From positions 51,173 to 115,172 of the IMG/VR virus record IMGVR_UViG_3300042904_000308: a stretch of DNA of 64,000 nt. One strand, 5' to 3'. The translations under genes were made by a program, and so were the position numbers. This DNA comes from a virus. Positions 1-64,000 of the stretch are shown one piece after another. Positions within the stretch are counted from its first letter, which is position 1; the number at the start of each line of letters is the position of its first letter. The notes below the pieces were generated by a model. It was given only the letters and a program-made list of their open reading frames with translations, was not told the DNA's origin and ran no database searches.

Positions 1-364
1 CGTCCGTCTGATCGAAGAGCGGCTGCACGGCGCGAACGAATTCGTCGCGGTCCATGAACTGATGAAGGATCAGCGGGGCATGCCGTCGAACGACCGCATG
101 GTCAAGGTACTGTTGGAGACGCGGCTCGTAGTTCGGGTCTTCGACGGTGTGCTCGATGCAGAGATAGACGCTCGGACCTTGATCAAACGAGAGCGCCAGA
201 CCCAGCACGCGATCCTTCAGGTAGTCAAGACCGCTTGTCTCGACGTCGAACGCGAATGATTTTCCGTGGTGTTTCTTCAGGCACCTGCGAACATCGTCCA
301 GATTGGTGATCACAAAGCCTGGAAGTCTCGTGTTCCGCTGTAACTGTTGCGTAACGGCTTCCAA
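1..364 (-). CDS. DNA polymerase (family A-like), N-terminal 3'-5' exonuclease part; truncated at the window edge
   Basis: Not in the ORF track. Manual translation from TTG at 364 gives ...KSFAFDVETSGLDYLKDRVLGLALSF..., containing the ExoI motif (FDxETxGL). It lies at the end of the replication cluster. Confidence 0.75.
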   Translation of the reverse strand, partial: MEAVTQQLQRNTRLPGFVITNLDDVRRCLKKHHGKSFAFDVETSGLDYLKDRVLGLALSFDQGPSVYLCIEHTVEDPNYEPRLQQYLDHAVVRRHAPLILHQFMDRDEFVRAVQPLFDQTD

Positions 365-379
365 TGGATTTCGTTCCCC

Positions 380-607
380 TTAATCATCGATAGGGTGACG
401 ATCTGCATAGGAGCAGATCAACCCCAGCCCGATGCACAACGACAACACATATAACAACGCTGTAATAATGCCAAGAGGAATGAACAGATTAAGCGCAACA
501 CCGACAGCAAACATTCCACCGACCACATACCCAACTGCGGCAAACAACACCAGCACCCGCAGGAACATTCCAAATCCGAAACTCACTCCCTCTCTGACTA
601 TCTCCAC
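380..607 (-). CDS. small membrane protein
   Basis: 75 aa with two hydrophobic segments and an RBS. Confidence 0.6.
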   Translation of the reverse strand: MEIVREGVSFGFGMFLRVLVLFAAVGYVVGGMFAVGVALNLFIPLGIITALLYVLSLCIGLGLICSYADRHPIDD

Positions 608-618
608 CTGTCACCCTT

Positions 619-828
619 CTAATACTTACCACTCAACTTCGCGTCGATGATCGCCAGCAGCAAACCTCCGACGAGAACCTCAGCTCCAATGAAACTGCAG
701 CCTGCCAGAAAGTGGTAGTCGAAAGCCATCTGGCCGAGCAGAATAGAACCGACGACGATACCAGCAACGATAGCCAGTCCGACAGCGATCAGGTATATCT
801 GCAAGGCAGTCTTTAGAATCTCAATCAC
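619..828 (-). CDS. small membrane protein (paralog-like N-terminus to 885-1088)
   Basis: MIEILKTA..., hydrophobic, GAGGGG RBS. Confidence 0.6.
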   Translation of the reverse strand: MIEILKTALQIYLIAVGLAIVAGIVVGSILLGQMAFDYHFLAGCSFIGAEVLVGGLLLAIIDAKLSGKY

Positions 829-838
829 GTATACCCCT

Positions 839-874
839 CACTATTAATATCGTCACAAGGTGCTCGAAACTTTC
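839..874 (-). promoter_or_regulatory. phage-specific promoter-like motif, copy 1 (AAGTTT-N9-TGTGACGATATTAATAGTG)
   Basis: The 19-bp core is identical at 11347-11365 (-) and 38670-38688 (+). This copy is intergenic, just upstream of an RBS. Confidence 0.7.
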
Positions 875-884
875 GCTTTTGGAA

Positions 885-1088
885 CTAGGAATCAGAAATT
901 GCCAGAAGGAAGGCGACCGCGACACAGCTGCCGACCACCCCTGCCAGCGCAAACCAGCCGCCTAGGTCGAAGAGATACGTCATGAGCTGTACATACCCCC
1001 AAAAACAACCAGCAAGCACGCCAACGCCCACGGCAATCAGTGCCATTATCAGACTATAGACTGCTGTCGTCTTAAGAATCTCGGTCAC
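885..1088 (-). CDS. small membrane protein
   Basis: MTEILKTT..., two hydrophobic helices. Confidence 0.6.
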   Translation of the reverse strand: MTEILKTTAVYSLIMALIAVGVGVLAGCFWGYVQLMTYLFDLGGWFALAGVVGSCVAVAFLLAISDS

Positions 1089-1716
1089 GTCGTAACTCCT
1101 CCAGATAGCGTTCTGTCTCTTTGGTGCAATCGATAAGGTCTTGCTCGGTGTAATTGGGAAGCTCAGGGATGGGGGTTTTCAGGTGACGCCTGCAGACCGC
1201 TGCCGCTTCCTGAATCGCCAGCAGCCCCACGCCTTCCTCATAGCTCTCCTCACAGGCAATGATCTTGAGAAGCCTGCCGTTTTCCCGCACCTTCTTCTGC
1301 ACCGTCAACCCGCGTTCCCGCAGGTTGTCTCTGCCCCAGCGCTTCTCTTTCTCGACCGCCTCAGCCAGACGCCAGCGTTGAAACTCGGCGCGGTTGACAT
1401 CAACCGAGAGGTCGGGGATGTACTTCTCATCGCTCACGCGGATGAACTGCACAATGAAAAGTTCGACCGCTCCGCCAGCAAAGTACTTGTCGACCACCTG
1501 ATCGTCGTTCGTCGCCGCCGTGATCAATGTCTCGGCGGTCTGCTTGTCGATCCCCTCTACAGGCACCGCCTCGGGCCGCGCTCCTCGCTCGATCCCTGAA
1601 ATGAAGCATGACTGGCACTTGAGCTTGCCAGACAGGAAGTCCCTGACCAGCGCAGGCTTGCCACAGTGGGGGCAGGTGCTGTCTTTCGCCGCGCTAGACA
1701 TCGTCAGACTCCTCAC
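1072..1716 (-). CDS. hypothetical protein with N-terminal Zn ribbon
   Basis: CPHC...CQSC motif. Confidence 0.6.
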   Translation of the reverse strand: MRSLTMSSAAKDSTCPHCGKPALVRDFLSGKLKCQSCFISGIERGARPEAVPVEGIDKQTAETLITAATNDDQVVDKYFAGGAVELFIVQFIRVSDEKYIPDLSVDVNRAEFQRWRLAEAVEKEKRWGRDNLRERGLTVQKKVRENGRLLKIIACEESYEEGVGLLAIQEAAAVCRRHLKTPIPELPNYTEQDLIDCTKETERYLEELRRDRDS

Positions 1717-2637
1717 AGTGAGGCGTCTCTCCGAGAAAGATGCGAAGATCGTCTCCCTCTGACCAGATCGAGTACCAGGCGATGTCGTCGTAGCGAGCCA
1801 TCACCGCGTCGACCGCCACAATGATGTCGTCCTTCACCTGTCGGATCGCGCTCGGCCTGGTTCTCAGCTCGAAAGGCACCTGCCTGTGGTACTTCAGTGT
1901 CGCCTCAAGATGCTGTCGATCAATCATCGTTGACAACTTCTTCCGCCAGTGCCGTTTCGTCTTCAAACGAACACTGCAGCGTGTGAAAGTTGACCTTCGC
2001 GTCACACACCCCTCCCCCGTCGTAGTCAGGATGGCAATCGATGTGCAGATCGGCGTGCTTGCCAGTTCTGAGGTATACAAAGTACGTATCGATAACACGT
2101 TGAAGCTCGCTTGTGATTGTCATTACAGTTCCTTCTTAACCATCTTTACGGACAGCGCCCTTCGAGATGCTGCTCAGCTGCATAGCCGCAGTCGTCGCAA
2201 TCTCCCTCATGGAGCACGGCTGCTCTACAGGTCACGCGAACGATGCGGTTCGCATTCTCGATTTCCGATTCTGTCGCTCGCCTGAGCGTGTACCAGCTGC
2301 CCTCCCACTTCGCGGCTCCCCTTGCCCACTGTCCGATACACGCTCGAAACCCTCGAAGGAAGAGCGGTTCGTGGTCATCAGTGAAGACGTACACACCATC
2401 ACCGTCATCAGCCAGGCTCTCTCGACTTGGTTTATACGCCCTGTTGAATATCAAAGTAGCCATCTACAGCTCTTGCTCCATAATCGGCTTAAACCAGAGT
2501 CCGATGAACAGCGTGCCGTCTGGCAGCATCGACGCTTCAGTGTGAAGCTCGCGCTCATCCCCCCTGAACGGGGCGGTAACAATCTCGATGTCCTCGATCA
2601 GCGAATCGACTATGGTTTTGACTGATTGATCTGACAT
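1694..2637 (-). other. four small hypothetical CDSs (1694-1927, 1920-2123, 2146-2463, 2464-2637)
   Basis: Tightly packed or overlapping minus-strand ORFs with RBSs. Confidence 0.55.
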
Positions 2638-3221
2638 ATGCACCCTTTCTCTCGCACCGCAGCACCGAGCTTGGCGAGTTCCAGCAGTTCGAGGAACATC
2701 CGAGCAGGCGTCATGACGTGGGCCTCCCCCTTGTCGCCAGGGATGAGTACGTGATCCTCGGTGTACTGATTGTTGACCCAGTGGACCCACAGGATGCCGA
2801 GCTCGCCAGCGTCCTTGGCCTCCTGAAACGTCTGGTCGATAACGCTCTTCTTCAATGTGAAGGTCTTGTCACCTGTCGGCGTCAGGATGCTTGCACCCTT
2901 ACACTCGATCTTCACGAAGTCCCGACCGAGCATGTCCTTGACCTCGACGTCACCCGTCAGGTTGCGGGAGCCTGTCTTGATCGCACCGCTCATCGGCGTG
3001 CGCTCGCCGCCTGTGAGGGCAGCGACGTTGCGCTCGACGCTCTTGCCAAAATTTCGGTTGCGGTTGTTCTGTTCCTGGCGGGTCTTTCCCGCCGCGTTCA
3101 ACTGGGGAATCTCCTGATCGCTCTTCTTCGATCCACCCTTTTTTGGTGCCGCCTTCCCCGCTGCCTTCTTCTTCTTCGAAGACTCGGGCTTGGGAACAGG
3201 CGAAAAGTATCTATCTGACAT
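2610..3221 (-). CDS. Holliday junction resolvase-like PD-(D/E)XK nuclease
   Basis: GKSVERNVA...SGA...GDVEV...KIECK pattern typical of Hjc-like phage resolvases. Confidence 0.7.
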   Translation of the reverse strand: MSDRYFSPVPKPESSKKKKAAGKAAPKKGGSKKSDQEIPQLNAAGKTRQEQNNRNRNFGKSVERNVAALTGGERTPMSGAIKTGSRNLTGDVEVKDMLGRDFVKIECKGASILTPTGDKTFTLKKSVIDQTFQEAKDAGELGILWVHWVNNQYTEDHVLIPGDKGEAHVMTPARMFLELLELAKLGAAVREKGCICQINQSKP

Positions 3222-3232
3222 GTATCCTTATT

Positions 3233-3730
3233 TCACTTCTTCATCTTCTGAATAAAGGTCAAAGCGTGCTCTCGTAACCGTTCCCCGTCACGCTTACCCA
3301 GCTCCACCCGTTCGCCGTACGTCAGTGGCTCCAGCTCCTGATAGGGCATGTAGTACGAACCAAAACCGTCATCAGGGAACGAAACGTTCACCCAGTACCC
3401 GCTGCCGAACGTCTCGAACAAGCCTCGATCACGTCCCACAGCGTTATGTTTCGAGTCAATCCACTCGAAATCAAACCGCATCTCGACTCCATTCACGTCG
3501 GTGCCGCCTTGTGCGAGTACCGCATTCAAGTACTCGGCATACGGCATCCCGCTCACGGACACCAATCGTCCACCAGGCAGGTACATCCGTTCTGCCGTCG
3601 GTGTCCGCAAAAGACATGACAGAACCACAGGACTCGTGTTCTCGGCCTCAGTGCCGTCTGCCGCAACTGTCGCTCCCGCTGTAACAACGGCTGCTCCGCC
3701 CAACCACTTGAACATTTCCCTACGATTCAT
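3233..3730 (-). CDS. hypothetical protein with twin-arginine-like N-terminus
   Basis: Start reassigned to ATG 3730, which overlaps the upstream stop. N-terminus MNRREMFKWLGGAAVVTAGATVAA. Confidence 0.55.
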   Translation of the reverse strand: MNRREMFKWLGGAAVVTAGATVAADGTEAENTSPVVLSCLLRTPTAERMYLPGGRLVSVSGMPYAEYLNAVLAQGGTDVNGVEMRFDFEWIDSKHNAVGRDRGLFETFGSGYWVNVSFPDDGFGSYYMPYQELEPLTYGERVELGKRDGERLREHALTFIQKMKK

Positions 3731-4383
3731 CAGACGAGCGCCCCTCCCGCGATGACCAGCTGCCTGCACACGTCTCGTACGTGATCCAGATCGCCGTCCA
3801 CGTTCATCAGGCTGAAGTCCGCGTCGAGCTCATCGACATACGTCTCACTCGGGTGGCTCAGGATTTTCTCCAGCTCCTGGTCAATCAGTGTGTCGTCGTC
3901 TCCGAACTTGGCGCTCAGCATCGAGCGGATGCTGTCCAGCCTCGAACGCTCGTCACGCACGATGCGAATGATCGTGAAGCCCATCTCCTGCAGCGCCTCG
4001 ATTTCATTCGGAAAGCGGCAGTCGTCGCAGACCACCAGATGCGGCTTGCCATACAGCGAACAGCCTGTGCGGTCCATTCTGAGCTCTTCGCGAAACAGGT
4101 CGACCCATAAAGAATCTGGCCCGACGTACTGCCGACCGAGCTCGGTGCCAACACCTTGCAGCAGCCAGCGCAAATCGTTCTTGTCTCGATCAAGCTGGGC
4201 TCGGGTCATCGACGGCTCTCGACCGATGTGCGTGAGGAACGCATTGATCATATCGACCGAGGCGTTCTTGACGGGATCGGCAAACGCCATCCGCAGAAAG
4301 TCGTGACACTCGACCAGCTCGTTCGCGAACGTCGTCTTGCCGCTGTGCATCTTCGCGACAAACGCAATGTATTGTGTTTCCAA
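3730..4383 (-). CDS. deoxynucleoside monophosphate kinase
   Basis: IAFVAKMHSGKTT P-loop, AFADPVK, LQGVGTE and DDCRFPNE motifs. Start reassigned to TTG 4383 after GGAG. Confidence 0.85.
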   Translation of the reverse strand: METQYIAFVAKMHSGKTTFANELVECHDFLRMAFADPVKNASVDMINAFLTHIGREPSMTRAQLDRDKNDLRWLLQGVGTELGRQYVGPDSLWVDLFREELRMDRTGCSLYGKPHLVVCDDCRFPNEIEALQEMGFTIIRIVRDERSRLDSIRSMLSAKFGDDDTLIDQELEKILSHPSETYVDELDADFSLMNVDGDLDHVRDVCRQLVIAGGALV

Positions 4384-4447
4384 CCTTATCTCCGTATCCA
4401 AACAATGAGTAGTAATCCGAAACAAATGAATGCAACCGTGATCATGG

Positions 4448-5032
4448 CTAGCGGTACTCCCAGGCGTGGTCACACACTTCCCACCAGTCGAACACCCGAT
4501 GCAGACGCTCGTGCTGAGGCACCTGCTGGTTATAAGGCTTGTCGATGACATAGACCTGATCGAACAGGCCGCTCGCTGGCATCTCCGTCGTGTGGTGTGG
4601 TGCATCCTCGACGACTTTGGTGAGGCCCAGGCGTCGGGCCGCATCAATCTTGCGATTCCCTGGTTCCTTCTTGCTCGTCGTCGTCACCTGCATCGGCGGG
4701 AAATCATTGCGGTTCAGCCACGCCTCGATCCACTCTTTCATATGTGGCAGGCGATCCGAGACAACGAACAAGTCCTGCCCGTGGTCGTAGAGCTCCCACA
4801 CGGCATCCTCCGCGTTGGCAACAGGCGGCACACGCAGCGTCCAGTCACGGCTGAGGAAACATTCCTCGCCCCACACGTAATCACCGTGCTCTTTCGGCTG
4901 CGCTCTCCAGAACTCCCAGTCCTCGATCATATGCGTGCTGTACTCGGTCCCGAAGTAGTCGTTACAGCTTCGGACAGAGGCTCCGTCGAGGTCTGCCAGA
5001 ACGCTGTCAAAGTCGATGAGCCATCTCGACAA
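4448..5032 (-). CDS. 5'(3')-deoxyribonucleotidase (HAD, NT5C-like)
   Basis: IDFDSVLAD motif I, VVEDAPH and KPYN. Confidence 0.8.
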   Translation of the reverse strand: MSRWLIDFDSVLADLDGASVRSCNDYFGTEYSTHMIEDWEFWRAQPKEHGDYVWGEECFLSRDWTLRVPPVANAEDAVWELYDHGQDLFVVSDRLPHMKEWIEAWLNRNDFPPMQVTTTSKKEPGNRKIDAARRLGLTKVVEDAPHHTTEMPASGLFDQVYVIDKPYNQQVPQHERLHRVFDWWEVCDHAWEYR

Positions 5033-5033
5033 A

Positions 5034-5567
5034 TCAGTTCATCCTTTCAAACGACTCCCACTCCAGCAGCGACGTCGGCAGTCGATAAAACGGCTTCGGC
5101 TTTCCGCCGTCCTGAAAGTGATCGACCTCCAGATCAGGCAGCAGCTCCGCGAGCTTGTCCATCGTCATTCTGTAGGAGATAGCTTCGTTCTTACTGTCGT
5201 ACACAAATACGGTAACAGGTCTTCCGCTAGACGTTTGCCAATTACAGAGCTGTTGTACATTATCGAGTTTCAGTTTAATGATCTGGTCCCTGCCGACCCC
5301 CTTAATCTCGGTGAGGAAGTGGCGTGTGATCTTTCCCCTTTCATCTATGAGATGATCGAACCTTTCACCCTGAGCCTCACAGAGGAAGTCGGGCGTGTAA
5401 CGTAAGAACGGCGAGAGCCGCATGAAGTGGTCAAAGGGCGGACGCTGCATCCCGTACTCAACGTATGTGATGTCGTTCTGTCTGCACCAATGCTTGAATA
5501 CTCCCTCGGCCATGTCGCCCATCTTCTTAAACCGCACGTTAAACGGTTTATCCTTGAATTGGGACAT
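5034..5567 (-). CDS. PD-(D/E)XK endonuclease
   Basis: GDMAE...YTPDF...TEIKG. Confidence 0.65.
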   Translation of the reverse strand: MSQFKDKPFNVRFKKMGDMAEGVFKHWCRQNDITYVEYGMQRPPFDHFMRLSPFLRYTPDFLCEAQGERFDHLIDERGKITRHFLTEIKGVGRDQIIKLKLDNVQQLCNWQTSSGRPVTVFVYDSKNEAISYRMTMDKLAELLPDLEVDHFQDGGKPKPFYRLPTSLLEWESFERMN

Positions 5568-5580
5568 GTCTGTAAATCAA

Positions 5581-7480
5581 CTATTTCCCTTCTGACTGAC
5601 GCCGCTGCTCGAAGTACGCTTCACGAAAACCCTCCGCGAAGCCTGCGTAGTTGACACTGATGAAGAGCGATATCAGTGTGATGATCGTGATCGTGTCGTC
5701 GCTGACAGGCCAGTCACCTGTGAACAACCGCATGACCAGCAGACCCAGCAGTATGAGAGAGATAACCATGTATGCCTCCTGAAACGAGATGTCAGCTGAC
5801 TAACTCTCGATAAAGTCGATGAAGTCTCCGAAGCGTGACTCGAAGCGCGGCCAGTAGCGGTTGCGTACCTGCAGCTTGCCGCACGGCTCGACGCTCACGC
5901 CGTCCATCACAGACACGTCAATCGTCGTGAACTCCTCCCCCTGTCGTACCCGCGCCTTGAAGACGGCGGGGTACCGCTTGTCGATGGGGTCTTCCTTCCC
6001 CTGCAGTCGCTTGACCTCGGCCTGCACGTCACGCAGCGGCACCTCTGCCGCCTGCTTCAGCAGCTCGGGGATCACGTCCTGATGCTCTTCGTCCCGCACC
6101 AGCGGCAGGATCGCTCGCACCTTGCTGACGCCAGCGTTCAGCATCAGCTCGATGGCACTGTCCACCCGCTCGGCATCGGGCGCGAGCATTGGCAGAACCT
6201 CGCGGCGAATCCGCAACAGGTCTTGCACAACGCGCCAGCCAAGCTCGATGTGTGGCCCCATCGCCCAGGTCCGCAGATCGGGGCAGCTTCTGGCGAGGTA
6301 GTACTGGTTCTCGTCAAACTGGTGCAGCATGTTGGCAAGCCTGAAAAAATTGAGCTCGATACTTCGCTTGGTGTCGACGATTTCCGACTCGGCTTCCTCC
6401 GCCGCCTGGACCTCCGCCTGTGTAATATCTCCGTAGACATCGGCGTATCGGACGAGCTCACCAGAGCCGTCCACTATCCATTGATCCTTAGCCACTTATC
6501 AGTTTCACTCCAGCCTCAGCAAACGCATCAAGGACCGCGTCCGCTTCAATTAGCAGGTGCTCGTGAGGAAGGGAGTGCTCTGGCATCTCCTCCCACGGCA
6601 CCCAGTCTTCACCATCATTCACGGTGCTCCAGATCGCCTCGGCAACCAGCCGCCGAAACTGCTCAGGATGTCCCTGCTGCACCACCGTCACGACCACATC
6701 TTCCAGAACTCAAGCAGGACGATGATCAGCGGGATGTTCCACACCACGCCGCGCACAATCTCCGCTTCCGATTTCTCCACCGTCTCCCGCCTCATCCTCA
6801 GGGCGAGCTCAGGCGCAAACAAATTGATCGTAATCATGACCGTCACCGCAAACGCGACGATCAGGAATGATCCAAATACAATCCAGTCCCACATTTAATT
6901 CATTCTTCCTTTACCAAGACACTCGACAGATTTTGTCGTCTGACCTGTTGACTGATCCATCGTGGTACTGATCCGATACCGCGTAGGGCGGTTTGCCCAC
7001 CTGTGTGCCGCGCCCCAGCCCTTCAGAAACAACTGCAGCAGGACGTTAACAACGACGGCAACAATCAACCCCAGCGCTAGCCAGCCAACAATCCAGAGCG
7101 CGACTAACGACTCAGATTCCATTGCGTTGTTCCACTCTTCCTTATCACTCTACTCCTACAAGCTCATAGACAGGCTCAAGTGTCGGCACGCGCTCGCACT
7201 CTTTCTGTCGGTAGATCGTCTTTCCAATCATCTTGGTATCCCAATGACAGCGGTACTCATTCTCGTAGAAGTAGCTCTCGCCTCCTCCGCCGCCGAGCAG
7301 AGAAGCAGCCAGCAAGATGACGACCGTAATACCGACGATATGCGCAAAGATAACACCGATCATAGCCAACATCGGCACAAACGAGTAGTATCCGAACTCA
7401 TTTTCAAGTGTGTTATTGTGGTTTCCCCACCAGTCAAAGTACCGCTGCACTGGGCGAAGAGCTCTGACTACATACGTCAC
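5581..7480 (-). other. cluster of hypothetical CDSs (5581-5769, 5800-6495, 6488-6697, 6688-6894, 6895-7122, 7145-7480), several membrane proteins
   Basis: Contiguous minus-strand ORFs with RBSs. Confidence 0.55.
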
Positions 7481-7484
7481 ACAA

Positions 7485-8441
7485 CTAATCCTTTCTTCCT
7501 TTTTGTACGCGCTCCGTGAGCGATCCCTTCACTGGGTGTGGCTCAACGGGCTCGGGTTTCGGTTGTGACCATGTCGTCTTCGCGGGGTAGAACGTCACAG
7601 GCGTGCTGCCCGTCGGACCCTCGCGGTTCTTGGCGATGATAATCCGAGCGTCCCGCTCCTCTTCCAGTGGCGGTGAACCGTTCATCTGCTCGTAGTAGTA
7701 CGGTCGGAACGGGAACCAGACATTCTCCGCGTCCTGCTCGACCGCGCCCGAGTCACGGATGTCCGACATGTTCGGTATCTTGTTCTCGCGACCCTCAACA
7801 CTACGATTCAGCTGTACCAGTGCGATGATCGGAATGTTGAGATAATCAGGCCGAGCCAGCGCACGCAGGTTGCTGCTGATACGGGCTACTCTTTCGTTCT
7901 CGTTCACCTTGGCGGCATCCCTCAGCAGGGAGAGGTAGTCCACGACGACCAGCCCGAGGGGAGGCCCAGGGGCGGCGGCTGCGCGTTCTGCCCACTTCTC
8001 CGCGTCGTCGGCCAGCCCCTCAGATGTGAAGGTGGTGTCGGCCATTGCGATGGGGTACTGGCGCAGCTCTTCCGCAGCCTGCTTGACCCTGCGAAACTCC
8101 TCAGGGCTGAGCATGCCGCGCACGATCTTGCCGCCTGGGATCATCGTCATGCTGGAGAGCATGCGGTTGACCATCCGCTCGGCGGTCATCTCCAGCGAGT
8201 AGAAGAGCACGCGGTTATTGGCCTTCGCCACGTTCTGCGCGATGTTCAGGGCGAGGGATGTCTTCCCTACCCCTGGACGCGCTCCGATAATTGTCAGTGT
8301 GTCGGGCTGGAGCCCTCCCGTCAGCTCGTCGACGCGATGAAAGCCAGTGGGGATGCCGATTGTCTCGACACCCCCACGTTTCTGCCGCTCTCCGACGATC
8401 CCGAGGTAGCTCTTCGCCACGTCCGCGATCAGACGTGCCAT
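7485..8441 (-). CDS. dnaB: replicative DnaB-like helicase (C-terminal ATPase domain only)
   Basis: GIPTGF, GARPGVGKT Walker A, SLEM, VVDYL, QLNR, DIRDSGAVEQDA and IAKNREGPTG. Confidence 0.93.
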   Translation of the reverse strand: MARLIADVAKSYLGIVGERQKRGGVETIGIPTGFHRVDELTGGLQPDTLTIIGARPGVGKTSLALNIAQNVAKANNRVLFYSLEMTAERMVNRMLSSMTMIPGGKIVRGMLSPEEFRRVKQAAEELRQYPIAMADTTFTSEGLADDAEKWAERAAAAPGPPLGLVVVDYLSLLRDAAKVNENERVARISSNLRALARPDYLNIPIIALVQLNRSVEGRENKIPNMSDIRDSGAVEQDAENVWFPFRPYYYEQMNGSPPLEEERDARIIIAKNREGPTGSTPVTFYPAKTTWSQPKPEPVEPHPVKGSLTERVQKGRKD

Positions 8442-8447
8442 ATATCC

Positions 8448-9414
8448 TCATTCCCAGTTAATATGCAGCACATAGTGGTCTTTCAGTTCAAACGTTCCCT
8501 TCCACCATTGATTGACAACCGTGACTTCACCGCTCAACAGGCGAGCCATTTCCTCGACGGTGTCAAGCTCGATAGCGGGGAGCGTCTGGATCAGTGTCCT
8601 TGTGTAGTAGGTGCGCCCATCGTAGTAGCGACCGTCGTTCGCGTCGGTGCCCCGCTGATGGATTTGATGGTCCTGACCTTCAGACTTCCAGTCCTCGATC
8701 CACTCATCCCGTTGCTGCTGCTCGAAGATCGTGAGCCCTCGCCGTGTCTCAAGGTAGTCCCAGCTTGTGTACCCTTCCTCGCACCCTTCGAACTCATGCT
8801 CGAACATCCCTGGGATGGGATCGGTGTCGATCAGATTGACGGCGAAAATCATGACATCCTCCCCGCCACCTGAGCCTCAACCCGCGCTCTCTGAGCCTTG
8901 GCAGCGCGTCGGTTGGAGTAGATCGCTGCACCGATGCAGAACGCGGTGGCAAGGAGCCAGAGCAGAATTCCTGAGACGACAACCTGATCCATTGTCGTCC
9001 CTGGTATCCCCGTCTCTCTCCACGACCAGAGCTCGACGATGAGGGCATACAATCCGAAGCTGACCGCGATACCAACGAGGATAATGAAACCCACGCCGAA
9101 GAACACAAACAACGCACGGTCGCTCCAACGGACTGCGCGACGATCCCACACGTCTTCTTCCATCATGGTCACTTCCCTCCGTCGATCCAGCGAGTCACGA
9201 CGTTGTCACCACTAACGAGCCACACAATGCCACCGCAGACGTACCCCGTCGTCACCACAACGCCCGTGAACCCGACCAGCGCGATCAGGCCTGACGACAG
9301 GCCGTCCTCCAGCCCGATAGCAATGCTCAGGGCGGGTACGGCAATCAGCCAGGCCAGCACGCACGCCACCGCAATCATTCGACCTAACTCCGACCTCGGC
9401 CAGCTCATTCCCAC
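8448..9414 (-). other. three hypothetical CDSs (8448-8852, 8849-9172, 9169-9414; the last two are membrane proteins)
   Basis: Overlapping stop/start junctions. Confidence 0.55.
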
Positions 9415-10106
9415 ACCCCCTCTGGAATCTCGAAGTAGTTCGTTTCAGGTGGAGCCTGATAGCTCACGGTCTTCTTGCTCCCTTCCCGCTGGCCCGTGAC
9501 CCCGTTCAGGAATCCATACACGGCTCTCAGCGGGTCTTTCGCTTTGCGTTTCTTTCTCAGCTCCCTCAGGACCGTCTTCGGCCCGAAGCGGTCGAACTGC
9601 TGGCCGAGGTAGAACGTTTCTTTGGGGCTCAGGCCTCGGCCCAGGATGTACTCGACCTCTCGCACAGCCTTGCCGATTTCTGGCGGCAGCTCTTCCGCGA
9701 GGCCGCTCTCATCGCCCGACTCCAGCTGCGCGATGCGGTTGTGGAGCCGCGTGATCGTCTTCTCCAGGTCCGTGATCCGCCCCTGCTCGTCCTCCTCTTC
9801 AGCGAACGAGAGCTTCTTGTCGCTCCCCGCGACGAACTTGGGGATCACGATGCTCGTACCAGAACGCTCGATGTAGGGGTCAATCGTCCCGCCTGCGCAG
9901 GCAGGGGATTCGAGCCACTGCAGCGCGGCCCGAACCGTCGTCCGCGAGTGACCAGTGAGCCGAGCAAGCTCACTGACCGTCACATCGAGATGCCCCTGCA
10001 GGTCCGACCGCAGGAGCAGTGCCATGAACACCTTGAGCTGGGCCTCCGTCATCACCGACAGGTGATCGATCAGCCCAACCCGTACCATTGAGAACTGTGA
10101 GGGCAT
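9405..10106 (-). CDS. replication initiator-like HTH protein
   Basis: N-terminal wHTH (TVSELARLTGHSRTTVRAALQWL), a DnaD-like C-terminus, and a position upstream of the helicase. Confidence 0.6.
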   Translation of the reverse strand: MPSQFSMVRVGLIDHLSVMTEAQLKVFMALLLRSDLQGHLDVTVSELARLTGHSRTTVRAALQWLESPACAGGTIDPYIERSGTSIVIPKFVAGSDKKLSFAEEEDEQGRITDLEKTITRLHNRIAQLESGDESGLAEELPPEIGKAVREVEYILGRGLSPKETFYLGQQFDRFGPKTVLRELRKKRKAKDPLRAVYGFLNGVTGQREGSKKTVSYQAPPETNYFEIPEGVWE

Positions 10107-10580
10107 AACTACTCCCGAGACTCAAAGGGTCCGTTGTCGTTGAACACCGACGAGCGCCGATTGAATACGGGAAACGGCGGCTTCGGTGGCGTGTTACCTG
10201 CGATCTGGCGGACCTTCGCGACCAGCGCGGCCACGTCATCAAAGCGTCCCAGCGTCACGTAGAATGGGTCACTGCCTTGCCCGACCTGGATGACAAGCTC
10301 CTCACCCTGTAGCGTCACCTTAACCTGATCAGGCATATCCTCTCGCAGTGTCAGGTCAATTCGATCAAGATTCATGCCAGTATCAACGCCTCCCCCACTC
10401 TCTTCACAACGTGACTCGCGTACTGCTTCGCCATCGCAGGCGTTGCAGGGTCGATGTAGTATTCACACCCTGCCCAGTTCGCCTTGTTCCTCGCCCACTC
10501 CGTGACATCCTCATGCTCACCTGTCAACAGGAACTCACCGTAGCCAATGATGTACACGTAATACGTCTTCGGCGTGTGCA

Positions 10581-11138
10581 TCAGAACGGCACAGGCTCCT
10601 TGCTCTTTGCCGCAGCCGCTGACTTCGAGGTCGCCGCCCGTCGCTCGTTGGCGATGACGACCTCCTCGTAGGACGCATAGCTCTCGACGTCACCGAACCC
10701 AGCCGCGCCGAGGGCACGACCGATGGCGCTCGTCTCGCAGTCCTCGCGAGGGCTGGTGTTCTTCGCCGCCTTGCCCGACGACTCCCGCAGGTTCTGGCTC
10801 TGGCCGTAGTAGGTACCGTAGAGCCCCTTGCCCAGCTCCGCGATGATGGACGGCTTCACCGAGTCGGGGATGTCCGCACTGATCGACGCATCGTTGATCG
10901 CTCGAAACACCCGCTCATTGAGCACCGTCACCCGCGCCTGGATGATGATGTACTTCTCATCGTCGGGATCGAGCTCCTTCGTCTCCACGCCGACCAGCTG
11001 TCCAATGCCGTGCGCGAGGTAGAGCCGACCGTTGACCGTGATGTAATCGTTTCCGCTCAGGACTTTGATGTAGCCCTTCGATTTCAAGTCCTTCTTATCA
11101 ATGTTGTGTGCTGGCAACTCTTCCTCCTGTCGTGCCAC
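10581..11138 (-). CDS. ssDNA-annealing recombinase (Rad52/Sak-like)
   Basis: YITVNGRL...EDCETSAIGRALGAAGFG motif. Confidence 0.65.
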   Translation of the reverse strand: MARQEEELPAHNIDKKDLKSKGYIKVLSGNDYITVNGRLYLAHGIGQLVGVETKELDPDDEKYIIIQARVTVLNERVFRAINDASISADIPDSVKPSIIAELGKGLYGTYYGQSQNLRESSGKAAKNTSPREDCETSAIGRALGAAGFGDVESYASYEEVVIANERRAATSKSAAAAKSKEPVPF

Positions 11139-11346
11139 TAATCCAGTGTTATCTTAAGCTAAATGTCTAGGGGCTCCGCCCCCTCGTTTTCAGATACCGT
11201 ACGTTAGGCCGCTCGGTAAAGTGTGAGGCCCAGGCTTGAGAAGGGTGCTGTGTTCCTGTGTGCCTTCATCAATGCGCTCTGTACCATGTTTCCGATCAGT
11301 TGCCGTATGTTCTACCCCCGCCTTCCTGACAATAAATACAGTCCTC

Positions 11347-11382
11347 CACTATTAATATCGTCACAGGCCGCTCGAAACTTTC
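11347..11382 (-). promoter_or_regulatory. phage-specific promoter-like motif, copy 2, heading the replication operon
   Basis: Identical 19-bp core and the same AAGTTT spacing as copy 1. Confidence 0.7.
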
Positions 11383-11514
11383 ACTTTCCGCAGGCAATCC
11401 TGAAAATTGGTCCGATCTGCTGGTGTGCGTTTTGTTAAAGTCCGTCGGTGGGCCTCCCTGCTTGGGTCAGATCGCGTCAGCGGGAGGGGCAATCTGCTCA
11501 CGGCGCGTGACCAG

Positions 11515-11549
11515 AAAAAGAAAAACGCCCCGACGTCGTTGTCGAGGCG
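11515..11549 (-). terminator. intrinsic terminator
   Basis: CGCCTCGAC/GTCGGGGCG hairpin followed by a T-rich tract on the minus strand. Confidence 0.6.
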
Positions 11550-11993
11550 AATTTCACCAATTGATTCCGTTGCGCGGTGTATTTCTGCTATCGTCGCAGC
11601 AATTATTAAATGGCCGCGAAGAACGGGGTGATCTGTGGCGTTTCCCGATGCTCAATCAGCGGGAGCGGGGGCATGACCTGCATGCCATGTAGCCGCACGG
11701 TGAACCGATCACAGTCGTGGACCTCCACCACACTCATGACCACGACCTCGTTGAGCTCGTTGAATCGCTTGAATGCCTCATAGACTTTCAACGACAGCTC
11801 GCCTGTGCTGTCCTTGCCCGTAACTTCGATGACCTGGGTATCCTCCAGCTCCATCAAGTAGGGGTAATGCAGCTCGCCTTTTAATATCGCCGTCCTCTTG
11901 GGGTTGCGAATCAAACGGGTAAGGGATTGTTCGATTGTTTCGCAGGTATGCACTGGTTGTTTACCTTTTCACAGCCAAAAGCGGATAAGATGG

Positions 11994-12617
11994 TTAGAGT
12001 TTTCGAGGATCGAGTTGAAATGCGCTACCTTCCTTCTTCAGTCGGCGCTTGAGCCTGTGCGCTTGCAGGTGCAGCGACTTGGTATCTTCTCCTGATACCT
12101 TGCGCCGTTGCCACTCCGTCATCAGACAGATCGCCTTGCGCTCTGTCTTGCTCGCACTGTCCCAAATCTCCTGAAGACGCTCCGATGGCGTGCATTCAAT
12201 CGCCTCGATTTCATCGTCGTGGGCGTCGTCGTGAATCTCCTGGGTGCGGTACTCGAAGATGCCGCAGTCCGAGACTCCCGACTTGCACATTGGCATCGCT
12301 ACATACGCCAGCCGCGTCGTACGCTCCGCCTTGCCCGACGATTTGCTTCTCCCTTGCACCTGTCGAATCTTGTCGACCTGTGCATTCCTCAGGTGCCACT
12401 GCGCGACCTCGACGTTGCTGTTCACGGTCTGAATGACGTTGGAGTCATCCACCTGAACCGTCGAGCGCGTGCCGTGGGCCTTCAGGAAGCGATACATCGC
12501 GTCCTGACGCACATCACGATCCCGCAACGATGCGGAATCAACCTCCTCGATAGGCGCTCCCTCCGCGTGATAGACAAGAAACTCTCCCAGGGTGACACTC
12601 GACCAACCGTCTGACAC
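11994..12617 (-). CDS. putative phage sigma-factor-like/transcription regulator
   Basis: 207 aa. The C-terminus (LQEIWDSASKTERKAICL...HRLKRRLKK) resembles sigma region 4. It lies just upstream of the replication operon. Confidence 0.35.
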   Translation of the reverse strand: MSDGWSSVTLGEFLVYHAEGAPIEEVDSASLRDRDVRQDAMYRFLKAHGTRSTVQVDDSNVIQTVNSNVEVAQWHLRNAQVDKIRQVQGRSKSSGKAERTTRLAYVAMPMCKSGVSDCGIFEYRTQEIHDDAHDDEIEAIECTPSERLQEIWDSASKTERKAICLMTEWQRRKVSGEDTKSLHLQAHRLKRRLKKEGSAFQLDPRKL

Positions 12618-12857
12618 TTATCTTCTCCGCGTGGTGAACAATTAGATCGACACTTATTCATCCGTCTCGGTTATCGAGAACCCCTCCGCTTCCAGTTCCG
12701 TCTCTCGGAACACGTATGCCCTTCCTCCGCCTACTGGCACGACCGTCACACCCTTACCCCTGCGACGTCGCGCCGTGATGAATGGTGGGTGGATGGCTGC
12801 AACGATCCACTCCGTACCATCATTTCGGGTGAGTCGATCACCCTTGTTAACGCTCTG

Positions 12858-13028
12858 CATCTAAACTCGACCTTTCGAAGGTGCGATACCACCGCAGCGG
12901 TCAAATTCAGAAGCGCTACGCGCTCCTAACCCTGGCGCTTCGGCGCTCTCTGAGCTGATAGCTCTTGTGTGGTTTAGATGCTCACGTGTCGCTCTTGCGA
13001 TCAAGTGATGACGTGAGCATAGACCACA
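12858..13028 (-). ncRNA. putative structured leader RNA
   Basis: Multiple inverted repeats in a 170-nt intergenic region (see findings). Confidence 0.4.
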
Positions 13029-13846
13029 GGTTATTAACGTGTCAAGAGCAATTGTTCACTGCGAGACTCCTGACACACATTTGACACACCCGTCAGTGAG
13101 ATACGTGAAACTGGTAGGCTCCATAATCCCGTATCGAGATAGGCCTGCGCCTCGATCACGCTCTCGGATGCGAGCGTTACGGTGGCCGAAAAGAACCATG
13201 TCTTGATGCGATCCTCATACCACGACACCCCCAGTTCACCAACAACCGCTGGCACGATTCCTGCGACATCAAACCGTTCCACTACTGCGCGAGGGATGCG
13301 TATCGGTACCACCTTGGCTCTGCGTTCAACGCCACCAGTGGCAATCCACTCCTCCGTCGAGAGGAGAAAGGCTGCGTCATCAGCTGACACAGCCTCCACA
13401 ACACCACTCACGAGCGCCACGTAGTTAGCCATCAACACGCTCGTCACTTGCTAACGTGAAGTGAACGTACTGCGTGTGCATGAGGCCCAGCAGCTGGGAC
13501 ACGTGAGCGCTCTCAACTGGCGCGTCGTCGAGTGTTTCCAGCATGTGTTCCGAGAGCCCTCGCTGGATCAGTCCCTCCAGTGCGACATCAGCACGCACGA
13601 GCGCCTGAATCTCCGTCGGAGATGGAAGCTCATCACCGTGCAACGCCACCATCGCGGGACCATCGTCGTCCGTGCCGACCGACAGCCCCCAGTCGTTGGG
13701 GCTCTGCACCATGACCTCGGTGTACTTGCTGGAGCAGATCACCCACCCCTCGTCGGGGTTAAGCTCGCTCAGCGGCGTTGCGCTGGTCTTGAGCGGGTAG
13801 CCGAGCTCGGATGCGAGCACGTCTGCCGCTCGAATGTGGTCGAACA

Positions 13847-14266
13847 TTACGCTGCCCTTTCACTGAACGCCCCCAGCACCTGGGCCTCTCCCATGTGCTT
13901 GCAGGGCACGTTTCGATAGGTAAACTGTGGACACGTACATGATACGGCACGCCCCTGCGAGACATCGAGCTGGACCGTGTAGCTCTTGCCAATCTCGCTG
14001 TAGCTGCCAATCTCGACCTCCCGCAGCGGTGAAACCCTGCCGTAGAACGTTCGGGCTCCCTCGATGGTGTCGGCGGGAATCTCAATCGGGTCGCAGTAGC
14101 CTTTCCCGTCGAGGATCGCGTCCTCCATCAGCGTGTAGAGGTACGCTCGCTCCTCGTGGGTGAACTCGCTGATCCGTGCCAGCAGCGTCTCTGGCGTGAC
14201 CTCGACCGAATACACTTCGCGAATACAGAGCTCAGCTACCATGTTCGTCCTCCTCCATGTCATCAA
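13847..14266 (-). CDS. SWIM zinc-finger protein
   Basis: CTCPQFTYRNVPCKH. Confidence 0.75.
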   Translation of the reverse strand: MMTWRRTNMVAELCIREVYSVEVTPETLLARISEFTHEERAYLYTLMEDAILDGKGYCDPIEIPADTIEGARTFYGRVSPLREVEIGSYSEIGKSYTVQLDVSQGRAVSCTCPQFTYRNVPCKHMGEAQVLGAFSERAA

Positions 14267-16564
14267 GTACCTGCTGCCAGAACGCCTGCCAGTCCGTCAC
14301 TGCCACGAATCCGTCGTCTGTTACCTCCATCATTACGTCCTTGCAAAATACAGCGCTCGCTCAAGTGCCGACGAGTGTTCGAAGTGCGCCGACAGGTCGA
14401 TCACCTGCAGCGGCGAGTGCCCGAGGTCGTGCTCGTCGACGAACTCCCGCACCATCTCGATCAGCTCGTCGCTCGCTCGGTCCTGCTCCAGCTCGCCCAG
14501 TGCCCTCACCCACTGCGGGTACGGCGCGGAGTGCTCGTCCAGGCTGGCCTCGCTGAACTCGTCAGCCGCAAGCTCGTCCTCGAACCAGACGCTGACCTCG
14601 CTGTCGTCGCTGAAGCCGCGCCACTCGATCTGGTTCAGGATGTGGTCCCGCTCCCACTCAGCCGCCCGTTCAAGCATGCGCTTCCACTCGCCGTAGGTGC
14701 GCGTACACCAGACCTTGTTCGCCTCGTACTCCTCGGCGTAGTCGATCATGCGGTCCAGCACGTCGCCAATGGCTGCTGCGGGGTTGCGCCACTCGAACTC
14801 GATGGGCCACGAGACGTCGTTGATAGTGAAGAAGAGCAGCCTGTCCTCCCCCTCACCCGTGAGGCTCAGGGTCAGGTTCGTGGGGAAGTGGGCGCACTGA
14901 AAGACGCCCGTCGTAGACCCGCCACCCCGAACCAGGGCCAGCGCACTCCTCAGGCGTGCGGCATCCTCGTAGTCAAGGAAGACGCACTCCCCCTCCCCCT
15001 GGGCCTCAATGAGCAGCCGAATGTAGTCGTGGGTCTGGTAGATCGTCAGGAGGTTGCCATCCTCGTTCATGATGTCCCAGCCCGATTGTTCCTCCTGCTC
15101 CATGTTCAGGTAGTAGCTCACTTGGCCTCCTCCTCCGCGATCAACCGCTGGACTTCCTCCTGTACCCACTCCCTGACGTCTCCGTAGACCGCGAGGAAGG
15201 GTGTGAGGATTTCAGGCAACGTCGCCATCATCACTTCGGCTACGGCCAGCTGCTTCTCGTAGAAGCTAGGACCGCTGACGAGCCCGTACATGCCTGAGTG
15301 ACCGCGTATCGTCGAGGCTTCGAGGTTGGTGTAGTCAACGGTGTTCCGCAGCCGCTTCAGTGACACCTTCGCGTTATGGAACACCGTTCGCACCATCTGT
15401 CGCACGATGTCACGCGCCTCCTCACAGGCGTCGTCGAGCTCGGTCGCGTTGACCAGCGCTGTCGCCTGTTCGTGCAGGTAATCTTCGTAGGTATCATTGA
15501 TGATCGAGTACGCGCTCTGCGTTCCCTCACGCTGACGATCATCGACGCGGGTCAGCGTGAAGTAGCACAGCTCATCAATGTGTGGCTCAACGATGCCGAT
15601 GACGGTGTATGCCACACCGTTGATTGTCTCAGGCTCCGTGAACCTGAACTGCACCGAGGCTCTGCCTGTCAACCGCATAATGGCCTGGTTCGAGCTGTTG
15701 GGGAGCGGGATCGTCCGCTGCCAGTGGCTCATCATCGGAAGCAAAGAGCTATAGATCATGGTCCCTCCTCTGAAAAAACGAAAACCCCTCAGTCAGAAAA
15801 CGCGAGGGGCAAAATGCCGATTTATTTTTCGAGGCACTTTTGCTAAGTGCGCCAGAACAGCTGGTGCCGCACAACCCGCCCGTCGAGCGTCACCACTGGC
15901 TCAGCAGGCTGGTAGGTAATGGAGTCGTCAAACTCCACAGTAACGGCTATTGGCTCTCCGACGACGAGGACGTTCCCCTCCAGATCGACCACGTCGGTTC
16001 GAATCTCAACCCTCGCTCGTATTGGTATTGGCTCAGTCATTACAGGTTGCCCTCCTGGGATTTTCTGACTCCCTCCAGTGTGTGTCTGACGATCTGCCTC
16101 AGCCAGGGCACGTCCTCAGGCAGGACGGGAATGCTGCCGTAATGGATGCGCACGATGCGCGGCTGAACCACGAGCACTGTCAGGTACGTATAAACCTCGT
16201 CTTCGTCGTCGGCCTCCCACACGAGGTCATCGAGCGTGCTGTACGATCCGTGTACCCCCGACGTGGAGCAGAACAGCCAGTTCAGGGTGTAGTCGGTGCC
16301 ATCCACGAAGATTCTTCGTAGATGGTCGATGTCAGGAATGTGTGCTACGTGACTGCTTGTTGTTCGTATCGGTGTTGGGTCAGTCATCGTAGTACCAATG
16401 GACATCCAAAACCTCCTGAAGACTGTCGTTGATAAACGTCACGCCGTCGACATCCGCCCCCTGTGCTCGCAGATCGTCGAGAAACTCCTCCAGCTGCTCC
16501 TCACTCTCGACCTCGAAACTGACGTCGCACGTCACGCGCAGATCGAGCTCGGCTCGTACCTTCC

Positions 16565-17014
16565 TCATGCCGCTTCCCGCTCCTCTCTGGCAATCTCCAT
16601 CAGCGACTTCGTGATCTGCTCGATGGCGTTCGTGTAGCGATTGATGCGCTTGCGGGTGTACCCCGCTCGATTCATGGGGTGCAGGTGGTCCCACAGATCG
16701 TAGAGCTTGACGGTCATCGCCAGCGCGTCACCACTCTGGCAGATACGCTCGATGTACGCCTCGTAGCTCTCCAGCTGAGGGTCAACGCGGGTGAGCAGGC
16801 GGATCGCGGTGAACTGAGTCAATGTGAGGCCCAGCCTCGGGGAGCCGAGCGAGGCCCAGGTCGCCAGCCCGTCCTCGATCAGATCGTGGAGCAGGGCGAC
16901 AATGTACTCGTCGCGGGTCTGCGCCATATCCGCCACCCGCCAGGGGTGCCTGTCCTTGGAGCGGTTGTGAAGAAACGTCTCCACCGTCAGCACATTGTCG
17001 AACGATCTGCACAT
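16565..17014 (-). CDS. HD-domain phosphohydrolase, RelA/SpoT hydrolase (small alarmone hydrolase)-like
   Basis: HP.RVA, ALLHDLIED, LLTR, YIERI and VKLYD motifs. Confidence 0.75.
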   Translation of the reverse strand: MCRSFDNVLTVETFLHNRSKDRHPWRVADMAQTRDEYIVALLHDLIEDGLATWASLGSPRLGLTLTQFTAIRLLTRVDPQLESYEAYIERICQSGDALAMTVKLYDLWDHLHPMNRAGYTRKRINRYTNAIEQITKSLMEIAREEREAA

Positions 17015-17015
17015 G

Positions 17016-17699
17016 CTAGTCTCCGATCTGCGGCGAGAGGTTGACGTTCCGCCCCGCCTCGTAGCCCCGCCCGAAGGCCTGCTGGTTATGGCTGTAGGCT
17101 CGTGTGGCCTTGCGTGTGCGCGGGTACAGCTGCTTGAAGGCCATCGCCACTTCGTTGTCCTTGACGACCACCAGCGCTGAGCCGTGCTCGACGTTCTCAG
17201 CCTCGGCCTTCTGCGCGTCCTTCATCGCGTCGATCACCCCCTCGACCGCGCCGAGGAAGAAGTTGTTCTTCCAGGTCTTGGTGTGAACCTGCGGCGGCTT
17301 GTCGGCCAGCGAGTCGTTCGCCAGTCGCGTGAACGCCTCGTCCAGATACAGGTACAGGTGCTTGATGACGATGAAGCTATGCGGCTCGGCCACCACCCGC
17401 ACGACACCGTTGCCCATCGTGATTGCGCGACCGAAGTTGAACTTGGCGATCTGCCCGATCAAGGCCTGCTGCCAGGTGCTCTTCGCGTCGGTCGTGACCT
17501 CGTGGCTGTCGTAGTCGCTCTTGCGCTGCTGCCCGTGCAGGCGCTGCGTGACCTCGTCCATCGTCAGGCTGTGGCGCGTCAACAGCCGTGTGAGGCCTGC
17601 CGCCGCCGCCTGGGCCTCCCCCAGGCTCTCTGTGCGGTCGGCCAGCGTCATCAGGTTCTCGATCTTGTTTAGCAGCTGGTTCCAGTTCACGTCACTCAT
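17016..17699 (-). CDS. DUF2786-domain protein
   Basis: KIENLMTLA...EAQAA...LLTRHSL N-terminus, FFLGAVEG, and GYEAGRNVNL C-terminus. Confidence 0.7.
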   Translation of the reverse strand: MSDVNWNQLLNKIENLMTLADRTESLGEAQAAAAGLTRLLTRHSLTMDEVTQRLHGQQRKSDYDSHEVTTDAKSTWQQALIGQIAKFNFGRAITMGNGVVRVVAEPHSFIVIKHLYLYLDEAFTRLANDSLADKPPQVHTKTWKNNFFLGAVEGVIDAMKDAQKAEAENVEHGSALVVVKDNEVAMAFKQLYPRTRKATRAYSHNQQAFGRGYEAGRNVNLSPQIGD

Positions 17700-18437
17700 G
17701 ATTGATCCTTTCGCAAGTCGATCATCTGCCAGCGGTCCATCACAGGGGTGCGCAGATCAAGCAGCGCGTGCGTGGTCGGACAGTCCTTGTCGAATACCAC
17801 GTCGAACATTCCGAGAAACCGCCACACGCCAAAATCTCTAGGGTGGAAGTACCGTATCCCGTCCTCTCTGGCTCGCATATCGTCGAAGGACCGATGGTAG
17901 TCGTTCAAGGTGAGTAAGGGACGAGGCACAGGTCCGTACGTTTCCCACACGTCGTCCAGCACGTCGTGCATCAGCCTGGCGAGATTCCCTCTCGTCTTGA
18001 CCCGAATGACCTCTGCCATCACCGTCGTCGGTGGTGGGATGTCCTTCAAATCCATTATCACGACAGGCATCGTTTTCTGAGCATACGTCTCGAAGTAGTC
18101 CGAGGGATAGTCTTCGATCACCCTGCACCCCCGAAGAACCCGACGAACCGCTGCCACAGTGAGGCCTGCTCCAATCGTGCCGCCAGCACCTGGACCTCCT
18201 CTCGCTGCTGGTGTCGCTGCTTGTTCAGCTCTGGCAACACGACCGCATACACATTGCGGCAGTACCGTGTCGCTTCATGTGGACGCTCTTGGACGATGAC
18301 CTCCAGCGCGTTCTGAATGGCCGCGAGCGCGTCGTCAATCGCCTGTTCGCTGTCCGCGTACCTGTACTGCACGAGCGCGGTTCGGAGCGCGTCATGCTTC
18401 ACAATGTCGTTGACCTCGATTCCCATTCTTCCCCTCA

Positions 18438-18674
18438 CTACACTAATACACTGACGTAGTCGAACTTGGGCAGACGCTTTCGGAACGCTGCCGCCCTGCC
18501 CCCGATCTTGACCGTGTAGCCGCTGCGCATCGCCGTGAAGTGCGGTGTGCAGACGGTCGCCTGGGCAATCTCGGGGCTTCGCGTCGAGGCGTACTCAACC
18601 TCGACCAGATATCGCCGCTGGTTCATGCAGCGGGTGCCTGCCTTGGTCTGGCAGTCGCATGCTGATGCGTCCAT
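18438..18674 (-). CDS. small Cys-containing hypothetical protein
   Basis: Start reassigned to ATG 18674 with a GAGGAG RBS. The upstream part of the tracked ORF is structured RNA. Confidence 0.6.
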   Translation of the reverse strand: MDASACDCQTKAGTRCMNQRRYLVEVEYASTRSPEIAQATVCTPHFTAMRSGYTVKIGGRAAAFRKRLPKFDYVSVLV

Positions 18675-18699
18675 GTCTCTCCTCATATAGGAACTAAGG

Positions 18700-18900
18700 C
18701 TCTCCCTTCTGGCGTCCTGGCCGCGTATCACGCTCGTCAGCGTGGCGGCTGGGGGCACCCCTGACCCTGCGGGTGCGGTCTGCCTTGCCGCACCTTTCGC
18801 CTGCAGGTTGCCGCTGGGCGCACCATACGATCTGCAGAGGTCCGCTCTTCTCGAACCCGTCACAGCACTCCGTGCCTGATCAGGACGCCAGAAGGGAGAG
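18700..18900 (-). ncRNA. putative structured ncRNA closed by a perfect 20-bp stem
   Basis: CTCTCCCTTCTGGCGTCCTG (18700-18719) and CAGGACGCCAGAAGGGAGAG (18881-18900) enclose internal hairpins. It lies downstream of a promoter and a boxA-like motif. Confidence 0.65.
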
Positions 18901-18924
18901 TGTTGGCCCCGTGGTTGGGGCCAG

Positions 18925-18943
18925 TATTCACTTGTCAAAGTTC
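18925..18943 (-). promoter_or_regulatory. boxA-like antitermination motif
   Basis: GAACTTTGACAAGTGAATA just after the promoter, similar to motifs at 36667-36685 and 36871-36888. Confidence 0.5.
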
Positions 18944-18966
18944 AGAATGAAGCTGCGTCTCTCTTC

Positions 18967-18996
18967 ACTATACGCGAAGACGCAACTAGCTGTCAA
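18967..18996 (-). promoter_or_regulatory. sigma70-type early promoter
   Basis: TTGACA-N18-TATAGT. Confidence 0.8.
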
Positions 18997-19000
18997 GGAA

Positions 19001-19159
19001 CTAACGCGAGGCCTGATATTCAAGCTCGTTTTCGTAGTATGAGCGAACGAGTGCCTGGAGCCTGAGAATCTCTCGCTCGTGGTTGTCATTGTCGGAGTCG
19101 TACATTTCCTGCACGGCCTCCCTGCATGCTTCAGCTATAAGTCCGTCAGAGTCTTGCAT
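19001..19159 (-). CDS. 52-aa hypothetical protein (not in ORF track)
   Basis: MQDSDGLIAEACREAVQEM...YQASR*, with a GGAGG RBS. Confidence 0.55.
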   Translation of the reverse strand: MQDSDGLIAEACREAVQEMYDSDNDNHEREILRLQALVRSYYENELEYQASR

Positions 19160-20252
19160 GGTCCTCCCTCATTTTTACGTCGTTCCGTTCGGTCAATTCA
19201 GCGAACAGCCGCTCGACGTCCTGCCCGTACAGTGTAATGAAGATCGGGGCTCCTCCACTCCTCCGTCCTATCGTCAGGGTGCCATCCTCGTCGATGTCCC
19301 AGCGAGGCCCAGCGTCGAGGGGATGCTCGTCGAGCTTCGCCAGCACGCGGTCCTGCCTCGCAAACTGCCGCCGAATTCGCGCCTCCTCTCGCGGGTCGGT
19401 GACGCCTCGTCGCCTGATGAAGTCATCAGCGCTGCTCATGAGCAGCCTCCCTCGATACGATGTACCGCTCAAGCCTGCGTAGCTCGGTGCCGAAGTCGTG
19501 CATGAATGCCTCCTGCCCGACCGCCTCACGATGCTCGTACAGGCTGCTGGTCAGCGAGGAGAGCACAAGGTTCCACATCGTCACGAACTGCTCCCGAGCT
19601 ACGAGAACGTGGGTTTCCTGAATCTCGTCGATCAGCCATTCGGCCTCCATCCAGGCGCTCGATCCGAGACATGCGCCATCTATCCGTGCTTGCACCCGCT
19701 CGATCATTGCACGTCGTTCGTCAGCCATTACGCTTCCTCCAGTCGTACGCCGCGTTCTCCTCAGCGGCCTCGATTTCCTCCGCCGTCAGCGGCAGCACCG
19801 AAGCCTTGGCGACCTGCAGCGCGTCCCACCGTTCGCCATCATCGGCAAAGTTCAGCGGGTTCGGCGGACAGCGTAGATCGACCATCGTGTCGTCGCTGTC
19901 GTTCTCATCAAGCTCCCCACCGAAGAAAGTCACGAGCCGCCGAGCCAGAGCGATGTTGTCGGCGCAGGACTTCATACTGAAGCCTGGTCCTACCCACTCA
20001 GACGCCCCTAGCTGCCAGTGGAAGTAGAACATCCGCTGGTACCCGTTCAGCGGAGACTCGAAAAAGACCGTCAGCATATCCCCGTCACTGTTTGGCACGA
20101 TCTTCACGACGTCACATTCCGCATGCACCGAGGGTATGTGTGGCCTGACCTCCTTCTCGTTGCCGAGGCAGAAGGCCGTCACGTCGAAAATATCTCGCGC
20201 CTTCGCGCTGGAAGGGAAAATGACCTTCAGATTGACTCCCATATTGTCCCTC

Positions 20253-20555
20253 CTAGTAGTCCGACGGAAGCAGGATCGTGAACACGTCGTCCTCGATCAC
20301 CCACACGTCCTGCCCGTTCATCTGCGTGCTGAACTGGTAGTCGTCGGGACTGGCGCTCCGCTTCCAGACGACGAACTCGTTCCAAATCTCGATCAGTGCC
20401 GCCTGGCTGAACTCCTCCCACACCGCTCGGGTAGCGAGGATCGGTCGACCGCCGCTCAGCTGCTCCCAGCGGTGCCGAGCGAACTCGGCCAGCACGCCGT
20501 CCTCGACGCCCTGCTCCCAGGTGTAGACCGAAATGACTGCTGCGTTCTCGAACAT
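20253..20555 (-). CDS. DUF6573-like protein
   Basis: ISVYTWEQGVEDGVL N-terminus and TILLPSDY C-terminus. Confidence 0.55.
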   Translation of the reverse strand: MFENAAVISVYTWEQGVEDGVLAEFARHRWEQLSGGRPILATRAVWEEFSQAALIEIWNEFVVWKRSASPDDYQFSTQMNGQDVWVIEDDVFTILLPSDY

Positions 20556-21663
20556 TTAGCTCCCTCCTCCGAAACGAATGATCCTGCCCCCACCCTGAGC
20601 CTCCAGCACGACCTCTCTCCAGTCGGGGGGAAGCAGCCCCTGCATCGCCGCTCGATTCGCGGCCTCGTGAAGATATGGGTTCGGGTCATCCATCGCCGCA
20701 AAGAAGATGCCCGACGAATCGTCGCCACCCTCCTCCGAGTGCTGGGCGATGACCGTTGGCCCCCCGAAGAGGGCCGTGAGTGGTGCGCCTGTCTGAGGGC
20801 AGAAGTAGAGGTCGGCGTTGTGGCCGTCGATCCCGAACGAGCCGAGCCATTGGCAGTTCGGGCACCCCATGTCTCCGTAGATCGGCTGTCCGTTCGTCTC
20901 CACTACTCCTCTCCCTTCTTCAAGCGTCGAATACGCAGCGTCGAGCTACCCCAGTGTGTCAGGCTCATCTTGTACCAGCCTCCTCCGATACTCCGAACCT
21001 CGATGAAGCGTTGACGATTACGTGGGTAGTCCTCGACCTCGACGGCGTACTGCCGACCAGCATCCTTCGCGTTCGAGGCCATGCAGGGCCAGCCCTCGAC
21101 CTCGTAGCGGACCTTCGGCCCAGGCTGACTCGGCTTTCGTCGAACAATCTTGGTGCCGTAGAAGATGTCGTTCAGTCTGTCTTCAAGCAATTGCAGTCTC
21201 ATTAGTTACCTCCTGTTCTGACGACGCAGTCGTACAGACTTCCAAAGAACCGCTCCGCCTGAATGCGTGCCCTCCACTTCTTGCCGCTGTACTCGGACTC
21301 CTCGAATGCCCTCGTCTGGTAGTAGTAGCCGTTGTCATCCCTGAACGTTCCGACGAAGCCCAGCTTCTGGTCCTTGTCGTTCCACAAGGGAAGCTCGTAG
21401 AGAAACCCGCGCTCACTCAGAACGTCGAACATGACTGCCTCTGCTTCTCGACCTCGCGGCGATTGCGAACGTTTCGTTGAATGGCCTCAGCGTGGGCCTG
21501 CTGGCGTTGCACCGCTTCCTCCAACCGCTGGGCCTCATGAAGTCCGCACGAATCCCGTACCCCTATAATAATGCCCTCAGCCAAGCCCCAAGAATAGGCG
21601 TCGTCAGCCTGACGCAACCTGCCGACTCTCACAGCTAAGGCGATAATCGTGTCGTCGTTGAGG

Positions 21664-21965
21664 CTATCTCGCCGCATTGTCGTCCTCCCCCAGCTCATTG
21701 AGCAGAGCCGCCATATGCTTGCAGCGACCGTGGAACGTGAAGCCTCGGCAGTCGCACCCGCTGGGCCACACGTTATGCACGATCCCAGGCTGCGACACCG
21801 ACGTCGCGAAGAACTCCTGCTGGCTGAAGCTCTTGAAGATACGCACCCCCTCCTCCCTCGCCCGTCCAAGCAGGCGCTTGAAATCGCCGTACGACATGTC
21901 CATTCCGACGGGTTCATGCACCCGAATTTCGCCGCTCTTGGTCACGTACTGCACTACTGGAAGCA
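21664..21965 (-). CDS. SWIM zinc-finger protein
   Basis: GCDCRGFTFHGRCKH. Start position is approximate. Confidence 0.65.
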
Positions 21966-24707
21966 TTACCCCTCCTATCGAACCGCTGCCCATACCACGG
22001 ACGCGGCACTGAACGCCCACACGAACACCCAACCATACTCCGCGATCAGGTTCATGTCACTGCCTGCCTCCTCACTAATCCTCGGTGAAGTGTCGTTATG
22101 TCTCCCTATTACGACAGCACTACCCGCCGTTCTGTGCCTTTGTTCGATCTTCGATGAGTAGGCCATCGTGATAGATCGCCGCCGACTGATATGCCCCACT
22201 CACCCACAGGATGCAGAGTGCCGCTGCTGTCATACGTACCCGCGTACTTAGCCGTATCGTGGGGTAAGGAAACATCGTATCGGCGCGATCCTCCCACCTG
22301 TCGTCTGAGAACTCCTCGACCGTTCGTTCCCCGTCCTCGGTGACTCTCACTACTTTCCACATTAGCGGAACCTCCCTTCCTGTATCAGGTGACTCACCAC
22401 CTGATTCTCGACCTCCCGCTGCACCCGTTCGAGCAGGTACCCCACCGACTCATTGACCTCCCTCAGTGAAGTCTCTGGCGACACGCCTCGTGGACCGTTC
22501 TGGAACTCGAAGTCCTCCAGTGCCAGCACGACCAGCCGCTCGATCAGTTCCTCCGTTAGCTCTCCCATACGCCTGCTCCACTGATCCCGAGCCGCGTAGA
22601 CGTCGAGCCGTGCCTCCTGCTGTGTACTCATGCCTCTCTCCTATCTGGTGTACAGATCGTACTCATGTTGCCAGTCGGCAATCTCTTCCTCGGTCCACAA
22701 CGCAGGATTCGAGCCAGTGCCGACACACATGGTGCAGTTCTGGATGTAGGTGCTGCCGTCGGGTCGCGTGACCAGTCTCCATCCCTCTCCGTTGCAGACG
22801 GGGCACTCCTGGGGCACAGGCTCGGGCACAGGCTCCTCGTGCATCTTCTCGACGCACTTGTATGACAGCTTCCGCAGTGCGTCGATCATATCAGGTGTGA
22901 ACATCGAACGTGCCCCTCTCTCCACTAATACGCTGCCATCGCTCGGCAGTCCTCGATGAACTGCTCCCGCTTGTCCTCGGGAAACAGCTGGCCGAAGAAC
23001 CAGTAGCGGGACTCCCACCCCTGCTCCTCGTTGATGCCGATGAGTTCGTTGGTGAGCCGAGCCATCGCGTGCAGGTGTGTGATGCTCAGGTTGATGTTGT
23101 TGTCGGCAATCGCCTGCTGGTAGCTCTGCAATGCCTCGCACGCCTCGCCGTGTACCGTTGCGTAGTCTCGCACGCTAGTCCTCCTCTCCTGCCCACGCCT
23201 GGGCCGACAGTCGATCAATCTCCGCGTTGTAGACCTCTCCCATCACGTCCCATGCGAACGATGTCAGCGCGATAATCGTGACCACATACTCGCCACGCTT
23301 GGGGAATAGAATCATCGCCTGCTTGTAGACGATGCAGTTTGAGCCTTGAAACTCAGGCGACTCAAACGGGAAAAAGGGCTCTTGATTGTATGACCTGCAC
23401 CGCTTGTTGACTGCCTCCATGAATCGCTCGTACGCCTGCGAACCGCCTGTAATCTGCGCCCGTAACGTGTGGAACGAATACCAACCGTGTGAATGGTTCA
23501 TGTTTTCCTCCTCTATCTGAGCCTCTAAGCCAACATTGCGGTTTCTTCGTCAAGAATCTCTGATGTCCCGTCTACAAGAAACGGTCGAGGAAGATCGTCG
23601 CAAGCCGTAACCTCGTAGACGCATCCAGACAGCTGCTTCGTGATACGCACCCATCCTTCTGTCAAGGTACACCACACCTCCTGACCGACCTGAAAATCGC
23701 ACATGCTTCCTCCTCTACTGACAGTAGCAGTACGTCGGCGTGCTGGGATATGCGCTGGCAATCTCCCCGCCTGCTATGACCTCGTCGCGGTACGCTGTCG
23801 CTTCGTCCCTGGACCCCCATCCAAGGCTCACCCACTGCTCGTTGCGCCACACCATGACGCACCATGCGCGGTCACAGCTTGGTACATTCCTCAACATTGG
23901 TTCCTCCTCTACGATACCCTCTACTCTAAGGGCACGATGCAGGGTGCCTTGACACCCTGACTCGTAACCTCAGCTGTTTGCTAGCCGCCAATTTCATATG
24001 CGATGCGGTTCAGTGGTTCTCCGTTGGACCGCAGTTCAACCACGGCAAGATTCTCCTGGGTCTGTCGCCCGAGCTTGTCGATGACCTCCTTGAGGTCCAT
24101 CCCGTAGGCCTCTGCGGTGACGTCGCCCGTCGTCTGGTCGATGAGCTTGCCGCAGTACCCCGCGTAAAATTTCGTCAGGTCGATGTAATGCGTCTGTTCC
24201 ATGCTTTCCTCCTAGCTAAACGGTGGACCGTCCCACGGCTCCTGCATACCCGCCTCTACTCTACAGACCTCGCACCAGCCAAGGGGATCAGCTGAGTGGC
24301 GCAGGGCCAGGGAGAGAGTGTCATGCGCCACGATGAACCCGTGATCCTCGCACACCGTCTGCCAGCGGCCCCCAGCCGTGTCAAGCATCGCCTCCTCGCC
24401 ATCGTAGACCGCCACGATGCGGCCCGTCTGCCGCGCTCGTGCCCACTTCCTCAGCCCCGCATGGTCGGGCCAGTTTCTCATCGCCAGAACCTCCCTCAGA
24501 GCGTTGACTTGTCTTGGTACCGCCCGAGCCACGCTCTCGCATCTGCCAGACTTCGATGAGCGTTTTCCAAGCGTCGGGCGTCTCTAGCAGAAGCATCGAA
24601 CGATGGAAGACTGTCGCGTTCCGCCTGTGCCGCCCTCTTTATCTCGGCACTGATGCGATCTATCTCTTCTTGCAGCCGAGAAATGTCCTTGCGAGATAAC
24701 GCTCGAC

Positions 24708-24905
24708 TCATCGCCAGAACCCCCCGTCGCTGTAGACGTTGATGAGACGGTCGCCCTCGTACACCTGCGCCTGCCCCCCGTCCTGATCGACCCACGCTTG
24801 CGCCTGGGCGTAGGCATCGAGCAGGGTCGAATACTCACGCACCAGCCCCCTCAGCGTTATCCATTGTCCACGCTCGTTGAACCCGAAATGCTTGACCTCG
24901 AACAT
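24708..24905 (-). CDS. hypothetical protein, paralog of 33414-33608
   Basis: Shares EVKH.GF..G.W.TLR..VREY.TL.DAYA.A..WVD..GGQAQVYEG.RL.NVY..G.FWR with the second copy. Confidence 0.75.
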   Translation of the reverse strand: MFEVKHFGFNERGQWITLRGLVREYSTLLDAYAQAQAWVDQDGGQAQVYEGDRLINVYSDGGFWR

Positions 24906-26016
24906 TGTTCCTCCTCCTATGCTTGTGGGTACGCCTTTGCGACGTCCCTACCCTTATGGGTCAGCAGCACCTTGAGATTGCTGAGGCTCAGGCTTTCCCG
25001 CTCGTACCGCGCCCTGGCCTGGGCCTCATCGTCGTACTGCGCAAAGAACCATGACGGTCGATCCGACCAGACCCCCGAGGGCGCGAGATAACTGACCGAC
25101 CACTCTGTCACCCTAATCTTCATAGCTTCTCCCCCAGCACGCCGTTGCCGTGGAACGTTATCGTCCTGTAGTGACCACTCGCCACAAGGTGCCTGTTGCG
25201 CTTTCCCGCTGCCTGCTTGACTGCCTGGAACGCCACGAGAACCTCCAGCCTCGTGACGGTTCGCTCGACCTCGCTCCGCCGATTCTCGTTGTGTGCCCAG
25301 CACGCCATCCTGTGAACATGGGAAGCGGCATCGACCTCCGCCTGCAACCGCTCCCCCTCCTCGTCCAGATGCTCCCACACGGCGTCAGTCTTGTTCGTCA
25401 TCCTCCCACTCCTCGTCGTAGCCGTTGATACGGTCGGCTCGAAGCTCCATTTCCTGCGCCAGCTTCGCCAGAACGTGTTCCCGCAGCTGCCTCGTCAGCC
25501 GCTTGACCCCGTAGTGATTGCAGATCGCCTCCCTCGGCGCGTAGACGATGCCTGCCAGCCCCGCGTCCCACGGACAGGTGAACTGGCCCCTCGGCGTGGT
25601 CGTGGCACAGAGGGCCACCCCGCCATGCACGTAGGCGTAGACAGGGAGCGCCACCCCGCGCCCAGGCTCGTTCAGATAGGCGACCGTGCCGCTGATCGTG
25701 ACCTGTGCCCGTGCAGGCAGCGTGTCCACGAACCGCTCCAGGTCTGCATCGACCGAAAAATATCTGCTGGTCGTCTTGCCGTAGAACGTTCCGATCATCG
25801 TTGTGCCTCCAATACTGTTCGTGCCTCGTCCCATTGAATCCACCCGTCGCGTAAGTCCTCGGTTAGCTCGGCAATCAACCCCCTTTGCGTACCCTGCGGT
25901 GCCGTTACCTGCTGCCTCGTGACCTTCCCTGCAATGCGCAGCGTGCGCAGGATCACGAATCTCCCCTGCGCGTTCGTGGTGGCCTTGTATGTGACCCTCA
26001 TCGTGACTTCCTCTCT

Positions 26017-26337
26017 CTACCCTAACACTCGCTCGATCAACGTTCGTGCCCTCATCGACGGCTCCCGCGTCAAGAAGCCCTTGCCGCGTGCTGCCTCGTA
26101 AGGAACGGGAGTCTCAAACTGAGCAGCTGTCACATCCAGCACCTGACCGTCGAGCGTCCGCAGAAACCAGTGTGACGCCCCCTCGTGCCTCACGTGCATC
26201 GGTGTATCGACCCTGCCCCGTAGATGGTACAGAGCTTCACTAGCCACGTAGCAGTGCCCCGCCAGCGGATGGCTTCGACCCCTCCATTCAGGCCGCAGCA
26301 GATCAGGCGTGAGACGTGCAACAACCGCGTCAACCAT
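26017..26337 (-). CDS. papain/transglutaminase-like fold protein
   Basis: GHCY...HWFL...LDVT gives a putative Cys-His-Asp triad. Confidence 0.5.
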   Translation of the reverse strand: MVDAVVARLTPDLLRPEWRGRSHPLAGHCYVASEALYHLRGRVDTPMHVRHEGASHWFLRTLDGQVLDVTAAQFETPVPYEAARGKGFLTREPSMRARTLIERVLG

Positions 26338-26858
26338 CGTGACTACCTCTCTCTACCCTAACACAGATTCCAGCGTCTCGACCGCTTCGAGCATGTTCGC
26401 CCGAGCTTCCTCGATCTGCGCCAGCAGCCGCTTCGATACCTGCCGCCTCCCCCTTGCCTGGGCCTCTACCGACTTGAATCTCGATGCCGCATCAGCCGCC
26501 TTACGTCGAGCCGCCTCGATGCGCTCCGCCTTCTCGACAGCCTCCCGCTTCCGCCGTCGCTCGACGCGATCCCTGATCCGCTGTTGATCGAAGTCCGTGA
26601 AGAAACCCTCCAGCTGCACCGTGAACCTCCTCTACCCTTCCATTCCCGCTCGGCTTTCAGCTTCCAGTTCCAGCCTGTGAGCTTCGTCATAGCCCACCCA
26701 AATCTGCACGGTGCGTCGAATGCCGCGCTCCATGAACAGACCCCGATCTTCGACAACCCTGCTGTCCTCCTTCATGTCCCGAAACGCCCCAGCCCACAGC
26801 TTCAACAGTAGCTCCCGCTGCTCGTTATCCACGCCTGAACCTCCTCGCTAAACCAATC

Positions 26859-26978
26859 GGTGGAGCTGGGGGGAATCGAACCCCCGTCCAGACCACGAGC
26901 CACCCTTATAGAGTGGATGGGCTTGTTTCTGTGCGCGTTCTCGCCCGTCCCGTACCCTGTCGATACCATGACAGCCCC
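26859..26978 (-). ncRNA. ssrA-like: miniature tmRNA (tRNA-like domain intact, mRNA-like domain reduced)
   Basis: 5' GGGGCUGUCAUGGUAUCGAC and 3' GACGGGGGUUCGAUUCCCCCCAGCUCCACC. Acceptor stem GGGGCUG/CAGCUCC has G3.U70 and A73. It also has a T-arm and a P2-like stem, and is only 120 nt long. Confidence 0.85.
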
Positions 26979-27753
26979 AGGTGAGGCCCAGGGTCGGGCC
27001 TCGATGCTTACTTGACTTCCGTCGTGACACTGCGAACGGTGAGTCCCTTGAACCAGTCCTTGAGGTCATCGTCGTGCTGGAGAAAACTGGCAAAATCTCT
27101 CAGCAGTTCGTCGAAGGGATACGGCTCATCCTCGGCCATACCCCACGCCCCCACAGCCTTGCGTTTGTTGTAGGTGACGTTCAGCGTGATCGTTGCGCGT
27201 GCCATCGTGTTACCCTCCTACTCGCAGATGCAGAACGACTTCATGTTCCCACAGAACAGGCACTCGTCGGGATGAGACTCGGCCAGAATGATGCACGGCA
27301 CGTCGTAGAAATACTGCGCCAGCACCTTGACCTCGTCCAGCCCGTCGTACGCGGCCTGAGCCTCCTCCTTCGTCTCGAACGTCGTTACCTTCTCGTCAGT
27401 GAGAACCGCGTACCACATTACGTCCATCGTGTGACCTCCTCGTGTGAATCGCCAGTCCGTTTCTCCCTACCCTTGCAGGGGTACCTTCGTGAGCGAGTAC
27501 CGCTCCAAGAGAGAGTCGCGATATTCGTCAATTTCTTCGTCTGTCAGGTCGTCGTAGACCTCGACCTCCTCAGTGACCCCCTCTCCAATCTCAGCGTTCA
27601 TTGCCGCCACAGCTGCCGCCTCGTTCGCGTACACCCCCACGACATGCACAATGTTCTCGTCCTGGTTCTCGTACATCAGCACCACTACATCCATCGTGCG
27701 ACCTCCCGCCTGCTTGTGCAGGCACGTTCTACCCAACGCCTGAGCCTCTCGCT

Positions 27754-27806
27754 AGGCATCAGGCAGGGCCAGCCGCTGTCATTCAGCCGCCCTGCTAGGT
27801 GCCTAC
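27754..27806 (-). repeat. intergenic hairpin element, copy 1
   Basis: Plus strand AGGCATCAG-GCAGGGC..GCCCTGC-TAGGTGCCTAC. Confidence 0.85.
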
Positions 27807-28455
27807 CTCTTACCCTCTACCCTTATCGGTTGTATGGGGCATCCATGAAGATGACCTGATGGACGCGATTGCAGGCCTGGCACCTGTAATGCCCCTGCCA
27901 GTCAGAATCTTCTGGCGGTCCATCGGGCATGTCGGGATCATCCCCGTACCAGTCGAAGGTGTGTGGGTCCGCCGCGTAAAACCCGCTACCCTCGGCAGTG
28001 TTCCCGCACTGGCAGCGGTAGCCATTCATCTGCTGCGCGTAGATTCTCTCCATTGTACCGTGTCTCCTCTCGGTGAAATGCTGCCCCTACCCTTAGGGCA
28101 GTTCTTCCCAGTTCTCTTGTTCGATCATGCTCAGTCCCGACGCCGCATCCTCAGCCAGCACGTCGGCTGCGATCTTTCGGAACAGCATGTCGGCCTGGGC
28201 ACCTTCCCGCGTCACTCGCGCACGCACGTTGTGAACGGCATAGCTGACGTGCAGCTGTTCCGCCACACCCTCCGCGCAGGTTGCCTCTAGCGATTCACGC
28301 ACCCCAACGCAGGCGTCACGGAGCGACTCGCCTCCCTTCACGACCCCGACGATCAAACGATCCAGTTCCCACAGGTATCCCGTCACTGCTACCTGATCCA
28401 TGACTACCTCCTCGAAACGCTGGCGGGAGCCACGATTGACCCCCGCCCCTGAGCC

Positions 28456-29700
28456 TCACCACTCGATAACAGCCGCCCGAGTGATGTATGTCTGCTTCTG
28501 CCCCTTGTACTCGCCGTGCTGCTTCACGGTCGCCTTCAACACGACCGTGTGCCCCGTGTCGTGCGCCCAGTTGAAGTTATTGCTCGACCGCCAGACGACC
28601 ACGTTGTTGTCGTCGTCCGTGAATCGGATCATGTACGTGATCCCGTAGTCGCCTTGAAGCTCGATGCAGCCCACGACGTTCAGGGTGAACACGTCGCGCT
28701 TCCCGACCTCACCAACCCACTCGCTCGGGTTGGCCTCCTCAGCCTCCCGCTTCCGCCGCTCGACCTCGATGCGCTCGACCTCCCGCAGGTAGGCCTGCAC
28801 CAGACTCGCCACGATGCCGCTGTTGCGACCCGTAACCTCGTCCAGGCTGCTCGCCGTGCGCAGGTTGTAGAGGTAGTCGTTCTGCACGTCGGCGGGGATC
28901 GCTCTCGCCCACTCGACGGCCTTCGTCGCCAGTTCCACGTCGGCCTGCCCGACCGAGAAGCCGTCCCGCTCCATATCCGCGAAGGCGTCCTTGTTGTAGC
29001 CCATCGGCCCGACGACCCACACCCACGCCTGATCCGCAGTCGCCTGCCTGCCAACCCCGTAGCGTGCCTCCGTGCGGGAGAGCCAGCCGTACATGCGGAT
29101 TGCCGCCGCACAGATCGCCACGTAGCCGAACGTTTCCTCGCCCCGCTCGAAGCCCCCGCCTCCCCCGCCGAAGCCCTCCTCGGCCTCCTCGCCCAGCCCT
29201 CGAAGCTCGTCGAGCCACTGAGACTGGGCCACCAGATGCTCGGCGCTCGTGCTGCCCACGAAGTCGGCCAGACAGTTCCGACCCACCTGGGCGTAGCGCC
29301 CGTCCTCGTGCTGGATCACAAAGACCTCTTTGCGGTAGCGGTTCGAGTGGCAGTGGTCGCACGTCATGTCGCTCGTGCGGTACCGCTGGGGTACCTCCAC
29401 GTCGCCAGCCGCTCGGATGATGTTGCCTGCCTCGGTCGGCTCGATGGTGGCGATGAAGCGCCAGCCGCTGAGACGCACAGGCTCGGCGTTGAGAATCTCG
29501 ACCTCGTACCACTTCCGTCTGTACGGGTAGACCTCGATGCCAAGCTCGTTTCTGACGGTCGTCTCGTACTCACGCAGCACCCGAAGCTCGGCCTCCACGC
29601 AGCCCAGCTTCCGCGCCCGTTTGTTCAGGTCGTCCAGCTTGGCCCTCAGCCGCCCCATGTTCACCGCAGGAACAGTGAACGTTCGCTGCTCGTCGCTCAT
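28456..29700 (-). CDS. conserved phage protein with Zn-binding motif and C-terminal OB-fold-like domain
   Basis: CDHC...VGRNC and a C-terminal WVGEVGKR...LKATVKQHGEYKGQKQT. Confidence 0.6.
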   Translation of the reverse strand: MSDEQRTFTVPAVNMGRLRAKLDDLNKRARKLGCVEAELRVLREYETTVRNELGIEVYPYRRKWYEVEILNAEPVRLSGWRFIATIEPTEAGNIIRAAGDVEVPQRYRTSDMTCDHCHSNRYRKEVFVIQHEDGRYAQVGRNCLADFVGSTSAEHLVAQSQWLDELRGLGEEAEEGFGGGGGGFERGEETFGYVAICAAAIRMYGWLSRTEARYGVGRQATADQAWVWVVGPMGYNKDAFADMERDGFSVGQADVELATKAVEWARAIPADVQNDYLYNLRTASSLDEVTGRNSGIVASLVQAYLREVERIEVERRKREAEEANPSEWVGEVGKRDVFTLNVVGCIELQGDYGITYMIRFTDDDNNVVVWRSSNNFNWAHDTGHTVVLKATVKQHGEYKGQKQTYITRAAVIEW

Positions 29701-30177
29701 TTCCGCCCTCGCTTTCCCTGCTCGTGCTTCACCGTGTCCATATCGTCACGGTTGTACCGCTCGATCAGCAGCCAGCAGTCCTCGCTGCCCTCTACCCTAT
29801 AGAGCCGCTGAACCTCGGTCGCCTTCGCCAGCGTGATCCCCTCGCCGCCCCGCGTCAGCCGCTCGACGCAGCCCGAGTCGCAATAGCTCTGCGAGTCGCC
29901 CATGATGAATACCGCCATCGTTCCCTCCTCTAGCCTTGCAGCCTGAGACTTGCTGCCGCCGACCGAACGTTCTCCCACGCCTGCCACCCGAAGAAAAGCT
30001 CGATATGCTCCTCCAGGTGCATTAGCTCGACCGCACAGGCCCGAGCCATGCCCTCGTATCCAGCCGCCTCGTGTTCAACCCTGCGATCTTCCAGCAGCGC
30101 GACCTCGTGCAGTGCCTTGTCGAACTGTTCCCTTGTCATGCCCTTTGTCCTCCGTTCCTGAGTCAGATACCCGAGTC

Positions 30178-30223
30178 AGGCATCAGCGAGAGGCCCAGGC
30201 CTGAGCCTCTCGTAGGTGCCTAC
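30178..30223 (-). repeat. intergenic hairpin element, copy 2
   Basis: AGGCATCAG-CGAGAGG..CCTCTCG-TAGGTGCCTAC; contains the TAG stop of ORF 30220-30333. Confidence 0.9.
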
Positions 30224-31797
30224 CCCAACAGAAACCACACGACCGCCGCTATGATCCCCAGTAACCAGAACGGCACGTTCAGCCGCAGCCACAGGTGCTT
30301 GCCCAGCAGCCACACGTTGACGTGAATCGTCATGCTCCTCCCTCCCGCTGGTACGCCTCGATCTTCGCCTTCGCCGCGTGGTAGATCGCCTCTAGCACGT
30401 CGAACGGAACCTCGATGGACTCGTTCGGCCAGTAGTCATCGTCAGCCGATGAGTAGTATTCAACCGACACGTTGAACGCCCCGTCACTGCTCATACGCAG
30501 GGACGCCTCAACACCCGCGACCTCCTCCGTCTCTGGTCGCTCGTACAGCCCCCGCTCCGTGGTCGTGTTGAACTCGACTGCCTCTTGCAGCTTCGCCTGG
30601 TCGATCATGCCTACCCTCTACCCTTCCACTGATTCAGCTGCCAGACCTCTCGGTGCGCCACGCTGTAGAACTTCCAGAACTTGCCGCTGTCCCTCGTCGC
30701 TGCCTTCGTCAGGTGCAGCGAACACATGTAGACCGTGCCATCGTCCGCCGAGGCAATCGAGCCTGCCGCGAACCCTGTGTTGGCCTGCCGCCTGCACTGG
30801 CGGATGTCGTCGCGCCTGCTTCGCCGCCTCACCGCGCACTCACACTGCACCATCTTGACCTCCGATCAGACCCCGCTCGACTGCCGCCCTGTGCAGCCCC
30901 GCGAACGCCTCAAAATGTGCCGTACACCGATCAGTCACGTACTTGGCGGCATACTCCGAGCGCCACCGCAGCAGCTGGGCCTCAGTCGCAAGGTGCCCCA
31001 GCCCGAGCCATACCAGCATCCCCGCTGTCGCCTGTGTCTTACCCACGACGTACCTCCTCGACCTCGCTAACCGTCCAACCGCACTCCTCCAACACAGCCT
31101 TCGTCGCCTCGGCATCGCTGCGATACATGAATCCGTACACATACGGTCCCTGCGGATTGTCTGGATGTGACGCCTCGATGGTCCAATTGTTGAAGCTCGC
31201 TACCCATGCCGTCTGCATCGTTTCCTCCTGTCATGCCCCTAACTTACCACGTCGCCGCCAGTGTCGCCTCCTGACAACCACAGACCGCCGTCTGCTCGGT
31301 GAAGTAGTCCACGAGTGCCTGCCCCGCGACCTCGTCGGCCAGCATGACCTGTCGGCAGTCCTCGTACACCGCGCCCTCGATGCTCCCGAAGAGCGCGAAC
31401 CGCGCCAGCGCATTGTTCCGCGCATCGCTGTGCAGGTGCGCCAGTTCCCTCATCCGCCGCTCTCGCTCGTTCATCCCTGACTCTCCCTCGCTCGCCGCCG
31501 CGCCTCGTCGCCCAGGCGGACCCGCTCATAATCGACTTTTATCATTGCCGCTTTCGCCGCGTCATACCGCTGCACCCAGTCCCGCACTGCCTCCTCGCTG
31601 ACGCCCTCCCGCAGCAGGTTGATGCCCTTCTCTGCCGTGGCGTAGTCCATGCAGCAGGCCACGACCGAGCCGTGAAACCTGACCTGTGGGTGTGTCTTGC
31701 CCGTCAGGATGCACGGCTTCATGCTGACGGGCCAGTTACATTCGATGTGGTACTCGCGTTCCATGTTGACCTCCTCTACCCTATATCGTGCCTGTGC

Positions 31798-31843
31798 AGG
31801 CATCAGCGAGAGGCCCAGCCCTGAGCCTCTCGTAGGTGCCTAC
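31798..31843 (-). repeat. intergenic hairpin element, copy 3
   Basis: Nearly identical to copy 2; contains the TAG stop of 31840-32052. Confidence 0.9.
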
Positions 31844-32907
31844 TCGACCTCCACCGTGTACGTCTGCCGCGTCTCCGTCTCGCCGTCTGCCGTCATCCTC
31901 ACCACGTATTGCCGCGCCCCACTGCCGCGAGGAAAGACCCGCATCAGGGTGAGTGCCGCCGTCTGCCCGATTGTCTCGGCCATCTGCTCGTCCTCGACCC
32001 TGTCCAGCATGCGCTCTGGCGCGTCTGGCTGCTCCAATGTGATCGTGAACATGCCTACCCAACCTCCACTTCGTCTGGCCCCAGCTGCACCAGATCGAGC
32101 GTGACCCGCTCGCCCACGAAGTAGGGATCAATGTCTGCATTGCCCGTGTACTGCACCCCGTCGAACACGCGGCAATACTTCGCTAACGCCTCCCACGCGG
32201 CCTCCTCGCTCGAATGCAGGCTGACCAGATGGCCGTCCTGCGCGAACACTGGAAAGATTCTCATTGCCTGCCCTTTCGCTACGCTGGCGGGTGCCAGATC
32301 GACACCCACCCCAACCCTGAGCCTCTACCCGTACACCTTCCCCGTTATGTGGACCTGGGCGACGTACTCTGCCGCCTCTGACCGCTTGTCGAACGTCAGG
32401 ATGGCGGGGATGCCGTGGTCATCGTGAATGGGCATCCAGCCCCACGGTGACTTCAACACTCGGCCCCGCGAGTGCCCATCATCGCCGCCAATCGGCTGAC
32501 CGTCGATCAGCACATCGTAGAGCGGCGGAGCGCCCCTGTGCGCCCATTTTTTCATGGTGACTTTCATGCTCTCGGCCCTCCTACCGTCATGGTGCCCCGT
32601 TGACACCCCTCTACCCTTAGAGGTTCCAGCCCGTGATAATCGCCCTACTCGCATTGAGTTCGGCCCCGAGCCTGTCACCGTTCAACGCGCACTGCTCGGC
32701 ATCGAGCGCCATCCCTGCCGACTGTCCAGCCCTCTCGGGGTTGATGCAGTCCTTCGCCGCACGGATGGCCTGTATCACGTCGTGCCACATCCCCGCCTGC
32801 GCCTCAGCTGCCGCCATTTCTTTGTTCGCTGTCGCCAGCGCATCGTTGAGCATCCTGTTCAGCTGCATCGTGTCCTCCCTGTCGTGTGCCTAATCCGCTG
32901 CCTGTGC

Positions 32908-32952
32908 AGGCATCAGTCAGCGGCCCTGGTCGAGCCGCTGATAGGTGCCTAC
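32908..32952 (-). repeat. intergenic hairpin element, copy 4
   Basis: Inner stem TCAGCGGC/GCCGCTGA; contains the TAG stop of 32949-33095. Confidence 0.9.
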
Positions 32953-33413
32953 CCGTCAGCCTCCTCCGCGTCACAGACCTCGGCGCAGCCCTGCGTACAC
33001 TGCTCCATGTCGGGCGAAACCTGCTCACAGACTGCCCCGTCGGGCCACGAACTGTGCGTGTCCCAGCACGCATCCAAGCATTGATTGCACGTCATACCGC
33101 TACCTCCTCAGGTGCCTGCCCTGCGGCCATCCTCACGCATACCAGCCGTTGAACTGCTCGCGAATCTCTGCGGCTGTGTGTCTGCTGGGGTCGCCTATCG
33201 CCTGCCCTCGCCCTTGCAGGCACAGCACGCATACGGCAGGCTCCTCGTCCAGATTGACAGCCGTACTATCCCAATCGAACCAACGTTCGCACTCAGGGCA
33301 TTGGACGACGCCGCGTTCAATGTCTAGTTCGAAGGTGCCGTCATCCCGCCGATGCGTGGTGTTGAACCAGACGTAATTCTTTGCCATTGCCTCTACCTCC
33401 TCAGGTGCCTGCC

Positions 33414-33608
33414 CTATCGCCAAAACTTACCGTTCTCGTAGACGTTGACGAGCCTACTGCCCTCGTAGACCTGTGCCTGCCCTCCCTCGCTATCCACCCA
33501 ATACCGAGCGAATGCGTAGGCGTCCGTCAGTGTCGCGTACTCCCTGACGTTCGCCCGTAGCGTGGTCCACTTACCGTTAGAGAATCCGTAGTGCTTCACT
33601 TCGTACAT
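33414..33608 (-). CDS. hypothetical protein, paralog of 24708-24905
   Basis: Clear amino-acid identity along the whole length. Confidence 0.75.
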   Translation of the reverse strand: MYEVKHYGFSNGKWTTLRANVREYATLTDAYAFARYWVDSEGGQAQVYEGSRLVNVYENGKFWR

Positions 33609-33647
33609 GACTCACTCCTTCGATGTGCCTGCCTTGCGGCCATCCGC

Positions 33648-33689
33648 AGGCATCAGCCAGCACCCCGCAAGGTGCTGGTAGGTGCCTAC
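33648..33689 (-). repeat. intergenic hairpin element, copy 5
   Basis: Inner stem CCAGCACC/GGTGCTGG. Confidence 0.9.
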
Positions 33690-33952
33690 CCGTTGACCTC
33701 CTCTACCCTTACCCCCCAATCAGGCGATACCGATAGTCCGCCCGATACTCGCTAACCTGCTCGACCTGAGCGACTAGCACGCTGTCAGCGTCCCACACGC
33801 CCCGAGCTATCACCCGCTGCCGCGCAGCCTCCGCCCCTTCGATGCTGCTGAATTGTCGCTCCCACGCGGTCCCGAGGATGTCGCCGCTCTCCAGCCTGTA
33901 AACGATTGCGTACATGGTTCCTCCTCCAAGTGCCTACCCTGCGGCCATCCGC

Positions 33953-33998
33953 AGGCATCAGTCAGCGGCCCGAACCCGAGCCGCTGATAGGTGCCTAC
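33953..33998 (-). repeat. intergenic hairpin element, copy 6
   Basis: Inner stem TCAGCGGC/GCCGCTGA; contains the TAG stop of 33995-34164. Confidence 0.9.
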
Positions 33999-34206
33999 CC
34001 TACCTCGCAGTGGCGGAGCGCATCGGGGATATCGTTGAACTCCTCGACGGCCCGAACGATTGGCGCGGGTCCACTGTGTACGGCAATCGTGCAGTCAGCA
34101 CCCGCCCCGTACGCTGTGAAGTCAGCACCGACCAACGCCAGCAGCAGTACCAACAGTTCGAACATGGTTTCACGCCTCCTATGTGCCTAGCTTGCAGCCA
34201 ACCTGC

Positions 34207-34258
34207 AAGCACCAGTCAGAGGCCCAACCCAACGCCTGAGCCTCTGATAGGTGCCTAC
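34207..34258 (-). repeat. intergenic hairpin element, copy 7
   Basis: AAGCACCAG-TCAGAGGC..GCCTCTGA-TAGGTGCCTAC. Confidence 0.85.
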
Positions 34259-34830
34259 GTTATGGGCACCGCTCACCCGTAGCACTGCACTCCTCGGGAT
34301 CATGCCCCGCAGCAGTGCAGACCTCGAAACACGCGCCAGACTCCAACCCGACACAATCGCCGCACCACTGATAGCAGTAGCCGTCGAATGGGTCGCAGTA
34401 GGTTGGACCGCCACACACCGAACACGTACCCATCTTTTACCCCTCCTACCCTATGCGCACTTCCCGAGCGTGCCGAACGTCCCATATCGCTAGTTGGTTG
34501 TGTGCCTGAGCCAGGGCCACCGCGTCAGATTTGCGCCGAACATTGACAACGGGATCAATGTAGACCGTCCCGTCATCGTTCCACGTGCCCCAGGTGCCGC
34601 CATCGCTCACCACGCTATCGAGCAGCCCCGCCAGCGTGGATGTATCGTCAATTCGAGCCGTCAGGCTATTGTCAGACAGCCCGACCATGTAACCGCTCGC
34701 ATAATCGAGCAGCCCGCTACCGTCGAAGGTTGCGCCATTGTTGGCGCGGGTCGCCTTGATAATCTCGGATGTCGAGAACATCGTGACTCACTCCCACTTG
34801 CCGAACGTGCCTACCCTGCGGCCAACCCGC

Positions 34831-34876
34831 AGGCACCAGACGGGGCACGCGATACCATGCCCCGTTAGGTGCCTAC
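34831..34876 (-). repeat. intergenic hairpin element, copy 8
   Basis: AGGCACCAG-ACGGGGCA..TGCCCCGT-TAGGTGCCTAC. Confidence 0.9.
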
Positions 34877-35003
34877 TGTACTTCCTGCCTCTACCCTAAT
34901 AGCACGCCACCGATAGAGCCATTGCTGGCGATGGTGTCGAGAATGTCGCGGATATCGTCTGTCATCGTGCCTACCCCTACGCTAGTACCGTGATACCTCA
35001 GTC

Positions 35004-35049
35004 AGGCATCAGACGGGGCACGCGATACCATGCCCCGTTAGGTGCCTAC
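35004..35049 (-). repeat. intergenic hairpin element, copy 9
   Basis: Same inner stem-loop as copies 8 and 10. Confidence 0.9.
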
Positions 35050-35426
35050 TTTGCCGCCACTTTGTCAGAATCGACCAGGCGGATAGTGCCTACTTTGCCG
35101 CCAGTTAGTCAGTTATCCAGCTGGGATTAGCCAGCGCTATCCGTGAGCGTGCCCTACCGTCTGCAACGGTCGTAACCCGCAAGGTGCCATCGTTCCAATT
35201 TGAGACTATCAGCCGCCTACCGTCTGGTAGACCGAGGCTAGCGGTAGCGTCTGGTATCTGTGCAAACGTGGTGGCATTCTCCCACGCGGTGCGGAGCGTT
35301 CTGTACTCGTGAGCGGTGCCGAAACCGTCGCCGTTGTCGTATCTAACTGTGAACATTGCGCCTACTCCTCGACTATGTGCCTACCTTGCGGCCAACCCGC
35401 AAAGTGCCTGCCTATCGGCCATCGCC

Positions 35427-35472
35427 AGACATCAGACGGGGCACGCGATACCATGCCCCGTTAGGTGTCTAC
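35427..35472 (-). repeat. intergenic hairpin element, copy 10
   Basis: AGACATCAG...TAGGTGTCTAC, with a compensatory change in the outer stem. Confidence 0.9.
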
Positions 35473-35474
35473 CC

Positions 35475-36278
35475 CTAGGCCTGAGCCACTACCCCGAAGA
35501 TAGGTAGATGGGATACATGGAACCCGAAACCCGCAAGGTTCCACAGTGTCCATTGGACCGCGAATACTGGCAGTTCGGGAAGTTCAACGCTCGCCCAAAC
35601 CTGCCACGCCTCACTGAGAATCTGGTACGCGGCGTCACTGGTGAATGTCGGGTTTACCGTGGCATCCTCACCCGCCGCGTACAGAGATAGGCGCATCATC
35701 CAAACGTCGAGCGTGAATACTGGCGCGTAGCAGTCCCACAATGCGACCGCCATCGACGAGGTTTTGGCCCCCATGCCGCGTAGGGTAATCAAGCGGTCAA
35801 ACGTCATATCGTCAGCGGTAATTGACTGCAATAGGGGCAGTGCTGCAAATACCGCTTGAGCCTTATTTCGCCAGTACATGAAGCGGCCAGACTCGCCAGA
35901 CTTGAGGGTAACGCGCATGACATCTTCCACGTCACCGACCGTTTGCAGGTTGTCGATGATCGGCGCAATGTTCGCCGCTAGTTCAACGTTGAAATTGAAC
36001 GCCAGTTGCGGCGATAGGATGGCGAACAGCACGCAATGGCGAGCGTATAGCGTGGGATTGTCGAGCCGCATTGATTGCATACGGGTGAGTTCGGCCAGCA
36101 CTGGCGCGGCATTTTCACGCACCAACGCGGATAGATTCACGCTGGAATCAGTCAGACTATCCGCAAGGTTTTGCGCGTGGGTTTTGTTGATTGCCAGCGT
36201 GGGCAGTTCGGATTTGCGAGCGTACGAAACCGTATGCAGATTGCCTACGGAGTGCGGGTTATTGATTGTGCCGAGCAT
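35475..36278 (-). CDS. HhH-superfamily DNA glycosylase/AP lyase-like protein (Ogg-like)
   Basis: AILSPQ, RF.YWRNKA, HhH motif LITLRGMGAKTSSM with Lys, and LDVWMMR carrying the catalytic Asp position. Confidence 0.65.
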   Translation of the reverse strand: MLGTINNPHSVGNLHTVSYARKSELPTLAINKTHAQNLADSLTDSSVNLSALVRENAAPVLAELTRMQSMRLDNPTLYARHCVLFAILSPQLAFNFNVELAANIAPIIDNLQTVGDVEDVMRVTLKSGESGRFMYWRNKAQAVFAALPLLQSITADDMTFDRLITLRGMGAKTSSMAVALWDCYAPVFTLDVWMMRLSLYAAGEDATVNPTFTSDAAYQILSEAWQVWASVELPELPVFAVQWTLWNLAGFGFHVSHLPIFGVVAQA

Positions 36279-36303
36279 TGACTATCTCCCATTCATTGCC
36301 TAG

Positions 36304-36668
36304 TGTCGCCAGCCGCGAAACACTGCCAAACATCCCGTAGGATGCTAGGCAGTGCATAGGCTAGTAGAGTGATTCACTACGTACTAGCCTCACACTGTAT
36401 CCAACCTGCTATTACTAGCAGTCCCTTACCCTAGTAGGTGCTACGCCACTAGGGTAACTTGCGGTTAGCTATTCGCCATCGTGCCTACCGCGATTCACGA
36501 AACTATGGAATATCGCCCCGACTGTTACCAGTGATGTATTGCCGTTTGCCGCTAACCCGCTCGCCTCATTAGGGTAGTGAGTGACTCACTAGGCGAAACC
36601 TACTACCGTGAGGGATAGAGCCAAACTAGCGATACTCGCAGTACCAGTGCTGGTAACGTCTGGCGATA
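36304..36668 (-). ncRNA. large multi-branched structured RNA (early leader domain 2)
   Basis: Closing stem TGTCGCCAG/CTGGCGATA encloses at least six hairpins. There is no ORF. Confidence 0.65.
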
Positions 36669-36692
36669 TGAACTTGTCAAGGTGCTAAGAGA

Positions 36693-36872
36693 ATCTAACC
36701 GAAACCCGAAGGGTCTACGTTCGTACGGAACCGTTCCACGGTAAGCAATGTTTGGACGTTCGCTAGGTTCCTCGCATCGGTTTCGAGCCTAGGCTAGAAA
36801 CCTGACGGGTTAGCGTCCCGAGCGTCAAGGCTTACCCTACTGTGTGAGTGCTGCCGTACGACCGCGTTAGAT
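36693..36872 (-). ncRNA. rod-like structured RNA (early leader domain 1)
   Basis: Nested inverted repeats ATCTAAC/GTTAGAT, CGTACGG/CCGTACG and GGTAAGC/GCTTACC, lying between two boxA-like motifs. Confidence 0.6.
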
Positions 36873-36933
36873 GCAATTTGTAAAGTGCGCGCCCCCTCGT
36901 TGCCGAGTGGCGTTTGTCATTGCTGACACTGGT

Positions 36934-36962
36934 AATCTAGCAAACGCTGATCAGGATGTCAA
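36934..36962 (-). promoter_or_regulatory. sigma70-type major early promoter
   Basis: TTGACA-N17-TAGATT, heading the minus-strand arm. Confidence 0.8.
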
Positions 36963-38479
36963 TACCCTAATTCCAGATGCCCCTACGCGCATATAATGAA
37001 AGCGGCCAGGCCGTTTGCAATGTTGAATATGCAGATAAACATTGGGCAAACGGGGCAATTTGAGGCAATTTTTGAGAATCGTAAAATTGCCTCATATTTG
37101 ACCGCTCATCCCTCACATTATGGCAACCTATCGCCCTGGTCGGCATGGTTCTACGACCTCGTTAGCGGTAGCTATTCGAGCCTGCAATGTGTCGTGAATA
37201 GCAGTCTGGCGTACGCCGCTAGCACGCCGCTAGCAGTGCCCCTACAGTGCCGCTAGTGATGCCCCTAGCCTATCGTGGGAGATGCCCCTATCGTGCCACT
37301 GGTACGCCAGACGGGGCAGGCACGATTCATGAACGGCAATTCACGATAGCCTGGTTTCGTTACTAGGCAGTAAGCAATGGCGGCGGGTTGGTAACTGGCG
37401 AGTAAGGAAGTCGAGCGGGTGAATGTGAACGAGGGTATAGAATGGACGGGTTGGGAGTGAACGAGGGTAAAGTATGGGATTACTAACAGTTCGTCACATA
37501 CGCGGATTATTACCAGTGGGTTAGATATGTGAGCTGCGTTTGTGAATGTGCGGTAAGTGGGTATGTGAACGAGCATAAAGCACATATGTGAACGAACGAT
37601 AAGCGACCAGGCGAGTGCTGACAGTCAACCTAATCACTATTAGGCGGGTTGACACTCCAGACGGGGCTAGAATAGTGCGTACGTACGCGGGTTTAGGGGT
37701 GGCGTGGCCCCTCAAATCCGCTCCATTCGCGCGTTATGTTGACCGCTGCAAGTCACCAAAATAACTGCCCACTATTTTCGCAAATGCGCCTCGTTCAGCT
37801 CCCCCGCCCCGCTCGATTTTCACCGTTTTCGAAGCCGATCTGAGCCGATTTTCGAAATTCCAGGCGGTATTTTCGCCCTGGAAGAAATTCCTGAAAAATT
37901 CGCGCAAAATTTGGCCCTTTCTGGCCCTCTTTTCATTAAACGCCACCAGAGCGTCACTGTTGAGGCCAAAAATGGGCCTGAGAGCCGCGAAATGTCACAC
38001 GAATGACACAGATATCGCGTAGGACGGCCTTTTCGGCCCTGAGGGCAAGAATGAGGCCATACCCCGAGCCTGGGCCTCACCTGCCGTCGGAAATCATGAG
38101 CGCTCTCTCTCGTGACCGAGCGCACCCTGGTCGACGGCTTACTCCTCTCTCTGTGTGTGTACTCTCCCCTATGGAATGGGAGGGGCTCAGGCCAGGGGAT
38201 CGATCCGAGCTCGGACGCCTGCGCAGGCAGCTGGTACGGATTGTGCTATAACGCTGATTGCTAGGAGAGCTGGCTGCAACAGCTGTCCTGGTACAGCCAG
38301 AGGCGAGAAGCGTCACCCGAGCTCAGGGTGGCGCTTCTTTAGCTCGACCAGAAAACGTACGTTGACCCTGCTAACGTACGCTTTATTAGAACGAAGGTTC
38401 TCTAGTACTATACCTATATTAGATATATAGGGCCGATTTCCTGAAACCCCAGCTCCCGCCTAGGCATTTGGGAAATGGG

Positions 38480-38543
38480 GTGGTCAATGACTGACCACTT
38501 ACTGGTCAATGACTGACCACCTGTAAGAAAAAGCTGACAGGTG
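38480..38543. repeat. tandem palindromic 18-bp repeats (operator or origin iterons)
   Basis: TGGTCAATGACTGACCAC at 38481 and 38503 (22-bp period), next to an AT-rich tract at 38401-38430. Confidence 0.6.
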
Positions 38544-38580
38544 ATCGGGCCGTTGACATAGGGTATTGGGGTTGTTTTAG

Positions 38581-39003
38581 ATGCAGGGTGCGTGTATTAT
38601 GAACAGTGAGCTTACCGAATCAGACCCAATTTCCGATTCGCTTCAAAAAAAGGTAAGTTTGGAGGATGCTGTGACGATATTAATAGTGGAGGTAGGTGGA
38701 CGACCGTTCAAGGTCTTCGGAAGCGAGAAGGTCTGCCCTACGTGTGGCGAGACGAAGCCGATTGATGACTTCACGGTGAACGCCCGAGCCACGGACGGCC
38801 ACCACTGGGAGTGCCGCGTCTGCAAGAGCAGGCGTGACAGCAAGAGTTACGAGCGCCACCGACAGAAGCGAATCGAGATGTCGAAGCGCTACAGAGAGGA
38901 GCATCCCGACAAGCACAGAAAGTACAGCCGCGACTACAAACGTCGGAAGCGGCTGGAGGAGCGCGAGAAGCGGATACGCGAGCTGGGCCTCAAGCCCTGG
39001 TAG
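38581..39003 (+). CDS. Zn-finger basic protein (HNH/EndoVII-associated N-terminal type); true start may be GTG 38686
   Basis: KVCPTCGETKPIDDF...ECRVC. Confidence 0.6.
   Translation: MQGACIMNSELTESDPISDSLQKKVSLEDAVTILIVEVGGRPFKVFGSEKVCPTCGETKPIDDFTVNARATDGHHWECRVCKSRRDSKSYERHRQKRIEMSKRYREEHPDKHRKYSRDYKRRKRLEEREKRIRELGLKPW
38655..38688 (+). promoter_or_regulatory. phage-specific promoter-like motif, copy 3, heading the plus-strand arm
   Basis: AAGTTT-N9-TGTGACGATATTAATAGTG. Confidence 0.7.
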
Positions 39004-39134
39004 GTGCCTTCGGGTGCCTGCATTCAGGAGTGGTGAGGAGCGGAGCCATCATCCGTTTGCCAGCCAGCCGCGATCAAACTGACTATTGTCACCGACCGCT
39101 CGCCACTCCTGATTTCAGGTACCCGCCAAGTACC
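39003..39134 (+). ncRNA. putative structured RNA with long closing stem
   Basis: CGGGTGCCTG/CAGGTACCCG and TCAGGAGTGGTGAG/CTCGCCACTCCTGA; intergenic. Confidence 0.5.
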
Positions 39135-39586
39135 GTTGTTTCTGCGGTTGCGGACGGGGGTGTGAGCCTCCAGAGGAACGCAGCCCCATCATAGGTCATG
39201 ATGTGTATGTTCCTGTGTCTCGCCCCTGTTCGTAATTGCACCTTGAGGAGCTTTCCATGTACGCCGACTGCCAGCACTGCGGCACCCAGCACGACCGTCA
39301 CGGACGAGCGCACCACTGCATTTCGTGCGGTGCCCCCTTGCGTTTCGAGGAGCAGCAGTCGGTGATCTATAACGTCACCTTTAATGAATCCGCCCCGCCG
39401 ACCACCTCGACCGAGGATGATAAGGCCGCTCGGGAATACCAGAACGCTCGGGTGATCGCCTGGGGCATTCTGCTGATCCTGCTCGCCTACGCTACGTTTG
39501 TCTACTAGGGGAGGCCCAGGCCAAGGGCGCTCACTGAGCGTGGCCTGTGTATTAGTTGTTTCTGAGCTAGTTTCGCGGAGATATAC

Positions 39587-39925
39587 ATGTACGAATTGAA
39601 CTGGTACAAGGCGACCGTCGTGCGGCACGTTGATGCGGACACGACGGTCGTCGACATTGACCCTGGCTTCGATCTGACGATTCGCAAGACGGTGCGCTGG
39701 GCGGGGATCGATGCCGCCGAGCGGTTTACGCCCGAGGGACAGGCCGCGCTGGCCTATGTGGAGCAGATGATGCCTGTCGGCTCGACGGTGATCATGAAGA
39801 GCGCCAAGAGCACGCGGGACAAGTACGGTCGCTACCTCGCGAGGTTCTTTGGCGATAACGGCAAGCCACTCGACGTGGAGCTGGTCGAGAAAGGCTGGGC
39901 CGTTGCGTACGTCGGGCGGCAATAA
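39587..39925 (+). CDS. thermonuclease (SNase-like)
   Basis: VDADT, RWAGIDAAE, DKYGRYLA and LVEKGWA. Confidence 0.85.
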   Translation: MYELNWYKATVVRHVDADTTVVDIDPGFDLTIRKTVRWAGIDAAERFTPEGQAALAYVEQMMPVGSTVIMKSAKSTRDKYGRYLARFFGDNGKPLDVELVEKGWAVAYVGRQ

Positions 39926-39986
39926 GTTTCGGAAGAGTTGGATATCGAGAATCGTTCTGGCGAATGACGTGACAGCGGAGGTAATT

Positions 39987-40769
39987 ATGGATTTTGTTCA
40001 ATTGCGGGAAGCGCTCGCGGATTTCGAGCACGCTCGCTGGTCGGACTGGCAGGAGTGGGTCCACGGTCGCTGTGTCCAGAATGACGACGGCTCCCTGACG
40101 ATCCCTGCCGAGGACGTCGAGCGCTGGAACAGGCAGATCGAGACGGACTACCTGGAGCTCTCGGAGGAGGAGAAGGACTCCGACCGCAAGCAGGTTGATC
40201 GCTACCTGCACCTGATCGAGGACTTCATCATTGATGCGGTGCAGGAGCAGGCCGAGCAGCTGACGCAGACGGATGTCTCGCCGCGTGAGCAGAGCCTGCG
40301 AACCCACAACCAGCTGCTCAGGCAGCGCTATCAGGGGGTTTCCGTCGATGTGGAGGAGTTGCGCAAGCTGCGCACAGAGGTCGAGCGCCTGAAGGCCGAG
40401 AGGGCGAACCTGAACAGCTACATCGAAAACAGGCTGGAGCCTGAGAAGGAACGGCTGCAGGAAGCGCGTGAACGGCTCTGGAAGCAGATGGACGAGGCGG
40501 TTGAGGAGCCCGAGTTGCGCGAGCGGTTCGAGCAGCTCCAGATGGAGTCGAGAGAAGCTCGGGTGCTGATGAACAGCCTACTCGTGTTCTTTGACCACGT
40601 GCGGGACGAGAACCGCCGTCTGTGGGATTTGGTCAACGCGCAGCGGGTCAACCTCGCCACACCATCCCCTGAGATGGGGCGGCTGGGTGAGCTGCTGCTT
40701 GAGCTTGACAGACCTGCGCCTGCGCCTCCCGACGATGAGGACGAGTGGCCCGACTGGGAGGAGGACTGA
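39987..40769 (+). CDS. RyR-like domain plus coiled-coil protein
   Basis: EHARWSDW...YLELSEEEKDSDR. Start reassigned to the ATG after GGAGG. Confidence 0.5.
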   Translation: MDFVQLREALADFEHARWSDWQEWVHGRCVQNDDGSLTIPAEDVERWNRQIETDYLELSEEEKDSDRKQVDRYLHLIEDFIIDAVQEQAEQLTQTDVSPREQSLRTHNQLLRQRYQGVSVDVEELRKLRTEVERLKAERANLNSYIENRLEPEKERLQEARERLWKQMDEAVEEPELRERFEQLQMESREARVLMNSLLVFFDHVRDENRRLWDLVNAQRVNLATPSPEMGRLGELLLELDRPAPAPPDDEDEWPDWEED

Positions 40770-43305
40770 TGACGACCAAGCCAAGAACCTATGTGGCCTC
40801 GATCACGGTCACTGAGCGTCCGACGGGTGTGTCGCAGACGTTCGACACCGAGCCGTGTGAGCTGTGGGATTTGCCCATTGTGGTCAAAAACATGCTGCGG
40901 ATGATCGAGGAAGACCCGTATCCGTTCTGTCAGGGAGAGGAGGACGAATGGTAACGACTGCCACCGTTTCACGCACACGCCTGCTCAGCAGCCTGCGGCG
41001 AGGCGAGTTTGCCGAGTGGGACGCGAACGAGCTGCTGGCCGAGATTGTGATCGCGGAACACTTCGGTGACGCCGAGCGGCTCGCGTTCCTGAACGCCGAG
41101 CTCGATTACCGCGCCACGCGCCTGACGCGCAAGGCCTACGTGAGCAAGCTGGAGAGGGAAGACGCATGACGCTGACCTACAACGACGACGATCCCGAGGG
41201 GCGGGTGTGGGTGCCGCTACACATTTCCGATGAGGAGCCTCACTGGGAGCTGAGCGACGAGACGACGCTACAGGCGCTGGTGTTCGAAGAGGCAGACCTC
41301 GACGAGTCAGATGACAGCATGTACAAGGCGTATGTGTCTGCAGACGGAGATGTTGAGCTGTATATGACGGATTACCCCGACCATGCTGACGCTAAGGTAG
41401 AGAGACTCTGGATCGACGACATCGATCTGATGATCGAGCGCCTACAGGAGCTGAAGGCTCTGGCGTTCGCGCACTTCGGAAGGGAGTGGTCGAGCTGATG
41501 ATCGTTCTCAAAGAACCCGTTCCGCTCGACCAGTGGAGTACCAGGCATCGCTGCCTTGGGTGTGAGGCGGTTGTCTCGCTGTCAGTTGGAGATTTCGACT
41601 ACGCTCGCACGACCCATCTCACCGTGACGCATTACTTCCCGACGACATACTCCAACTTCGTGCGTTGGGAATGCGGATTCTGCGGGACCATCTCCAAAGT
41701 CCTCATTCCCACTAATTTGGTCAGCCAGATCGCTGGCCGACGTATCCCGATGAAGCCGTGCCCGACCTGTCACGGCGGCAGGAAGCAGCGGGGCCGCTGG
41801 GATCGCTTCACGCACTGGCTGCGGTACGGCGAGTGCATCGAGTGTGAGGGAGAGGGATGGGTACTGGCAACCTGACAACCAAGAGCCTGGGCCTCTATCA
41901 CCGCCGCTGGGTGGAGGAGTGGTGCGTCATGTGCGGCTCGCCATTCATCACGCCTGTGATCCAGCACATCGAGGGGCTCGGGGATACACGCACGGGGTTC
42001 TGCTGCTGCGAGTGCGGCTATGACTCGACCAACCCGCCACAGAGTCTGGTCATCCGCATGTACTACGAGCAGACCTATCCCGAGCATGTCGACCGCGTTT
42101 TTCCGTTCGCGAGTATTAGTGAGGCGACAGGACGTGTCTGATTACACATTTACCTATCCGAGCTCATCGACCAGGCAGGTGATCGAGCTTGATCTGCGGC
42201 TGGACTCATTCTGGAAGCACAGGGGCAGGAACCCAGCGTATATCGTGATGAGCCATGACCGCTACACAGAATTCGAGCGTCAGTTGTGCGAGACGCATCG
42301 ACGGGTGAACCGCAAACGGGATGAAGAACCTGGGCCTCCCATGTACTGCGATATTCGCATCCTTGTTGACGACGCCAGCTCTGGCGAGATGTTTCTTATA
42401 CCGTAAGAGGAGAGATATGACACCATCGGTTGGAAGAATTGTTCATTACACGAATTTGGGATCAGTGGACGACGACGGCAACATGATCTACCCGCCAACG
42501 CAGCAGGCGGCGATCATTACCGAGGTCAACGAGACGGACGGCATATGCGACGGCACCGTGGCGCTGCACGTGTTCTACACGACGGGCCAGTTTGACATGC
42601 CGAGCGTGCCGTTCTCCGAGACGTACAAGCGCGGCCACTGGTCGTGGCCCCCGAGGGTTTAGCTGTGGCAATTCCCGTTAGTGAGTTGACATTTCCGCCG
42701 TCCGTGATGACCAAAGCAGCGGAAACCTACTACCAGAATCTGATCACCGTCCATTTCACGGAAGTGCTGGATCGGGTTGGCAACCAGTTTGACGAGGCGA
42801 TGGAATCCGATCTGGTGATGTCGGATGATCCCGCAGTGGCCCAGTCCGCGTTCTTTCGGGTGTCCTTCCTCGCTGAGCTGTTTCACGCCTACGAGCGGAT
42901 GTATGTCGAGATGACCGATGCCATGAAGCGACACGTTGCGGAGAACCGCATGCTGGAAGACCTGTGCCCGTGGTGTGCCTCCCCTGAGATGTTATGGGCT
43001 GACACGCAGGAGGGCGAAGCGGCGTACCCTGGCAGTCGCTGTCGTTCCTGCGGCTGGGACTCCGACTGCGACATGAGTCCAGGGAAGGTGAAATTGTGAT
43101 CAACATTTGGGACACGTCTGTTGGCGGATACGATGACTTGAACGCGCTCTGCGCGAAGGCGTGGAGTGACAGCTATCCGTTAGGAATTGGAGGTAAGTAC
43201 TGGCGAGAGCTTACGGAGCGCGAGCAGCAAGGGTACATGGCATTCGCGCAGTCGGTGATGGAAAAGTACTACGCCGAGCTGCAAAAAGAACCGAGCCTTA
43301 GATGA
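40769..43305 (+). other. cluster of small hypothetical CDSs (several with Zn ribbons; 42417-42662 is a conserved MTPSVGRIVHY...WSWPPRV type)
   Basis: Overlapping plus-strand ORFs with RBSs. Confidence 0.55.
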
Positions 43306-43793
43306 TCAACATCCGCATCGACCAGTTTCCATCGACCGTGGGCATCATCGGCTCTCGCGAGTTCCCGAAGCTGGGCTGGGTGCGGCGATTTGTTGACCAG
43401 CTCAACGAGGGCACTCGCGTGGTCAGCGGCGGGGCCAGGGGCGTCGATATCACGGCCACCAATCACGCCGAGGATCGCGGTCTGGAGACAATGATCTACT
43501 GGCCCGACAAAAAGCTGCCTGTGCCAGCTCGCTTCTTCGAACGCAATACGAAGATCGTGATGGACGTCAAGAAGGCTGGTGGGCTGCTGGTGGCGTTCGA
43601 GCTCTGGCCCCGCAAGACGGGCGGCACCAAGGACTCCCTGACGAAGTGTGACAAGTACGACATTCCGTACATCCACTTTCGCATGGATCACGAGGGCCAG
43701 TGGCTCGACACCTGGGTTGGCCGCGCAGTAGTGCTTCACGAGAAGTGGAGAACGTTAGTGTTTGAGGACGACAGCTTTGGAACGCTTAGTTAG
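43302..43793 (+). CDS. SLOG-superfamily (DprA/YspA-like) nucleotide-binding protein
   Basis: GIIGSR, VVSGGARGVD, RN and GGT motifs. Confidence 0.7.
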   Translation: MINIRIDQFPSTVGIIGSREFPKLGWVRRFVDQLNEGTRVVSGGARGVDITATNHAEDRGLETMIYWPDKKLPVPARFFERNTKIVMDVKKAGGLLVAFELWPRKTGGTKDSLTKCDKYDIPYIHFRMDHEGQWLDTWVGRAVVLHEKWRTLVFEDDSFGTLS

Positions 43794-44074
43794 CACGGTG
43801 AGCTAATGGGATATGTCACATCGATCAGCCGAGTCGAGGAGATGCTGTCGAGAACCGATATCGATGGCCGCTGGGTTGGCATGGACGTCAGGGGAGAAGA
43901 GATTCAGTTCCACGCATCTGATGACCTGGGCCACACCGAAGCCTGGGTGGTTGTCGCCGCTCATGTGCTGGAGAGGCTCAGCGACGAGGCGCTGATCAAT
44001 TTCCTCTTCGATGAGCTCGCGACTGCCCTGCAGGAATCCGTGAACATGGGGGGAAGGACGGTGTATATCGCGCA

Positions 44075-44674
44075 GTGAAAACGTGTACGAAATGCGGGGT
44101 CGAGAAATCGCTCGATGATTTCTACAAACACCCGAGAACGAAAGATGGCAAGCAATCGAACTGCAAGCAGTGTATGACTCAGGCAGCACGTCAGATAAAA
44201 TCGACGTCCAGAACGGTCAGGCCATTCACGAACAAGCGCTGCAAAGCCTGTGGCGTTCGCAAGCCGCTCGCACAATTTGATGACAACCTTTACACCACGG
44301 ACAGGCATGACTATGTCTGTCTTTCATGCAAGGGACCAGCACCAGCTCGCACCCCGAAGGTCGATCTGAACTCCGAGTGTTCTCTTACGCTTTTGTGGGA
44401 TTGCTATCTTGGGGAAATGCGGTGTGCTCAGTGTGGAAGGCAGCTGCCTGCTGTGATCCGTCAAGAGTTGCGAGGGAAACTGTCACCTGACATGTCAGGC
44501 GCGGTCGAGCTGATCGAGTCTGTCAAGCGGTTCGATTTTGAATGTTCGGGGTGTAGACGTAGGCGCGGTCGAGCTGATCGAAATCTTCATGACATGGAAG
44601 AACGTAAGCAGCGTGCCGCCTCCAGAGCGATAGGTACGTGGCTCATGCGGCTGTCTGAGGCGTGTTGCGACTGA
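44075..44674 (+). CDS. multi Zn-finger protein
   Basis: Repeated KxCxxC...F...CxxC units. Confidence 0.6.
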   Translation: MKTCTKCGVEKSLDDFYKHPRTKDGKQSNCKQCMTQAARQIKSTSRTVRPFTNKRCKACGVRKPLAQFDDNLYTTDRHDYVCLSCKGPAPARTPKVDLNSECSLTLLWDCYLGEMRCAQCGRQLPAVIRQELRGKLSPDMSGAVELIESVKRFDFECSGCRRRRGRADRNLHDMEERKQRAASRAIGTWLMRLSEACCD

Positions 44675-44820
44675 TTTTCTCCTTTTTAACTGATCAAACG
44701 TATTATATCAAAGTAGAAGGGTAAACCAACCTACCAACAGAAGCGTGCGTTCGGAAGGGAAACGAGCCTCTCGGTCGGAAGGCGGCACGTCGATTCTGCT
44801 GACCATTATTTGAATCAGAT

Positions 44821-44868
44821 ACCCCCTGGTACCGAAGCTCGACCGAGCTTGTCGACCAGGGGGTTTTG
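44821..44868 (+). terminator. intrinsic terminator-like hairpin
   Basis: ACCCCCTGGT...ACCAGGGGGT followed by TTT. Confidence 0.55.
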
Positions 44869-44885
44869 ATCTTCATGAGGACTAC

Positions 44886-45341
44886 ATGACATACGACTCT
44901 CGGGCCGATACACAGGCCCATATTGATCGCGTGAAGTACATCCTTTACGGTATCGTCGACGAGGTCATCGAACGCGCTCGCGTGCATGACGCCTCGAAGC
45001 TGGAGTCTCCCGAGAAGGAGCTCTTCGACGAGATGACGCCAATGCTGGCGCAGCTCGACTACGGCACACCCGAGTATTACGCCGCGCTGCAGAAGCTCAA
45101 GCCTGCCCTTGACCACCACTATGCGGCCAACGATCATCATCCCGAGCATCACGAATACGGGATCAACAGCATGGACCTGATCCAGCTGCTGGAGATGATC
45201 GTCGACTGGAAAGCCGCCTCGGAGCGGCACGAGTCGGGCAACATCATGAACAGTATTGAACACAACCAGAAGCGGTTCGCGATCAGCGATCAGCTCGCGC
45301 AGATCATACGAAACACCGCGTATCGTCTCTGGTCTTATTAA
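44886..45341 (+). CDS. DUF5662 (HD-like) protein
   Basis: HDASK, HHYAANDHHPEHH and EMIVDW. Confidence 0.75.
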   Translation: MTYDSRADTQAHIDRVKYILYGIVDEVIERARVHDASKLESPEKELFDEMTPMLAQLDYGTPEYYAALQKLKPALDHHYAANDHHPEHHEYGINSMDLIQLLEMIVDWKAASERHESGNIMNSIEHNQKRFAISDQLAQIIRNTAYRLWSY

Positions 45342-45359
45342 GACTCAAATTTATGTGAT

Positions 45360-45394
45360 AGCCCTCGCGCCTTCGGGTGCCGAGGGCTTTTTTT
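45360..45394 (+). terminator. intrinsic terminator
   Basis: GCCCTCG-CGCCTTCGGGTGC-CGAGGGC followed by T7. Confidence 0.85.
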
Positions 45395-45648
45395 ATTGCC
45401 CTCTCCAGGTGACATGATGTCATTCTCCAAACACATCGATGAGCAAGCCTGCCTGCTCGAAGACGTCTTTCAACAACCACTTCAACGCAAGCAGATTATC
45501 GATGACCTCCTCTACGCCCTCGAACACGCCGAGCCCGACGACTGGGATCGCGACCGCAGGGCACGGTTCAGGCACCTCAAACACACCCTGAGCCTCCTCA
45601 AACACCACACCAACCAATTCCACACCTAATCACGAAGGGAGAAGGCAC

Positions 45649-45702
45649 ATGGACTGTCCGTGCAACGGTCAGTGTGATGGCTCTTGCTGCTGCGGCCAGT
45701 AA
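45649..45702 (+). CDS. 17-aa Cys-rich micropeptide
   Basis: MDCPCNGQCDGSCCCGQ*, with a GGAG RBS. Its TAA overlaps the ATG of the HNH gene. Confidence 0.45.
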   Translation: MDCPCNGQCDGSCCCGQ

Positions 45703-45965
45703 TGGCAAAGACCGACGTCGAACGACGAGCGGAGATTCGGCAGTGGTTTCACGAACTCAAGGCGGAGCTCTCCTGTGAGGAGTGCGGCATCAGCCATCCC
45801 GCCGTCATCGAGTTCCACCACCGCGATCCCGCCACCAAGCGACACAACGTCTCGCAGATGGTGAACCAGACCCTCAACACCCAGGCAATCAAACGGGAAA
45901 TAGCGAAGTGCGCCGTCCTGTGCGCGAACTGTCACAAAATGTTTCATTTTTATAATAAGGAGTAA
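45702..45965 (+). CDS. HNH endonuclease
   Basis: CEECG...EFHHRDP...KCAVLCANCH. Confidence 0.85.
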   Translation: MAKTDVERRAEIRQWFHELKAELSCEECGISHPAVIEFHHRDPATKRHNVSQMVNQTLNTQAIKREIAKCAVLCANCHKMFHFYNKE

Positions 45966-45970
45966 TAATC

Positions 45971-46381
45971 ATGGCGAATAATCTTTCAGACTACTTAGAG
46001 AACGAGCTGCTCGACCACGTGACGGGCAAGACCGCGTACACGATGCCAACGCCGTATCTGGCGCTGTTTACCACGCTTCCAGGCGAAGACGGCACGGGCG
46101 GAGTCGAGGTTTCGACGTCGGGTACCGCGTATGCGCGACAGGCGTGCTCAGGCGCGACGTGGAACGCGGCTTCGGGCGGTTCCATCTCGACGGCTTCCGA
46201 TGTGACCTTCCCCGCTGCGACGGCGTCCTGGGGAACGATTGTCGGTGTTGGTTTGTATGACGGCGATGTCGAGGGTGCTGGCAACCTGCTCTGGTACGGC
46301 ACGGTCGGTACGTCGAAGACGATTGATAGCGGCGATACCGCGAAAGTCTCCGCTGGGGATTTGACGCTGAGCCTCAACTAA
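45971..46381 (+). CDS. virion structural protein (fibre/spike-associated)
   Basis: SDYLENELLDH...YLALFT...YARQ...FPAATASWGTI...GNLLWYG, a widespread phage structural family. Confidence 0.65.
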   Translation: MANNLSDYLENELLDHVTGKTAYTMPTPYLALFTTLPGEDGTGGVEVSTSGTAYARQACSGATWNAASGGSISTASDVTFPAATASWGTIVGVGLYDGDVEGAGNLLWYGTVGTSKTIDSGDTAKVSAGDLTLSLN

Positions 46382-46393
46382 TAGGAGCGCAGC

Positions 46394-47011
46394 ATGGCAC
46401 GACAATCAAACGCCACTGATTTCTTTGGTGTGCGGTATGGACGAGCCGATGCCATGTACGACGAGTATCAGGAATACCCGTTCTTTGCGCAGCGAGCTCA
46501 GCACATTGCGACGAATTATCCAAATGTTGGGAAGGTGTGCGTGGCTGCGTGCGGCCCGTACGCCTACCTCGTCAAGCATCTCGTCGTCACCCACGGCATT
46601 GATGCGTATGGGTTTGACTGGTGTAACAAGACGCCGTTTGGTGAAACGATCACCCTCGATCCCGCGATTGCGAATCGGGTGCTGCTTGATGTTGACGTGA
46701 GTAACAACAGCGACGTCACTCGGATCAAAGGCCGAGATTACGCGGACCTGAAAGGGAACGCCAAGTTTGGGCTTGTGGTGACGGAAGACCTTCTTCCCTG
46801 CACGACGGACAGTGAGGCGCAGTTCCTTGCAGGCTATCTGTCGAGTCAGGGCACTAACGTCTTGCATATCATCACTTGCGGCCAGCCAACTGACGCACAT
46901 CGTGATCCAACGCTGAACTGGAAAACGCAGGCCGAGTGGCGAGCGCTGCTGAACGCCAATGGCGGCTCTGCGCATGCCTGCCTCGATGCGGAGACGCAGG
47001 GGGTGTTCTAA
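46394..47011 (+). CDS. class I SAM-methyltransferase-like protein
   Basis: Degenerate motif I (VCVAACGPY), AYGFD and LVVTEDLL. Confidence 0.45.
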   Translation: MARQSNATDFFGVRYGRADAMYDEYQEYPFFAQRAQHIATNYPNVGKVCVAACGPYAYLVKHLVVTHGIDAYGFDWCNKTPFGETITLDPAIANRVLLDVDVSNNSDVTRIKGRDYADLKGNAKFGLVVTEDLLPCTTDSEAQFLAGYLSSQGTNVLHIITCGQPTDAHRDPTLNWKTQAEWRALLNANGGSAHACLDAETQGVF

Positions 47012-50000
47012 TGCCACTTCCCGCAACAGTCAATTCGGGACTGAGTTATGCTCCGTGGCGTTCGGCGGAAGTCGGGCCATACGAGTACAACGGTAATCTG
47101 TACGGTGTGTTCCTTGACGCAACAAATACGCATATCGAGGTCTGGAAGTCGAGCGATGGTGGTGAGACATGGACAGAGCAGCATGCGGCAGGCAAGCCAA
47201 CAGCCAACACATCTCAGCGCAACTACGGTGTAGCGTACGATCAAACAAATGATCGTCTCTGGATTGCGTACGACGCTGGTGACACCCGCTGGAGAATGCG
47301 ACCGTTCAACCTCTCCACGGATACCTGGGGATCGGATACGTCATCGAGCCCTACCAACCCCAACTCAGCGGGACTGACTATTTCAGGGGTTCGGGAACAA
47401 GCGCCTGTCATGATGCGAGCACGCTCGGACGGCACAGTCGTCATGCTCCTTCAGTCAACAGGCGAGCGGATCATGGGCACGACATATCGTCGGGCTGATT
47501 ATGCGATCTACACGCCGTCGTTGAACACATGGACTACACAGGCGGCTGTAGCGGGGTCAGGCGCGGAAGTTCACTACGATGCTCGCGCCCTTGCCCTTGA
47601 TGCTGCGAATCGCGTGTATTTCTTCTACACAAGAAGCGACACGGCTGATTTATACTGCAAGACGTTGACGAGTGGAAATACCCTCGGCAGCGAAACGTTG
47701 TTGGACGCCAGCACTGGAAGCGGTGCGAACAATTACACCGCTGGACACGCTGTCGTCATCGATGACACGACCGATAAGGTGGTTGTTCCCTACGTCCAAG
47801 CGGGATTAGAACTTCAGCTTGCGTACGCAGATGTTGCAGATACTCCGTCTTGGTCCCAAGTACAGGTGTCGGCAGGGGGAACACTTGGTAATCCTGGGTA
47901 TCCCGACTATACCAACAGCAATCCAGCTAGCGTCGCTGTGGACGGTACAACCCTGCACGTTCTCTGGCCGCAAGCATCAGATTCCGACCTGTATTACGAT
48001 ACAGGTACTCTAAGTGGTGGCTTCGGCACCGATACCGAAATCTTGGATGCTGCCACGATTCAGGGCGTTTCCGCGAACTGGGTGAACATCGGCAGCGGCG
48101 GAGTCGGGTTTTTCTACAACAACGGCGGGACGGTCTATTACAATGGGCCTGCGGCGTCTGCACCCGCTGTAACGCTGGATGCCGTGTTGAGTGGCACAGG
48201 TACGCTGGCCGCGTCGTCTGACGCCGTTCGCGGCTATCTGGCCTCCCTCTCCGCTGAAGGCACGCTGTCAGCCTCGATCCTCGCGATGGCAACCCGCCTG
48301 CTGGCGGCTTCGCTCTCAGGGACGGGCGATATCACCGCTCAAACAGACATTCTGCGGTCAATCCTCCCCGACGCACTGTCGGGCGAGGGACAGCTTTTCT
48401 CCGAAGTGCTTGTTACGATTCCGCTCGATGCCATACTGGACGGTACGGGCACGCTCTCGGCTGACGCCTTGCGCACCCGAGGCCTGCTTTCCGCACTCGA
48501 CGGCAACGGCACGCTGGCCTCCACCCTCGGTCTGCTCTTTGAGCTGTCGAGTGCGATGGATGGGCAGGGCACGCTCGCTGGCGTGCTGGACCGAACCCTG
48601 GGCCTCACATCCACGCTTGATGCCACAGGCACCCTTGCAGGGGCTACCGCGATCACGCGGCCTGTGCAGGCGGGGCTGAGTGGCACGGCAGCGCTGGCAA
48701 GCGCCATCGAGCTTTTCAAACTCTTCGATTCCGCTTTCACAGGCGAAGGCGTGCTGGCCGCGCAACCTGTGATCACCAAGCCGTTCGACGCGGCAGTGTC
48801 CGCTGAGGGCACGCTGGTGTCTGCGGTCGATCTGGCCGCGATTCTCACCGCCGCGCTTGATGCCTCTGGCACACTGGCGGCTGAGCTGCCGATTACCTCT
48901 CCCCTGGTGGCGACACTGGACGGGACAGGCACGCTGGCCTCCGCATTCGATCTGACGGCGATCTTTGCCTCGGCGCTCGACGCCTCTGGCACACTGACGA
49001 CTGATCTGCTGCGCGGACGAGACTTTGACGCCGCACTCGACGCTTCTGGCACGCTTGCCGCCGATGCCCTGCTGACCCGAGGGTTTGCAGGCGCGTTGAG
49101 CGGTACGGGCACGCTGGCGCTCGACCAGTTCTTTGATGCTTTCCTTTTATTCTCGGCAGACCTCGACGCGAGCGGCACACTGACCGCTGATGCTGCGAAA
49201 ACGGCCATCTACGCGGCGAGCCTGGACGGTGTCGGATCGCTCGATGCGACCGCGCTGCGAGAACGCGGGATGGCGTCCGCACTCTCCGCGACTGGTGATC
49301 TGACCAGTGACGCGGCTATTCTGAAAACCTACCTCAGCGCGTTGAGCGCGGAAGGCACACTCACGTCGGCAACCGATATTGAGGCCGTGCTGACATCATC
49401 GCTCGACGCAACAGGATCGCTCACGTCAGGGCTTGACGCGACATTCGTCCTGCTGGGCGCTCTGTCGGGCACCAGCGCATTTGTCGCTGATCTGGCGGGG
49501 CAGTTTACCCAGTTCCTCGCGAGCCTTTCGGCCACGGGCGAGCTGACCGCGATGTCCTACCTGATTCGCGATCTGAGCTCCGCACAGAGCGGTACAGGCT
49601 CCCTCACGGCTCAGCCCTCGGGAACCTTTCCCCTGCTCTCGTCGCTTGCCGCCGAGGGTACTCTCGTCGCTTCACCAGCACGCGCCAGGGGCTTCCTTTC
49701 GGCGCTAACGGCTGAAGGGTCATTGACCTCGGCAACATCGCTCCTACGCCCATTTCTTGCGTCTCTGGATGCTTCAGGCACGCTGACCAGCGAACTGCTG
49801 ATTGGCGGCTTTATTGAGCTGCTGAGCGCCTTGAGTGCCGAGGGCACGCTGACGGGCGCGGTTGACGCCTCGCTCGCCCTTAACGCGGCGATGAGCGGCG
49901 AAGGCACGCTGAGCGCTGCCGCCGATATTCTGAAATCCTTCCTCAGTGCCCTCGATGCCGAGGGTACGTTGGCTACCGAGCTCTCGATTGGAGGGCTGGT

Positions 50001-50796
50001 CGATCTGATCATCACCCTGTCGGCCACGGGTACGCTCGATGCGGAAGCCGTGGCGATCTTCGCGCTCGGCTCGACGCTCGACGCCTCGGGATCGCTGGAG
50101 AGTTCCGCCAGTATTACCAGGCCGATTGGCGGATCGCTCGACGCCACAGGCACGCTCACGGCTGGCGACATGATCGCCACACGCGGCGTGCTGGCAACAC
50201 TCGACGCAACGGGCACCCTCACGGCTGAGGCCCAGCTCGGAGCGGTGCTTGCGGCGGCTCTGGACGCGCAAGGCGTCATGACGACGACCGTCGTCGCGGA
50301 CTGGCTGCTCGACGCGCAGATGAGCGGGGCAGGCGATCTGCTCTCGCAGCTGGACCGCGAGTTCGTGTTCGACTCCACTCTCTCAGGTACATCGGACGCG
50401 GTCTTCTCGCTGTTGCGGGATCGGGGCTTCAGCTCTGACCTTGACGCCGCGACTGACCTGTCGACCGATCTGTTGCGCACGGCAATGTTCACGTCCGATC
50501 TGGACGCAAACGGCACCCTGGACCTGAGCCTCGACCGTCTGCGCAGCTTTACCAGCTCGCTCGATGCTGTTAGTGCGCTGACGGCAGTTGTCGATGAAAT
50601 CTTCTTTGGAGACTCGTTCCCCTACGCTGTTCGCGTGGATGTAATCCCCGAGCTGCGAGCACTGGCGATCACGCCCGAGCTGTATGCACGCATCGTTATG
50701 CAGACGCTGCGCACACTGGATGCAACACCCGACTTGGAGAGACGTACAATCAAGAACAGCCTGCGCAGGCTCACTGATGTACTGGAGGTGTTCTAA
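47011..50796 (+). CDS. large fibre-like protein: Asp-box beta-propeller head plus long A/G/T/S repeat stalk
   Basis: WKSSDGGETW Asp-box followed by dozens of L(S/D)(A/G)xGTL repeats. Starts at a TAATG overlap. Confidence 0.7.
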   Translation: MPLPATVNSGLSYAPWRSAEVGPYEYNGNLYGVFLDATNTHIEVWKSSDGGETWTEQHAAGKPTANTSQRNYGVAYDQTNDRLWIAYDAGDTRWRMRPFNLSTDTWGSDTSSSPTNPNSAGLTISGVREQAPVMMRARSDGTVVMLLQSTGERIMGTTYRRADYAIYTPSLNTWTTQAAVAGSGAEVHYDARALALDAANRVYFFYTRSDTADLYCKTLTSGNTLGSETLLDASTGSGANNYTAGHAVVIDDTTDKVVVPYVQAGLELQLAYADVADTPSWSQVQVSAGGTLGNPGYPDYTNSNPASVAVDGTTLHVLWPQASDSDLYYDTGTLSGGFGTDTEILDAATIQGVSANWVNIGSGGVGFFYNNGGTVYYNGPAASAPAVTLDAVLSGTGTLAASSDAVRGYLASLSAEGTLSASILAMATRLLAASLSGTGDITAQTDILRSILPDALSGEGQLFSEVLVTIPLDAILDGTGTLSADALRTRGLLSALDGNGTLASTLGLLFELSSAMDGQGTLAGVLDRTLGLTSTLDATGTLAGATAITRPVQAGLSGTAALASAIELFKLFDSAFTGEGVLAAQPVITKPFDAAVSAEGTLVSAVDLAAILTAALDASGTLAAELPITSPLVATLDGTGTLASAFDLTAIFASALDASGTLTTDLLRGRDFDAALDASGTLAADALLTRGFAGALSGTGTLALDQFFDAFLLFSADLDASGTLTADAAKTAIYAASLDGVGSLDATALRERGMASALSATGDLTSDAAILKTYLSALSAEGTLTSATDIEAVLTSSLDATGSLTSGLDATFVLLGALSGTSAFVADLAGQFTQFLASLSATGELTAMSYLIRDLSSAQSGTGSLTAQPSGTFPLLSSLAAEGTLVASPARARGFLSALTAEGSLTSATSLLRPFLASLDASGTLTSELLIGGFIELLSALSAEGTLTGAVDASLALNAAMSGEGTLSAAADILKSFLSALDAEGTLATELSIGGLVDLIITLSATGTLDAEAVAIFALGSTLDASGSLESSASITRPIGGSLDATGTLTAGDMIATRGVLATLDATGTLTAEAQLGAVLAAALDAQGVMTTTVVADWLLDAQMSGAGDLLSQLDREFVFDSTLSGTSDAVFSLLRDRGFSSDLDAATDLSTDLLRTAMFTSDLDANGTLDLSLDRLRSFTSSLDAVSALTAVVDEIFFGDSFPYAVRVDVIPELRALAITPELYARIVMQTLRTLDATPDLERRTIKNSLRRLTDVLEVF

Positions 50797-53450
50797 TGGC
50801 ACTTCCCTATACCTTCAGCGGTATCAATTGGTCACAGTTCAAGAATAGCGATCACGGCCCGTGGGAGTACGGCGGCAACCTGTATTCTCTGTGGGTCGAT
50901 ATTCCGAACCTGACAGTCGAGGTCTGGAAGTCAACAGATGACGGAGATAGCTGGGCGGAAGTCGATGCCGCCAATCACCCAGCCATCTTCGATCATCTTG
51001 ATGATCTTAATATGTCCACGTCGGGGCACTTCACTGGCACCGATATCATCGTGGGCCTCTCCAATACCAGCAACACCTCGGCGGGATTCGTTGTATTCCA
51101 ATGCGATACTGACACCTGGGACGCAACGGTCAACACGAACCTCCGCTCGGCGTACAACAGCGGATTTGGTTTCTCGGGGTTCCATGCCTATGCCGCGTTG
51201 AAGCGTGCTGACAACGCGGTTGTTGTTGTCGGTCAGGGCGATACCAACGGCGTCATGGGCCAGCAGTATCGAGCGGTGCGAACCCGTATCACGTCGACAG
51301 ACATCACCACGAGCACGTGGGTCATCGCCCAAACACTCGTCTTCGGTTCCGTCCAAATCCACTATGACTTCATCGGAGCCTGTGTTGATGCGAGTGGGCG
51401 GGTCTACGTCTTCGCACACAACTCAACCAACAGCAGGCTTGAATGCGCGGTCATCCTTCCCAACAATACAGTCTCGTCGCCCATCATTGTTGACAGCACC
51501 GTTATCGCGTCGGGGAACTACGCGGCGGGTATGCCCCGCGTCGTCGACTCAACGACGGATCGAGTCGTGATTGCCTATGTAAACAGTGACGGTGTTCTTC
51601 ACAGAGCCTCCGCGAATGTGGCGGATACTCCATCATTTACATCGACATCGTTTTCCTCCTCCCCTAACCCCGAATATACCAACAGCAATCCAGCGAGCAT
51701 TGCGCTCGACGGGACAACCGAGCATTGGGTCTGGCCTGATGATGTCGATCAAGACTTGTACTGGAAGACTGGCATTGCCAGCCCGACTGAATTGCTCGAT
51801 GCCGTCACCATCCAAGGCATCAGCGCAGGCTATATCAGCAGCGTCGGCAGCGGTGGTGTTGGCTACCTGTATAACGACGGTGGCTCGGTTAAGTACAACG
51901 GGCCTGCGGGGGCGATCATTGAATCCCTCACCGCAGCGCTCTCCGCCGAGGGCACGCTCACCGCATCGTCCGACGCCACTCGTGGCTATCTTGCCGCGCT
52001 GTCCGCTGAAGGTACCCTCTCGGCCTCGATCCTCGCTCTCGCGACTCGTCTGCTGGCGGCTTCGCTCTCAGGGACAGGAACGGCTGCTGCCGAGACGGAT
52101 ATCCTGCGGTCGATTCTGCCAGATGCACTCTCGGGCGAGGGACAGCTCCTCTCCGACGTGATCGTTTCGATTCCCATTGCCGCCGCGCTGGATGGTACAG
52201 GCACGCTGAGCGCCGATGCGCTGCTCACCCGAGGCCTGATTTCCACGTTAGACGGCAACGGCACGCTCTCCTCCCTTCTCGGTCTGCTCTACGAGCTTTC
52301 AGGCACGTTGAGCGCGACGGGAACGCTGAGCGGCCAGCTCGACCCAACCCTGGGCCTCACATCCTCACTCGACGCTATCGGAACCCTGACAGGGGAAACC
52401 GACATCACGCGGCCTGTGCAGGCGGGACTCAGCGGGACGGGCTCACTCGCCACCGCGCTTGACCTGACGGCGATTCTCGCCGCCGCGCTCGACGCGACAG
52501 GCACCCTGACGACGAACCTTGATCGTGGACGGGACTTCGATGCCGCGCTCTCAGCCGAGGGCACGCTGGCTGCGGACCCCGTGCTGACACGGTCGCTCCT
52601 CAGCGCCATGAGTGGCACGGGCACCCTGTCCCTCGACCAGTTCTTCGACGCCTTTCTGCTCTTCTCGGCGGACCTCGACGCGAGCGGCACACTGGCCGCT
52701 GCAGCCTCACTGCAGGCCGTGTTCGCGGCGAGCCTGGATGCAACGGGCACGCTTGCCACGACGACGAGTCGGGATCGCGGGATGGCGTCCGCACTTTCCG
52801 CGACGGGCACACTGTCCAGTGACGCGGACATTCTGAAAACCTACCTCGGCACGCTCGATGCGACGGGCACGCTGGCGGCTGAGCTGTTTACTGGCGGCTT
52901 CATCGAGCTCTTGAGCGCCCTGAGCGCTGAAGGCACTGCTGAGGCCCAGGTTGAGGCGCTGTTCTCCCTGTCGTCGTCGCTCGATGCTGACGGTACGATC
53001 AGCGCGGACACCGTTCTCGTTAGAGGATTGACGGGCGCTCTCGATGCGCAGTCTGATCTGCTGGCGAGCATGGATGCAGCTCGCACCTTTGTCTCTTCAC
53101 TGAGCGCTGAGGGCATTCTTGCCCTGCTCGCCTTCGGGCCGACGCAGGTGATAGGCAGTCTGCTGCGAACATCGCCTGACGATCTGCTGACGCTTATCCG
53201 CACGTCTCCCACTGATTCGCTAGAGGTGTCCCAAGTCATGACGCTTATCCGCACGTCTCCCTCTGATTCGCTGCTGATGACGCTGGATGCAACCGCGCTC
53301 GCGCCGATTGCCCTGGCGATTGTGGCACCAGATGACCCCTTTACCGATTTGCTGACGATTACCGAATCAGCTGATCCGTTCAGCCTCGCCAGAACGCTGC
53401 TGGACGACCCACTGAACCTTTCTCGCGCTGAAGGCGATGATATATCTTAG
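50796..53450 (+). CDS. second fibre-like protein, paralog of 47011-50796
   Basis: WKSTDDGDSW Asp-box, with stalk blocks near-identical to the first protein. Confidence 0.7.
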   Translation: MALPYTFSGINWSQFKNSDHGPWEYGGNLYSLWVDIPNLTVEVWKSTDDGDSWAEVDAANHPAIFDHLDDLNMSTSGHFTGTDIIVGLSNTSNTSAGFVVFQCDTDTWDATVNTNLRSAYNSGFGFSGFHAYAALKRADNAVVVVGQGDTNGVMGQQYRAVRTRITSTDITTSTWVIAQTLVFGSVQIHYDFIGACVDASGRVYVFAHNSTNSRLECAVILPNNTVSSPIIVDSTVIASGNYAAGMPRVVDSTTDRVVIAYVNSDGVLHRASANVADTPSFTSTSFSSSPNPEYTNSNPASIALDGTTEHWVWPDDVDQDLYWKTGIASPTELLDAVTIQGISAGYISSVGSGGVGYLYNDGGSVKYNGPAGAIIESLTAALSAEGTLTASSDATRGYLAALSAEGTLSASILALATRLLAASLSGTGTAAAETDILRSILPDALSGEGQLLSDVIVSIPIAAALDGTGTLSADALLTRGLISTLDGNGTLSSLLGLLYELSGTLSATGTLSGQLDPTLGLTSSLDAIGTLTGETDITRPVQAGLSGTGSLATALDLTAILAAALDATGTLTTNLDRGRDFDAALSAEGTLAADPVLTRSLLSAMSGTGTLSLDQFFDAFLLFSADLDASGTLAAAASLQAVFAASLDATGTLATTTSRDRGMASALSATGTLSSDADILKTYLGTLDATGTLAAELFTGGFIELLSALSAEGTAEAQVEALFSLSSSLDADGTISADTVLVRGLTGALDAQSDLLASMDAARTFVSSLSAEGILALLAFGPTQVIGSLLRTSPDDLLTLIRTSPTDSLEVSQVMTLIRTSPSDSLLMTLDATALAPIALAIVAPDDPFTDLLTITESADPFSLARTLLDDPLNLSRAEGDDIS

Positions 53451-53462
53451 GAGTACATACCA

Positions 53463-53897
53463 ATGCCAAAAGAAATTATTAGAGGCGACTCCTACGAGGC
53501 GGACAGGCCGATCTACGTCTTCACCTTCACGGATGACGCGCTCGCTGCCCTGGACCTCAGCGGGTACAAAATCCAGACGACCTACAAGCCTGCAATCACC
53601 ACGATTGAGGAAGACCCGACCGACGCCACTGCCGAAATCACCCATGAGATTCAATTCGACGGATCGGGCAACGTGACCTATCAGAACGGGCTCTACCTGC
53701 AGTCTGGTGGCGTTGCTGCTGACGGCGTGATTGAGGACCGACTGACCAAAACAGAAACTGCCGCCCTCTCTGTCGGTGTCGAGCTCGTTGCAGACCTGCA
53801 GATGACCGACGCCAGCGGCAGGGTCTTCACCTGGATATTCGACGACACGCTTGTCGCAAGGGACGGCGTCACGCATCGTGATCCGACTATACCGTAA
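53463..53897 (+). CDS. BppU-like virion adaptor protein
   Basis: IIRGDS...DLSGY...DLQMTDASG, and located next to the fibre genes. Confidence 0.45.
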   Translation: MPKEIIRGDSYEADRPIYVFTFTDDALAALDLSGYKIQTTYKPAITTIEEDPTDATAEITHEIQFDGSGNVTYQNGLYLQSGGVAADGVIEDRLTKTETAALSVGVELVADLQMTDASGRVFTWIFDDTLVARDGVTHRDPTIP

Positions 53898-54154
53898 TGA
53901 TACCGATTAGTGTTGCTCCAACCTCACAACCTGGAATGGTGACGCTGGTGGGCAAGTCCGACGACTGGAAGACGCTCATTCGCAAGCTCAGCAACAGCTC
54001 CGACCGAGAGCTCGTGGCGGTTTCGAAGAGCCTGCGTGCGCAGACAGCGTCGGGCGGGATTCACCGCGTCACCCTGACCAGAGCGGTCGCGAAGCGCGTG
54101 CTCGCGCAGTGCGGCGTGTCTTGGTAATTGTTTCTTAACGCATAGGACAAGCTG

Positions 54155-54508
54155 ATGGCTACGAATGAAAAAGAGCGCATCTTTACGGGCGATACGTACG
54201 CTGTCGCGTTCGAATGTCTGGAACCACAAGCCGAGGGAGTGAACACCTTTGAGTTTGGACGTGCGCCAATCACGCCGACCGACACCGAAGTGACCCTGTG
54301 GGACGTGCAGAGTCAGGCGCTCGTCAACATCGGGCCTGGCGGTACCGATACCGACACGGCCACGATTACCGACAATCAGGTGAGTTATCTCCTCGACGGA
54401 AGTTTCACGCAGACCGTCGGGGATTACAAGATGTTCGTGACCGCGATTTTCGCGGACGGACAGCGAGTGACAGAAAAGTATCAGTTTAAGGTGCAGGCGA
54501 GAACGTAG
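54155..54508 (+). CDS. putative virion (Ig-like) protein
   Basis: Beta-rich acidic 117 aa, containing TVGDYKM. Confidence 0.4.
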   Translation: MATNEKERIFTGDTYAVAFECLEPQAEGVNTFEFGRAPITPTDTEVTLWDVQSQALVNIGPGGTDTDTATITDNQVSYLLDGSFTQTVGDYKMFVTAIFADGQRVTEKYQFKVQART

Positions 54509-54744
54509 TATGGGACGACGGCAACGTCAATTTGAAGAAGAAGAGGCCAGCGCGAGGCGACCGCGCCAGAACCGCGCCAACGTGCGCCGTTTGCTGGATG
54601 AGGTCGCCGCGTTCGATGACGACGATCTGCTGGACCTCGAACTCTATTTCGATGAGGTCGAAGGCCTGGAGCCGCTGCCAAAAAGACGGCAAAAACAACC
54701 TCGTCGACTGTAATCCCCCCTGTCGCTTCGACGGCAGGGCGTAA

Positions 54745-54778
54745 AGAGAAGAGGGGGCAATTTCTGCCCCCTCCTCTA
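54745..54778. terminator. hairpin between convergent genes
   Basis: GAGGGGGCA/TGCCCCCTC. Confidence 0.5.
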
Positions 54779-54845
54779 CAGGAGAGACTCCTCGTGCAGT
54801 GGATGGTCCACACGAGGCCCACCACGTGTCATGCAAGACTCGTGC

Positions 54846-55805
54846 CTAAAAGCCGAGCTTGGCGTACTCCTCCTTGAGCTCGTCTTTCGCCACCTGCGCG
54901 TAGATGCGCGTGGTCTGTGGGCTGCTGTGACCCAGCAAGTCCTGCACGACTTCCAGCCGCTTGGTCTTGTTGAGGGCCATCGTCGCGAAGGAGTGCCGCA
55001 GCACGTGTGGCGTCAAATCCTCTGGAAGCTGGGCCTCCCTGAGTCCTTCCTTGAAGGCCGCGTAGGCCGAATGCGGGGTCATCGGCTTGCCCATATCGAC
55101 ACCGAACGACCGACCAGCCTCGCCGTAGAACACATAGTCCGTGTACGGGTGATCCCCGATATACCGCTTCAGACGTTCGATCAAGTGCGCAGAGAGGGGC
55201 ACAAACCGCTCTTTCCGCCCTTTACCGATAATCTTGACGCCATCATCGAGCACGCCGTCCTTGCGCAGCGTCAGAATCTCCTCGATGCGCAATCCCGCCT
55301 GGAACATCACCCGAAACAGCAGACCGTACTTTTCCGCCGTGTCTTCCTGCGCCCAACCAAAGTGCTTCGTGTTGTCATCACGGCTCAGCGCGTCCTGCCG
55401 CTTTCGGCGCAGCGCAACCTCGATGCCGTCGAGCACGCGATCAATCTCCTCGCGAGTGAGGATGGTTGGCAGCTTGCGCGGCAGGGTTTCCGCCATGATG
55501 TTCGCCATCGGGTTGTTGCCCTCGTAGAGCTTGTTGCCGATAGCCCACGCGAAGAATGTACGGACGGCGCTGATCGTCTGGTTGCGGGTCGCGGGTGACA
55601 GGTTTCTGGCCTTCGCCTCACGCACCATTCGCTCACCATCCTTGACCACCCACTGGCGCAGCGGTCTGTCGACAAGCGACTCGGCGCGGCGAAGCGCTTC
55701 CCCATAGGACGACAGCGTTTTCTCGGTGCCCATCTTTCCCGCGTACGGCAAACCGTGGCGCTTGGCATCGATGAAATCCTCAATCGTCATTCTCACAGCA
55801 GACAT
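54846..55805 (-). CDS. tyrosine recombinase/integrase (XerC/D-like)
   Basis: GLRIEE (R), GKGRKER (K), HVLRH, LGHS and TRIY catalytic residues, plus a SAM-like N-domain. Start is 55805 or 55790. Confidence 0.92.
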   Translation of the reverse strand: MSAVRMTIEDFIDAKRHGLPYAGKMGTEKTLSSYGEALRRAESLVDRPLRQWVVKDGERMVREAKARNLSPATRNQTISAVRTFFAWAIGNKLYEGNNPMANIMAETLPRKLPTILTREEIDRVLDGIEVALRRKRQDALSRDDNTKHFGWAQEDTAEKYGLLFRVMFQAGLRIEEILTLRKDGVLDDGVKIIGKGRKERFVPLSAHLIERLKRYIGDHPYTDYVFYGEAGRSFGVDMGKPMTPHSAYAAFKEGLREAQLPEDLTPHVLRHSFATMALNKTKRLEVVQDLLGHSSPQTTRIYAQVAKDELKEEYAKLGF

Positions 55806-55841
55806 CCTTTCAATAAACCTTATCTCACTCCACCTAATCTT

Positions 55842-55871
55842 ATCGTACCACCAAATTAGGTGGTGTGTCAA
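55842..55871 (-). promoter_or_regulatory. sigma70 promoter of the recombinase with overlapping inverted repeat
   Basis: TTGACA-N18-TACGAT; CCACCTAAT (55830) / ATTAGGTGG (55855). Confidence 0.65.
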
Positions 55872-55881
55872 GGAGTACCCA

Positions 55882-56358
55882 GTGGCCGAAACCGATGAAT
55901 ACGGTCTGCCCGAGGCAGAGCCTGAAAAACGCAAGCGGGGGCGTCCGAAGGGATCAAAAAACAGACCTCCTGAAACGATCCTGACGCGGGATCGCCTTGA
56001 AAAGCTCTACGACAAGGTCAATCCCTATCTGACGCCAGAGCAGAAGAAATATACCCGAGAAATTCTGGACGGGAAACGAGAGGTTGACGTCCAGTACGAA
56101 ATGCAGCTGCTGGTCCGCCAGCTCTCCATCATCTTCTCCGAAGCCGCGATCTGGTTCTGGAACGAGAAGAAGGTCAACCGCGACCTTGCGATGTTTGCCG
56201 ACTCGTTGCGGCAAGCCCTCAAAGACCTCAACGAAATCAATCGACAAGTCGAAGACAAGCAAGAGAAGACGAAAGAAGATGATCTGGTTCGAGTCACCGA
56301 GCGGGGGTCCACGCTGGAAAGGCTTAAAGCCCTACCTGGCTTCGATACCTCCGAGTGA
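55882..56358 (+). CDS. terS: terminase small subunit (putative)
   Basis: GTG after AGGAG, AT-hook-like KRGRPKGSKN, and a position directly upstream of terL. Confidence 0.6.
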   Translation: MAETDEYGLPEAEPEKRKRGRPKGSKNRPPETILTRDRLEKLYDKVNPYLTPEQKKYTREILDGKREVDVQYEMQLLVRQLSIIFSEAAIWFWNEKKVNRDLAMFADSLRQALKDLNEINRQVEDKQEKTKEDDLVRVTERGSTLERLKALPGFDTSE

Positions 56359-57859
56359 GCGTGAAGAGGTTATCGATGGACTCTGTCTGAGATATCCACC
56401 GTGGTTTTTCGAGCTGTTGACGGAAGTCAACGCGGGAGAGCCGACGCAGTTGGAAGCGTTTCAGATTGCCTACCTCCTCGATGACTCCCGTTACAAAATC
56501 ACCAACAAGACGAGACAGGCTGGCGGTTCGCTGGTCGTATCGATGGCGAAGTTCTGGAAATGCTATCGCAACGAACAGACGAACTGCGACATCGTCTCGA
56601 TCAACAGGGCTGAGGCCCAGGGTAAAATCACGTACATCCGCAATCTGTGGGAATCGCTGCCTGCACGGTGGCGGCACCCGCTGGCTATCGACAACGCGGA
56701 GAAGATTGCCTTCCATGCGGGTCGCCGCATGTCGACGATCCGCTCCATCGCCGCCAGCGCAGGCGTGCGCGGTGGCCGCAAGGATATCGTCTTCGACGAG
56801 GCGGCACACATTCCCCTCTTCGAATCGCTCTTCGTGGCCGCGCTTCCCGCGACGGTCAGGGCCAGGGGCGGCTTCGATGTGGTCAGCACGCCGATGGGGC
56901 AGGTTGGCAAGTTCTTCGAAATCTGGAACAACTTCGAGAATCGTTATGAAGACTGGGCGCGGCATGCCTTCGTCTGGATCGACGTGTCGCAGTTCTGTCG
57001 AGCGTGCGACGAGGCCCGAGAGGTCTTCGAGTCAGAGTTCGAGGGCAACCCCGACGCCTTGGTGAACTTTGGCGAGCTTTACGAAGAATACGCCACCCCT
57101 GAATTAAAGAAAGTCGGTCGAAACTTTACCAGCGAGGAGTTCCTGCAGGAGTTCTGCGGGAAGTTCGTCGATGAATCGACCGCGTACTTCCCCTACTCCC
57201 TGATCGATCCCTGCCGCAAGCACGCGGAGCCACAGCCGCTGCCGAACGGAAGCCTCGACGACTTCAACGTGCTCAAGCCCTGGCTGACAGGCAAGCCCGA
57301 AGACAACGAGAACGACGTGACGATGGGCATTGACTTTGCCGAAGGGCGCAAGGGCGGTGACTCCACATCAGTCCAGGTCATCGAAAAGGAGCGCGACGGC
57401 AGGCTGCTGCAGCGCTACTACGCCGACCTCGACCACACCAGCGGATACGACGACTTCGACAAGCAGATGACGGAATTCAACCGCCTGATCGACGTCTTCC
57501 ATCCCGTTCGGGTCAGCGTGGACGAAACAGGCCTGGGCCGCAAGATCGCCGCCGACCTGAAAAAGGCGCACGGCGGACTGATCGAGCCCATCACCTTCAC
57601 CCATCAGAACAAGGAAGCAATGGCGCTGAACCTGCGCGGCCTGCTGGAGACACACAAGCTCTGGCTGCAGTACGAGAATAAGCGTATTCGCGGCCAGTTC
57701 CATAACATCAAGCGAAAGATTACCTCACACGGCAACGTGACCTATAGCGGTGAGCCCCACGACGACATGTTTTGGGCGATGGCGCTCGCCTGTAAAGGCG
57801 CGGGTAAGTCGCGATTCCAGATTCTCACACTCGATGATGACAGCCCTATTTCAGGGTAG
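56279..57859 (+). CDS. terL: terminase large subunit
   Basis: KTRQAGGS Walker A variant, VFDEAAH Walker B, STPMG, GIDFA, VDETGLG and HDDMFWAMALA. Start is approximate. Confidence 0.92.
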   Translation: MIWFESPSGGPRWKGLKPYLASIPPSEREEVIDGLCLRYPPWFFELLTEVNAGEPTQLEAFQIAYLLDDSRYKITNKTRQAGGSLVVSMAKFWKCYRNEQTNCDIVSINRAEAQGKITYIRNLWESLPARWRHPLAIDNAEKIAFHAGRRMSTIRSIAASAGVRGGRKDIVFDEAAHIPLFESLFVAALPATVRARGGFDVVSTPMGQVGKFFEIWNNFENRYEDWARHAFVWIDVSQFCRACDEAREVFESEFEGNPDALVNFGELYEEYATPELKKVGRNFTSEEFLQEFCGKFVDESTAYFPYSLIDPCRKHAEPQPLPNGSLDDFNVLKPWLTGKPEDNENDVTMGIDFAEGRKGGDSTSVQVIEKERDGRLLQRYYADLDHTSGYDDFDKQMTEFNRLIDVFHPVRVSVDETGLGRKIAADLKKAHGGLIEPITFTHQNKEAMALNLRGLLETHKLWLQYENKRIRGQFHNIKRKITSHGNVTYSGEPHDDMFWAMALACKGAGKSRFQILTLDDDSPISG

Positions 57860-57883
57860 TAACTGGCGGTTAACAGTAGGGGA

Positions 57884-59548
57884 ATGACTATGACACAACC
57901 TTCCCCGCTTCTGTACGACGCCCGTGGCGCACCAATCCAACGCAACGTGAATACGGCAGGGCTCTCTTATACGGGGCCAATGGTGATCGGCTCAAACACT
58001 GAGCTGAAAGGCGCTGTGCCGAATCCACGTCGCGGTGACTGGCGCGACTACTGGGCAATGTACGAGCGGCATCCAATTGTCTACGCGGCAATTAACAAGA
58101 TCGTCAAGGTCTGTACGAATACAGGCTTCGACTTCGTCCCTCGTGATAACCGACAGGATAAGGTCAGTGAGGAGCAGGTTAGCGCGGCCAGAGCGTTCTT
58201 TAACGATCAGGACGACTTCATTGGCGAGCTGCGCAGAATCTACCGCGATCTGCTGATCTTCGGTGATGCGTATCTCTACCTCGTCTATGACCGCCGCCGA
58301 CGCCCGAAGCGGCTGAAACGGCTGGCTCCGTGGACGATGAATATCAAGACCAAGAAGAACGGCGAGGTCGAGTACTACGTGCAGAAAGACCCGTCGAGGA
58401 TCGATGACAAGGGCACGATCTTCCGCGACGTGGAGATACTCCACTTTCGGCTTGACAACCCTGTTGACGACATCTATGGACACCCGCCGCTGGAAGCGCT
58501 GAAGGGTGATATCGCCGCCGACCTCTACGCGGCGAGCTACAACATGAACTTCTTCAAGAATGGCGCGGCGACAGGCACGATTCTGGCCGTCGAGGACGCC
58601 ACCAGTGACGACCTCGAACGCAACCGACGCTGGCTGCGCGAGGAGTATGCGGGTACCGAGAACGCCCACAAACCGATCATCCTGTCAGGCAACGTCAAGC
58701 TCCACAAGAGCATTCAGACCTACGCGGAAATGGGCTTCCTGGCTGGTCGAGAGGCAATCAAGGGCCGCATTCTGGCCGTACTCGATGTGCCTCCCGCCAA
58801 GATCGGTGACATGGAGTCGGCCAACAGGTCGAACTCCAGGGAACAAGATAAATCTTTTCGCAGCGAAAGCATCATGCCGCTGCAGTACACCGTGGAAGCG
58901 GTCATCAACGACAAGCTCATGTCGCGCATTCTCGGCATCAACGATGTGCTCTTCCAGCACTCCGAGGCCGACATTCGGGACGCACAGGAGCAGATGGACC
59001 TGTGGGCGAAGAGCGTTGAAAAGGGTCTGATGACCATCAACGAGATTCGCGCCAAGATGGGTCTGCCGCCGATTGACGGCGGTGACATCGCCTTTGTGAT
59101 GACGCCGACTGGCGCGGTTCCCGTCACCGACCTGGAGCTGTACTTCCAGCTCCCCTCCATCAACACCGACAAGATTCCGCCAAGCACTCACGACGGTCAC
59201 GGACACCCTGATGGCACCGAGGGTGAAAGCACGACAGGGCCGAAACAGCAACCCACTGCTAACGTCAAGCCGCAGGTATCCAGAGCGGTTTCACCCGAAG
59301 TCCAGCATGCCCAGCTGGTGCAAATCTGGCTGGAAAAGGCCCGTGACGACAACGACAAGGCGGCACTGCGAAGTGCCTACACCCTCGCGGTAGACGCCGC
59401 TGAGCATGCAACTGGGGCGCTTATTCCCCAGGTTGTGGGATCGATCAAGAAAGCGCTCAGCACCGACGACGTTGATTTGTCGCTCGGCTACATCGAGCGT
59501 GCCTTCGGTTTTCTCTCAACGCTTATCGCTTTTGAAGGAGGCGAGTGA
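57884..59548 (+). CDS. portal protein (HK97-like)
   Basis: LLIFGDAY, EILHFR, YGHPPL, FFKNGA, VPPAKIG and TINEIRAKMGLPPIDGGD. Confidence 0.92.
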   Translation: MTMTQPSPLLYDARGAPIQRNVNTAGLSYTGPMVIGSNTELKGAVPNPRRGDWRDYWAMYERHPIVYAAINKIVKVCTNTGFDFVPRDNRQDKVSEEQVSAARAFFNDQDDFIGELRRIYRDLLIFGDAYLYLVYDRRRRPKRLKRLAPWTMNIKTKKNGEVEYYVQKDPSRIDDKGTIFRDVEILHFRLDNPVDDIYGHPPLEALKGDIAADLYAASYNMNFFKNGAATGTILAVEDATSDDLERNRRWLREEYAGTENAHKPIILSGNVKLHKSIQTYAEMGFLAGREAIKGRILAVLDVPPAKIGDMESANRSNSREQDKSFRSESIMPLQYTVEAVINDKLMSRILGINDVLFQHSEADIRDAQEQMDLWAKSVEKGLMTINEIRAKMGLPPIDGGDIAFVMTPTGAVPVTDLELYFQLPSINTDKIPPSTHDGHGHPDGTEGESTTGPKQQPTANVKPQVSRAVSPEVQHAQLVQIWLEKARDDNDKAALRSAYTLAVDAAEHATGALIPQVVGSIKKALSTDDVDLSLGYIERAFGFLSTLIAFEGGE

Positions 59549-60897
59549 TGGAAATGTTCAAAATCACCACGCCCATCACCAAGGCCTTCGAACGGATTGG
59601 TAAGGATGGCGTAACCCGCAAGTACATCGGTGGTCTGGCATCGTCGACAGACATGGACCTTGAGAAGGAGCGGATGGCCGAGAGCGCCATTCTGGCCTTC
59701 CGCAAGGCGATTCAGGAAGGCATCTTCCAGTCGAACGGCACGTGGTCACAGATTCCCCTCAGAAGCGGACACCGCAGCGAGTGGGATGACGTGCTCGGCT
59801 GGATCACCGACGCGACGATTGATAAGCAGTGGAATCTTTTCATCGAGGCAGAGCTGGATACCACAAACCCTGTCTCGCTAGGACTATTCGAGAAACTCAC
59901 ACGACCACAGACGCCAGGACGAGAGTTGAGCCTGGGCCTCTCCGTTGGGGGGCTGGTTGTGAGTGCGGGGCAAGAGTGGGACGAAGAGTTTCAGGACTAC
60001 ATACGGGTGTACTACGACGTCGCCCTGAAGGAAGTCTCGGTAACGTCGAATCCCGCGAACCCGAAGACATACATTCACGCGCTCGCCAAGAGCGTCGATT
60101 GGAGCAAGGTTAAGGGGAGCCGCACGGTTCTCGTTTCTGAAGAAGAACTAGAGGAGTATTTTGATATGAAGACCAAATCAGAGAATACAGACGCTCAGGA
60201 AACGAGCGAGGAAGTGGTCGCCGCTGCTGTAGAGGCATCGGAGCAGGCCGAGGTTGTCGAGCGGAGTGAAGCGGCTGAAGAAGCTGGCGCAGAGGAGCAG
60301 GTTGAGAAGACCGACGCGACCGAGGAAGCGCCAGAGGCTGAAGTGGTGGAGCGAAGCGAGTCTGCCGAGGTCAGCGAGGATGCTGGCGAGGGTTCTGTCG
60401 AGGAAGTGGCGAAAGCGACTGACCCGATGGCAGAGCTTCTGGCTCGATTTGACGAGCTTACCAAAGGTCTTGCTGCTCTCGCTGACGAGGTTGTGCAGTT
60501 GAAGGCTGGATCGACGGGTGAAGAGGCCCAGGCTGAAGCGGCTGAGAAGTCCGTGACTGAGGAGGAGCAGGCTGCTGAAGCCGACGCTTCTGCTGAGGTC
60601 GTGGAGCGATCTGCCGAAACTGAAGTCGAGCCCGAAGCTGTCGAGAAGGCTGAGACGGTCGACATCGCGGCGATCATCGAGGCGGCGGTAAGCAAGGCAA
60701 TCAGCTCCCAGGTGGGTGCGCTGGCGCAGCGCATCGAGGCCATCGAGAACGAGGAAGTCGACAAGTCCGTTGCGGTAACGCTTGATGCGGCGGAAGAGGA
60801 ATCTGACCCGCTGACCAAGTTCGCAAGCGAGACGGAAGGACTGAAAGGGCGTGCCCTGCTGACCAAGACGCTCGAACTCGCTGGCATGCAGCGCTAA
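59545..60897 (+). CDS. prohead protease fused to acidic scaffold-like domain
   Basis: GLASS..DLEKE, GLSVGG and LKEVSVTSNPANP, followed by an E/A-rich tail. Confidence 0.85.
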   Translation: MMEMFKITTPITKAFERIGKDGVTRKYIGGLASSTDMDLEKERMAESAILAFRKAIQEGIFQSNGTWSQIPLRSGHRSEWDDVLGWITDATIDKQWNLFIEAELDTTNPVSLGLFEKLTRPQTPGRELSLGLSVGGLVVSAGQEWDEEFQDYIRVYYDVALKEVSVTSNPANPKTYIHALAKSVDWSKVKGSRTVLVSEEELEEYFDMKTKSENTDAQETSEEVVAAAVEASEQAEVVERSEAAEEAGAEEQVEKTDATEEAPEAEVVERSESAEVSEDAGEGSVEEVAKATDPMAELLARFDELTKGLAALADEVVQLKAGSTGEEAQAEAAEKSVTEEEQAAEADASAEVVERSAETEVEPEAVEKAETVDIAAIIEAAVSKAISSQVGALAQRIEAIENEEVDKSVAVTLDAAEEESDPLTKFASETEGLKGRALLTKTLELAGMQR

Positions 60898-60923
60898 ACC
60901 ACAGTCACCCGCTTCACGGTCTG

Positions 60924-60946
60924 CCGCTCGGTTGAGCGGTTTTTTT
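60924..60946 (+). terminator. intrinsic terminator
   Basis: CCGCTC-GGTT-GAGCGG followed by T7. Confidence 0.7.
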
Positions 60947-60990
60947 ATGTCTGAAATTTATTTGTCATACCACTTACGAGGAGTTTTATC

Positions 60991-61878
60991 ATGGATAACG
61001 CTACCCAGGAACTTCGCAAAGCGCTGGCGACTCACGCGACTGGTCAGACCAGCGGTGCCGCGCTCATTCCCGAGGTTGTGAGCGAGGGTCTTCGACGCTT
61101 CGTCGAGCTGCGCTCCCCCCTCTACGCCATCACCCCGAAGCGTGACTGGCCGACCAACGCCTACATCTTCCGACAGCAGACCGCGCTGCCTGCTGCGGGT
61201 TTCCTGGCTGATGGTGCCGCGCTCGGTTCTGCCGATGCGTCCACCTACAGCAAGGACACCACCACGATGAAGTACATCTACTCGCGTGGTGAGGTCACTG
61301 GCCCGATGCAGAAGGCCGCTGGCTCGCTGTTCGATGCGATGCAGCTGGAAATCGAAGCGCACGCCGATGCGGTGGTTCGCGAGATTGAGCTGAACATCAT
61401 CAGTGGTGACTCGGGCGCTGATGCCGACGAGTTCGACGGCCTGCTCACGCAGATCAGCCTCGAACACGACGCGGTTTCGACCGCGCTCTCGCTGAGCCAC
61501 ATGGACACGGCGCTCGACACTCCTGCCGAGTACCCGAGCCACGCCATCATGAGCCGCGCTATGGGCCGCAAGCTCTGGTCGCTGCTGCAGGCGCAACAGC
61601 GCTTCATCGACCGCGTTGATATCGAGGGCGGCTTCCGCGTACCTTCGTACAACGATGTGCCCGTGATCCGCGTCGACAATGATGCCGACACCGATCTGGC
61701 TGGCACCATCATCTTCCCCGACATGCGCCACGTGGTCATGCCGATCAACCAGCAGCTGACCTACGAGCCCCTGTCGAAGACCAAGGACTCGGACGACTTC
61801 ATGCTGAAGATGTACCTGACGCTGGCCTGTGAGGGCACGTCGCGGTTCCACGTCAAGCTGGTGAACATCGTCAATTAG
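60991..61878 (+). CDS. major capsid protein
   Basis: Follows the protease. GAALIPE and EFDGLLTQI motifs, 295 aa, followed by a terminator. Confidence 0.85.
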   Translation: MDNATQELRKALATHATGQTSGAALIPEVVSEGLRRFVELRSPLYAITPKRDWPTNAYIFRQQTALPAAGFLADGAALGSADASTYSKDTTTMKYIYSRGEVTGPMQKAAGSLFDAMQLEIEAHADAVVREIELNIISGDSGADADEFDGLLTQISLEHDAVSTALSLSHMDTALDTPAEYPSHAIMSRAMGRKLWSLLQAQQRFIDRVDIEGGFRVPSYNDVPVIRVDNDADTDLAGTIIFPDMRHVVMPINQQLTYEPLSKTKDSDDFMLKMYLTLACEGTSRFHVKLVNIVN

Positions 61879-61893
61879 ACTGTTGACGGTCAT

Positions 61894-61925
61894 TGAGGAG
61901 CGGAGTCTTTCCGCTCCTCATTTTC
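61894..61925 (+). terminator. intrinsic terminator after the capsid gene
   Basis: TGAGGAGCGGA/TCCGCTCCTCA followed by TTTT. Confidence 0.75.
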
Positions 61926-61947
61926 TTATCGATAGAGGAGCATACCA

Positions 61948-62345
61948 ATGGCTGCAGTTTCAGTCCATCAGAGCACTCCAGGCGATGACTTCGAAGCGCT
62001 TGTGACTGCCTATAACGAGCTGGCGACCGCGTTTATCGCGCTGTGTGCGCAGCTTGACGCCGACGCTGGCGTGACCGACACCGACTTCGCCGCCACGCAT
62101 GCCGCTGGCATCGACACGGTCGTGCTGGGCTACTAATCGAGGTTTCCATGACGGTATTGAAATACACCCTGATTCCTACGGAAGCGAACTGGACGGAGTT
62201 CTACTACAACGGTGAAATCGCTGTTGTGGGCGGTGAGGTGAACGTCGCTGACGATCACCCCCATCGCGAGGAAGTCATCACGGCGCTTCTGTATCACGGC
62301 TTCGAGCGTGTCGACGAGGAAACTCCAGTCGCTGTCGAGGCCTAA
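61948..62345 (+). other. two small head-associated CDSs (61948-62136, 62148-62345)
   Basis: RBSs and position. Confidence 0.55.
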
Positions 62346-62366
62346 CCCAACAAGGAGGCATAGCAG

Positions 62367-62912
62367 ATGGCAGACCTCCGATTGATCACCCTCGCGGATT
62401 TCTCGACCTCGCGATACCAGCAGGTTGCGGACTCCATCGACGGTGATATCACGGACATCATTGCTCAGGCTGAAGAGTACGTTGAGGGGCTCGTCGACCG
62501 ACGGTTCTCTGAGACGACGTACACGGAGTATCACTTCCCGAGGTCCGAGGAAATTTTTCTGCGCAACCGTCCGATTATCACGCTGACCTCGGTAGAGCGT
62601 CGGGCGTCGTACACCGACGACTGGACGAGCCTCGATGTCGACACGTTTGATATCGAGCTGGACGGCAAGATCGGCACGATTGTCACGAGGTATTCGGATG
62701 TCGCGGGGTATGAGCTCAAGGTGGTCTACACCGCTGGTTATGCCGCGATTCCTGCCGATGTCAAAGCTGCGGTCATCCTGCAGACAGTGATATTTGCTTA
62801 CCAAGATTTAGAGGTCTACGGGGCGGGTGACGCCAAGAAGCCTGGCATCACCTACCTGCAGGATCAGGTCGACCGCTACCTCTGCCGTTACAGGCAGATC
62901 AAGATCGCGTAG
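62367..62912 (+). CDS. head-tail connector/adaptor (gp6-like)
   Basis: VVYTAGYAAIPADVKAAVI motif. Confidence 0.8.
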   Translation: MADLRLITLADFSTSRYQQVADSIDGDITDIIAQAEEYVEGLVDRRFSETTYTEYHFPRSEEIFLRNRPIITLTSVERRASYTDDWTSLDVDTFDIELDGKIGTIVTRYSDVAGYELKVVYTAGYAAIPADVKAAVILQTVIFAYQDLEVYGAGDAKKPGITYLQDQVDRYLCRYRQIKIA

Positions 62913-62914
62913 TC

Positions 62915-63406
62915 ATGATCACTCTGCGGTTAGACATGCGCGGCATCGTGGGGCTGCGGACGCGAGTGATGAGCGCGATGCGCAAGCTCGAACAGCGCCA
63001 ACCCGCGATGGAGCAGATCAAACACGAGCAGATTATTCGCTGGATCACCAACTTCTCGACGGAAGGCGGCGAGTATGGCGGCTGGGCTGGCCTCTCGGAG
63101 ATGACGATACGCGAGCGCGGCAACAGCGGCCCGATTCTGCAGCGTAGTGGTGGCCTCTTTCAGGACGTGATCGCCCAAAGCGATGAGGGGCGGGTATCCC
63201 CTGCCCTCATCGACTGGGTCTTTCGCAATCGTGGATCGGGGCGGGGCGATCCCTTCCCCGTCAGCCACCAGACGGGCTACACGTCTCCCCTCACAGGGGG
63301 GCCAGTGCCTGCCCGAGTTATTTGGGACTTGGACGGCGAGGACGAGCAACGCGCATTCGAGATTATGGAAGATTATGTCGACAGAATCATAGCGACACAC
63401 TTCTAA
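62915..63406 (+). CDS. virion morphogenesis protein (Mu gpG-like)
   Basis: NFSTEG...WAGLS..T...ILQRSGGL...HQTG...PAR. Confidence 0.7.
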   Translation: MITLRLDMRGIVGLRTRVMSAMRKLEQRQPAMEQIKHEQIIRWITNFSTEGGEYGGWAGLSEMTIRERGNSGPILQRSGGLFQDVIAQSDEGRVSPALIDWVFRNRGSGRGDPFPVSHQTGYTSPLTGGPVPARVIWDLDGEDEQRAFEIMEDYVDRIIATHF

Positions 63407-63419
63407 TGGTGATAACTAC

Positions 63420-63911
63420 ATGACACATTTCGATATGGACGGGCTGGTTCTGCACCTTGGGCAGGTGCTGAAGAAGCAGTTCGCTGACGACATTTCTCAA
63501 ATCTACTACGGCGACGTCGTCGTGTACCCGCCCAAAGCGTTTCAGAACCCTGCTGGTGAGTGGCGCACGGCGGTCGCGCTGGTTCCAGCCTACGACAGGG
63601 AAGCGGACGGGGGCCGCAACCCAGCGTCCGAAATCCGCGACCTCGGCGTGCTGATTGTTCCTATGGTGAACATGACCCCATTTTTCGAGGCGCTGCCTTC
63701 CGAAGCGTTCGGAGAGCGGATGCTCGTGCGCCTGACGCACCGCATCCGATTATTCCTCGCCCAGCGGAGCAACATGACCCTCAACGGCAATGTCGCCCGA
63801 GCCCTCGTTGGCGATGTTGAGTGGCACTGGGCGCAGCGCGACAAGATGCCCATCCGCGCTGCCGCGATCACCTACGAAGTGCAGAGCCACTTCTCACGCG
63901 CCCACGCCTAA
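63420..63911 (+). CDS. tail completion/terminator-like protein
   Basis: Position, size and the TLNGNV motif. Confidence 0.5.
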   Translation: MTHFDMDGLVLHLGQVLKKQFADDISQIYYGDVVVYPPKAFQNPAGEWRTAVALVPAYDREADGGRNPASEIRDLGVLIVPMVNMTPFFEALPSEAFGERMLVRLTHRIRLFLAQRSNMTLNGNVARALVGDVEWHWAQRDKMPIRAAAITYEVQSHFSRAHA

Positions 63912-64000
63912 AAGCCTGGGCCTCCCCCCCCCTTCTCAGAGTTTGGTAAGCAAATCATATTGTTTTATGTCCCTTACATAGGAAAGAGGTAATGTTATGG

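Follow-up and report, generated by a model that had tools for sequence, protein, structure and literature searches.

The iterated word SCTGRGCCTC of a siphophage genome: a DNA-level signal with a possible Chi-like role

A short word, SCTGRGCCTC (GAGGCYCAGS on the other strand), is iterated in both orientations throughout the genome of a siphophage, and our results support the view that it is a genome-wide signal at the level of the DNA, and not a product of chance, codon bias or a peptide motif. The window (the whole stretch of 64,000 nt analyzed) belongs to a genome of 115 kb that closes on itself as a circle. The first 192 bp of the contig repeat its last 191 bp, as expected of permuted or terminally redundant DNA.

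The word and its copies

The decamer CCTGRGCCTC occurs 36 times in the window, where about 0.5 copies are expected; dinucleotide-preserving shuffles averaged 0.54 and never exceeded 3. This agrees with the expectation of under about one copy given in an earlier sequence-only reading, whose 36 positions, in both variants and with their strands, were all recovered exactly as written. The base that follows CCTG is G in 22 of these copies and A in 14. Position 1 takes C or G, giving the fuller motif SCTGRGCCTC. Of this form the window has 48 copies, where 1.03 are expected, and the 115-kb genome has 69. The decamer has 55 copies in the whole contig, or 54 unique copies in 114,981 bp, and the densities amount to 1 per 2.1 kb for the decamer and 1 per 1.7 kb for the S form. 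The word is short, asymmetric and sharply bounded, with 9-10 specified positions: its single-mismatch variants are at background (0-3 copies each) and its flanks show no conservation. The copies in the window are as follows (coordinates, strand, word, location).

4622..4631, -, CCTGGGCCTC, in CDS 4448-5032(-), sense, Leu-Gly-Leu
5369..5378, +, CCTGAGCCTC, in CDS 5034-5567(-), antisense; coding strand Glu-Ala-Gln
7961..7970, -, CCTGGGCCTC, DnaB-like helicase, Pro-Gly-Pro, in an insertion absent from relatives
8869..8878, +, CCTGAGCCTC, in CDS 8849-9172(-), Glu-Ala-Gln frame
10037..10046, +, GCTGGGCCTC, variant with G at position 1
11225..11234, -, CCTGGGCCTC, intergenic
13482..13491, -, GCTGGGCCTC variant
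13879..13888, +, CCTGGGCCTC, in CDS 13847-14242(-), Glu-Ala-Gln frame
14861..14870, -, CCTGAGCCTC, in CDS 14333-15121(-), Leu-Ser-Leu frame
14998..15007, +, CCTGGGCCTC, in CDS 14333-15121(-), Glu-Ala-Gln frame
16826..16835, -, GCTGGGCCTC variant, 15 nt from the next copy (16851)
16851..16860, -, CCTGGGCCTC, in CDS 16565-17014(-)
17609..17618, +, CCTGGGCCTC, in CDS 17016-17699(-), Glu-Ala-Gln frame
19304..19313, -, GCTGGGCCTC variant
20594..20603, +, CCTGAGCCTC, in CDS 20556-20903(-), Glu-Ala-Gln frame
21527..21536, +, GCTGGGCCTC variant
24983..24992, -, CCTGAGCCTC, in CDS 24917-25123(-); inverted partner of 25018, 25-nt gap
25018..25027, +, CCTGGGCCTC, in CDS 24917-25123(-), Glu-Ala-Gln frame
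26457..26466, +, CCTGGGCCTC, in CDS 26353-26619(-), Glu-Ala-Gln frame
26983..26992, -, CCTGGGCCTC, intergenic, 4 nt upstream of the mini-tmRNA 26858-26978(-); 3' arm of a short hairpin
27355..27364, +, CCTGAGCCTC, in CDS 27218-27427(-), Glu-Ala-Gln frame
27739..27748, +, CCTGAGCCTC, intergenic, within an early-region hairpin element
28448..28457, +, CCTGAGCCTC, 3' edge of CDS 28456-29700(-)
30190..30199, -, CCTGGGCCTC, intergenic; inner hairpin stem together with 30200
30200..30209, +, CCTGAGCCTC, inverted partner of 30190, abutting
30974..30983, +, GCTGGGCCTC variant
31810..31819, -, GCTGGGCCTC variant, hairpin element; inverted partner of 31820
31820..31829, +, CCTGAGCCTC, intergenic, inner hairpin stem
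32316..32325, +, CCTGAGCCTC, edge of CDS 32325-32567(-)
34235..34244, +, CCTGAGCCTC, intergenic, inner hairpin stem
38069..38078, +, CCTGGGCCTC, intergenic
38982..38991, +, GCTGGGCCTC variant
39511..39520, -, CCTGGGCCTC, intergenic
41886..41895, +, CCTGGGCCTC, in CDS 41857-42141(+), Leu-Gly-Leu frame
42329..42338, +, CCTGGGCCTC, intergenic
43973..43982, -, GCTGAGCCTC variant
45587..45596, +, CCTGAGCCTC, weak gene call at the site
46366..46375, +, GCTGAGCCTC variant
48597..48606, +, CCTGGGCCTC, 1261-aa repeat protein, Leu-Gly-Leu frame
50227..50236, -, GCTGGGCCTC variant
50523..50532, +, CCTGAGCCTC, 1261-aa repeat protein, Leu-Ser-Leu frame
52349..52358, +, CCTGGGCCTC, 884-aa protein, Leu-Gly-Leu frame
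52941..52950, -, CCTGGGCCTC, 884-aa protein, Glu-Ala-Gln frame
55028..55037, +, GCTGGGCCTC variant
56612..56621, -, CCTGGGCCTC, large terminase, Glu-Ala-Gln frame; relatives Glu-Ala-x
59931..59940, +, CCTGGGCCTC, prohead protease, Leu-Gly-Leu frame; peptide conserved in relatives
60523..60532, -, CCTGGGCCTC, prohead protease, Glu-Ala-Gln frame
63915..63924, +, CCTGGGCCTC, intergenic, followed by a C9/C10 run; equals contig position 106, where the assembly wraps around

The earlier placement of sites in helicase (7961), terminase (56612) and protease (59931, 60523) genes was correct, the copy said to lie next to the mini-tmRNA does so with respect to the Rfam tmRNA match, and the inverted pair described in hairpin copy 2 (30190 and 30200) indeed abuts within the hairpin. 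Another word, GCCTGYGCAGGC, is likewise dispersed in this genome (11 sites). It is common to the relative G001, with 8 sites there, and overlaps the decamer within GCCTGNGC.

Selection on the DNA word

The enrichment, which the sequence-only reading had proposed to compare with a codon-preserving null, stands under it: coding sequences hold 41 copies, against 6.9 (sd 2.3) after a synonymous-codon shuffle with the proteins held fixed and 1.8 after a codon-order shuffle. The tripeptide Glu-Ala-Gln occurs 28 times versus 8.6 expected (3.3-fold), and it is spelt GAGGCYCAG in 22 of the 28 instances (79% against 27% expected), GCG, the commonest Ala codon, being almost missing from them. At most site positions the relatives carry different residues, or no residues at all. 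Taken together, the shuffle excess, the Glu-Ala-Gln spelling and the residues of the relatives indicate that selection acts on the word as DNA. Not only codon choice but also amino acids are bent to keep it, which suggests that something reads the word on the DNA. The part of the earlier inference that proposed a genome-wide DNA signal is supported. Of the functions suggested with it, the stoperator-like one is not supported, while Chi-like, self-marking, DNA-organizing and nick-site functions are candidates.

That the enrichment simply follows from base composition, codon usage, a repeated peptide or a longer dispersed repeat is an explanation with practically no likelihood. The frames in use do consist of common codons (GAG GCC CAG; CTG GGC CTC), and the codon-order shuffle yields more copies than a plain base-composition model; however, coding copies use two frames that are unrelated and lie on opposite strands, the word occurs in non-coding DNA too, its flanks are not conserved, and the codon shuffles, the mismatch background and the Glu-Ala-Gln spelling refute this explanation.

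Placement, distribution and possible readers

The enrichment does not depend on position or orientation. Spacing is Poisson-like (CV 0.87) without polarity (p=0.70), the orientations are split 33:21 for the decamer and 40:29 for the S form, and copies in coding sequences are sense in 20 cases and antisense in 21, a pattern that fits selection for number and not for place. About 76% of the copies are intragenic, and their distance to gene starts and ends takes no fixed value. Overall density is 0.6/kb, from 1.12/kb in the early small-gene region, the densest, to 0.23/kb in the tail and lysis block, the poorest. An inverted partner is present for only about 7 of 55 copies, and few copies lie in hairpins.

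The scatter, the absence of transcription bias, the intragenic majority and the scarcity of hairpins argue against stoperators, promoters, terminators and RNA elements. It is therefore very unlikely that the sites are repressor stoperators or operators, or a transcription or RNA element (promoter, terminator, pause or RNA-binding site), even though the phage, which encodes a large serine integrase and so probably lives as a prophage, is probably temperate, density peaks among the early small genes, and in a few places the copies fold into hairpins of the RNA type, G pairing with U on the transcribed strand. The stoperators of Cluster A mycobacteriophages are similar as tens of copies of an asymmetric, lineage-specific 13-bp word spread genome-wide in a temperate siphophage. 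Stoperators, however, run in line with transcription and are found chiefly in the short gaps between genes, unlike the phage word, which shows no orientation bias and has about 76% of its copies within genes.

Outside this phage the word was not found at comparable density. Phages at about 50% portal identity, which differ in G+C content, hold zero copies; among the other IMG/VR contigs picked out by a scan for paired sites, none was motif-dense; and of about 1,420 bacterial genomes sampled (Actinomycetota, Chloroflexota, Bacillota, Pseudomonadota) none exceeded about 1 copy per 10 kb, most counts being close to codon-aware chance. Across 185,579 species genomes, the matches listed by the scan for paired sites were all single and unrelated, and no prophage relative was found in the genome contigs searched.

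This absence would be explained by a lineage-specific phage factor, and the main rival to the reading we favor, only slightly less likely than it, is that the copies are an array of sites bound by a sequence-specific DNA-binding protein of the phage itself. This protein might organize or compact the genome, help replication or packaging, or mark the phage DNA as self, protecting it against a phage nuclease that destroys host DNA. A sharp, asymmetric word of 10 bp, independent of position and orientation, is consistent with this, since for a monomer bound on one helical turn orientation would not matter. The sharing of GCCTGYGCAGGC with a relative and its overlap with the decamer suggest that dispersed protein sites may be a habit of the lineage, and the small ORFs, most of them orphans, offer plenty of candidate binders. 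On the other hand, no candidate protein was identified, co-evolving about 70 sites with a binder would be demanding, and the site arrays known from phages (stoperators, operators, centromeres) tend to lie between genes or to be oriented.

A genome-wide host word, such as a DNA-uptake sequence, carried through lysogeny and recombination with host DNA and not for the good of the phage, is a rather doubtful explanation. The uptake sequences of Neisseria (DUS) and Pasteurellaceae (USS) are 9-12 nt long, occur about once per 1-2 kb in both orientations, are mostly genic in favored frames and sometimes form inverted pairs in hairpins. The phage word shares their length, orientation-independence, density, frames that shape tripeptides and some hairpin pairs, and the probable prophage life and the lack of the word in relatives of different G+C content also fit. 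But DUS and USS belong to bacterial genomes, where competence pilus proteins read them, whereas the phage word was seen only in the phage, and the bacterial genomes surveyed and the search for a prophage relative count against a host source. Uptake sequences are not known outside Neisseriaceae and Pasteurellaceae, which also counts against it. HIP1 (GCGATCGC) of cyanobacteria is likewise a highly iterated short genic word kept by a DNA-level process, but it is a host-wide, methyltransferase-linked palindrome, whereas the phage word is asymmetric and the phage has zero copies of CGATCG.

It is unlikely that the word is where a sequence-specific nickase cuts or a base-modifying enzyme acts, on the model of the nicked genomes of T5 or Pseudomonas phage tf. 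The word resembles the T5 and tf nick sites in being a defined, asymmetric short word dispersed in a large siphophage genome, and the phage encodes enzymes of nucleotide metabolism (ThyX, a dNMP kinase and a 5'-nucleotidase). However, no methyltransferase or nickase was recognized among the phage proteins scanned, and this reading offers no reason for selection up to about 70 copies at a cost in protein sequence. Nick sites in T5 and tf are few (about 5-20), those of T5 lie on one strand only, unlike the two-strand split seen here, and we know of no report that they are enriched over chance or shape proteins. Moreover, CCGG and about 20 six-base palindromes have zero occurrences in the phage, which points to strong exposure to restriction cutting and argues that its DNA is not broadly modified.

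A Chi-like reading

We tentatively favor the possibility that an end-processing nuclease of the host responds to the word as to Chi, the word being kept in both orientations. The Chi-rich phages LLS (of E. coli) and MD8 (of P. aeruginosa), which lack recombination modules, provide a precedent: LLS has 23 Chi, one per 1.86 kb, and the 32 Chi of MD8 are the commonest octamer of the phage and far less prominent in the host (PMC12315714). As here, Chi in these phages is an asymmetric short word, the top over-represented k-mer, far above chance, at about 1 per 2 kb, mostly genic and denser than in the host, in phages without a recognized recombination module. In our phage, no single-strand-annealing recombinase or RecBCD inhibitor was recognized among about 70 proteins scanned, although with two PD-(D/E)XK nucleases and mostly orphan ORFs a recombination module or nuclease inhibitor of its own may have been missed. 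Chi is also rarer in recently acquired DNA (bioRxiv 10.1101/2020.08.13.249359), which the site-poor tail and lysis block, prone to horizontal exchange, would match.

Several observations weigh against the Chi-like reading. Known Chi words have 5-8 nt, fewer than the 9-10 positions specified here, and Chi in LLS and MD8 is an octamer that keeps almost entirely to a single orientation (20:3 and 32:0) and is concentrated towards one end of the DNA (PMC12315714), whereas the phage word has 10 nt, both orientations and an even spread. The hosts of LLS and MD8 are known and the reader is RecBCD, whereas here we infer the reader, and none of the sampled bacteria has a word-dense genome.

Under the Chi-like reading, selection on the DNA itself would keep the word at high copy wherever the genome tolerates copies. 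The most likely reader would be a host helicase-nuclease that processes double-strand ends, of the RecBCD, AddAB or AdnAB type, which the word may switch from degrading the phage DNA to sparing or recombining it. The phage DNA appears unmodified, is pressed very heavily by restriction and is probably permuted at its ends. Breaks could then arise anywhere and the enzyme could enter from either side, so that a dense, even spread of the word in two orientations would help the phage.

A decamer maintained in many copies by selection at the DNA level

The decamer CCTGRGCCTC, which the sequence-only reading had reported at 36 window sites, was recovered by a search of both strands with an exact match in sites, variants and strands, as compared with a mean of 0.54 and a maximum of 3 in 100 dinucleotide-preserving shuffles. 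The window corresponds to bases 51,173-115,172 of a 115,172-bp IMG/VR virus record, and this whole record contains 55 copies, 54 of them unique after circular closure. When every base was allowed at every position of CCTGGGCCTC, only A at position 5 (23 copies) and G at position 1 (12 copies) stood out, all other variants occurring in 0-3 copies each (expected about 0.3). The true word is SCTGRGCCTC, with S at position 1, R at position 5 and the remaining positions invariant; it is present in 48 window copies against 1.03 expected and in 69 copies in the genome, where S precedes 69 of the 71 occurrences of the nine-base core CTGRGCCTC. It is asymmetric, sharply defined and as long as one helical turn. 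A k-mer scan placed the decamer as the most over-represented word of its length, save for TAGGCACCTA, a local repeat word of the early region. Relative to dinucleotide shuffles its enrichment was about 50- to 100-fold, and relative to a shuffle that keeps the proteins it was 6-fold. The flanks are weakly C-rich and not conserved, and for this reason the decamer was rejected as a piece of some longer dispersed repeat. Searched for in the literature, the decamer itself matched only unrelated primers and cDNAs.

According to a simple self-trained gene caller (173 genes, 85% coding), 41 of the 54 unique copies lie fully within genes. When synonymous codons were shuffled inside each gene and the proteins kept fixed, 6.9 ± 2.3 copies (maximum 14) remained; preserving in addition the dinucleotide at codon junctions left 11.3 ± 2.3, and shuffling codon order left 1.8. 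The sequence-only reading had named the disappearance of the enrichment under a codon-preserving null as its own refutation; with that null run, the enrichment persists (41 vs 6.9), and under these shuffles the proposed refutation fails. The gap between 6.9 and 1.8 indicates that the protein sequences themselves are tilted towards the decamer. Within genes the word is carried by two unrelated reading frames, Glu-Ala-Gln in 18 of the 21 antisense copies (coding strand GAGGCYCAGG) and x-Leu-Gly/Ser-Leu in 14 of the 20 sense copies (coding strand CCTGRGCCTC). Glu-Ala-Gln is among the most over-represented tripeptides (28 observed vs 8.6 expected), and 22 of the 28 are spelled GAGGCYCAG, as against 27% predicted by codon usage; GCG, the commonest alanine codon (42%), is used only 3 times in them. 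Likewise, CTGRGCCTC spells 21 of the 50 Leu-Gly/Ser-Leu tripeptides, about 5% being expected. Relatives at 30-58% protein identity have other residues at most aligned decamer positions: EAQA in the DNA polymerase corresponds to DYVT or AYEE, EAQG in the primase corresponds to LAQ- or KLQQ, and in the DnaB-like helicase the word lies within a four-residue insertion absent from relatives, while the terminase and protease copies make use of a peptide that is conserved. Selection is thus on the DNA word, with the cost borne by protein sequence.

The decamer is therefore held at high copy number by selection acting on DNA. Chance, codon bias and peptide artefact were rejected as sources of the enrichment by the mismatch, shuffle and tripeptide-spelling results, and artefact is excluded as an explanation of the array. 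The core of the sequence-only reading, a genome-wide signal on DNA, is thus backed by the shuffles, by the spelling of the tripeptides and by the residues found in relatives.

The phage genome and the arrangement of the sites

The first 192 bp of the record are identical to its last 191 bp (window 63810-64000), barring one C in a C9/C10 run, and the assembly is therefore circularly closed, with a genome of 114,981 bp. The record carries a linear label and a completeness of about 80% despite these overlapping ends; the homopolymer that differs between them stands immediately after a decamer copy. Annotation with Pfam and PHROGs identified a siphophage with a large terminase, an HK97-type portal, a prohead protease, a major capsid protein and a 2,199-aa tape measure, Dit-type and fibronectin-rich tail proteins, a multi-domain endolysin and, for lysogeny, a large serine integrase. 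Replication is represented by an AEP primase, a family A polymerase, a DnaB-like helicase, a DnaD-like loader and SSB, nucleotide metabolism by ThyX, a class II ribonucleotide reductase and a dNMP kinase, and RNA repair by Thg1, two RNA ligases, Pnkp and RlaP; there are also two PD-(D/E)XK nucleases. Among about 70 proteins, no methyltransferase, nickase, annealing recombinase, RecBCD inhibitor or clear sequence-specific binder was recognised, most small ORFs being orphans. Nick sites of the T5/tf type are consensus words at which virion DNA carries single-strand interruptions, and such a nick target, or a modification target, is an improbable role for the decamer.

Features of the window (positions, strand, description)
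26858-26978 (-): miniature tmRNA, 121 nt (Rfam RF00023, 72.5 bits, E=2.9e-26), with a decamer copy 4 nt away; no ARAGORN call
27796-35039 (-): early-region hairpin elements, with 9 copies of GTAGGCACCTA and 8 of the junction word AGGGTAGAGG
47011-50796 (+): 1261-aa protein, just upstream of the terminase
50796-53450 (+): 884-aa protein, just upstream of the terminase

The 1261-aa protein begins with a globular part, after which come dozens of repeats of about 20 residues, of the type (S/A)LDA(S/T)GTL, which underlie the top tripeptide enrichments GTL, LDA and LSA; a Pfam search of this protein gave no informative match.

The remaining 13 unique copies of the decamer fall outside called genes, in 15% of the genome, so that non-coding DNA is about twice as dense in them. 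The strands are split 33:21 (40:29 for the S form) and the sites show no polarity around the genome, the best two-arc split being no better than in permuted data (p=0.70). Regular spacing, looked for genome-wide, was not found; the coefficient of variation of the spacing (0.87) and the largest gap (9.6 kb) are as expected for random placement. Sites are sparsest in the tail and lysis block (0.23/kb), and the early small genes are the richest in them (1.12/kb), a heterogeneity that is marginal (p=0.06). What is retained is copy number, rather than position or direction, and this argues against promoters, terminators, stoperators, pause sites, RNA-level elements and strictly polar signals.

A stoperator-like repressor site, which had been among the initial suggestions, does not agree with this arrangement. 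Stoperators are bound by the phage immunity repressor, and those of Cluster A mycobacteriophages keep one orientation relative to transcription and lie mostly in short intergenic regions, whereas the decamer is found 20 times in sense and 21 times in antisense within coding sequences and is largely intragenic (41 of 54). No repressor was identified in the phage. Sites linked to transcription are a very improbable explanation.

An inverted partner lies nearby in only about 7 of the 55 copies (24983/25018, 30190/30200, 31810/31820, 34235 and 26983), and for that reason a general role as half of a hairpin or terminator was rejected; beyond these, the decamer pairs no more than random 10-mers. There are 3-4 decamer hairpin pairs in the genome. 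In three of the early-region elements the variable inner stem consists of the decamer and its complement, which form both arms, with a G-U pair on the transcribed strand.

Relatives, host search and restriction-site avoidance

The portal has many metagenomic relatives, among them closer proteins at 63-75% identity, but never exceeds 26% identity to cultured phages, of which Streptomyces and Arthrobacter phages are the best. Pattern-based scans for related contigs reached relatives at 56% identity or less. Presence in related phages had been proposed as a check, and it turned out negative in three related IMG/VR genomes (about 45-52% portal identity), G001 (82.8 kb, 50% G+C), G002 (127.9 kb, complete, 51% G+C) and G003 (42% G+C), which lack the decamer and have no word comparable to it; in phages at about 50% portal identity the count is 0-1. 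As judged from these genomes, the decamer appears to be confined to the lineage of this phage.

A search of genome contigs yielded no prophage relative, and PolA and RNR look-ups were uninformative as to the host. The inverted decamer pair gave at least 120 unrelated single matches in 185,579 species genomes, none motif-dense nearby among the matches listed, and 55 contigs in IMG/VR, none motif-dense. Members of the Geodermatophilaceae were strikingly frequent, with 6 of the 120 matches listed (genomes L083, Geodermatophilus pulveris, L073, L098, L133, L144 and L068); one genome of the family that was counted had 92 decamers against 97 for the control, with no overall enrichment, and these inverted pairs may represent a hairpin repeat of that family, with no relation to the phage. 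Evenly drawn samples of 401 Actinomycetota, 301 Chloroflexota, 301 Bacillota and 401 Pseudomonadota were also counted for decamers, as were ten other genomes. Among the approximately 1,420 genomes sampled, none denser than about one decamer per 10 kb was found, a negative result independent of the 21 unpublished genomes included. A 4.1-Mb Caldilineaceae MAG had the most copies, 406 (reversed-word control 168), and in several 5-6-Mb Chloroflexota there were 130-213 copies where the control gave 5-26; their density, about one per 30 kb, is near the phage's codon-aware chance level of one per 54 kb.

DNA uptake sequences bias uptake by a competent host and occur about once per 1-2 kb, in both orientations, throughout a bacterial genome. 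In the phage, the density and orientation of the decamer would fit such a word, but no bacterial genome of this kind was found among those searched. The decamer resembles DUS/USS in its preferred reading frames and its inverted pairs in terminator-like hairpins (3-4 pairs). That a temperate phage carries an uptake-type word of its host is an unlikely explanation.

Avoidance of restriction sites is extreme. CCGG is absent from the genome (420-820 expected), and about 20 six-base palindromes have 0 copies each in the whole contig, among them AAGCTT (HindIII), ACGCGT (MluI), AGATCT (BglII), ATGCAT (NsiI), CCATGG (NcoI), CCGCGG (SacII), CGATCG (PvuI), CGGCCG (EagI), CTCGAG (XhoI), GGATCC (BamHI), GGCGCC (NarI), GGGCCC (ApaI), GTGCAC (ApaLI) and TGGCCA (MscI). 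This purging indicates that the DNA text is under strong restriction-driven selection, and the phage DNA is probably not generally modified. TCGA is 2.6-fold over-represented in the contig.

Possible readers of the word

Chi sites attenuate the RecBCD/AddAB nuclease and stimulate recombination; they are polar with replication or, in phages, with the exposed DNA end, and are over-represented in the host core genome. In all characterised cases they are 5-8 nt long. The nearest documented case to the decamer array is, in our comparison, that of the Chi-rich phages. Chi occurs 23 times in phage LLS (one per 1.86 kb), and in phage MD8 it is the commonest octamer, ranking only 43rd in the host; both phages are devoid of recombination modules and dependent on RecBCD, and their sites are oriented 20:3 and 32:0, respectively, and clustered at one end (PMC12315714). 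The decamer is likewise a statistically over-represented short word, and it resembles the sites of LLS and MD8 in density, in intragenic location and in the apparent absence of a recombination module; unlike Chi, it is 10 nt long and split 33:21 without polarity. It belongs to a known general kind, that of genome-wide selected DNA words, of which no described family fits on testable features.

Our best reading, which we favour only tentatively, is a Chi-like signal kept in both orientations. The departures from Chi in length and polarity may be reconciled by the way in which this phage encounters nucleases. Since the genome closes on itself, its ends are probably permuted. In a phage under visible restriction attack, breaks would arise at arbitrary places and nucleases would enter from both sides, so that a word present everywhere in both orientations would protect whichever side was entered.

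Nearly as likely is an array of sites for a DNA binder encoded by the phage itself, which would explain why the decamer is missing from relatives and from all sampled bacteria, although no clear candidate was recognised among about 70 of its proteins. Such a binder becomes more plausible given a second dispersed word, the near-palindrome GCCTGYGCAGGC, which shares GCCTGNGC with the decamer and occurs at 11 sites where about 0.1 would be expected; 8 of these sites lie within genes, in various frames.

Sites of GCCTGYGCAGGC
Window positions: 9891, 31790, 32900, 38217, 48660, 50759, 52412
Contig positions: 22561, 30788, 35140, 47318

It has 8 sites in G001 and none in G002, and the GCCTGNGC that it shares with the decamer suggests a binding site conserved in the phage lineage.

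A bolder proposal, and a rather doubtful one, is that the decamer is the recognition word of an undescribed self/non-self system. It would be either the first orientation-balanced, 10-nt Chi-type signal, read by an AddAB/AdnAB-type nuclease of an uncultured, probably Gram-positive-like host, or a phage-encoded mark of its own DNA, by which the phage genome would be spared while host DNA is destroyed. In either form, if true, the decamer could be used as a probe for host and reader.

The short words known to be maintained across whole genomes by selection on DNA are very few, namely Chi, uptake sequences, KOPS and stoperators, and Chi has been described in only a handful of species. Here, a measurable cost in protein sequence is paid for about 70 copies of the decamer, while about 20 restriction palindromes have been eliminated altogether, which makes the phage a clean natural case of selection pulling in opposite directions on the raw text of DNA. 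Should a host nuclease be the reader, the decamer would add a new motif of Chi type and offer a sequence tag by which an uncultured phage lineage could be assigned to its host; should the reader be a phage protein, the sites would constitute a new kind of genome-wide site array.

Follow-up and report, generated by a model that had tools for sequence, protein, structure and literature searches.

Structured leaders, GTAG-tagged hairpins and a TLD-only mini-tmRNA in a probable early operon of an uncultured phage

Introduction

The window analyzed here is the final 64 kb of a 115-kb IMG/VR contig from an uncultured phage. Between 18.7 and 39.1 kb it carries host-type promoters, structured leaders, a family of intergenic hairpins and a small tmRNA, which raises the question of whether these elements act together as one RNA-based programme against the host, as an earlier note on this DNA had proposed, or separately. 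The region is probably a divergent control region followed by the long leftward early operon of a phage of at least 115 kb, the term early being taken from the layout alone. Judged from sequences, folds, covariation, strand bias and positions, we find it rather likely that this is a normal long early operon with several mutually independent RNA elements, each of which has a known analogue.

No close kin of the phage was found in INPHARED, by DNA or by protein, and IMG/VR queried with a 414-aa protein and the terminase returned no close relatives. A metagenome scan yielded homologues of at most 41% identity only, and a regex scan of their 80 loci revealed no paired tmRNA ends. The homologues P0002 and P0003 are 58% and 49% identical, respectively.

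Results

Transcription signals and gene layout

All genes from position 1 to 36278 are carried by the minus strand. The host-type promoters claimed in the earlier note are borne out on this strand, and a further promoter points rightward:

36934..36962, minus strand: early promoter P1, sigma-70-like, TTGACA-N17-TAGATT with TG upstream of the -10 (10/12)
18967..18996, minus strand: promoter P2, sigma-70-like, TTGACA-N18-TATAGT (11/12)
37649..37676, plus strand: rightward sigma-70-like promoter of the divergent control region (10/12)

P1 and P2 are the only strong minus-strand promoters in the region, where promoters as a whole are no more numerous than by chance (7 vs 6.3). No convincing intrinsic terminator lies between 36962 and 18996, the terminator-like matches being at chance, so that a single long leftward transcript is plausible. 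Downstream of the region come the next strong promoter (13045) and then a strong terminator (11549-11526). Behind the P1 leader lie about 18 kb of small genes in one orientation, most of which lack known relatives. The first of them (35475..36278, minus strand; 267 aa) has no match in Pfam or PHROG and is predicted to adopt an HhH-GPD/Ogg-like DNA glycosylase fold (feature score 0.96, TM 0.56-0.64).

The phage appears to rely on the host RNA polymerase. No DxDGD motif is present in any long ORF and no RNA polymerase Pfam match among the large ORFs, and both N4-type hairpin promoters and a phage RNA polymerase were rejected on these grounds. The 115-kb contig is also devoid of genes for SmpB, RNase III and RAYT (PF01797). 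Host enzymes would consequently have to act in their place, or, as about 20% of the phage genome is absent from the contig, phage-encoded factors could lie off it.

The earlier note inferred antitermination of the early transcripts and listed boxA-like motifs at the promoters:

36672..36682, minus strand: boxA-like 11-mer CCTTGACAAGT in the P1 leader, not above chance
36877-36885, minus strand: weaker boxA-like CTTTACAAA in the P1 leader, not above chance
18930..18940, minus strand: boxA-like 11-mer CTTTGACAAGT, followed by a GGCCCC/GGGGCC hairpin at 18905-18922

The transcript itself is plausible; its antitermination is not upheld, since boxA-like matches do not clearly exceed chance (8 vs 3.9 expected, a number reached in 6 of 100 shuffles) and no N/Q/NusG-type factor was identified in the contig. 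A 166-aa protein was rejected as a Q-like antiterminator, the hint being weak: PHROG E 6e-5, an atlas score of 0.78 and a DnaJ zinc-finger match below threshold. The leaders resemble the antitermination signals lambda nut, rrn boxA-boxB and HK022 put in that a boxA-like 9-11-mer precedes a small hairpin and a large structured RNA lies directly downstream of the early promoters. Here, by contrast, the motif is not clearly above chance, no N-like factor was found in the contig, and there is no Rfam match and no terminator to override.

Structured leaders

Three long-stem folds were examined:

36279..36927, minus strand: ORF-free structured P1 leader of about 650 nt, before the first gene (z -5.4 for 36290-36930)
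18700..18900, minus strand: P2 leader domain of 201 nt, with a perfect 20-bp stem between 18881-18900 and 18700-18719
39011..39125, plus strand: long-stem element with 27-nt arms (z -4.5 for 38975-39140)

The P1 leader has no minus-strand ORF of at least 40 aa, and 25 nt separate the P2 domain (z -6.1 for 18695-18905) from the downstream ATG at 18674. The only sequence common to both leaders is an identical-core 11-mer, CYTTGACAAGT, followed in each by a hairpin. The third element lies between genes on the plus strand, behind one of HNH/endonuclease VII-like type. The claim of at least three long-stem structured RNAs is thus partly sustained: three predicted folds are unusually stable (z -6.1, -5.4 and -4.5), but the third belongs to the rightward arm and hence falls outside the leftward early transcript. 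Rfam gave no match to the leaders at E<=1. Within the explanation favored as a whole, the leaders are likely to be cis-regulatory or stabilizing 5' UTRs.

A TLD-only mini-tmRNA

The mini-tmRNA that had been placed among the early genes is confirmed, as a tmRNA cut down to the tRNA-like domain (TLD):

26858..26978, minus strand: TLD-only mini-tmRNA of 121 nt (Rfam RF00023, 72.5 bits, E 3e-26, gathering score 47)
26983..27002, minus strand: 7-bp hairpin GAGGCCC/GGGCCTC, 4 nt upstream of the mini-tmRNA, which holds an over-represented decamer

The RF00023 match comprises both ends of the model with high posterior probability and lacks 292 central positions. The molecule displays a 7-bp acceptor stem with G3:U70, A73, a D-loop analogue ending in UCGAC, a P2 helix and a T-arm, and its 3' end is encoded as ACCG rather than CCA. 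An mRNA-like domain with resume codon and tag frame is absent, and ARAGORN calls no tmRNA or tag; the single frame, of 12 codons, is unsupported and ends at a UAA within a hairpin loop. The pseudoknot ring PK1-PK4 is likewise missing, as only 69 nt extend from UCGAC to GGAC, and these fold as P2 and two small hairpins.

A TLD-only ('no CDS') tmRNA is known from mycobacteriophage DS6A, for which titration of SmpB has been proposed (Hudson, Lau & Williams 2014, PMC4131195). The DS6A copy was located by reading NC_023744 28478-28560, Rfam at the gathering score missing it. Both phage tmRNAs are cut down to a G3:U70 acceptor stem, a UCGAC-ended D-loop analogue, a short P2 and a T-arm, and both lie in an intergenic spacer in the orientation of their neighbors. 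They differ in length (121 nt here, about 83 nt in DS6A), in the 40-nt two-hairpin insert and encoded ACCG of the present copy, and in setting, which is a long early operon here and the vicinity of lysis and replication genes in DS6A; sequence similarity is confined to the universal TLD core. Four further phage TLD-only tmRNAs were found in IMG/VR (Rfam 64-76 bits); in all of them G3:U70 and A73 are retained and the stems covary. Conservation across the five copies does not extend to the insert. In L005 the gene belongs to a unit made up, in order, of a consensus promoter, a small ORF, the mini-tmRNA and a terminator, implying that early expression recurs.

A mini-tmRNA aimed at ribosome rescue is supported in part, DS6A offering a precedent in the literature as well as a hypothesis (PMC4131195). 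The molecule might instead be a tag-free rescue factor, by which alanine is added and ribosomes are freed with no degradation mark on phage proteins, or serve as RNase P punctuation of the 18-kb transcript. Such a role would suit the alanine identity and the RNase P-competent acceptor/T-arm, which are kept and covary across the five phage copies, as well as the lack of tRNA genes on the contig and the 12-codon frame with its UAA in a hairpin loop. We consider it possible but unlikely, given that the molecule has neither resume-codon context nor pseudoknot, that ARAGORN finds no tag, that the insert is not conserved, and that a similar TLD molecule is reported in the literature to inhibit tmRNA (PMC4131195).

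Two further interpretations were rejected. An attP remnant of an ssrA-integrating phage disagrees with the presence of both TLD halves and with the 28 kb that separate the mini-tmRNA from the tyrosine integrase. Identification of the host through the TLD 5' half gave two chance matches, neither with an Rfam match and one in a protein-coding-looking repeat.

Ten GTAG-tagged intergenic hairpins

The ten conserved hairpins of the earlier note were recovered as exactly ten full copies on the minus strand between 27754 and 35470, all sense-oriented and intergenic:

35427..35470, minus strand: hairpin 1, GT-AGACACCTA...CTGATGTCT, beginning 4 nt past the stop codon of the upstream gene
35004..35047, minus strand: hairpin 2
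34831..34874, minus strand: hairpin 3, outer stem fully paired
34207..34256, minus strand: hairpin 4
33953..33996, minus strand: hairpin 5
33648..33687, minus strand: hairpin 6
32908..32950, minus strand: hairpin 7
31798..31841, minus strand: hairpin 8
30178..30221, minus strand: hairpin 9
27754..27804, minus strand: hairpin 10, longest inner stem

The hairpins are 40-51 nt long and occupy intergenic spacers of the first 9 kb of the operon. The helix of 16 pairs, arranged as 5+1+10 and broken by a C.A mismatch and a 2x2 loop, is 98.8% paired, with compensatory changes on both sides at 10 pairs, and is matched in none of 500 shuffles (alignment A3). The G, T, A and G of the GTAG are invariant in all ten copies, and its AG is paired. 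One wobble pair is U.G in nine copies and G.U in the remaining one. Summed folding energies are -288.7 kcal/mol for the minus strand and -275.8 kcal/mol for the plus strand, on which two conserved mismatches of the minus strand would become wobbles; the wobble positions do not settle which strand is functional.

Most likely, by analogy, the hairpins act in the mRNA as processing and/or 3'-end-stabilizing sites. Phage T7 reportedly has RNase III processing sites, R0.3-R1.3, in its early region; sites of this type are hairpins of about two helical turns with an internal loop, in the spacers of a polycistronic transcript. The likeness lies in a set of related, sense-oriented intergenic hairpins with an internal loop, situated downstream of a stop codon and ahead of the next RBS in an early transcript of the host polymerase. 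The present stems, at about 16 pairs, are shorter than classic RNase III substrates, bear an invariant GTAG and are accompanied by a separate GTAGGCAC motif. Conserved, partly inverted repeats that punctuate arrays of small genes just upstream of start codons are also said to occur as the T4-type PeSL cassettes, a PeSL including an early promoter, and as the SAS/ESAS repeats of cluster K mycobacteriophages. Their sequences are unrelated to the hairpin units, which lack the early promoter of PeSL.

The hairpins could also be REP-type DNA elements that a host RAYT transposase mobilized in single-stranded form, or that were acquired as copies of chromosomal host sequence; whatever they do to the mRNA would then be secondary. 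The GTAG REP super-family is defined by a terminal GTAG and an imperfect palindrome with a structured loop, is extragenic and post-coding, contains G.U pairs and mostly occurs as inverted dimers (Di Nocera et al. 2013, PMC3733652). The phage units share the invariant 5' GTAG beside an imperfect palindrome whose inner stem-loop is complex, the extragenic position after coding regions and between genes of the same direction, and the G.U pairs, which suggest an RNA role; in addition, the direct repeat GGTAGGCAC flanks several of them. They depart from REPs, which reach a high copy number in a chromosome and have an associated RAYT, in their phage location and in being only ten, all single and in one orientation, with a partly paired GTAG and no RAYT gene (PF01797) on the 115-kb contig. 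Moreover, none of 301 Acidobacteriota genomes contains the pattern in multiple copies; it is absent from cultured phages, and in IMG/VR it has two single, chance-like matches on two near-identical contigs. A REP origin is thus improbable, processing or stabilization in the mRNA remaining the preferred function.

An integron attC cassette array was rejected, the tyrosine recombinase being Xer-like with an integron model score of 96.8 against a cut-off of 265. The attC core site has a consensus of the GTTRRRY type, and no such core was seen where the hairpin unit is conserved when alignment A3 was read by eye.

The junction octamer

The junction motif GTAGGCAC is upheld, with 17 copies on the minus strand and none on the plus strand, where about 2 per strand are expected. 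Fourteen of the 17 lie within 27.7-35.5 kb, and five stand alone:

33930..35384, minus strand: five stand-alone GTAGGCAC copies, first bases 35384, 35093, 34974, 34814 and 33937

Three of the five come after a small GCGG/CCGC hairpin, and in four of them the distance to the RBS or start codon downstream is 1-27 nt. This position and the strict strand specificity would fit a protein-binding site such as the core of a phage-specific (middle) promoter, with the hairpins as 5'-terminal stabilizers of many short transcripts. We regard this as quite improbable, as no conserved sequence is found upstream of GTAGGCAC and the contig, from which 20% of the genome is missing, yielded neither a phage sigma factor nor a phage RNA polymerase, the motif test for the polymerase covering DxDGD.

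Discussion

The least probable reading is the one from which the question arose, namely that promoters with boxA, leaders, hairpins and mini-tmRNA form one co-evolved host-takeover programme, in which cleavage of antiterminated transcripts at the hairpins would yield mRNAs as well as decoy RNAs against transcription and ribosome rescue in the host. All elements are co-oriented downstream of the two strongest promoters, the leaders share the 11-mer and hairpin and their folds are unusually stable, but the boxA-like matches do not clearly exceed chance, with no terminators to override, neither an antiterminator nor an RNA family aimed at transcription was found (the tmRNA being the sole Rfam match at E<=1, which also leaves the proposed transcription mimic unsupported), one of the three long-stem RNAs is on the other arm, and TLD-only tmRNAs stand alone in five other unrelated phages (four from IMG/VR and DS6A) that lack the hairpin family, a distribution that leans against the integrated reading. 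A variant in which the P1 and P2 leaders are new non-coding RNAs that, with GTAG hairpins for excision or processing and the TLD-only tmRNA, form a co-ordinated early programme reshaping host translation quality control is hardly more credible. The earlier note knew of no described phage with this combination; for the parts taken singly such a claim is wrong, as each resembles something described. An integrated system is unsupported: it is unneeded to explain the data and is not to count as a discovery.

In the favored model of independent elements, P1 (36962) would drive the structured leader (about 650 nt) together with the 18 kb or so of small co-oriented genes behind it, and P2 (18996), with its own clamped leader, would begin the next unit. 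The GTAG hairpins may provide mRNA processing and/or 3'-end stabilization, in the manner of T7 RNase III sites or transcribed REPs. The mini-tmRNA would be co-transcribed with the early genes and freed by host tRNA-end enzymes, with RNase P acting at the 5' end and trimming and CCA addition at the 3' end. Following the DS6A hypothesis, it may be charged with alanine via G3:U70, be bound by host SmpB and compete with the host tmRNA, which would spare phage proteins from tagging or block rescue.

The hairpins would offer a clean model for asking whether REP-like palindromes process or stabilize phage mRNA. The L005 unit suggests an immediate-early use of the mini-tmRNA. If the mini-tmRNA blocks or replaces host trans-translation early in infection, it would extend a still small but expanding group of phage RNAs directed at ribosome rescue, represented by one published case and the four found here.

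Organization of the early region

The IMG/VR virus record of 115,172 bases has an estimated completeness of 80%; the window covers its bases 51173–115172. No close relative of the phage was found among cultured phages or in IMG/VR, and the homologues returned by a metagenome scan with the 414-aa early protein are all at most 41% identical to it. Two other homologues of this protein, P0002 and P0003, show 58% and 49% identity. A minus-strand gene block (1–36278) encodes a DnaB-like helicase and a dNMP kinase, followed by approximately 18 kb of small genes without known relatives. It is followed by an ORF-poor, divergent control region of lower GC content (36.3–38.6 kb), beyond which lie plus-strand genes that include a Xer-like tyrosine recombinase, the large terminase, the portal and the major capsid protein. 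The elements considered here are the following:

36962–36934, minus strand: leftward early promoter P1 (10/12 matches, with TG)
36290–36930, minus strand: structured leader behind P1
18996–18967, minus strand: leftward early promoter P2 (11/12 matches)
18695–18905, minus strand: structured leader behind P2
26858–26978, minus strand: mini-tmRNA
27754–35470, minus strand: intergenic hairpins
38975–39140: third folded region

At 37423–37603 and 38479–38521 the control region also contains four iteron-like repeats (ATGTGAACGAGGGTA-like) and an 18-nt unit, TGGTCAATGACTGACCAC, whose two tandem copies jointly make a palindrome; these repeats look like an origin or operator cluster. Two very large adjoining ORFs of 1286 and 884 aa (46936–53450, plus strand) have no informative match in Pfam or PHROG. 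An 85-nt stretch is shared at 74% identity by two small early genes (24710–24794 and 33416–33500), which suggests paralogous genes within the operon.

Promoters, leaders and antitermination

Between 18.6 and 38.6 kb, P1 and P2 score best among the sigma-70-like sites of the gene strand, and both lie within non-coding DNA. The total number of such sites is at chance level. Further downstream, the next promoter is found at 13045 and a strong terminator at 11549–11526. The earlier note had reported promoters with boxA-like motifs and proposed that the early arm is made as long antiterminated transcripts. Antitermination is not supported: boxA cores with at most one mismatch number 8 against 3.9 expected, a count reached by 6 of 100 shuffles, and the terminator-like matches from P1 to P2 are weak and at chance in number. 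An 18-kb transcript is possible with no need for special antitermination at intrinsic sites. The sole perfect boxA core of the window (CTTTAACAA; 11432–11440, minus strand) is located in a 470-nt spacer. The gene strand's strongest intrinsic terminator (11526–11549, minus strand) lies approximately 90 nt upstream of it.

The leader behind P2 is predicted to fold with −114.7 kcal/mol (z −6.1), is closed by a perfect 20-bp clamp and lies 25 nt 5′ of a start codon. The longer leader, behind P1, reaches a z of −5.4; the first gene behind it looks like an HhH-GPD DNA glycosylase, and nothing about this gene points to an RNA-directed function. The third region has a z of −4.5 on the plus and −3.0 on the minus strand; its spacer is plus-strand, so it belongs to the other, rightward arm. 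Rfam gives no match at E≤1 for any of the three regions. Both leaders contain CYTTGACAAGT followed by a small hairpin and have nothing else in common; across the contig, the number of copies of this motif with at most one mismatch is near expectation.

A mini-tmRNA of the TLD-only kind

The tmRNA match (Rfam, 72.5 bits, E 3e-26) covers both ends of the 374-position model and lacks 292 central positions; ARAGORN makes no call at the locus. The acceptor stem is a perfect 7-bp helix with G3:U70, A73 is present, the D-loop analogue ends in UCGAC, and a P2 helix as well as a T-arm (GGGGG/CCCCC) are recognizable. ACCG is encoded at the 3′ end instead of CCA. The insert of approximately 40 nt is predicted to fold into two small hairpins and contains one 12-codon frame, without resume-codon context, whose UAA stop lies in the second hairpin loop. 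Small genes of the same orientation flank the mini-tmRNA on either side, and it takes up the 175-nt spacer that separates them; a 7-bp hairpin lies 4 nt upstream of it. Because ARAGORN finds no tRNA gene in the entire 115-kb contig, the mini-tmRNA is its sole tRNA-like gene; SmpB is not encoded anywhere in the contig.

Mycobacteriophage DS6A was entered as 'TLD only' (tRNA-like domain only) by Hudson, Lau and Williams (PMC4131195), who also state that a similar molecule strongly inhibits tmRNA, perhaps via SmpB titration. We read the DS6A gene directly in the sequence at 28478–28560. A pattern scan of IMG/VR, with the TLD halves spaced 20–110 nt apart, revealed four further TLD-only contigs (L003, L004, L005 and L088), which score 64–76 bits in Rfam with the same central deletion and all keep G3:U70 and A73. 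The TLD-only copies covary at acceptor-stem positions 5–7 and T-stem position 2. Given the Rfam match and these precedents, the sequence identifies the mini-tmRNA as real and of a known, recurrent kind. The four contigs have no DNA in common with the present phage, and its hairpin motif is absent from them.

The unit of L005 is compact, comprising a consensus sigma-70 promoter, a 59-aa ORF, the mini-tmRNA and an intrinsic terminator; an 85-nt cassette with this promoter occurs three times at L005:10331–12246, and its first copy drives the small ORF, mini-tmRNA and terminator. L088, a phage contig with an 82-nt mini-tmRNA, also carries a Pistol ribozyme (50.7 bits; L088:5916–6012, minus strand), approximately 2.2 kb from the mini-tmRNA and on the same strand. 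Pseudomonas phage SM1 (NC_041877) carries a full, apparently permuted tmRNA with the tag ANDTSFDVRLAA at 1263–1562 (minus strand), together with a tRNA-Arg (Rfam, ARAGORN); its record has no feature annotated across this interval.

Intergenic hairpins and the junction motif

Across the entire contig, a fuzzy pattern search finds exactly ten full hairpins, all on the minus strand and in intergenic spacers. Each consists of GT-AGGCACCUA, a variable stem-loop of 8–10 bp and CUGAUGCCU. In their alignment (A3), 98.8% of the cells of the 16-pair helix are paired and ten pairs show two-sided changes; none of 500 shuffles matches the observed values, and slid registers are only 33–42% paired. The top of the inner stem, with a U·G wobble in nine hairpins and G·U in the tenth, favours minus-strand RNA; the outer stem has conserved C·A and A·C mismatches that as plus strand become wobbles. 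The summed energies are close (minus −288.7 versus plus −275.8 kcal/mol), and the wobbles therefore favour neither strand overall. None of the ten is followed by a U-run, which sets them apart from classic intrinsic terminators. Genes for RNase III, a RAYT or a DxDGD-type polymerase are absent from the contig, and the pattern is absent from cultured phages and is not multi-copy in any of 301 Acidobacteriota genomes. A partial eleventh copy (38985–39019, minus strand) comprises the 5′ half AGGCACCTA and a short stem, lacks the 3′ arm and overlaps the end of a plus-strand HNH-like gene.

The junction motif GTAGGCAC occurs 17 times on the minus and never on the plus strand, with approximately 2 expected per strand, and this total bias argues for a strand-specific role. 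Three of its five stand-alone copies are preceded by a small GCGG/CCGC hairpin, and four of the five lie 1–27 nt 5′ of an RBS or start codon.

The decamer CCTGRGCCTC has 36 sites within 4622–63924 (0.54 expected), in both orientations and in coding and non-coding DNA; in several hairpins, loops and stems are formed by inverted pairs of the decamer, and the hairpin just 5′ of the mini-tmRNA contains one copy.

Probably separate elements in one operon

The earlier note had read these elements as a single RNA-based host-takeover system. Its observations are largely right. Nothing beyond co-orientation in one operon favours an integrated system. Known analogues exist for every part, and the mini-tmRNA, the only part traceable elsewhere, is found there without the others. 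Most likely, the region is a conventional long early operon that host polymerase transcribes and that carries separate RNA elements. These would be mRNA hairpins resembling REPs or T7 R sites, a DS6A-type TLD-only tmRNA competing with host tmRNA-SmpB, and the structured 5′ leaders.

Follow-up and report, generated by a model that had tools for sequence, protein, structure and literature searches.

Background

The described RNA closest to the one considered here is the tmRNA of mycobacteriophage DS6A, which the tmRNA Website classes as 'TLD only' (standard, no CDS; tmID 11587; PMC4131195, PMC11915505). Entries designated 'standard, no CDS' make up only 9 of the 97,179 in the tmRNA database (PMC11915505). 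As reported in PMC4131195 and PMC11915505, Mao et al. (2009) found that a molecule similar to that of DS6A strongly inhibits tmRNA in E. coli, whether it is chargeable or not; the cause suggested there is, perhaps, titration of SmpB. Peptidyl transfer to TLD-only tmRNA has been obtained in vitro (Shimizu and Ueda 2006, as cited in PMC3895274). Frame-less tmRNAs are also known from organelles, in particular the mitochondria of jakobids and oomycetes (RF02544) and, as ~65-bp forms, the plastids of Mallomonadaceae (PMC11915505).

The tag-less tmRNA of a phage is thus already published, and the copy analyzed here is a less common variant of greater length in which two additional hairpins are conserved. 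(A literature search for published phage forms of 110-130 nt found no paper.) The preliminary description of this locus, which cited tag-less tmRNAs from mitochondria and full-length tmRNAs from phages and missed the DS6A precedent, overstated its novelty.

An RNA gene with tmRNA termini in a soil phage

The window, that is, the whole 64,000-nt stretch of DNA that was analyzed, makes up the right-hand end (64 kb) of an IMG/VR virus record, which is linear, 115 kb long and ~80% complete. (Coordinates are those of the window unless stated otherwise; RNA nt n is window position 26979-n.) The record is the tailed-phage contig of an uncultured soil phage, with genes for a large terminase (56084-57859), a portal protein (57884-59548) and a DnaB-like helicase (7485-8441, minus strand). 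It also encodes a tyrosine integrase (54846-55934, minus strand) and a large serine recombinase (24423-26072 of the record, G000, to the left of the window; minus strand), and the phage may be temperate; no att site of the phage was identified. Soil metagenome runs contain the same DNA as the window; the sequencing runs listed for it include no RNA run. Megablast of the 6-kb neighbourhood against cultured phages gave no match, the portal protein is at most 26% identical to those of cultured phages, and an Atlas look-up of the portal protein gave no clue to the host. Relatives in viral contigs were found neither for the 414-aa neighbour protein nor for a 64-aa homologue of the ORF upstream of the RNA gene.

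Both tmRNA termini are present on the minus strand at 26978-26859 and delimit a gene for an RNA of 120 nt (26859-26978, minus strand; RNA nt 1-120). Its match to Rfam family RF00023 extends over model positions 1-374, at 72.5 bits and E 2.9e-26, and is thus far from anything that chance would give; the score is well above the gathering score of 47 bits, and both ends of the model are reached. In the alignment, 40 nt stand in for 292 model positions as an unaligned insert. A covariance model of our own (R1, see below) gives it 81.1 bits. This is the sole tmRNA match to RF00023 in the whole record. The two search routes named in the preliminary description diverge at this point: RF00023 returns the end-to-end match, and ARAGORN, run on the window and on the whole record, returns no tRNA and no tmRNA. 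The 120-nt element is confirmed as a genuine tmRNA derivative that is conserved (see below), keeps its tRNA-like domain intact and has no tag frame.

Sensitive BLAST of the element gives a match over the 3' 31 nt only, and this lies in Pseudomonas phages that have full permuted tmRNAs. The segment is identical to the 3' end of the tmRNA of Pseudomonas phage SM1, and the match is also found in phages PaMx31, FBPa45 and UF_RH6. The SM1 gene itself (NC_041877, ~53.96-54.46 kb; L002 1358-1860) encodes a circularly permuted two-piece tmRNA (RF04321, 118.6 bits; beta_tmRNA, 111.2 bits), for which ARAGORN gives the tag ANDTSFDVRLAA followed by a stop; it lies in a 1.4-kb stretch without annotated genes and adjoins tRNA-Arg(UCU).

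The mini-tmRNA gene occupies a 175-nt gap between two small minus-strand ORFs and is on the same strand as both. The upstream ORF (27008-27205, stop codon at 27010-27008) has a 90%-identical homologue in JGI data; the downstream ORF is at 26632-26832. Neither a σ70-like promoter nor an intrinsic terminator was found near the gene by consensus, and the preliminary description's term 'early-expressed' finds no support there. A G+C-rich hairpin read from the sequence, GAGGCCC-GACCCU-GGGCCUC (26983-27002, minus strand), follows directly after the stop codon of the upstream ORF, ends 4 nt 5' of the mature mini-tmRNA end and has no U tract. Comparable hairpins lie 5' of other mini-tmRNAs (in contigs L022, L023 and L082).

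One contig from a soil run (X2) retains window 27033-27086, the end of the upstream ORF, with 1 mismatch and window 26848-26890, comprising the T arm and the 3' end, with 3 mismatches; between them, 145 other letters replace the 142 of window 26891-27032. It looks like a sibling phage whose mini-tmRNA has a strongly divergent 5' part and interior.

Secondary structure

The tRNA-like domain is complete by the standards of SsrA, with a 7-bp acceptor stem, the alanine-specifying G3.U70-type pair, a discriminator A, a T arm and a stemless D loop. The acceptor stem is formed by GGGGCUG (26972-26978, minus strand; nt 1-7) and CAGCUCC (nt 111-117), with G3 pairing to U115; the 3' strand continues into discriminator A118 and C119 C120 (26859-26868 in all, minus strand). 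The encoded 3' end thus reads ...ACC followed by g; the gene does not supply the last A of CCA, which is encoded in 69 of the 75 mini-tmRNAs found by pattern (see below). The D-loop-like segment UCAUGGUAUCGA (26960-26971, minus strand; nt 8-19) is placed by the Rfam alignment and is stemless, as in tmRNA; the motif GGUAUCGAC of this segment is present in 16 of the same 75. The T arm is GGGGG-UUCGAUU-CCCCC (26869-26885, minus strand; nt 94-110).

The rest of the RNA is built on helix P2a, whose 5' strand CAGGGUACGGG (26949-26959, minus strand; nt 20-30) lies opposite the 3' strand CUCGUGGUCUG (26889-26899, minus strand; nt 80-90). Ten of its 11 positions pair, and the remaining one is a G.G mismatch. 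P2a encloses an interior of 49 nt with two hairpins, which together are the minimum-energy fold of the P2-enclosed part. The first, Ha, is P2b-like (26919-26946, minus strand; nt 33-60): its stem GGGC/GCCC (nt 33-36 with 57-60) carries a 20-nt loop, GAGAACGCGCACAGAAACAA, which contains CGCACAGA. The second, Hb, is CCACUC-UAUAA-GGGUGG (26900-26916, minus strand; nt 63-79). The connecting residues are the bulge A31 C32, then A61 U62 between the hairpins, and G91 A92 C93 before the T arm. Termini, acceptor stem with its G3.U, T arm, P2 helix, both hairpins and the single stop codon are all where the preliminary description had put them. It had also called the tag-reading and pseudoknot domain 'almost deleted'; the interior is more than a remnant, with a P2b-like stem that is conserved together with its 20-nt loop, and a further hairpin that has been added.

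Folding of the whole RNA without constraint gives a free energy that is not unusual (z = -1.7) and a mispaired D-like region. Such mispairing is, we assume, usual for tRNA-like domains.

The pseudoknot ring of SsrA (PK1-PK4) is missing: in the window RNA and in its relative L003 (see below) the interior consists of two plain hairpins. A pseudoknot made from GGGC/GCCC and GCG-AGAA-CGC was considered and rejected, the two helices overlapping; an H-type pseudoknot in L003 was rejected likewise, since it would break the well-supported second hairpin.

Absence of a tag reading frame

Across the three frames of the RNA there is a single stop codon, UAA at nt 71-73 in the loop of Hb, and its frame has no GCN resume codon. 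In L003 and L082, the two relatives with the same plan, stops occur elsewhere and in different frames, and the window RNA and L003 differ by an 8-nt indel within the supposed tag frame. The three RNAs have neither a conserved reading frame nor a conserved stop; this and the indel imply that the interior carries no tag message. The RNA accordingly differs from SsrA in having no resume codon and in-frame stop kept in its relatives, and the reading of the interior as a tag ORF ending in RTETSPSTL-stop was rejected on the same ground, neither frame nor stop being conserved.

Relatives with the same plan

The preliminary description had pointed to phage metagenomes as the place to look for homologues of the same size, and they exist there: pattern scans that fixed only tmRNA-type ends found L003, a 122-nt mini-tmRNA in a 4.8-kb viral contig, and L082, one of 125 nt in a 14-kb viral contig, in addition to the wider family treated below. 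In the search that found L082 the 5' end was left free, and L082 nevertheless keeps G3.U. The L003 contig has no detectable protein in common with this phage, and neither contig shows similarity to it beside the RNA.

L003 folds as P2a, GAGA, a stem GUGAC/GUCAC with a 21-nt loop, AA, the hairpin GCCGG-UAUAC-CCGGC, and AUA. In L082, P2a is followed by a stem GGCUGG/CCAGCC round a 35-nt loop, which has GCGAG(U)AACG and CGCACAG in common with the window; there is no second hairpin of the Hb type. The CACAG motif of the Ha loop is common to the window RNA, L003, L082 and two shorter mini-tmRNAs, L040 and L064.

Over the helices shared by the three relatives there are 12 double changes, of which 11 are compensatory and one repairs a mismatch; all helices are kept. 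Between the window RNA and L003, the acceptor stem and the T stem each have one double change that preserves pairing, Ha has two, and the outer 9 positions of P2a have three; in addition, the G.G mismatch becomes A-U. In Hb, 4 of 5 pairs are altered on both sides, with the loop motifs CACAG (Ha) and UAUA (Hb) unchanged. L082 adds further changes, an A7-U pair in the acceptor stem and a U-A pair in the T stem, and has a wholly different Ha stem. (The totals over the three relatives are two for the acceptor stem, two for the T stem and at least three for P2a, with the Ha stem different in each.) The compensatory changes in L003 and L082 rule out a recent, decaying deletion.

A wider family of phage mini-tmRNAs

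IMG/VR was scanned with one strict pattern in three spacing ranges, which yielded 6 loci at 61-66 nt, 46 at 76-92 nt (nearly all 77-82) and 3 at 110-122 nt. The ~80-nt form (46 loci) is thus the commonest class, and forms of 102-132 nt are rarer. A scan of JGI metagenomes found 18 loci in the range of 102-132 nt, of which one is false, and a scan of species genomes gave one further mini-tmRNA, inside a tRNA array, together with one degenerate locus. At the 15 loci that were tested, all mini-tmRNAs score above the gathering score of RF00023 (56-75 bits). Three of 108-118 nt (L007, L020, L025) lie inside phage tRNA arrays, a setting that fits processing of the tRNA type. (L007, on a 196-kb TARA scaffold, has 15 tRNAs within 10 kb of the mini-tmRNA; in L025, it lies between tRNA-Leu and tRNA-Thr.)

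R1 is a covariance model of the parts that are shared, and its alignment holds 63 matches, including a few weak matches to tRNAs or full tmRNAs. In this alignment 97.9% of cells pair, and 252 cells are altered on both sides vs 64 +/- 7 in shuffles and 11-34 in controls with slid partners. Acceptor pairs 5 and 6 covary over the 63 matches, with none unpaired; the outer 5 pairs of P2a and three T-stem pairs also covary across the family. Because the search patterns fixed G1-G4 and 3' UCCACC, conservation of G3.U in the family is partly there by construction; with these letters fixed and the alignment fitted to the R1 model, it is acceptor pairs 5 and 6, those of P2a and the three T-stem pairs that are informative.

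In the ~80-nt class, P2a leads into an A-rich bulge, mostly UAAA, after which come a hairpin of 2-4 bp with a small loop, 1-3 nt, and the return strand of P2a, in agreement with the Rfam consensus line (P2a, a 'GAa' bulge and a 4-bp element); the plan of DS6A is exactly this one. L040 and L064, at 81-82 nt, have CACAGA in the small loop, and the 8-mer CGCACAGA is common to L040 and the window RNA. Read in sequence terms, the window RNA appears to be the same stub enlarged, with a longer P2a, a P2b-like stem that carries a 20-nt CACAG loop, and a new hairpin on the 3' side.

Other loci stand apart from these. The L019 metagenome contig carries two 132-nt mini-tmRNAs 2 kb apart on the minus strand (5296-5427 and 7474-7605). 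In the group formed by L019, L004 and L012 a short frame, A-I-T/S-A-F-x-x-T-stop, is open in three variants with UGA kept, and ARAGORN reads one copy as a tmRNA with the tag AFNAT and a stop; this may be a genuine tag of very short length, or it may have arisen by chance from a conserved structure. Elements at L081 3754-3819 (in a 117-kb viral contig) and L083 2923-3025 have acceptor mismatches, lack GG..UCGAC and score 40.7 and 27.7 bits with R1; they may be attP-type fragments of ssrA or degenerate mini-tmRNAs. Two candidates were dropped: L009 3501-3619, a tRNA-Ala gene with a tmRNA-like 5' look-alike (GGGGAGGTCAGGGGTTCGAC) upstream and no mini-tmRNA, and the Myxococcota locus L024, which has a broken T stem and falls under the Rfam cut-off.

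Proposed function and alternatives

The gene, its fold, its conservation and its want of a tag frame are observed, and are best explained, with a probability that we put at roughly 0.6, as those of a functional phage gene for a tag-less tmRNA derivative that would compete with host tmRNA for SmpB and stalled ribosomes. The preliminary description had offered an SmpB decoy and tag-free rescue as possible roles, and these are the same as the literature gives for DS6A (PMC4131195, PMC11915505); for the window RNA we infer the binding of SmpB and the effect on the host, as well as processing and charging, along the following lines.

The mini-tmRNA would be transcribed together with the surrounding small minus-strand genes as part of a polycistronic transcript, from which host tRNA-processing enzymes would excise it, RNase P cutting at G1 and trimming of the 3' side following. 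The G+C-rich hairpin (27002-26983) might then protect the 3' end that the RNase P cut leaves on the upstream mRNA. The missing A of CCA would be supplied by the host's CCA-adding enzyme. Host AlaRS, SmpB and EF-Tu would recognize the tRNA-like domain, and charging by AlaRS is probable. No SmpB, RF-1/ArfB-type or Pth gene was found in the phage record, so the mini-tmRNA must rely on host partners. Lacking a resume codon and a tag frame, it would not itself tag proteins; by competing with host tmRNA for SmpB and stalled ribosomes it would lower SsrA tagging, and the non-stop mRNA decay that is linked to it, during infection. The 11-position P2a, the P2b-like hairpin and the extra hairpin would be a lineage-specific elaboration of the ~80-nt, DS6A-like stub. 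Pure titration may be an incomplete explanation, because a simple SmpB sponge needs neither interior hairpins nor alanine identity.

Retention of the alanine identity elements and of the CC(A) end, together with a G3.U that persists in L082 even though its 5' end was left free in the search, could also be read as signs of productive, tag-free rescue. The charged mini-tmRNA would then enter the stalled ribosome with SmpB and EF-Tu, and its alanine would take over the nascent chain, which would leave by drop-off and Pth, by release of the ArfB type or in a second round of rescue, as a product that is not degraded; the ribosome would become available again for phage translation. The peptidyl transfer in vitro that is cited above from PMC3895274 is in keeping with this, and the same idea has been raised for the frame-less tmRNAs of mitochondria (PMC11915505). 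On the other hand, no resume or stop signal occurs in the RNA at a conserved position, the record encodes no Pth or ArfB-like protein, and a TLD-like molecule inhibits tmRNA in E. coli rather than replacing it, as PMC4131195 relates. Rescue of this kind is a possibility of the second rank, and we consider it doubtful.

It is unlikely that Ha and Hb make the interior a working module with an activity that 80-nt mini-tmRNAs of the DS6A type do not have. If they did, the module might, for example, enter the decoding site or mRNA channel and trigger factor-mediated release of the alanyl-extended chain, which would be another form of tag-free rescue, or it might recruit a protein of the host or of the phage (RNase R or S1, for instance).

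The RNA might instead serve as a decoy for RNase R, defence nucleases or other enzymes that cleave or bind tmRNA or tRNA, with the rescue pathway itself not the target, an arrangement that strikes us as improbable. RNase R is recruited by tmRNA-SmpB, and no part in SmpB binding is known for the conserved interior loops (CGCACAGA, UAUA). Phage-made t(m)RNA fragments are known to bind RNase R and to act in an anti-CRISPR complex (PMC11662646). Against this, the parts that are conserved throughout the family are the tRNA-like domain and P2a. The connection that had been drawn to defences that cleave mRNA or tRNA is speculation.

An attachment site, either in place of the mini-tmRNA or combined with it, with integration into ssrA by way of the 3' 31 nt, is more improbable still. 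An attP or island fragment of the ssrA type holds the 3' part of the gene only and sits beside an integrase; here the 5' end is present, pairs with the 3' end and, in the relatives, covaries with it, the integrase genes are 28 kb and 52 kb away, and no part of the RNA has a second copy longer than 12 nt in the record. In favour of such a site are the genes of the record for a tyrosine integrase and a large serine recombinase, the identity of the 3' 31 nt with other tmRNA ends, the branching of soil contigs exactly at 26859 and 26889, and the recurrence of the same 28-31 nt, joined to poor 5' halves, in viral contigs L081 and L083. The soil contigs that break at the edges of the 3' block are, we believe, the tmRNAs of other organisms.

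That a full-length ssrA was once captured and the gene is what is left of it, a deletion derivative without function and in decay, as its missing pseudoknots and tag frame and its incomplete CCA might suggest, can hardly be right and is already contradicted by the data, the plan of the deletion being common to L003 and L082 in unrelated contigs with all shared helices compensated, and the same boundaries recurring in dozens of phage mini-tmRNAs. Of the outcomes that the preliminary description had allowed for, an att remnant and a decaying ssrA, the locus is neither: L003 and L082 keep the shared helices through double changes.

Tag-less tmRNA mimics seem to be a common and almost unannotated phage route to the ribosome-rescue and tagging system of the host; ARAGORN does not pick them up. 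The window RNA and the 80-nt forms constitute a natural series in which the parts needed for SmpB binding, for ribosome entry, and for inhibition as opposed to rescue might be told apart. The window copy represents a distinct size class and, taken alone, opens no new kind of biology.

Comparison with known systems

The DS6A element was located at JN698994 28478-28559 (L080 479-560), where its GenBank record has no annotation. R1 gives it 55.6 bits; with RF00023 it reaches 43.2 bits, slightly short of the cut-off of 47, so standard pipelines will not report it. Like the window RNA, it is phage-encoded and has a complete tRNA-like domain with G3.U and no tag frame, and P2a, bulge and small P2b-like hairpin follow one another in the same plan; the window RNA is, in these terms, of the DS6A type. 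It lies outside the size of that type: in DS6A, which is 82 nt long, a P2a of 6 bp is followed by an A-rich bulge and by a 4-bp hairpin capped with a tetraloop, whereas the window RNA has 120 nt (71 nt from D-like loop to T arm; the common phage class is 76-82 nt), an 11-position P2a, a 4-bp stem with a 20-nt loop, and an added 6-bp hairpin.

The phage mini-tmRNAs of ~80 nt and of 102-132 nt share the tRNA-like domain and P2a with the window RNA, and pass or approach the cut-off of RF00023. The longer ones, from metagenomes, fall into groups A, B and C; of these, groups A and C (102-132 nt, from marine data) have a GNRA hairpin on the 5' side, before the P2b-like stem, unlike the window RNA. 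The group made up of the window RNA, L003 and L082 is marked by the CACAG loop and, in two of its three members, by a hairpin 3' of the P2b-like stem.

The termini, acceptor stem, D-like loop, T arm and P2a of the window RNA align with those of standard one-piece tmRNA (SsrA, RF00023), from which it differs in having no tag frame, no PK2-PK4 and no supported PK1, and in being 120 nt long vs 374 model positions. The frame-less organellar tmRNAs are comparable in that they, too, have little beyond the tRNA-like domain, no tag CDS and, presumably, SmpB as partner (PMC11915505). They differ from the window RNA in being mostly permuted two-piece genes, in lacking Ha and Hb, and in their separate origin.

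What the first reader, a model, noticed from the sequence alone, without database searches (positions are those of the whole stretch)
27754..35472. Ten covarying hairpin elements punctuate the early genes like a cassette array
Seen: mRNA-sense consensus GUAGRCACCUA-[7-8 bp variable stem plus variable loop]-CUGRUGYYU at 27754, 30178, 31798, 32908, 33648, 33953, 34207, 34831, 35004 and 35427. The inner stem changes sequence completely between copies yet always pairs. The outer stem shows a compensatory change in copy 10, and the 2x2 internal loop (UA/CU) is invariant. Four copies contain the TAG stop of the upstream gene. Several are followed by a second hairpin (GCGG/CCGC), then GYAGGCAC and the next RBS. 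Half-sites occur near 33112, 33402, 34967, 35087, 35377 and 36481. Density rises towards the early promoter. There is no U-tract, so these are not intrinsic terminators. Inference, three options: (a) RNase III-like or phage-nuclease processing sites that cut the early transcript into stable units, as in T7 early mRNA; (b) protein-binding or antitermination elements; (c) attC-like ssDNA hairpin recombination sites for shuffling single-gene cassettes, possibly via the tyrosine recombinase at 54846-55805.
Basis: partly seen in the sequence, partly recalled or inferred. Interest (0 to 1): 0.85.

Follow-up and report, generated by a model that had tools for sequence, protein, structure and literature searches.

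The report
REP-like hairpins punctuating phage early operon
Ten copies of a small two-storey hairpin with a fixed GTAG head sit just behind stop codons in the early operon of an uncultured 115-kb phage. They are real and built like bacterial REP repeats, but they are private to this phage; they most likely mark cistron boundaries in the early RNA and are not integron-like recombination sites.

Summary
Ten 42-53-nt elements lie at the stated coordinates, all on the minus (mRNA-sense) strand, and nowhere else in the 115,172-bp genome. Pairing is strongly supported: 94% of cells are paired, 10 of 17 pairs show changes on both sides, and slid controls give 33-45%. Fold z-scores run from -3.2 to -7.8. 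The claim that inner stems change completely is overstated, because there are about six related stem classes.

The anatomy matches GTAG-tagged REP units of the E. coli type: GTAG head, 7-bp lower stem, invariant 2x2 mismatch, variable upper stem, TAG reused as a stop codon, and a position 20 nt or less behind the upstream ORF. Nearly identical copies have unrelated flanks, so the unit is discrete.

Against REP membership: only ten copies, all co-oriented, no RAYT gene in the phage, and no multi-copy genome in viral, metagenome or GTDB scans. The attC reading fails, since the recombinase is XerC/D-like and the stems have no extrahelical bases.

The 3' arm is shared with a conserved 5'-UTR hairpin. 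In two relatives that hairpin follows individual early promoters. My best reading (about 0.45) is therefore RNA punctuation by processing and end protection. This scan has already met REP-like repeats in another phage.

The parts
35427..35472 (-). E10, full element (46 nt); head starts 2 nt after the TAG stop of the 267-aa first gene; outer stem carries the compensatory A-U pair
35004..35049 (-). E9, full element (46 nt); inner stem identical to E8 and E10
34831..34876 (-). E8, full element (46 nt); outer stem fully paired (G instead of A in the 3' arm)
34207..34258 (-). E7, full element (52 nt); 12-bp inner stem built on the genome-wide decamer; extra G.U pairs
33953..33998 (-). E6, full element (46 nt); its TAG is the stop codon of the upstream 56-aa ORF
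33648..33689 (-). E5, full element (42 nt); preceded by a leftover ribosome-binding-site-like stretch
32908..32952 (-). E4, full element (45 nt); its TAG is the stop codon of the upstream 48-aa ORF
31798..31843 (-). E3, full element (46 nt); its TAG is the stop codon of the upstream 70-aa ORF; 98% identical to E2, with unrelated flanks
30178..30223 (-). E2, full element (46 nt); its TAG is the stop codon of a 37-aa hydrophobic ORF
27754..27806 (-). E1, full element (53 nt); longest inner hairpin, with one bulge; last copy of the array
34815..34830 (-). Second hairpin (hp2) after E8; its lower stem borrows the last 3 nt of the E 3' arm
34191..34206 (-). hp2 after E7, with two compensatory pair changes relative to the other hp2 copies
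33938..33952 (-). hp2 after E6
33633..33647 (-). hp2 after E5
35385..35426 (-). Two hp2-like units after E10, with an AGGCAC box between them
32899..32912 (.). 14-bp perfect palindrome P; its left half is the 3' arm of E4
31789..31802 (.). 14-bp perfect palindrome P; its left half is the 3' arm of E3
27708..27723 (-). P-type hairpin (6-bp stem, 4-nt loop) directly 5' of the ribosome-binding site of the gene after E1
35377..35384 (-). S box (free copy of the head 8-mer), 20 nt before the start codon of gene 2
34967..34974 (-). S box 1 nt before the ATG of a 24-codon ORF
34807..34814 (-). S box 25 nt before the start of the 111-aa gene
34183..34190 (-). S box variant, 17 nt before a start codon
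33930..33937 (-). S box 14 nt before a start codon
33625..33632 (-). S box variant, 16 nt before a start codon
33405..33412 (-). S box variant without an E element, 17 nt before a start codon
33112..33119 (-). S box variant with a partial hp2 but no E element, 16 nt before a start codon
32886..32893 (-). S box variant, 17 nt before a start codon
36481..36488 (-). Isolated head 8-mer in the long early leader, directly before a 4-codon ORF
36934..36962 (-). The only sigma-70-type promoter found for the leftward early operon (10 of 12 matches, extended -10)

Best explanation
What it is: a phage-private family of GTAG-tagged, REP-type palindromic units. They are transcribed as part of one long early leftward mRNA that starts at the promoter at 36962.

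Anatomy of each unit: it folds right behind a stop codon into a two-storey hairpin. From the base upward this has a 7-bp lower stem, an invariant 2x2 mismatch, and a variable 9-12-bp upper stem.

Proposed mechanism (inferred): the hairpins act as RNA punctuation.
1. A double-strand-specific or structure-specific endoribonuclease, such as host RNase III, or simply 3' exonuclease arrest, makes each upstream cistron end in a protective hairpin.
2. The 3' arm, once released from the unit, completes the small hairpin (hp2 or palindrome P) that sits directly 5' of the next ribosome-binding site. Each downstream message therefore starts with a 5' hairpin.

In this way the unit does by processing what separate early promoters do in the two relatives I could read.

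Shown: the elements, their fold, their positions, their discreteness and their privacy to this genome. Inferred: transcription through them, cleavage or arrest, and the helix switch.
For: 1. Structure with covariation: 94% paired, 10 of 17 pairs doubly changed, 0 of 500 shuffles; z -3.2 to -7.8.
2. Position: the head lies -4 to +19 nt from the upstream stop codon in 9 of 10 copies, and the 3' end lies 33-41 nt before the next start codon in 7 of 10.
3. Orientation and range: all ten copies are co-oriented with transcription, confined to the first 9 kb behind the single early promoter, and absent from the other 106 kb.
4. No promoter and no U-tract terminator lies inside the array, so the genes must share a transcript.
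5. Units are absent where genes overlap or abut and present between translation units.
6. The 3' arm is also the left half of hp2 or P, so the two helices compete.
7. Comparison with relatives: in relative G001 the same 14-bp palindrome occurs 7 times against 0 in controls, intercistronic and just 5' of ribosome-binding sites, in some cases right after a -10-like box. In relative G002 at least ten early genes each carry a promoter, then a covarying 5' hairpin, then a ribosome-binding site.
8. Transcribed REPs and MITEs are held to stabilise or destabilise mRNA, and one family is cut by RNase III (background and references of PMC3733652).
Against: - No RNA data exist.
- Sense and antisense strands fold about equally well (-290.6 against -282.1 kcal/mol summed), so thermodynamics does not single out the RNA strand.
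- No RNase III gene is in the phage record, and the host is unknown.
- The lower stem is short (7 bp with a C.A mismatch in 8 of 10 copies), which makes a marginal RNase III substrate.
- Covariation in hp2 is weak (38 of 500 shuffles reach the observed pairing).
- The invariant GTAG and 2x2 mismatch are exactly what a REP transposase reads on single-stranded DNA (PMC8266576). They may therefore reflect spread rather than RNA function.
Confidence: 0.45

Rival explanations
1. Selfish REP-type units that spread at the DNA level. Spread would be through single-stranded hairpins recognised by a host RAYT-like HUH nuclease, or through gene conversion. In this reading the units are merely tolerated in the early intergenic gaps and have no dedicated RNA role.
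For: - The features that never vary (GTAG head, 2x2 mismatch) are the determinants TnpA-REP needs in E. coli REPs (PMC8266576).
- Copies that are 93-98% identical have flanks at only 20-36% identity, so the unit behaves as a discrete insert.
- A leftover ribosome-binding-site-like stretch lies upstream of E5, as if the unit had been inserted there.
- Reuse of TAG as a stop codon, closeness to the upstream ORF, G.T pairs and compensatory sub-families are all described for GTAG REPs (PMC3733652).
Against: - No Y1 transposase gene is in the phage.
- There are only ten copies, all in one orientation and all in one 8-kb operon, although the genome has many other intergenic gaps.
- No bacterial genome among 185,579 species representatives holds more than a single chance match to the full pattern.
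- The distance to the next start codon is regular.
Confidence: 0.2
2. Binding sites for a phage regulator, comparable to the stoperators of Cluster A mycobacteriophages or the SAS/ESAS motifs of Cluster K. A protein would read the AGGCAC box and the palindrome P on DNA or RNA to time early gene expression, and the hairpin would be secondary.
For: - The head 8-mer occurs 17 times on the minus strand and 0 times on the plus strand of the genome.
- Free copies sit 14-25 nt before nine start codons.
- P is a perfect 14-bp palindrome of operator type and is conserved in a relative.
- The layout (start-associated box plus upstream inverted repeat with variable spacer, about half of sites extended, non-structural genes only, one orientation) mirrors SAS/ESAS (PMC3203893; PMC7302621).
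Against: - The arms are 24-33 bp apart at variable distance, which a dimer on duplex DNA cannot span.
- The spacer covaries as a helix, which a pure operator model does not predict.
- For ESAS the authors found no compensatory changes; here they are abundant.
- No candidate regulator was identified.
Confidence: 0.15
3. Transcription signals that lack a U-tract. These could be factor-dependent or weak terminators or attenuators that set a polarity gradient, or put/nut-like elements that act on RNA polymerase.
For: - Stable GC-rich hairpins lie between cistrons, and their density falls with distance from the promoter.
- A long structured leader precedes the operon.
Against: - No U-tract follows any copy.
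- Ten successive terminators in front of genes that have no promoter of their own would silence the distal genes.
- Known put and nut sites occur once or twice per operon (own knowledge).
Confidence: 0.1
4. attC-like single-stranded recombination sites that shuffle single-gene cassettes through the tyrosine recombinase at 54846-55934.
For: - The array looks like ORF plus hairpin, with a lower stem, an unpaired spacer and a variable top that loosely recall the R box, central spacer and variable region of attC.
- The flanked genes are all ORFans.
Against: - The recombinase is XerC/D-like and far below the integron-integrase cut-off.
- It lies 19 kb away and not next to the array.
- There are no extrahelical bases, and the units are shorter than known attC sites.
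- The head motif does not fit the attC core.
- Many genes in the array lack a unit.
- Homologous recombination between 46-nt direct repeats, as shown for PeSL mini-circles (PMC2839356), would explain any shuffling without a dedicated enzyme.
Confidence: 0.03

Closest known systems
GTAG-tagged REPs, especially the E. coli-type 'group 2' units (Di Nocera 2013, PMC3733652; Corneloup 2021, PMC8266576)
   Same: - GTAG at the 5' end of an imperfect palindrome.
- A lower stem, then a conserved 2x2 mismatch, then an upper self-complementary part.
- Sub-families with compensatory stem changes, and G.T pairs.
- Intergenic position 20 nt or less behind the upstream ORF, with TAG of the tag used as the stop codon.
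- Sharp unit boundaries.
   Different: - Ten copies rather than hundreds.
- In a phage, not a chromosome.
- All copies single and co-oriented, with no head-to-head or tail-to-tail dimers.
- 42-53 nt rather than 20-40 nt.
- The last two letters of the tag are paired.
- No RAYT gene nearby.
- No matching family in any genome searched.
SAS / ESAS motifs of Cluster K mycobacteriophages and Cluster EF Microbacterium phages (PMC3203893, PMC7302621)
   Same: - Phage-private repeats restricted to non-structural genes and in one orientation.
- 10-19 copies per genome.
- A short box near start codons, and in about half of the cases an upstream inverted repeat with a variable spacer.
- Function unknown.
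   Different: - No sequence similarity.
- Here the box lies 5' of a normal ribosome-binding site instead of replacing it.
- The spacer is itself a covarying helix.
- The inverted repeat shows compensatory change, which was not seen for ESAS.
RNase III processing sites of the T7 early transcript (own knowledge: Dunn and Studier)
   Same: - Intercistronic hairpins with an internal loop in one long early mRNA.
- Several related copies.
- After cutting, the upstream message keeps a protective 3' hairpin.
   Different: - No sequence relation.
- The helix is shorter.
- Cleavage is untested and the host enzyme is unknown.
PeSL cassettes of T4-like phages (PMC2839356, PMC4122927)
   Same: - Repeated stem-loop modules between small ORFan early genes.
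- Direct repeats that can recombine and loop out genes.
- Relative G002 has a true promoter-plus-hairpin version of this layout.
   Different: The units here contain no promoter and no terminator tail.
Integron attC sites
   Same: A hairpin follows each of several promoter-less ORFs. The fold has a conserved base, an unpaired spacer and a variable top.
   Different: - No integron integrase.
- No extrahelical bases.
- Shorter units.
- A different core motif.
- No attI.

Membership tests
GTAG-tagged REP superfamily | Terminal GTAG tetranucleotide at one end of the palindrome | tested here: met
   GTAG is invariant in 10 of 10 copies. However, its last two letters pair with the 3' end.
GTAG-tagged REP superfamily | Short imperfect palindrome (20-40 bp) that forms a stem-loop; group 2 has a conserved mismatch bulge in the stem | tested here: met
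   Two-tier hairpin with an invariant 2x2 mismatch. Length is 42-53 nt, somewhat above the usual range.
GTAG-tagged REP superfamily | High copy number, dispersed over a prokaryotic chromosome | tested here: not met
   Ten copies within 8 kb of a phage genome. Scans of the viral, metagenome and GTDB collections gave only single chance matches without the inner hairpin. Limit of the test: the pattern required 18-44 nt between the arms.
GTAG-tagged REP superfamily | Association with a RAYT (TnpA-REP, Y1 transposase) gene | tested here: not met
   No PF01797 match in the phage record at E <= 0.1. The host genome is unknown.
GTAG-tagged REP superfamily | Extragenic position close to the 3' end of the upstream ORF, with the tag often supplying the TAG stop | tested here: met
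   The head lies -4 to +19 nt from the stop codon in 9 of 10 copies, and TAG is the stop codon in 4.
GTAG-tagged REP superfamily | Frequent inverted dimers (BIME / REPIN) | tested here: not met
   All ten copies are single and in the same orientation.
Integron attC / cassette array | Adjacent integron-type integrase (IntI) | tested here: not met
   The only tyrosine recombinase scores 96.8 bits against a cut-off of 265 on TIGR02249, and 168 bits on XerC. It lies 19 kb away.
Integron attC / cassette array | Extrahelical bases and R/L core boxes in the folded strand | tested here: not met
   The inner stems are perfect helices apart from one bulge in E1. The head motif does not fit the attC core consensus as I recall it (the consensus is own knowledge).
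Integron attC / cassette array | Cassette mobility (variable order, excised circles) | not testable with these tools
RNase III processing sites | Cleavage by RNase III at a defined position in a roughly two-turn helix | not testable with these tools
   The helix equals 18-21 bp including the internal loop. No enzyme assay or RNA ends are available.
Rfam families | Match to any curated RNA model | tested here: not met
   No match in 27500-37000 even at E <= 1. The only window hit at gathering threshold is a tmRNA-like RNA outside the array.
SAS/ESAS of actinobacteriophages | 13-bp box at the ribosome-binding-site position plus upstream 17-bp inverted repeats | tested here: not met
   The sequence is different. 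The box lies 14-25 nt before the start codon and 5' of a normal Shine-Dalgarno sequence. The resemblance is in layout only.

The most novel reading that the evidence does not exclude
The unit is a purpose-built RNA switch, not a passive repeat. Its 3' arm can pair either with the upstream head, closing the big hairpin, or with the downstream box, closing the small 5'-UTR hairpin. Termination of the upstream cistron or a specific nuclease would flip the helix and create or expose the next message. If so, this phage replaced a string of early promoters, which its relatives still have, by a string of processing and switch modules built on a REP-like scaffold.
Probability: 0.25. Interest if true: 0.7.

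Novelty: new variant of a known kind. Interest (0 to 1): 0.5.

Why it matters
REP-type palindromes are regarded as chromosomal repeats tied to a domesticated transposase. Here a complete, covarying family is private to a phage, sits in one transcription unit in one orientation, and is wired into the leader of each following gene.

If the units work on RNA, they offer a compact, testable example of how a phage can segment one early transcript into separately stabilised messages. They would also show how a promoter-per-gene layout can be exchanged for a processing-site-per-gene layout.

If they are only selfish, they show that REP-like units can persist without a transposase gene nearby.

Either way, the 46-nt direct repeats are obvious seams for deletion and exchange of the ORFan early genes.

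Tried and rejected
- Rfam gave no family for the array at gathering threshold or at E <= 1.
- Megablast and sensitive blastn of the region against 50,697 phage records gave no match.
- Exact-pattern scans of IMG/VR, JGI metagenomes and GTDB genomes returned 25 single hits. All lack the inner hairpin and extra head copies, so they are chance matches.
- Close relatives were sought through the 414-aa gene, the portal and an 88%-identical recombinase; none is in IMG/VR.
- The covariance model found nothing in relatives G001 and G002; the best hits, at E 0.5-8, were inspected and are noise.
- The head motif is not enriched in five relatives.
- A promoter inside the module was rejected: no -35/-10 pair was found, and the box abuts the ribosome-binding site.
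- Choosing the strand from fold energy was inconclusive.
- Covariation in hp2 is only weak.
- RNase III and Y1 transposase genes are absent from the phage record.
- Host identification failed through homologue names and through the protein atlas.
- I noticed from memory a resemblance of hp2 to the 3' end of 16S rRNA. I dropped it as untestable here and probably coincidental.

Full report
CONTEXT

The window is the last 64 kb of a single 115,172-bp virus record, which IMG/VR classes as linear. The first 60 nt of the record recur at position 114,982, so the assembly probably closes on itself. Terminase, portal, prohead protease and a tyrosine recombinase identify a tailed phage.

Genes run leftward from about 36.3 kb to the start of the window and rightward from about 36.9 kb. 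The only sigma-70-type promoter found for the leftward block is at 36962-36934, with 10 of 12 matches and an extended -10. No further promoter and no U-tract terminator lies between 27.0 and 36.9 kb.

Between 36.3 and 27.0 kb I count about 29 small ORFs with high third-position GC. None of the 25 I tested matches a family of known function.

THE OBSERVATION

A regular expression for the two arms finds exactly the ten claimed elements. All are on the minus strand, and there are none in the remaining 106 kb. The head motif is 14-fold over chance.

All ten fold alone into the same shape, with z-scores from -3.2 to -7.8:
- two unpaired letters;
- a 7-bp lower stem, with a C.A mismatch in eight copies that is repaired to C-G in E7 and E8;
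- an invariant 2x2 internal loop;
- a 9-12-bp upper stem, which in E1 is longer (12 pairs) and interrupted by one bulge;
- a 4-8-nt loop.

On the alignment, 94% of cells pair and 10 of 17 pairs change on both sides. No shuffle out of 500 matches this, and sliding the partner drops pairing to 33-45%. The lower stem has one true compensatory change (E10) and one G.U (E7).

The upper stems are not unrelated. They fall into about six classes with a common theme, an invariant G-C pair and a U.G wobble at position 9 in nine copies.

THE UNIT IS DISCRETE

E2 and E3 are 98% identical, and E8, E9 and E10 are 93-98% identical over 46 nt. Their 25-nt flanks on both sides are only 20-36% identical. The repeat therefore begins at GTAG and ends with the last letter of the 3' arm. 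It is not part of a segmental duplication.

THE LARGER MODULE

Downstream of most units comes a small hairpin (hp2), or a 14-bp perfect palindrome (P) after E3 and E4. Then comes a free copy or variant of the head box (S), then an ordinary Shine-Dalgarno sequence, then the start codon.

- S lies 14-25 nt before nine start codons.
- The 3' end of the unit lies 33-41 nt before the start codon in seven cases.
- The 3' arm of the unit is at the same time the left half of hp2 or P, so the two helices compete for three to five nucleotides. In minimum-energy folds of whole intergenic regions the big hairpin wins in eight of ten.
- hp2 shows two doubly changed pairs, but its statistics are weak.

RELATIVES

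Nothing close exists in the collections I could reach.

A portal profile found distant relatives, and I read two large ones in full. Neither has the unit.

- G001 (portal 52% identical) carries palindrome P seven times against zero in controls. The sites are always intercistronic and directly 5' of a ribosome-binding site. Several are extended by differing flanking complementarity, and some sit just after a -10-like box.
- G002 (48% identical) has at least ten early modules made of a consensus promoter, a covarying hairpin that starts at about +1, a conserved ribosome-binding site and a small ORF.

So in this clade a hairpin directly before the ribosome-binding site of early genes is the common theme. 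In the relatives it follows a promoter. In this phage it follows the unit. This is my main argument that the unit supplies, by RNA processing or arrest, what a promoter supplies elsewhere: a message that begins with a 5' hairpin, while the preceding message ends in a 3' hairpin.

COMPARISON WITH KNOWN KINDS

The anatomy is that of GTAG-tagged REPs. Di Nocera et al. (PMC3733652) describe:
- the GTAG tag;
- stems of 6-13 bp;
- non-complementary dinucleotides that separate the stem from a self-complementary 'loop' in the E. coli-type family;
- compensatory sub-families and G.T pairs;
- location within 20 bp of the upstream ORF, and use of the tag's TAG as a stop codon.

Corneloup et al. (PMC8266576) show that the REP transposase needs the GTAG and the 2x2 mismatch. 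These are exactly the two features that never vary here.

Membership nevertheless fails on copy number, dispersal, dimer organisation and transposase linkage. I therefore file the element as a REP-like variant, not as a REP family member.

In layout it also parallels the unexplained SAS/ESAS repeats of actinobacteriophages, but it has the compensatory changes those lack.

The attC idea fails on the recombinase type, on the absence of extrahelical bases and on the core motif. Recombination between 46-nt direct repeats, as shown for PeSLs, is enough to explain any cassette-like behaviour.

WHAT REMAINS OPEN

The strand cannot be chosen from energies. Co-orientation fits an RNA role, and it equally fits action on a lagging-strand template if replication starts near 36.5 kb (inference from the skew minimum). 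The host is unknown.

A hairpin starting at or within 15 nt of a stop codon can stall terminating ribosomes and recruit tmRNA (own knowledge: Liang, Rudd and Deutscher 2015; I could not retrieve the paper). A tmRNA-like RNA lies 780 nt beyond the last unit. I consider this link speculative.

VERDICT

The family is real and statistically solid, and it is private to this phage. It belongs to a known architectural class in an unusual setting. Its most probable role is RNA punctuation of the early operon (0.45). The main alternatives are selfish DNA-level spread (0.2) and regulator binding (0.15). This scan has already reported REP/BIME-like repeats in another phage (note e1-4345440), so the general phenomenon is not unique to this genome.

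Noticed in passing
whole genome; in the window e.g. 4622, 5369, 14861, 24983/25018, 30190/30200, 63915: The decamer CCTGRGCCTC and its complement occur 55 times in 115 kb (34 and 21), in both orientations and in coding as well as intergenic DNA. It builds the inner stems of E2, E3 and E7 and abuts E1. It is absent from the top k-mers of relatives G001 and G002.
   Followed up: partly
window 26858-26978 (-): A 121-nt match to the Rfam tmRNA model (72.5 bits, gathering score 47) spans model positions 1-374, so it is a strongly shortened tmRNA-like RNA. ARAGORN does not call it. It lies on the same leftward transcript, about 780 nt after the last unit.
   Followed up: no
genome ends (window 63810-64000 and genome 1-191): The first 60 nt of the record recur at 114,982 and the last 77 nt recur at 116. 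This is an imperfect terminal repeat of about 190 bp that differs in a C-run. The record classed as linear is probably a closed or terminally redundant genome.
   Followed up: partly
L073/L074 (G002 positions about 76400-86300, minus strand): At least ten repeated early modules in the relative G002. Each has a conserved -35 with upstream tag, 17 nt, a -10 of type TAnAGT, then a covarying 11-15-bp hairpin, a conserved ribosome-binding site and a small ORF. This is a PeSL-like layout.
   Followed up: partly
L077-L080 (G001 positions 10166, 28565, 40747, 48018, 49093, 52045, 74962): A perfect 14-bp palindrome occurs 7 times against 0 in the control. All sites are intergenic and next to ribosome-binding sites. 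Three are extended to 24-28-nt perfect palindromes by differing flanks, and one lies between two very large (2659 and 1572 aa) genes behind a GTAG.
   Followed up: partly
window 28456-29700 (-): The only large gene inside the array (414 aa, phrog_2319) has homologues in jumbo Vibrio, Salmonella and Ruegeria phages at about 28% identity. The AlphaFold model has pLDDT 89.8, and three Cys are invariant. The best Foldseek matches are OB-fold single-strand-binding proteins, though weak (E 2e-3, about 100-120 residues). It may be a nucleic-acid-binding protein.
   Followed up: partly
window 32265-32324 and 28402-28455 (-): A second, two-copy intergenic element: stop codon, the genome-wide decamer, then a related GC-rich hairpin ending in the same short tail, before the ribosome-binding sites of two genes.
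   Followed up: no
window 26000-35000 (-), gene junctions: A purine-rich junction motif (GGGTAGAGG type) recurs behind stop codons, and many early proteins end in Gly-stop. Two tight junctions read stop, two letters, start within a head-like heptamer (32052-32059 and 30608-30615).
   Followed up: no
window 54846-55934 (-): The XerC/D-like recombinase has an 88%-identical homologue on an 18.7-kb JGI contig.
   Followed up: no
window 30220-30333 (-) and 34891-34965 (-): Very small ORFs between units: a 37-aa hydrophobic peptide whose stop codon is the TAG of E2, and a 24-codon ORF whose ATG follows the S box by 1 nt and has no Shine-Dalgarno sequence.
   Followed up: no

Follow-up and report, generated by a model that had tools for sequence, protein, structure and literature searches.

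A long, strongly folded leader with rRNA-operon-type boxA elements, by sequence and context, heads the replication arm of an uncultured phage

Introduction

The λ nut sites and HK022 put are cis-acting RNA signals that lie behind early promoters and modify the host RNA polymerase. To our knowledge, boxA-dependent antitermination in lytic phages has been documented mainly for T7. The T7 early control region comprises the host promoters A1-A3, a boxA, the RNase III hairpin R0.3 and gene 0.3. In the T7 record, the boxA CGCTCTTTAACAATCTG follows promoter A3 at a distance of ~60 nt and precedes gene 0.3; the leader, of ~170 nt, carries one boxA, identical to the Escherichia coli element, and one short hairpin. 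The genetic and antitermination role of this boxA is reported in PMC3709561. In the E. coli rRNA (rrn) operons, the elements are ordered boxB-boxA-boxC, and boxA is both necessary and sufficient for assembly of the antitermination complex. A model of this complex has the NusB-tethered boxA hold the RNA strand at the RNA exit until its pairing partner emerges (PMC10250234, in which the λ nut/N system is also summarized).

The locus described here lies in an IMG/VR phage contig of 115,172 bp (~80% complete), the right 64 kb of which was analysed as one stretch, referred to below as the window. Judged by sequence, its layout resembles that of the T7 early region, with host-type promoter(s), a boxA, a structured element and then the first early gene, a candidate anti-host gene. 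It departs from T7 in having a leader of ~650 nt with two boxA-like elements of another dialect, each placed before a clamped domain of 160-180 nt, and a sister unit 18 kb downstream. As in an rrn operon, a hairpin and a boxA are followed by the 5′ strand of a long-range helix within an untranslated, structured RNA, and a phage motif is identical to elements found before 16S/23S genes in several lineages; unlike in an rrn operon, the clamped RNAs span 160-370 nt and are unrelated to rRNA, and protein genes follow on the transcript. The λ nut and HK022 put systems share with this locus a signal placed just behind an early promoter. However, the present phage shows neither an apparent N-like gene nor a boxB/N pairing, the put RNAs are ~70 nt and boxA-independent, and neither λ nor HK022 has a structured leader of hundreds of nucleotides.

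We consider it somewhat more probable than its negation that the leader is the structured, Nus/boxA-protected, rrn-style untranslated 5′ part of the first transcript of the replication arm, with the host RNA polymerase starting from the 36962 promoter. The features on which this reading draws are collected in Table 1, and the observations that weigh for and against it are presented below together with the alternatives.

Table 1. Features of the leader, its first gene and two further promoter-leader units, in window coordinates
Feature	Position	Strand	Basis or value
Promoter TTGACA-17-(TGc)TAGATT, σ70-type, extended -10 TG	36962-36934	minus	10/12 matches
5′-terminal hairpin UGUCA-GCAA-UGACA, GNRA loop, from ~+1	36915..36928	minus	inverted repeat, loop scan
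Second hairpin CGCC.CUCG-GCAA-CGAG..GGCG, GNRA loop	36890..36912	minus	pairing probability ≥0.92
boxA-like motif A GCACUUUACAAAUUGCAU, weaker, E. coli/T7-like form	36871..36888	minus	unpaired probability 0.63
Domain 1, irregular rod of 180 nt, closed by AUCUAAC/GUUAGAU and CGUACGG/CCGUACG	36693..36872	minus	partition function; z -2.5
boxA motif B GCACCUUGACAAGUUCAUA	36667..36685	minus	shared 12-mer, rrn matches; unpaired probability 0.70
Domain 2a, rod of 158 nt, eight stacked helices	36511..36668	minus	partition function; each helix pairing probability ≥0.84
Domain 2b, train of four near-perfect hairpins	36320..36457	minus	inverted repeats, loops, partition function
RBS GGGAGA (36292-36287) and first gene, 267 aa, ATG 36278	35475..36292	minus	sequence
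Sister unit: promoter, boxA motif C, clamped RNA, before next gene	18700..18996	minus	z -5.6
boxA motif C GAACUUUGACAAGUGAAUA, after promoter TTGACA-18-TATAGT (18996-18967)	18943-18925	minus	sister unit
Third promoter TTGACA-N18-TATGCT with structured leader of ~180 nt	12860..13045	minus	641-nt window z -4.9

Genome context of the leader

The minus strand encodes the genes to the left of ~36 kb in the window, among them a DnaB-like helicase and a dNMP kinase, and the plus strand encodes those to the right of ~38 kb, among them the terminase, the portal and the head protease. The cumulative GC skew reaches its minimum and turns at ~35-36 kb, and the leader is positioned at the head of the minus-strand, replication-gene arm. 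An earlier note on this DNA had described an ORF-free leader of ~630 nt behind a promoter TTGACA-N17-TAGATT, and both claims hold. Positions 36304-36966 (663 bp) form the longest run of the whole contig without an ORF of at least 50 aa in any of the six frames; the second-longest run by the same criterion is 205 bp. No minus-strand ORF inside the leader exceeds 32 aa before the RBS and ATG of the first gene, whose protein has few homologues, one of which (P0003) is called endonuclease III by one source. The promoter is among only four TTGACA-N16-18-TAnnnT sites in the whole contig, and transcription is predicted to start near 36927 on the minus strand.

The same run of sequence bears on whether the leader is decayed coding sequence, that is, pseudogenised early genes with structure arising by chance. 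The leaders of the relatives described below are wholly different in sequence, as decay might leave them, but stops are found in all six frames over the 663 bp in a genome of 58% G+C, and the strength of the fold (z -5.4), the enrichment of stable tetraloops and the recurrence of the motifs all run counter to this explanation, which we regard as very improbable.

The region upstream of the leader, from 36.97 to 38.6 kb, has the appearance of a control or origin region. It contains CGTTCACAT-type iterons at 37440-37600, 500-650 bp upstream of the leader, and a 16-bp palindrome at 37057-37098. It also has a non-coding block at 37677-37784 that aligns with the one viral relative found, G001 (IMG/VR 3300048586; 127.9 kb, portal 48% identical), at 65% identity over 109 nt (E 4e-7).

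A function at the DNA level, or as a primer at a replication origin (an R-loop or primer RNA), has precedents in ColE1 RNA II and the T4 oriF/oriG origins. The iterons, the conserved upstream block, the position of the GC-skew minimum and the stable folding of both strands of the leader would each suit such a function. Nevertheless, the promoter is directed away from the iterons, the same architecture is found at 18.9 kb, far from the putative origin, and the tetraloops described below are strictly strand-specific, which DNA cruciforms would not need. The switch in GC skew, moreover, coincides with the switch in coding strand too. We therefore rate an origin function as improbable.

RNA structure of the leader

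Folded as RNA, the whole leader reaches -246 kcal/mol, corresponding to a z-score of -5.4, and none of 20 shuffles was as good; this comparison with shuffled sequence had been set beforehand as a check on the structure. Twenty other 641-nt windows of the genome gave a mean z of -1.3 (s.d. 1.2), and the sole control window comparable to the leader covers the third promoter and its leader at ~13.0 kb (Table 1). The observation itself, a promoter followed by an ORF-free, structured stretch with its motifs, is confirmed.

The leader had been described as two structured domains. The claim is borne out for domain 2, with z -5.4 and none of 100 shuffles as good, whereas domain 1 alone is marginal (3 of 200 shuffles as good), which counts against the leader reading that we favour. 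The hairpins listed in the earlier note are all exact inverted repeats, most of them with pairing probabilities of at least 0.8. However, the single closing stem TATCGCCAG/CTGGCGACA that it had drawn around the whole of domain 2 is disfavoured. Instead, UAUCGCC (36668-36662) pairs with GGCGAUA (36517-36511) to close the rod of domain 2a, and a separate train of hairpins, domain 2b, follows. The hairpins of this train are located at 36427-36456, 36406-36421 (GUAA loop), 36358-36390 and 36320-36355 (UACG loop), and it is in domain 2b that the strongest local z-scores of the leader, -3.7 to -4.8, are located. At the 5′ end, the second of the two GNRA hairpins occupies the rrn boxB position, immediately 5′ of motif A. 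A 6S-like reading of domain 1 is not supported, with no Rfam match at E≤10 and a z-score of only -2.5.

The opposite, plus strand of the leader also folds well (z -4.4), and counts of G-U pairs (8 versus 13 for the minus and plus strands) are uninformative, favouring neither strand; both facts weigh against the favoured reading. The loops of the hairpins do distinguish the strands. We considered hairpins in which a stem of four or more Watson-Crick pairs carries a 4-nt loop; the leader contains six of them. In the minus sense, five of the six carry GNRA or UNCG loops (GCAA, GCAA, GUAA, GUAA and UACG), and in the plus sense none does. The genome-wide rate of such loops in hairpins of this kind is 6%, from which we obtain a binomial estimate of ~4e-6 for five out of six, and nowhere else in the contig do such loops cluster as these five do. 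In G001, the leader displays the same asymmetry (4 of 7 versus 0 of 7). This strand specificity, which is the best evidence available here, points to selection on the minus-sense RNA.

boxA motifs and their counterparts in rRNA operons

Two boxA-like motifs had been reported in the leader, and both are present (motifs A and B; Table 1). The window contains just two exact copies of the 12-mer ACYTTGACAAGT (36672-36683 and 18930-18941), both on the minus strand, and each is downstream of one of the two best-scoring σ70-type promoters of that strand. The second copy belongs to motif C of the sister unit, in which a perfect 20-bp helix (18900-18881 with 18719-18700) clamps 161 nt, with a z-score of -5.6. 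The third unit has only a degenerate boxA-like word, UUCUGAAUUUGACC. Motifs A and B are predicted at ~+40 and ~+245 of the transcript from the promoter at 36962, and motif C at ~+20 from the promoter at 18996. In the predicted structures, long-range closing helices begin ~5, 4 and 31 nt after motifs A, B and C, respectively, and the mean unpaired probability of the motifs is 0.61-0.70, versus a leader mean of 0.34, making them about twice as accessible.

The phage boxA dialect reads CYTTGACAAGT..ATA, and its core, CUUUGACAA, is one base off the T7/E. coli core CUUUAACAA. The boxA designation is well founded for motif B, given the recurrence of its 12-mer and the rrn matches presented below, and only in part for motif A, which fits neither dialect exactly and to that extent detracts from the favoured reading. 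Literature searches with the motif words returned only unrelated papers.

A 17-mer covering motifs B and C was scanned against 185,579 species genomes, and 120 bacterial matches were considered. At least seven of these lie in the sense orientation ahead of 16S/23S genes or inside 16S-23S spacers, in several bacterial lineages, and none lies there in antisense. Five more are located at contig ends, which are the usual assembly break points of rRNA operons. The other bacterial matches are mostly scattered, as expected of a short word, and we estimate that far fewer than one match in an rrn context would arise by chance. In one locus (L049), the 17-mer precedes the 5′ end of the 23S gene by 87 nt; in another (L052), it precedes the 5′ end of the 16S gene by 119 nt; and in a third (L076), 20 nt of the element preceding the 23S gene match motif C exactly. 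Five rrn-context matches were inspected (these three, L101 and L110), and in none of them does a -10 element stand behind the motif. On the strength of this rrn-type sequence and context, we accept the motifs as rrn-type boxA elements, their binding of Nus factors being putative.

The motif also includes TTGACA, a perfect -35 hexamer, and the similar words GCACTTGACAA in G001 are the -35 elements of real-looking promoters of the form GCACTTGACAA-N17-TAnnnT. Many matches of the 17-mer in viral contigs likewise resemble ordinary promoters of AT-rich phages. Both points tell against the favoured reading and suit an alternative in which the leader is a plain 5′ untranslated region that acts without Nus factors, its structure only stabilising the message or tuning how the first gene is translated. 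Instead of being boxA, the TTGACAAG words would then bind a sigma or phage factor or be -35-like elements of a vestigial or auxiliary kind, and the hairpin at +1 would correspond to a classic 5′ stabiliser layout. We searched for the -10-like hexamer that a promoter would carry 16-19 nt after motifs A, B and C and found none behind any of the three, so a promoter (-35) reading of the motifs was rejected. Moreover, the 17-mer also stands before 16S/23S genes and in 16S-23S spacers with no -10 there, and the conserved tail of the motif, ..GT(G/T)(A/C)ATA, falls outside promoter elements. These results make a plain untranslated region without Nus factors an unlikely account of the leader.

Searches for related RNAs and leaders

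The earlier note had not recognised the leader as RNase P, SRP, a group I intron or a riboswitch, and Rfam covariance models agree, with no match to any of these even at E≤10. At gathering thresholds, the 4227 Rfam models yielded only a tmRNA at 26858-26978 in the whole window. At E values up to 10, the interval 35800-37500 gave only a 15-nt noise match, with none to 6S, which was included; nor was there a relevant match to GOLLD, ROOL, OLE or other families. GOLLD and ROOL resemble the present RNA in being large, ORF-free and strongly folded RNAs of phage genomes; they differ in that no match links them to it (Rfam, E≤10) and in that these families are widely conserved, whereas the present RNA is so far a singleton. 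The designation of the stretch as a non-coding structured element without an Rfam match is supported; the notion of a 'novel large ncRNA' acting in its own right is speculative.

A blastn search of the leader against 50,697 phage records, phiEco32 included, gave no match. Within the contig, the leader DNA shares only chance 12-13-mers with other positions, and with G001 it has no similarity. When a single-sequence covariance model of domain 2a was run over 0.97 Mb of related and boxA-bearing loci, it matched nothing but itself, and the viral, metagenome and genome collections yielded no homologue that could be aligned with the leader. The phage stands nearly alone in the collections searched.

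Relatives of the phage were identified through its proteins. A search with an alignment of first-gene homologues recovered G001 and three metagenome contigs, including the 12-kb contig L003. A search with a portal alignment recovered only G001 among viral contigs and nothing in bacterial genomes. Searches of viral contigs for relatives through the first gene alone or the portal alone found none. In both G001 and L003, a long, ORF-poor structured leader stands at the same arm head. That of G001 measures ~800 nt and has several TTGACA promoters (z -4.7); that of L003 follows a promoter, measures ~500 nt (z -5.9) and includes a long-range stem exceeding 20 bp. With the present leader, these two have six 7-mers in common (1.2 expected), and the few shared 7-8-mers are not collinear. 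We therefore treat the leaders of G001 and L003 as analogous rather than homologous. The relatives' leaders are long and structured yet cannot be aligned, suggesting that the habit is conserved and the sequence is not. The lack of collinear similarity, which weighs against the favoured reading, implies a fold that is either fast-evolving or loosely constrained.

A comparable architecture is found in phiEco32, in which a 1.9-kb gene-free stretch between genes 124 and 125 contains four copies of GCTCTTTAA (0.1 expected), with a ~900-nt fold (z -8.1) downstream of them. The likeness is one of architecture only, boxA copies before a large fold; the phage lineage, the boxA dialect and the host are different, and blastn finds no sequence similarity.

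A model for leader function

The order of elements in the transcript would be two GNRA hairpins, boxA, a clamped domain, boxA, a clamped domain, a hairpin train and the first RBS. With the sister unit included, the phage appears to use the same grammar three times: a boxA and then, 4-31 nt on, the 5′ strand of a helix predicted to close a domain of 160-180 nt. We infer that the leader is transcribed, bound by Nus factors, antiterminated and processed. The boxA elements would recruit host NusB/NusE to the elongating polymerase and thereby NusA/NusG and probably SuhB/S4. The polymerase would thus be made resistant to Rho across ~650 untranslated bases and further along the arm. In line with the model for the rrn complex, the same complex may keep the 5′ strands of the closing helices near the RNA exit, allowing the long-range helices to form, and these helices and the hairpin train may serve as processing sites, as stabilisers of the downstream message, or both.

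Without such protection, Rho would be expected to act on an untranslated RNA of 650 nt. The arm shows no excess of terminator-like hairpins (8 found versus 8.9 expected), which counts against the favoured reading where it extends to the rest of the arm; protection of the leader itself from Rho is therefore no less likely to be the purpose than long-range read-through.

The domains may also be made as stand-alone RNAs. According to this explanation, which is compatible with the leader reading, domains 1, 2a and/or 2b and the 161-nt clamped RNA of the sister unit would be excised at their closing helices and act in trans, for example by titrating a host protein or defence system (decoy or sponge) or by serving as an RNA-polymerase mimic. 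The threefold layout of a boxA followed by a clamped domain is the cellular way of making stable RNAs, and the perfect 20-bp helix of the sister unit seems long enough for an RNase III-type site. In addition, clustered GNRA/UNCG loops are typical of functional folded RNAs, and ~650 nt far exceeds what an antitermination signal needs, the T7 boxA lying ~100 nt before the start of gene 0.3, which leaves space for scarcely more than one hairpin. However, neither a terminator nor a demonstrable cleavage site lies between the fold and the first gene. No partner or target has come to light, and the RNAs are not conserved even in G001 and L003. The lack of an Rfam match, 6S included, and the z-score of only -2.5 for domain 1 likewise speak against them. 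On this evidence, stand-alone RNAs are possible but not likely, and the probability that excised domains act in trans is similarly low.

Implications for phage early transcription

In the present case, a phage of at least 115 kb, uncultured and unrelated to T7, carries a boxA signal whose dialect is not the enterobacterial one but matches rRNA operons of several bacterial lineages. The signal is set directly before clamped, strongly folded RNA domains, at more than one site. This arrangement and the phiEco32-type regions together suggest that the front of the rRNA operon has been copied as a recurrent phage solution for long, early, untranslated RNA. It is conceivable, although we doubt it, that the phage uses the rrn machinery early in infection to make its own stable, excised RNAs at two or three sites of the arm, to act in trans on the host. 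If true, such RNAs could be decoys for the polymerase, a ribosome-assembly factor or a defence factor, and rrn mimicry to produce phage RNAs would be a general strategy, also in unrelated phages such as the phiEco32 group. The finding bears on the rrn complex as a hijacked folding machine for foreign RNAs and on the purpose of large early phage RNAs.

The motif GAAC(C/T)TTGACAAGTGAATA offers a handle for locating such leaders in viral metagenomes. Short GC-rich leaders that begin with the boxA word of the phage are also seen in other viral contigs, L233 and L152 among them; L152 has the 19-nt boxA word in common with the leader and nothing else.

A second promoter with a putative rrn-type boxA

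In addition to the early leader, the minus strand carries two further TTGACA promoters, each followed by a structured RNA (coordinates in the table). Behind the second promoter, at 18996, lies a putative boxA, GAACTTTGACAAGTGAATAC, which has the same sequence as elements of rRNA (rrn) operons. The boxA is followed by a small hairpin and then by a perfect 20-bp helix, which clamps a GC-rich RNA of 161 nt positioned directly 5′ of the next gene. The folding energy of this unit relative to shuffled sequence gave z of −5.6, and the clamped RNA had no match in Rfam. Behind the third promoter, a leader of ~180 nt is closed by the pair CAUCUAAAC/GUUUAGAUG, and a 641-nt window over it (z of −4.9) was the only outlier among the background windows; its boxA-like word is degenerate. 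The rrn-type boxA word of the second unit is also present in other viral contigs, such as L233 and L152, and may serve as a marker for finding boxA leaders in viral metagenomes.

In both relatives, the metagenome contig L003 and phage G001 (locus L010), the head of the same arm of replication genes is a long structured, ORF-poor leader. The early transcripts of G001 open with the hairpin GAG(U/C)GA-UGG-UC(A/G)CUC, the copies of which differ by a compensatory change, U-A to C-G.

Features of the window and of related contigs
Feature	Position	Strand	Detail
Third TTGACA promoter, structured leader	12860-13045	−	
Second promoter, boxA, hairpin, clamped RNA	18700-18996	−	TTGACA-18-TATAGT
GTAGRCACCTA-stem-loop-CTGRTG repeats	30181-35472	−	8 copies
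tmRNA match (RF00023)	26858-26978	−	121 nt
Intrinsic terminator	~11520-11545	−	GC stem, then TTTTTCTTTTTC
Palindrome AATTTGAGGCAATTTT/AAAATTGCCTCATATT	37057-37098		16 bp; ~100 bp upstream of leader promoter
CGTTCACAT-type iteron run	37440-37600		AT-richer, ORF-doubtful region upstream of leader promoter
Non-coding block	37677-37784		109 nt; 65% identity to G001 (L010 8221-8328)
rrn-type boxA word behind promoter	L233 ~460-700	−	
rrn-type boxA word ahead of ORF-free leader	L152 5600-6095	+	leader ~430 nt, z −2.1
Structured ORF-poor leader	L003 3560-4100	+	z −5.9
Structured ORF-poor leader	L010 6160-6960	−	z −4.7

Other elements of the arm and its upstream region

The GTAGRCACCTA repeats (none expected) occupy gene junctions within the arm's first 6 kb. 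In each, a GC-rich stem of ~8–9 bp with a loop precedes CTGRTG, and the flanks provide a stop as well as a stop-start overlap, TGATG. Stem sequences vary from copy to copy, with pairing kept in every one. Because none of the 8 copies has a U-tract on its 3′ side, we rejected their reading as classic terminators. A clear intrinsic terminator lies within a 470-bp intergenic gap, followed by the word ACTTTAACAA at ~11440.

The tmRNA match (72.5 bits, E 3e-26) extends over model positions 1–374 and is a tmRNA-like gene in miniature, which lacks the central part. ARAGORN made no call for this gene.

Upstream of the leader promoter, the iterons and the non-coding block adjoin the GC-skew minimum and are probably an origin or control region. 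The palindrome is accompanied by further GGCAATTT repeats, and a related word, GATGCAATTT (36867-36879), overlaps the first boxA-like motif of the leader, ~50 nt downstream of the start; palindrome and word could be an operator pair on either side of the promoter.
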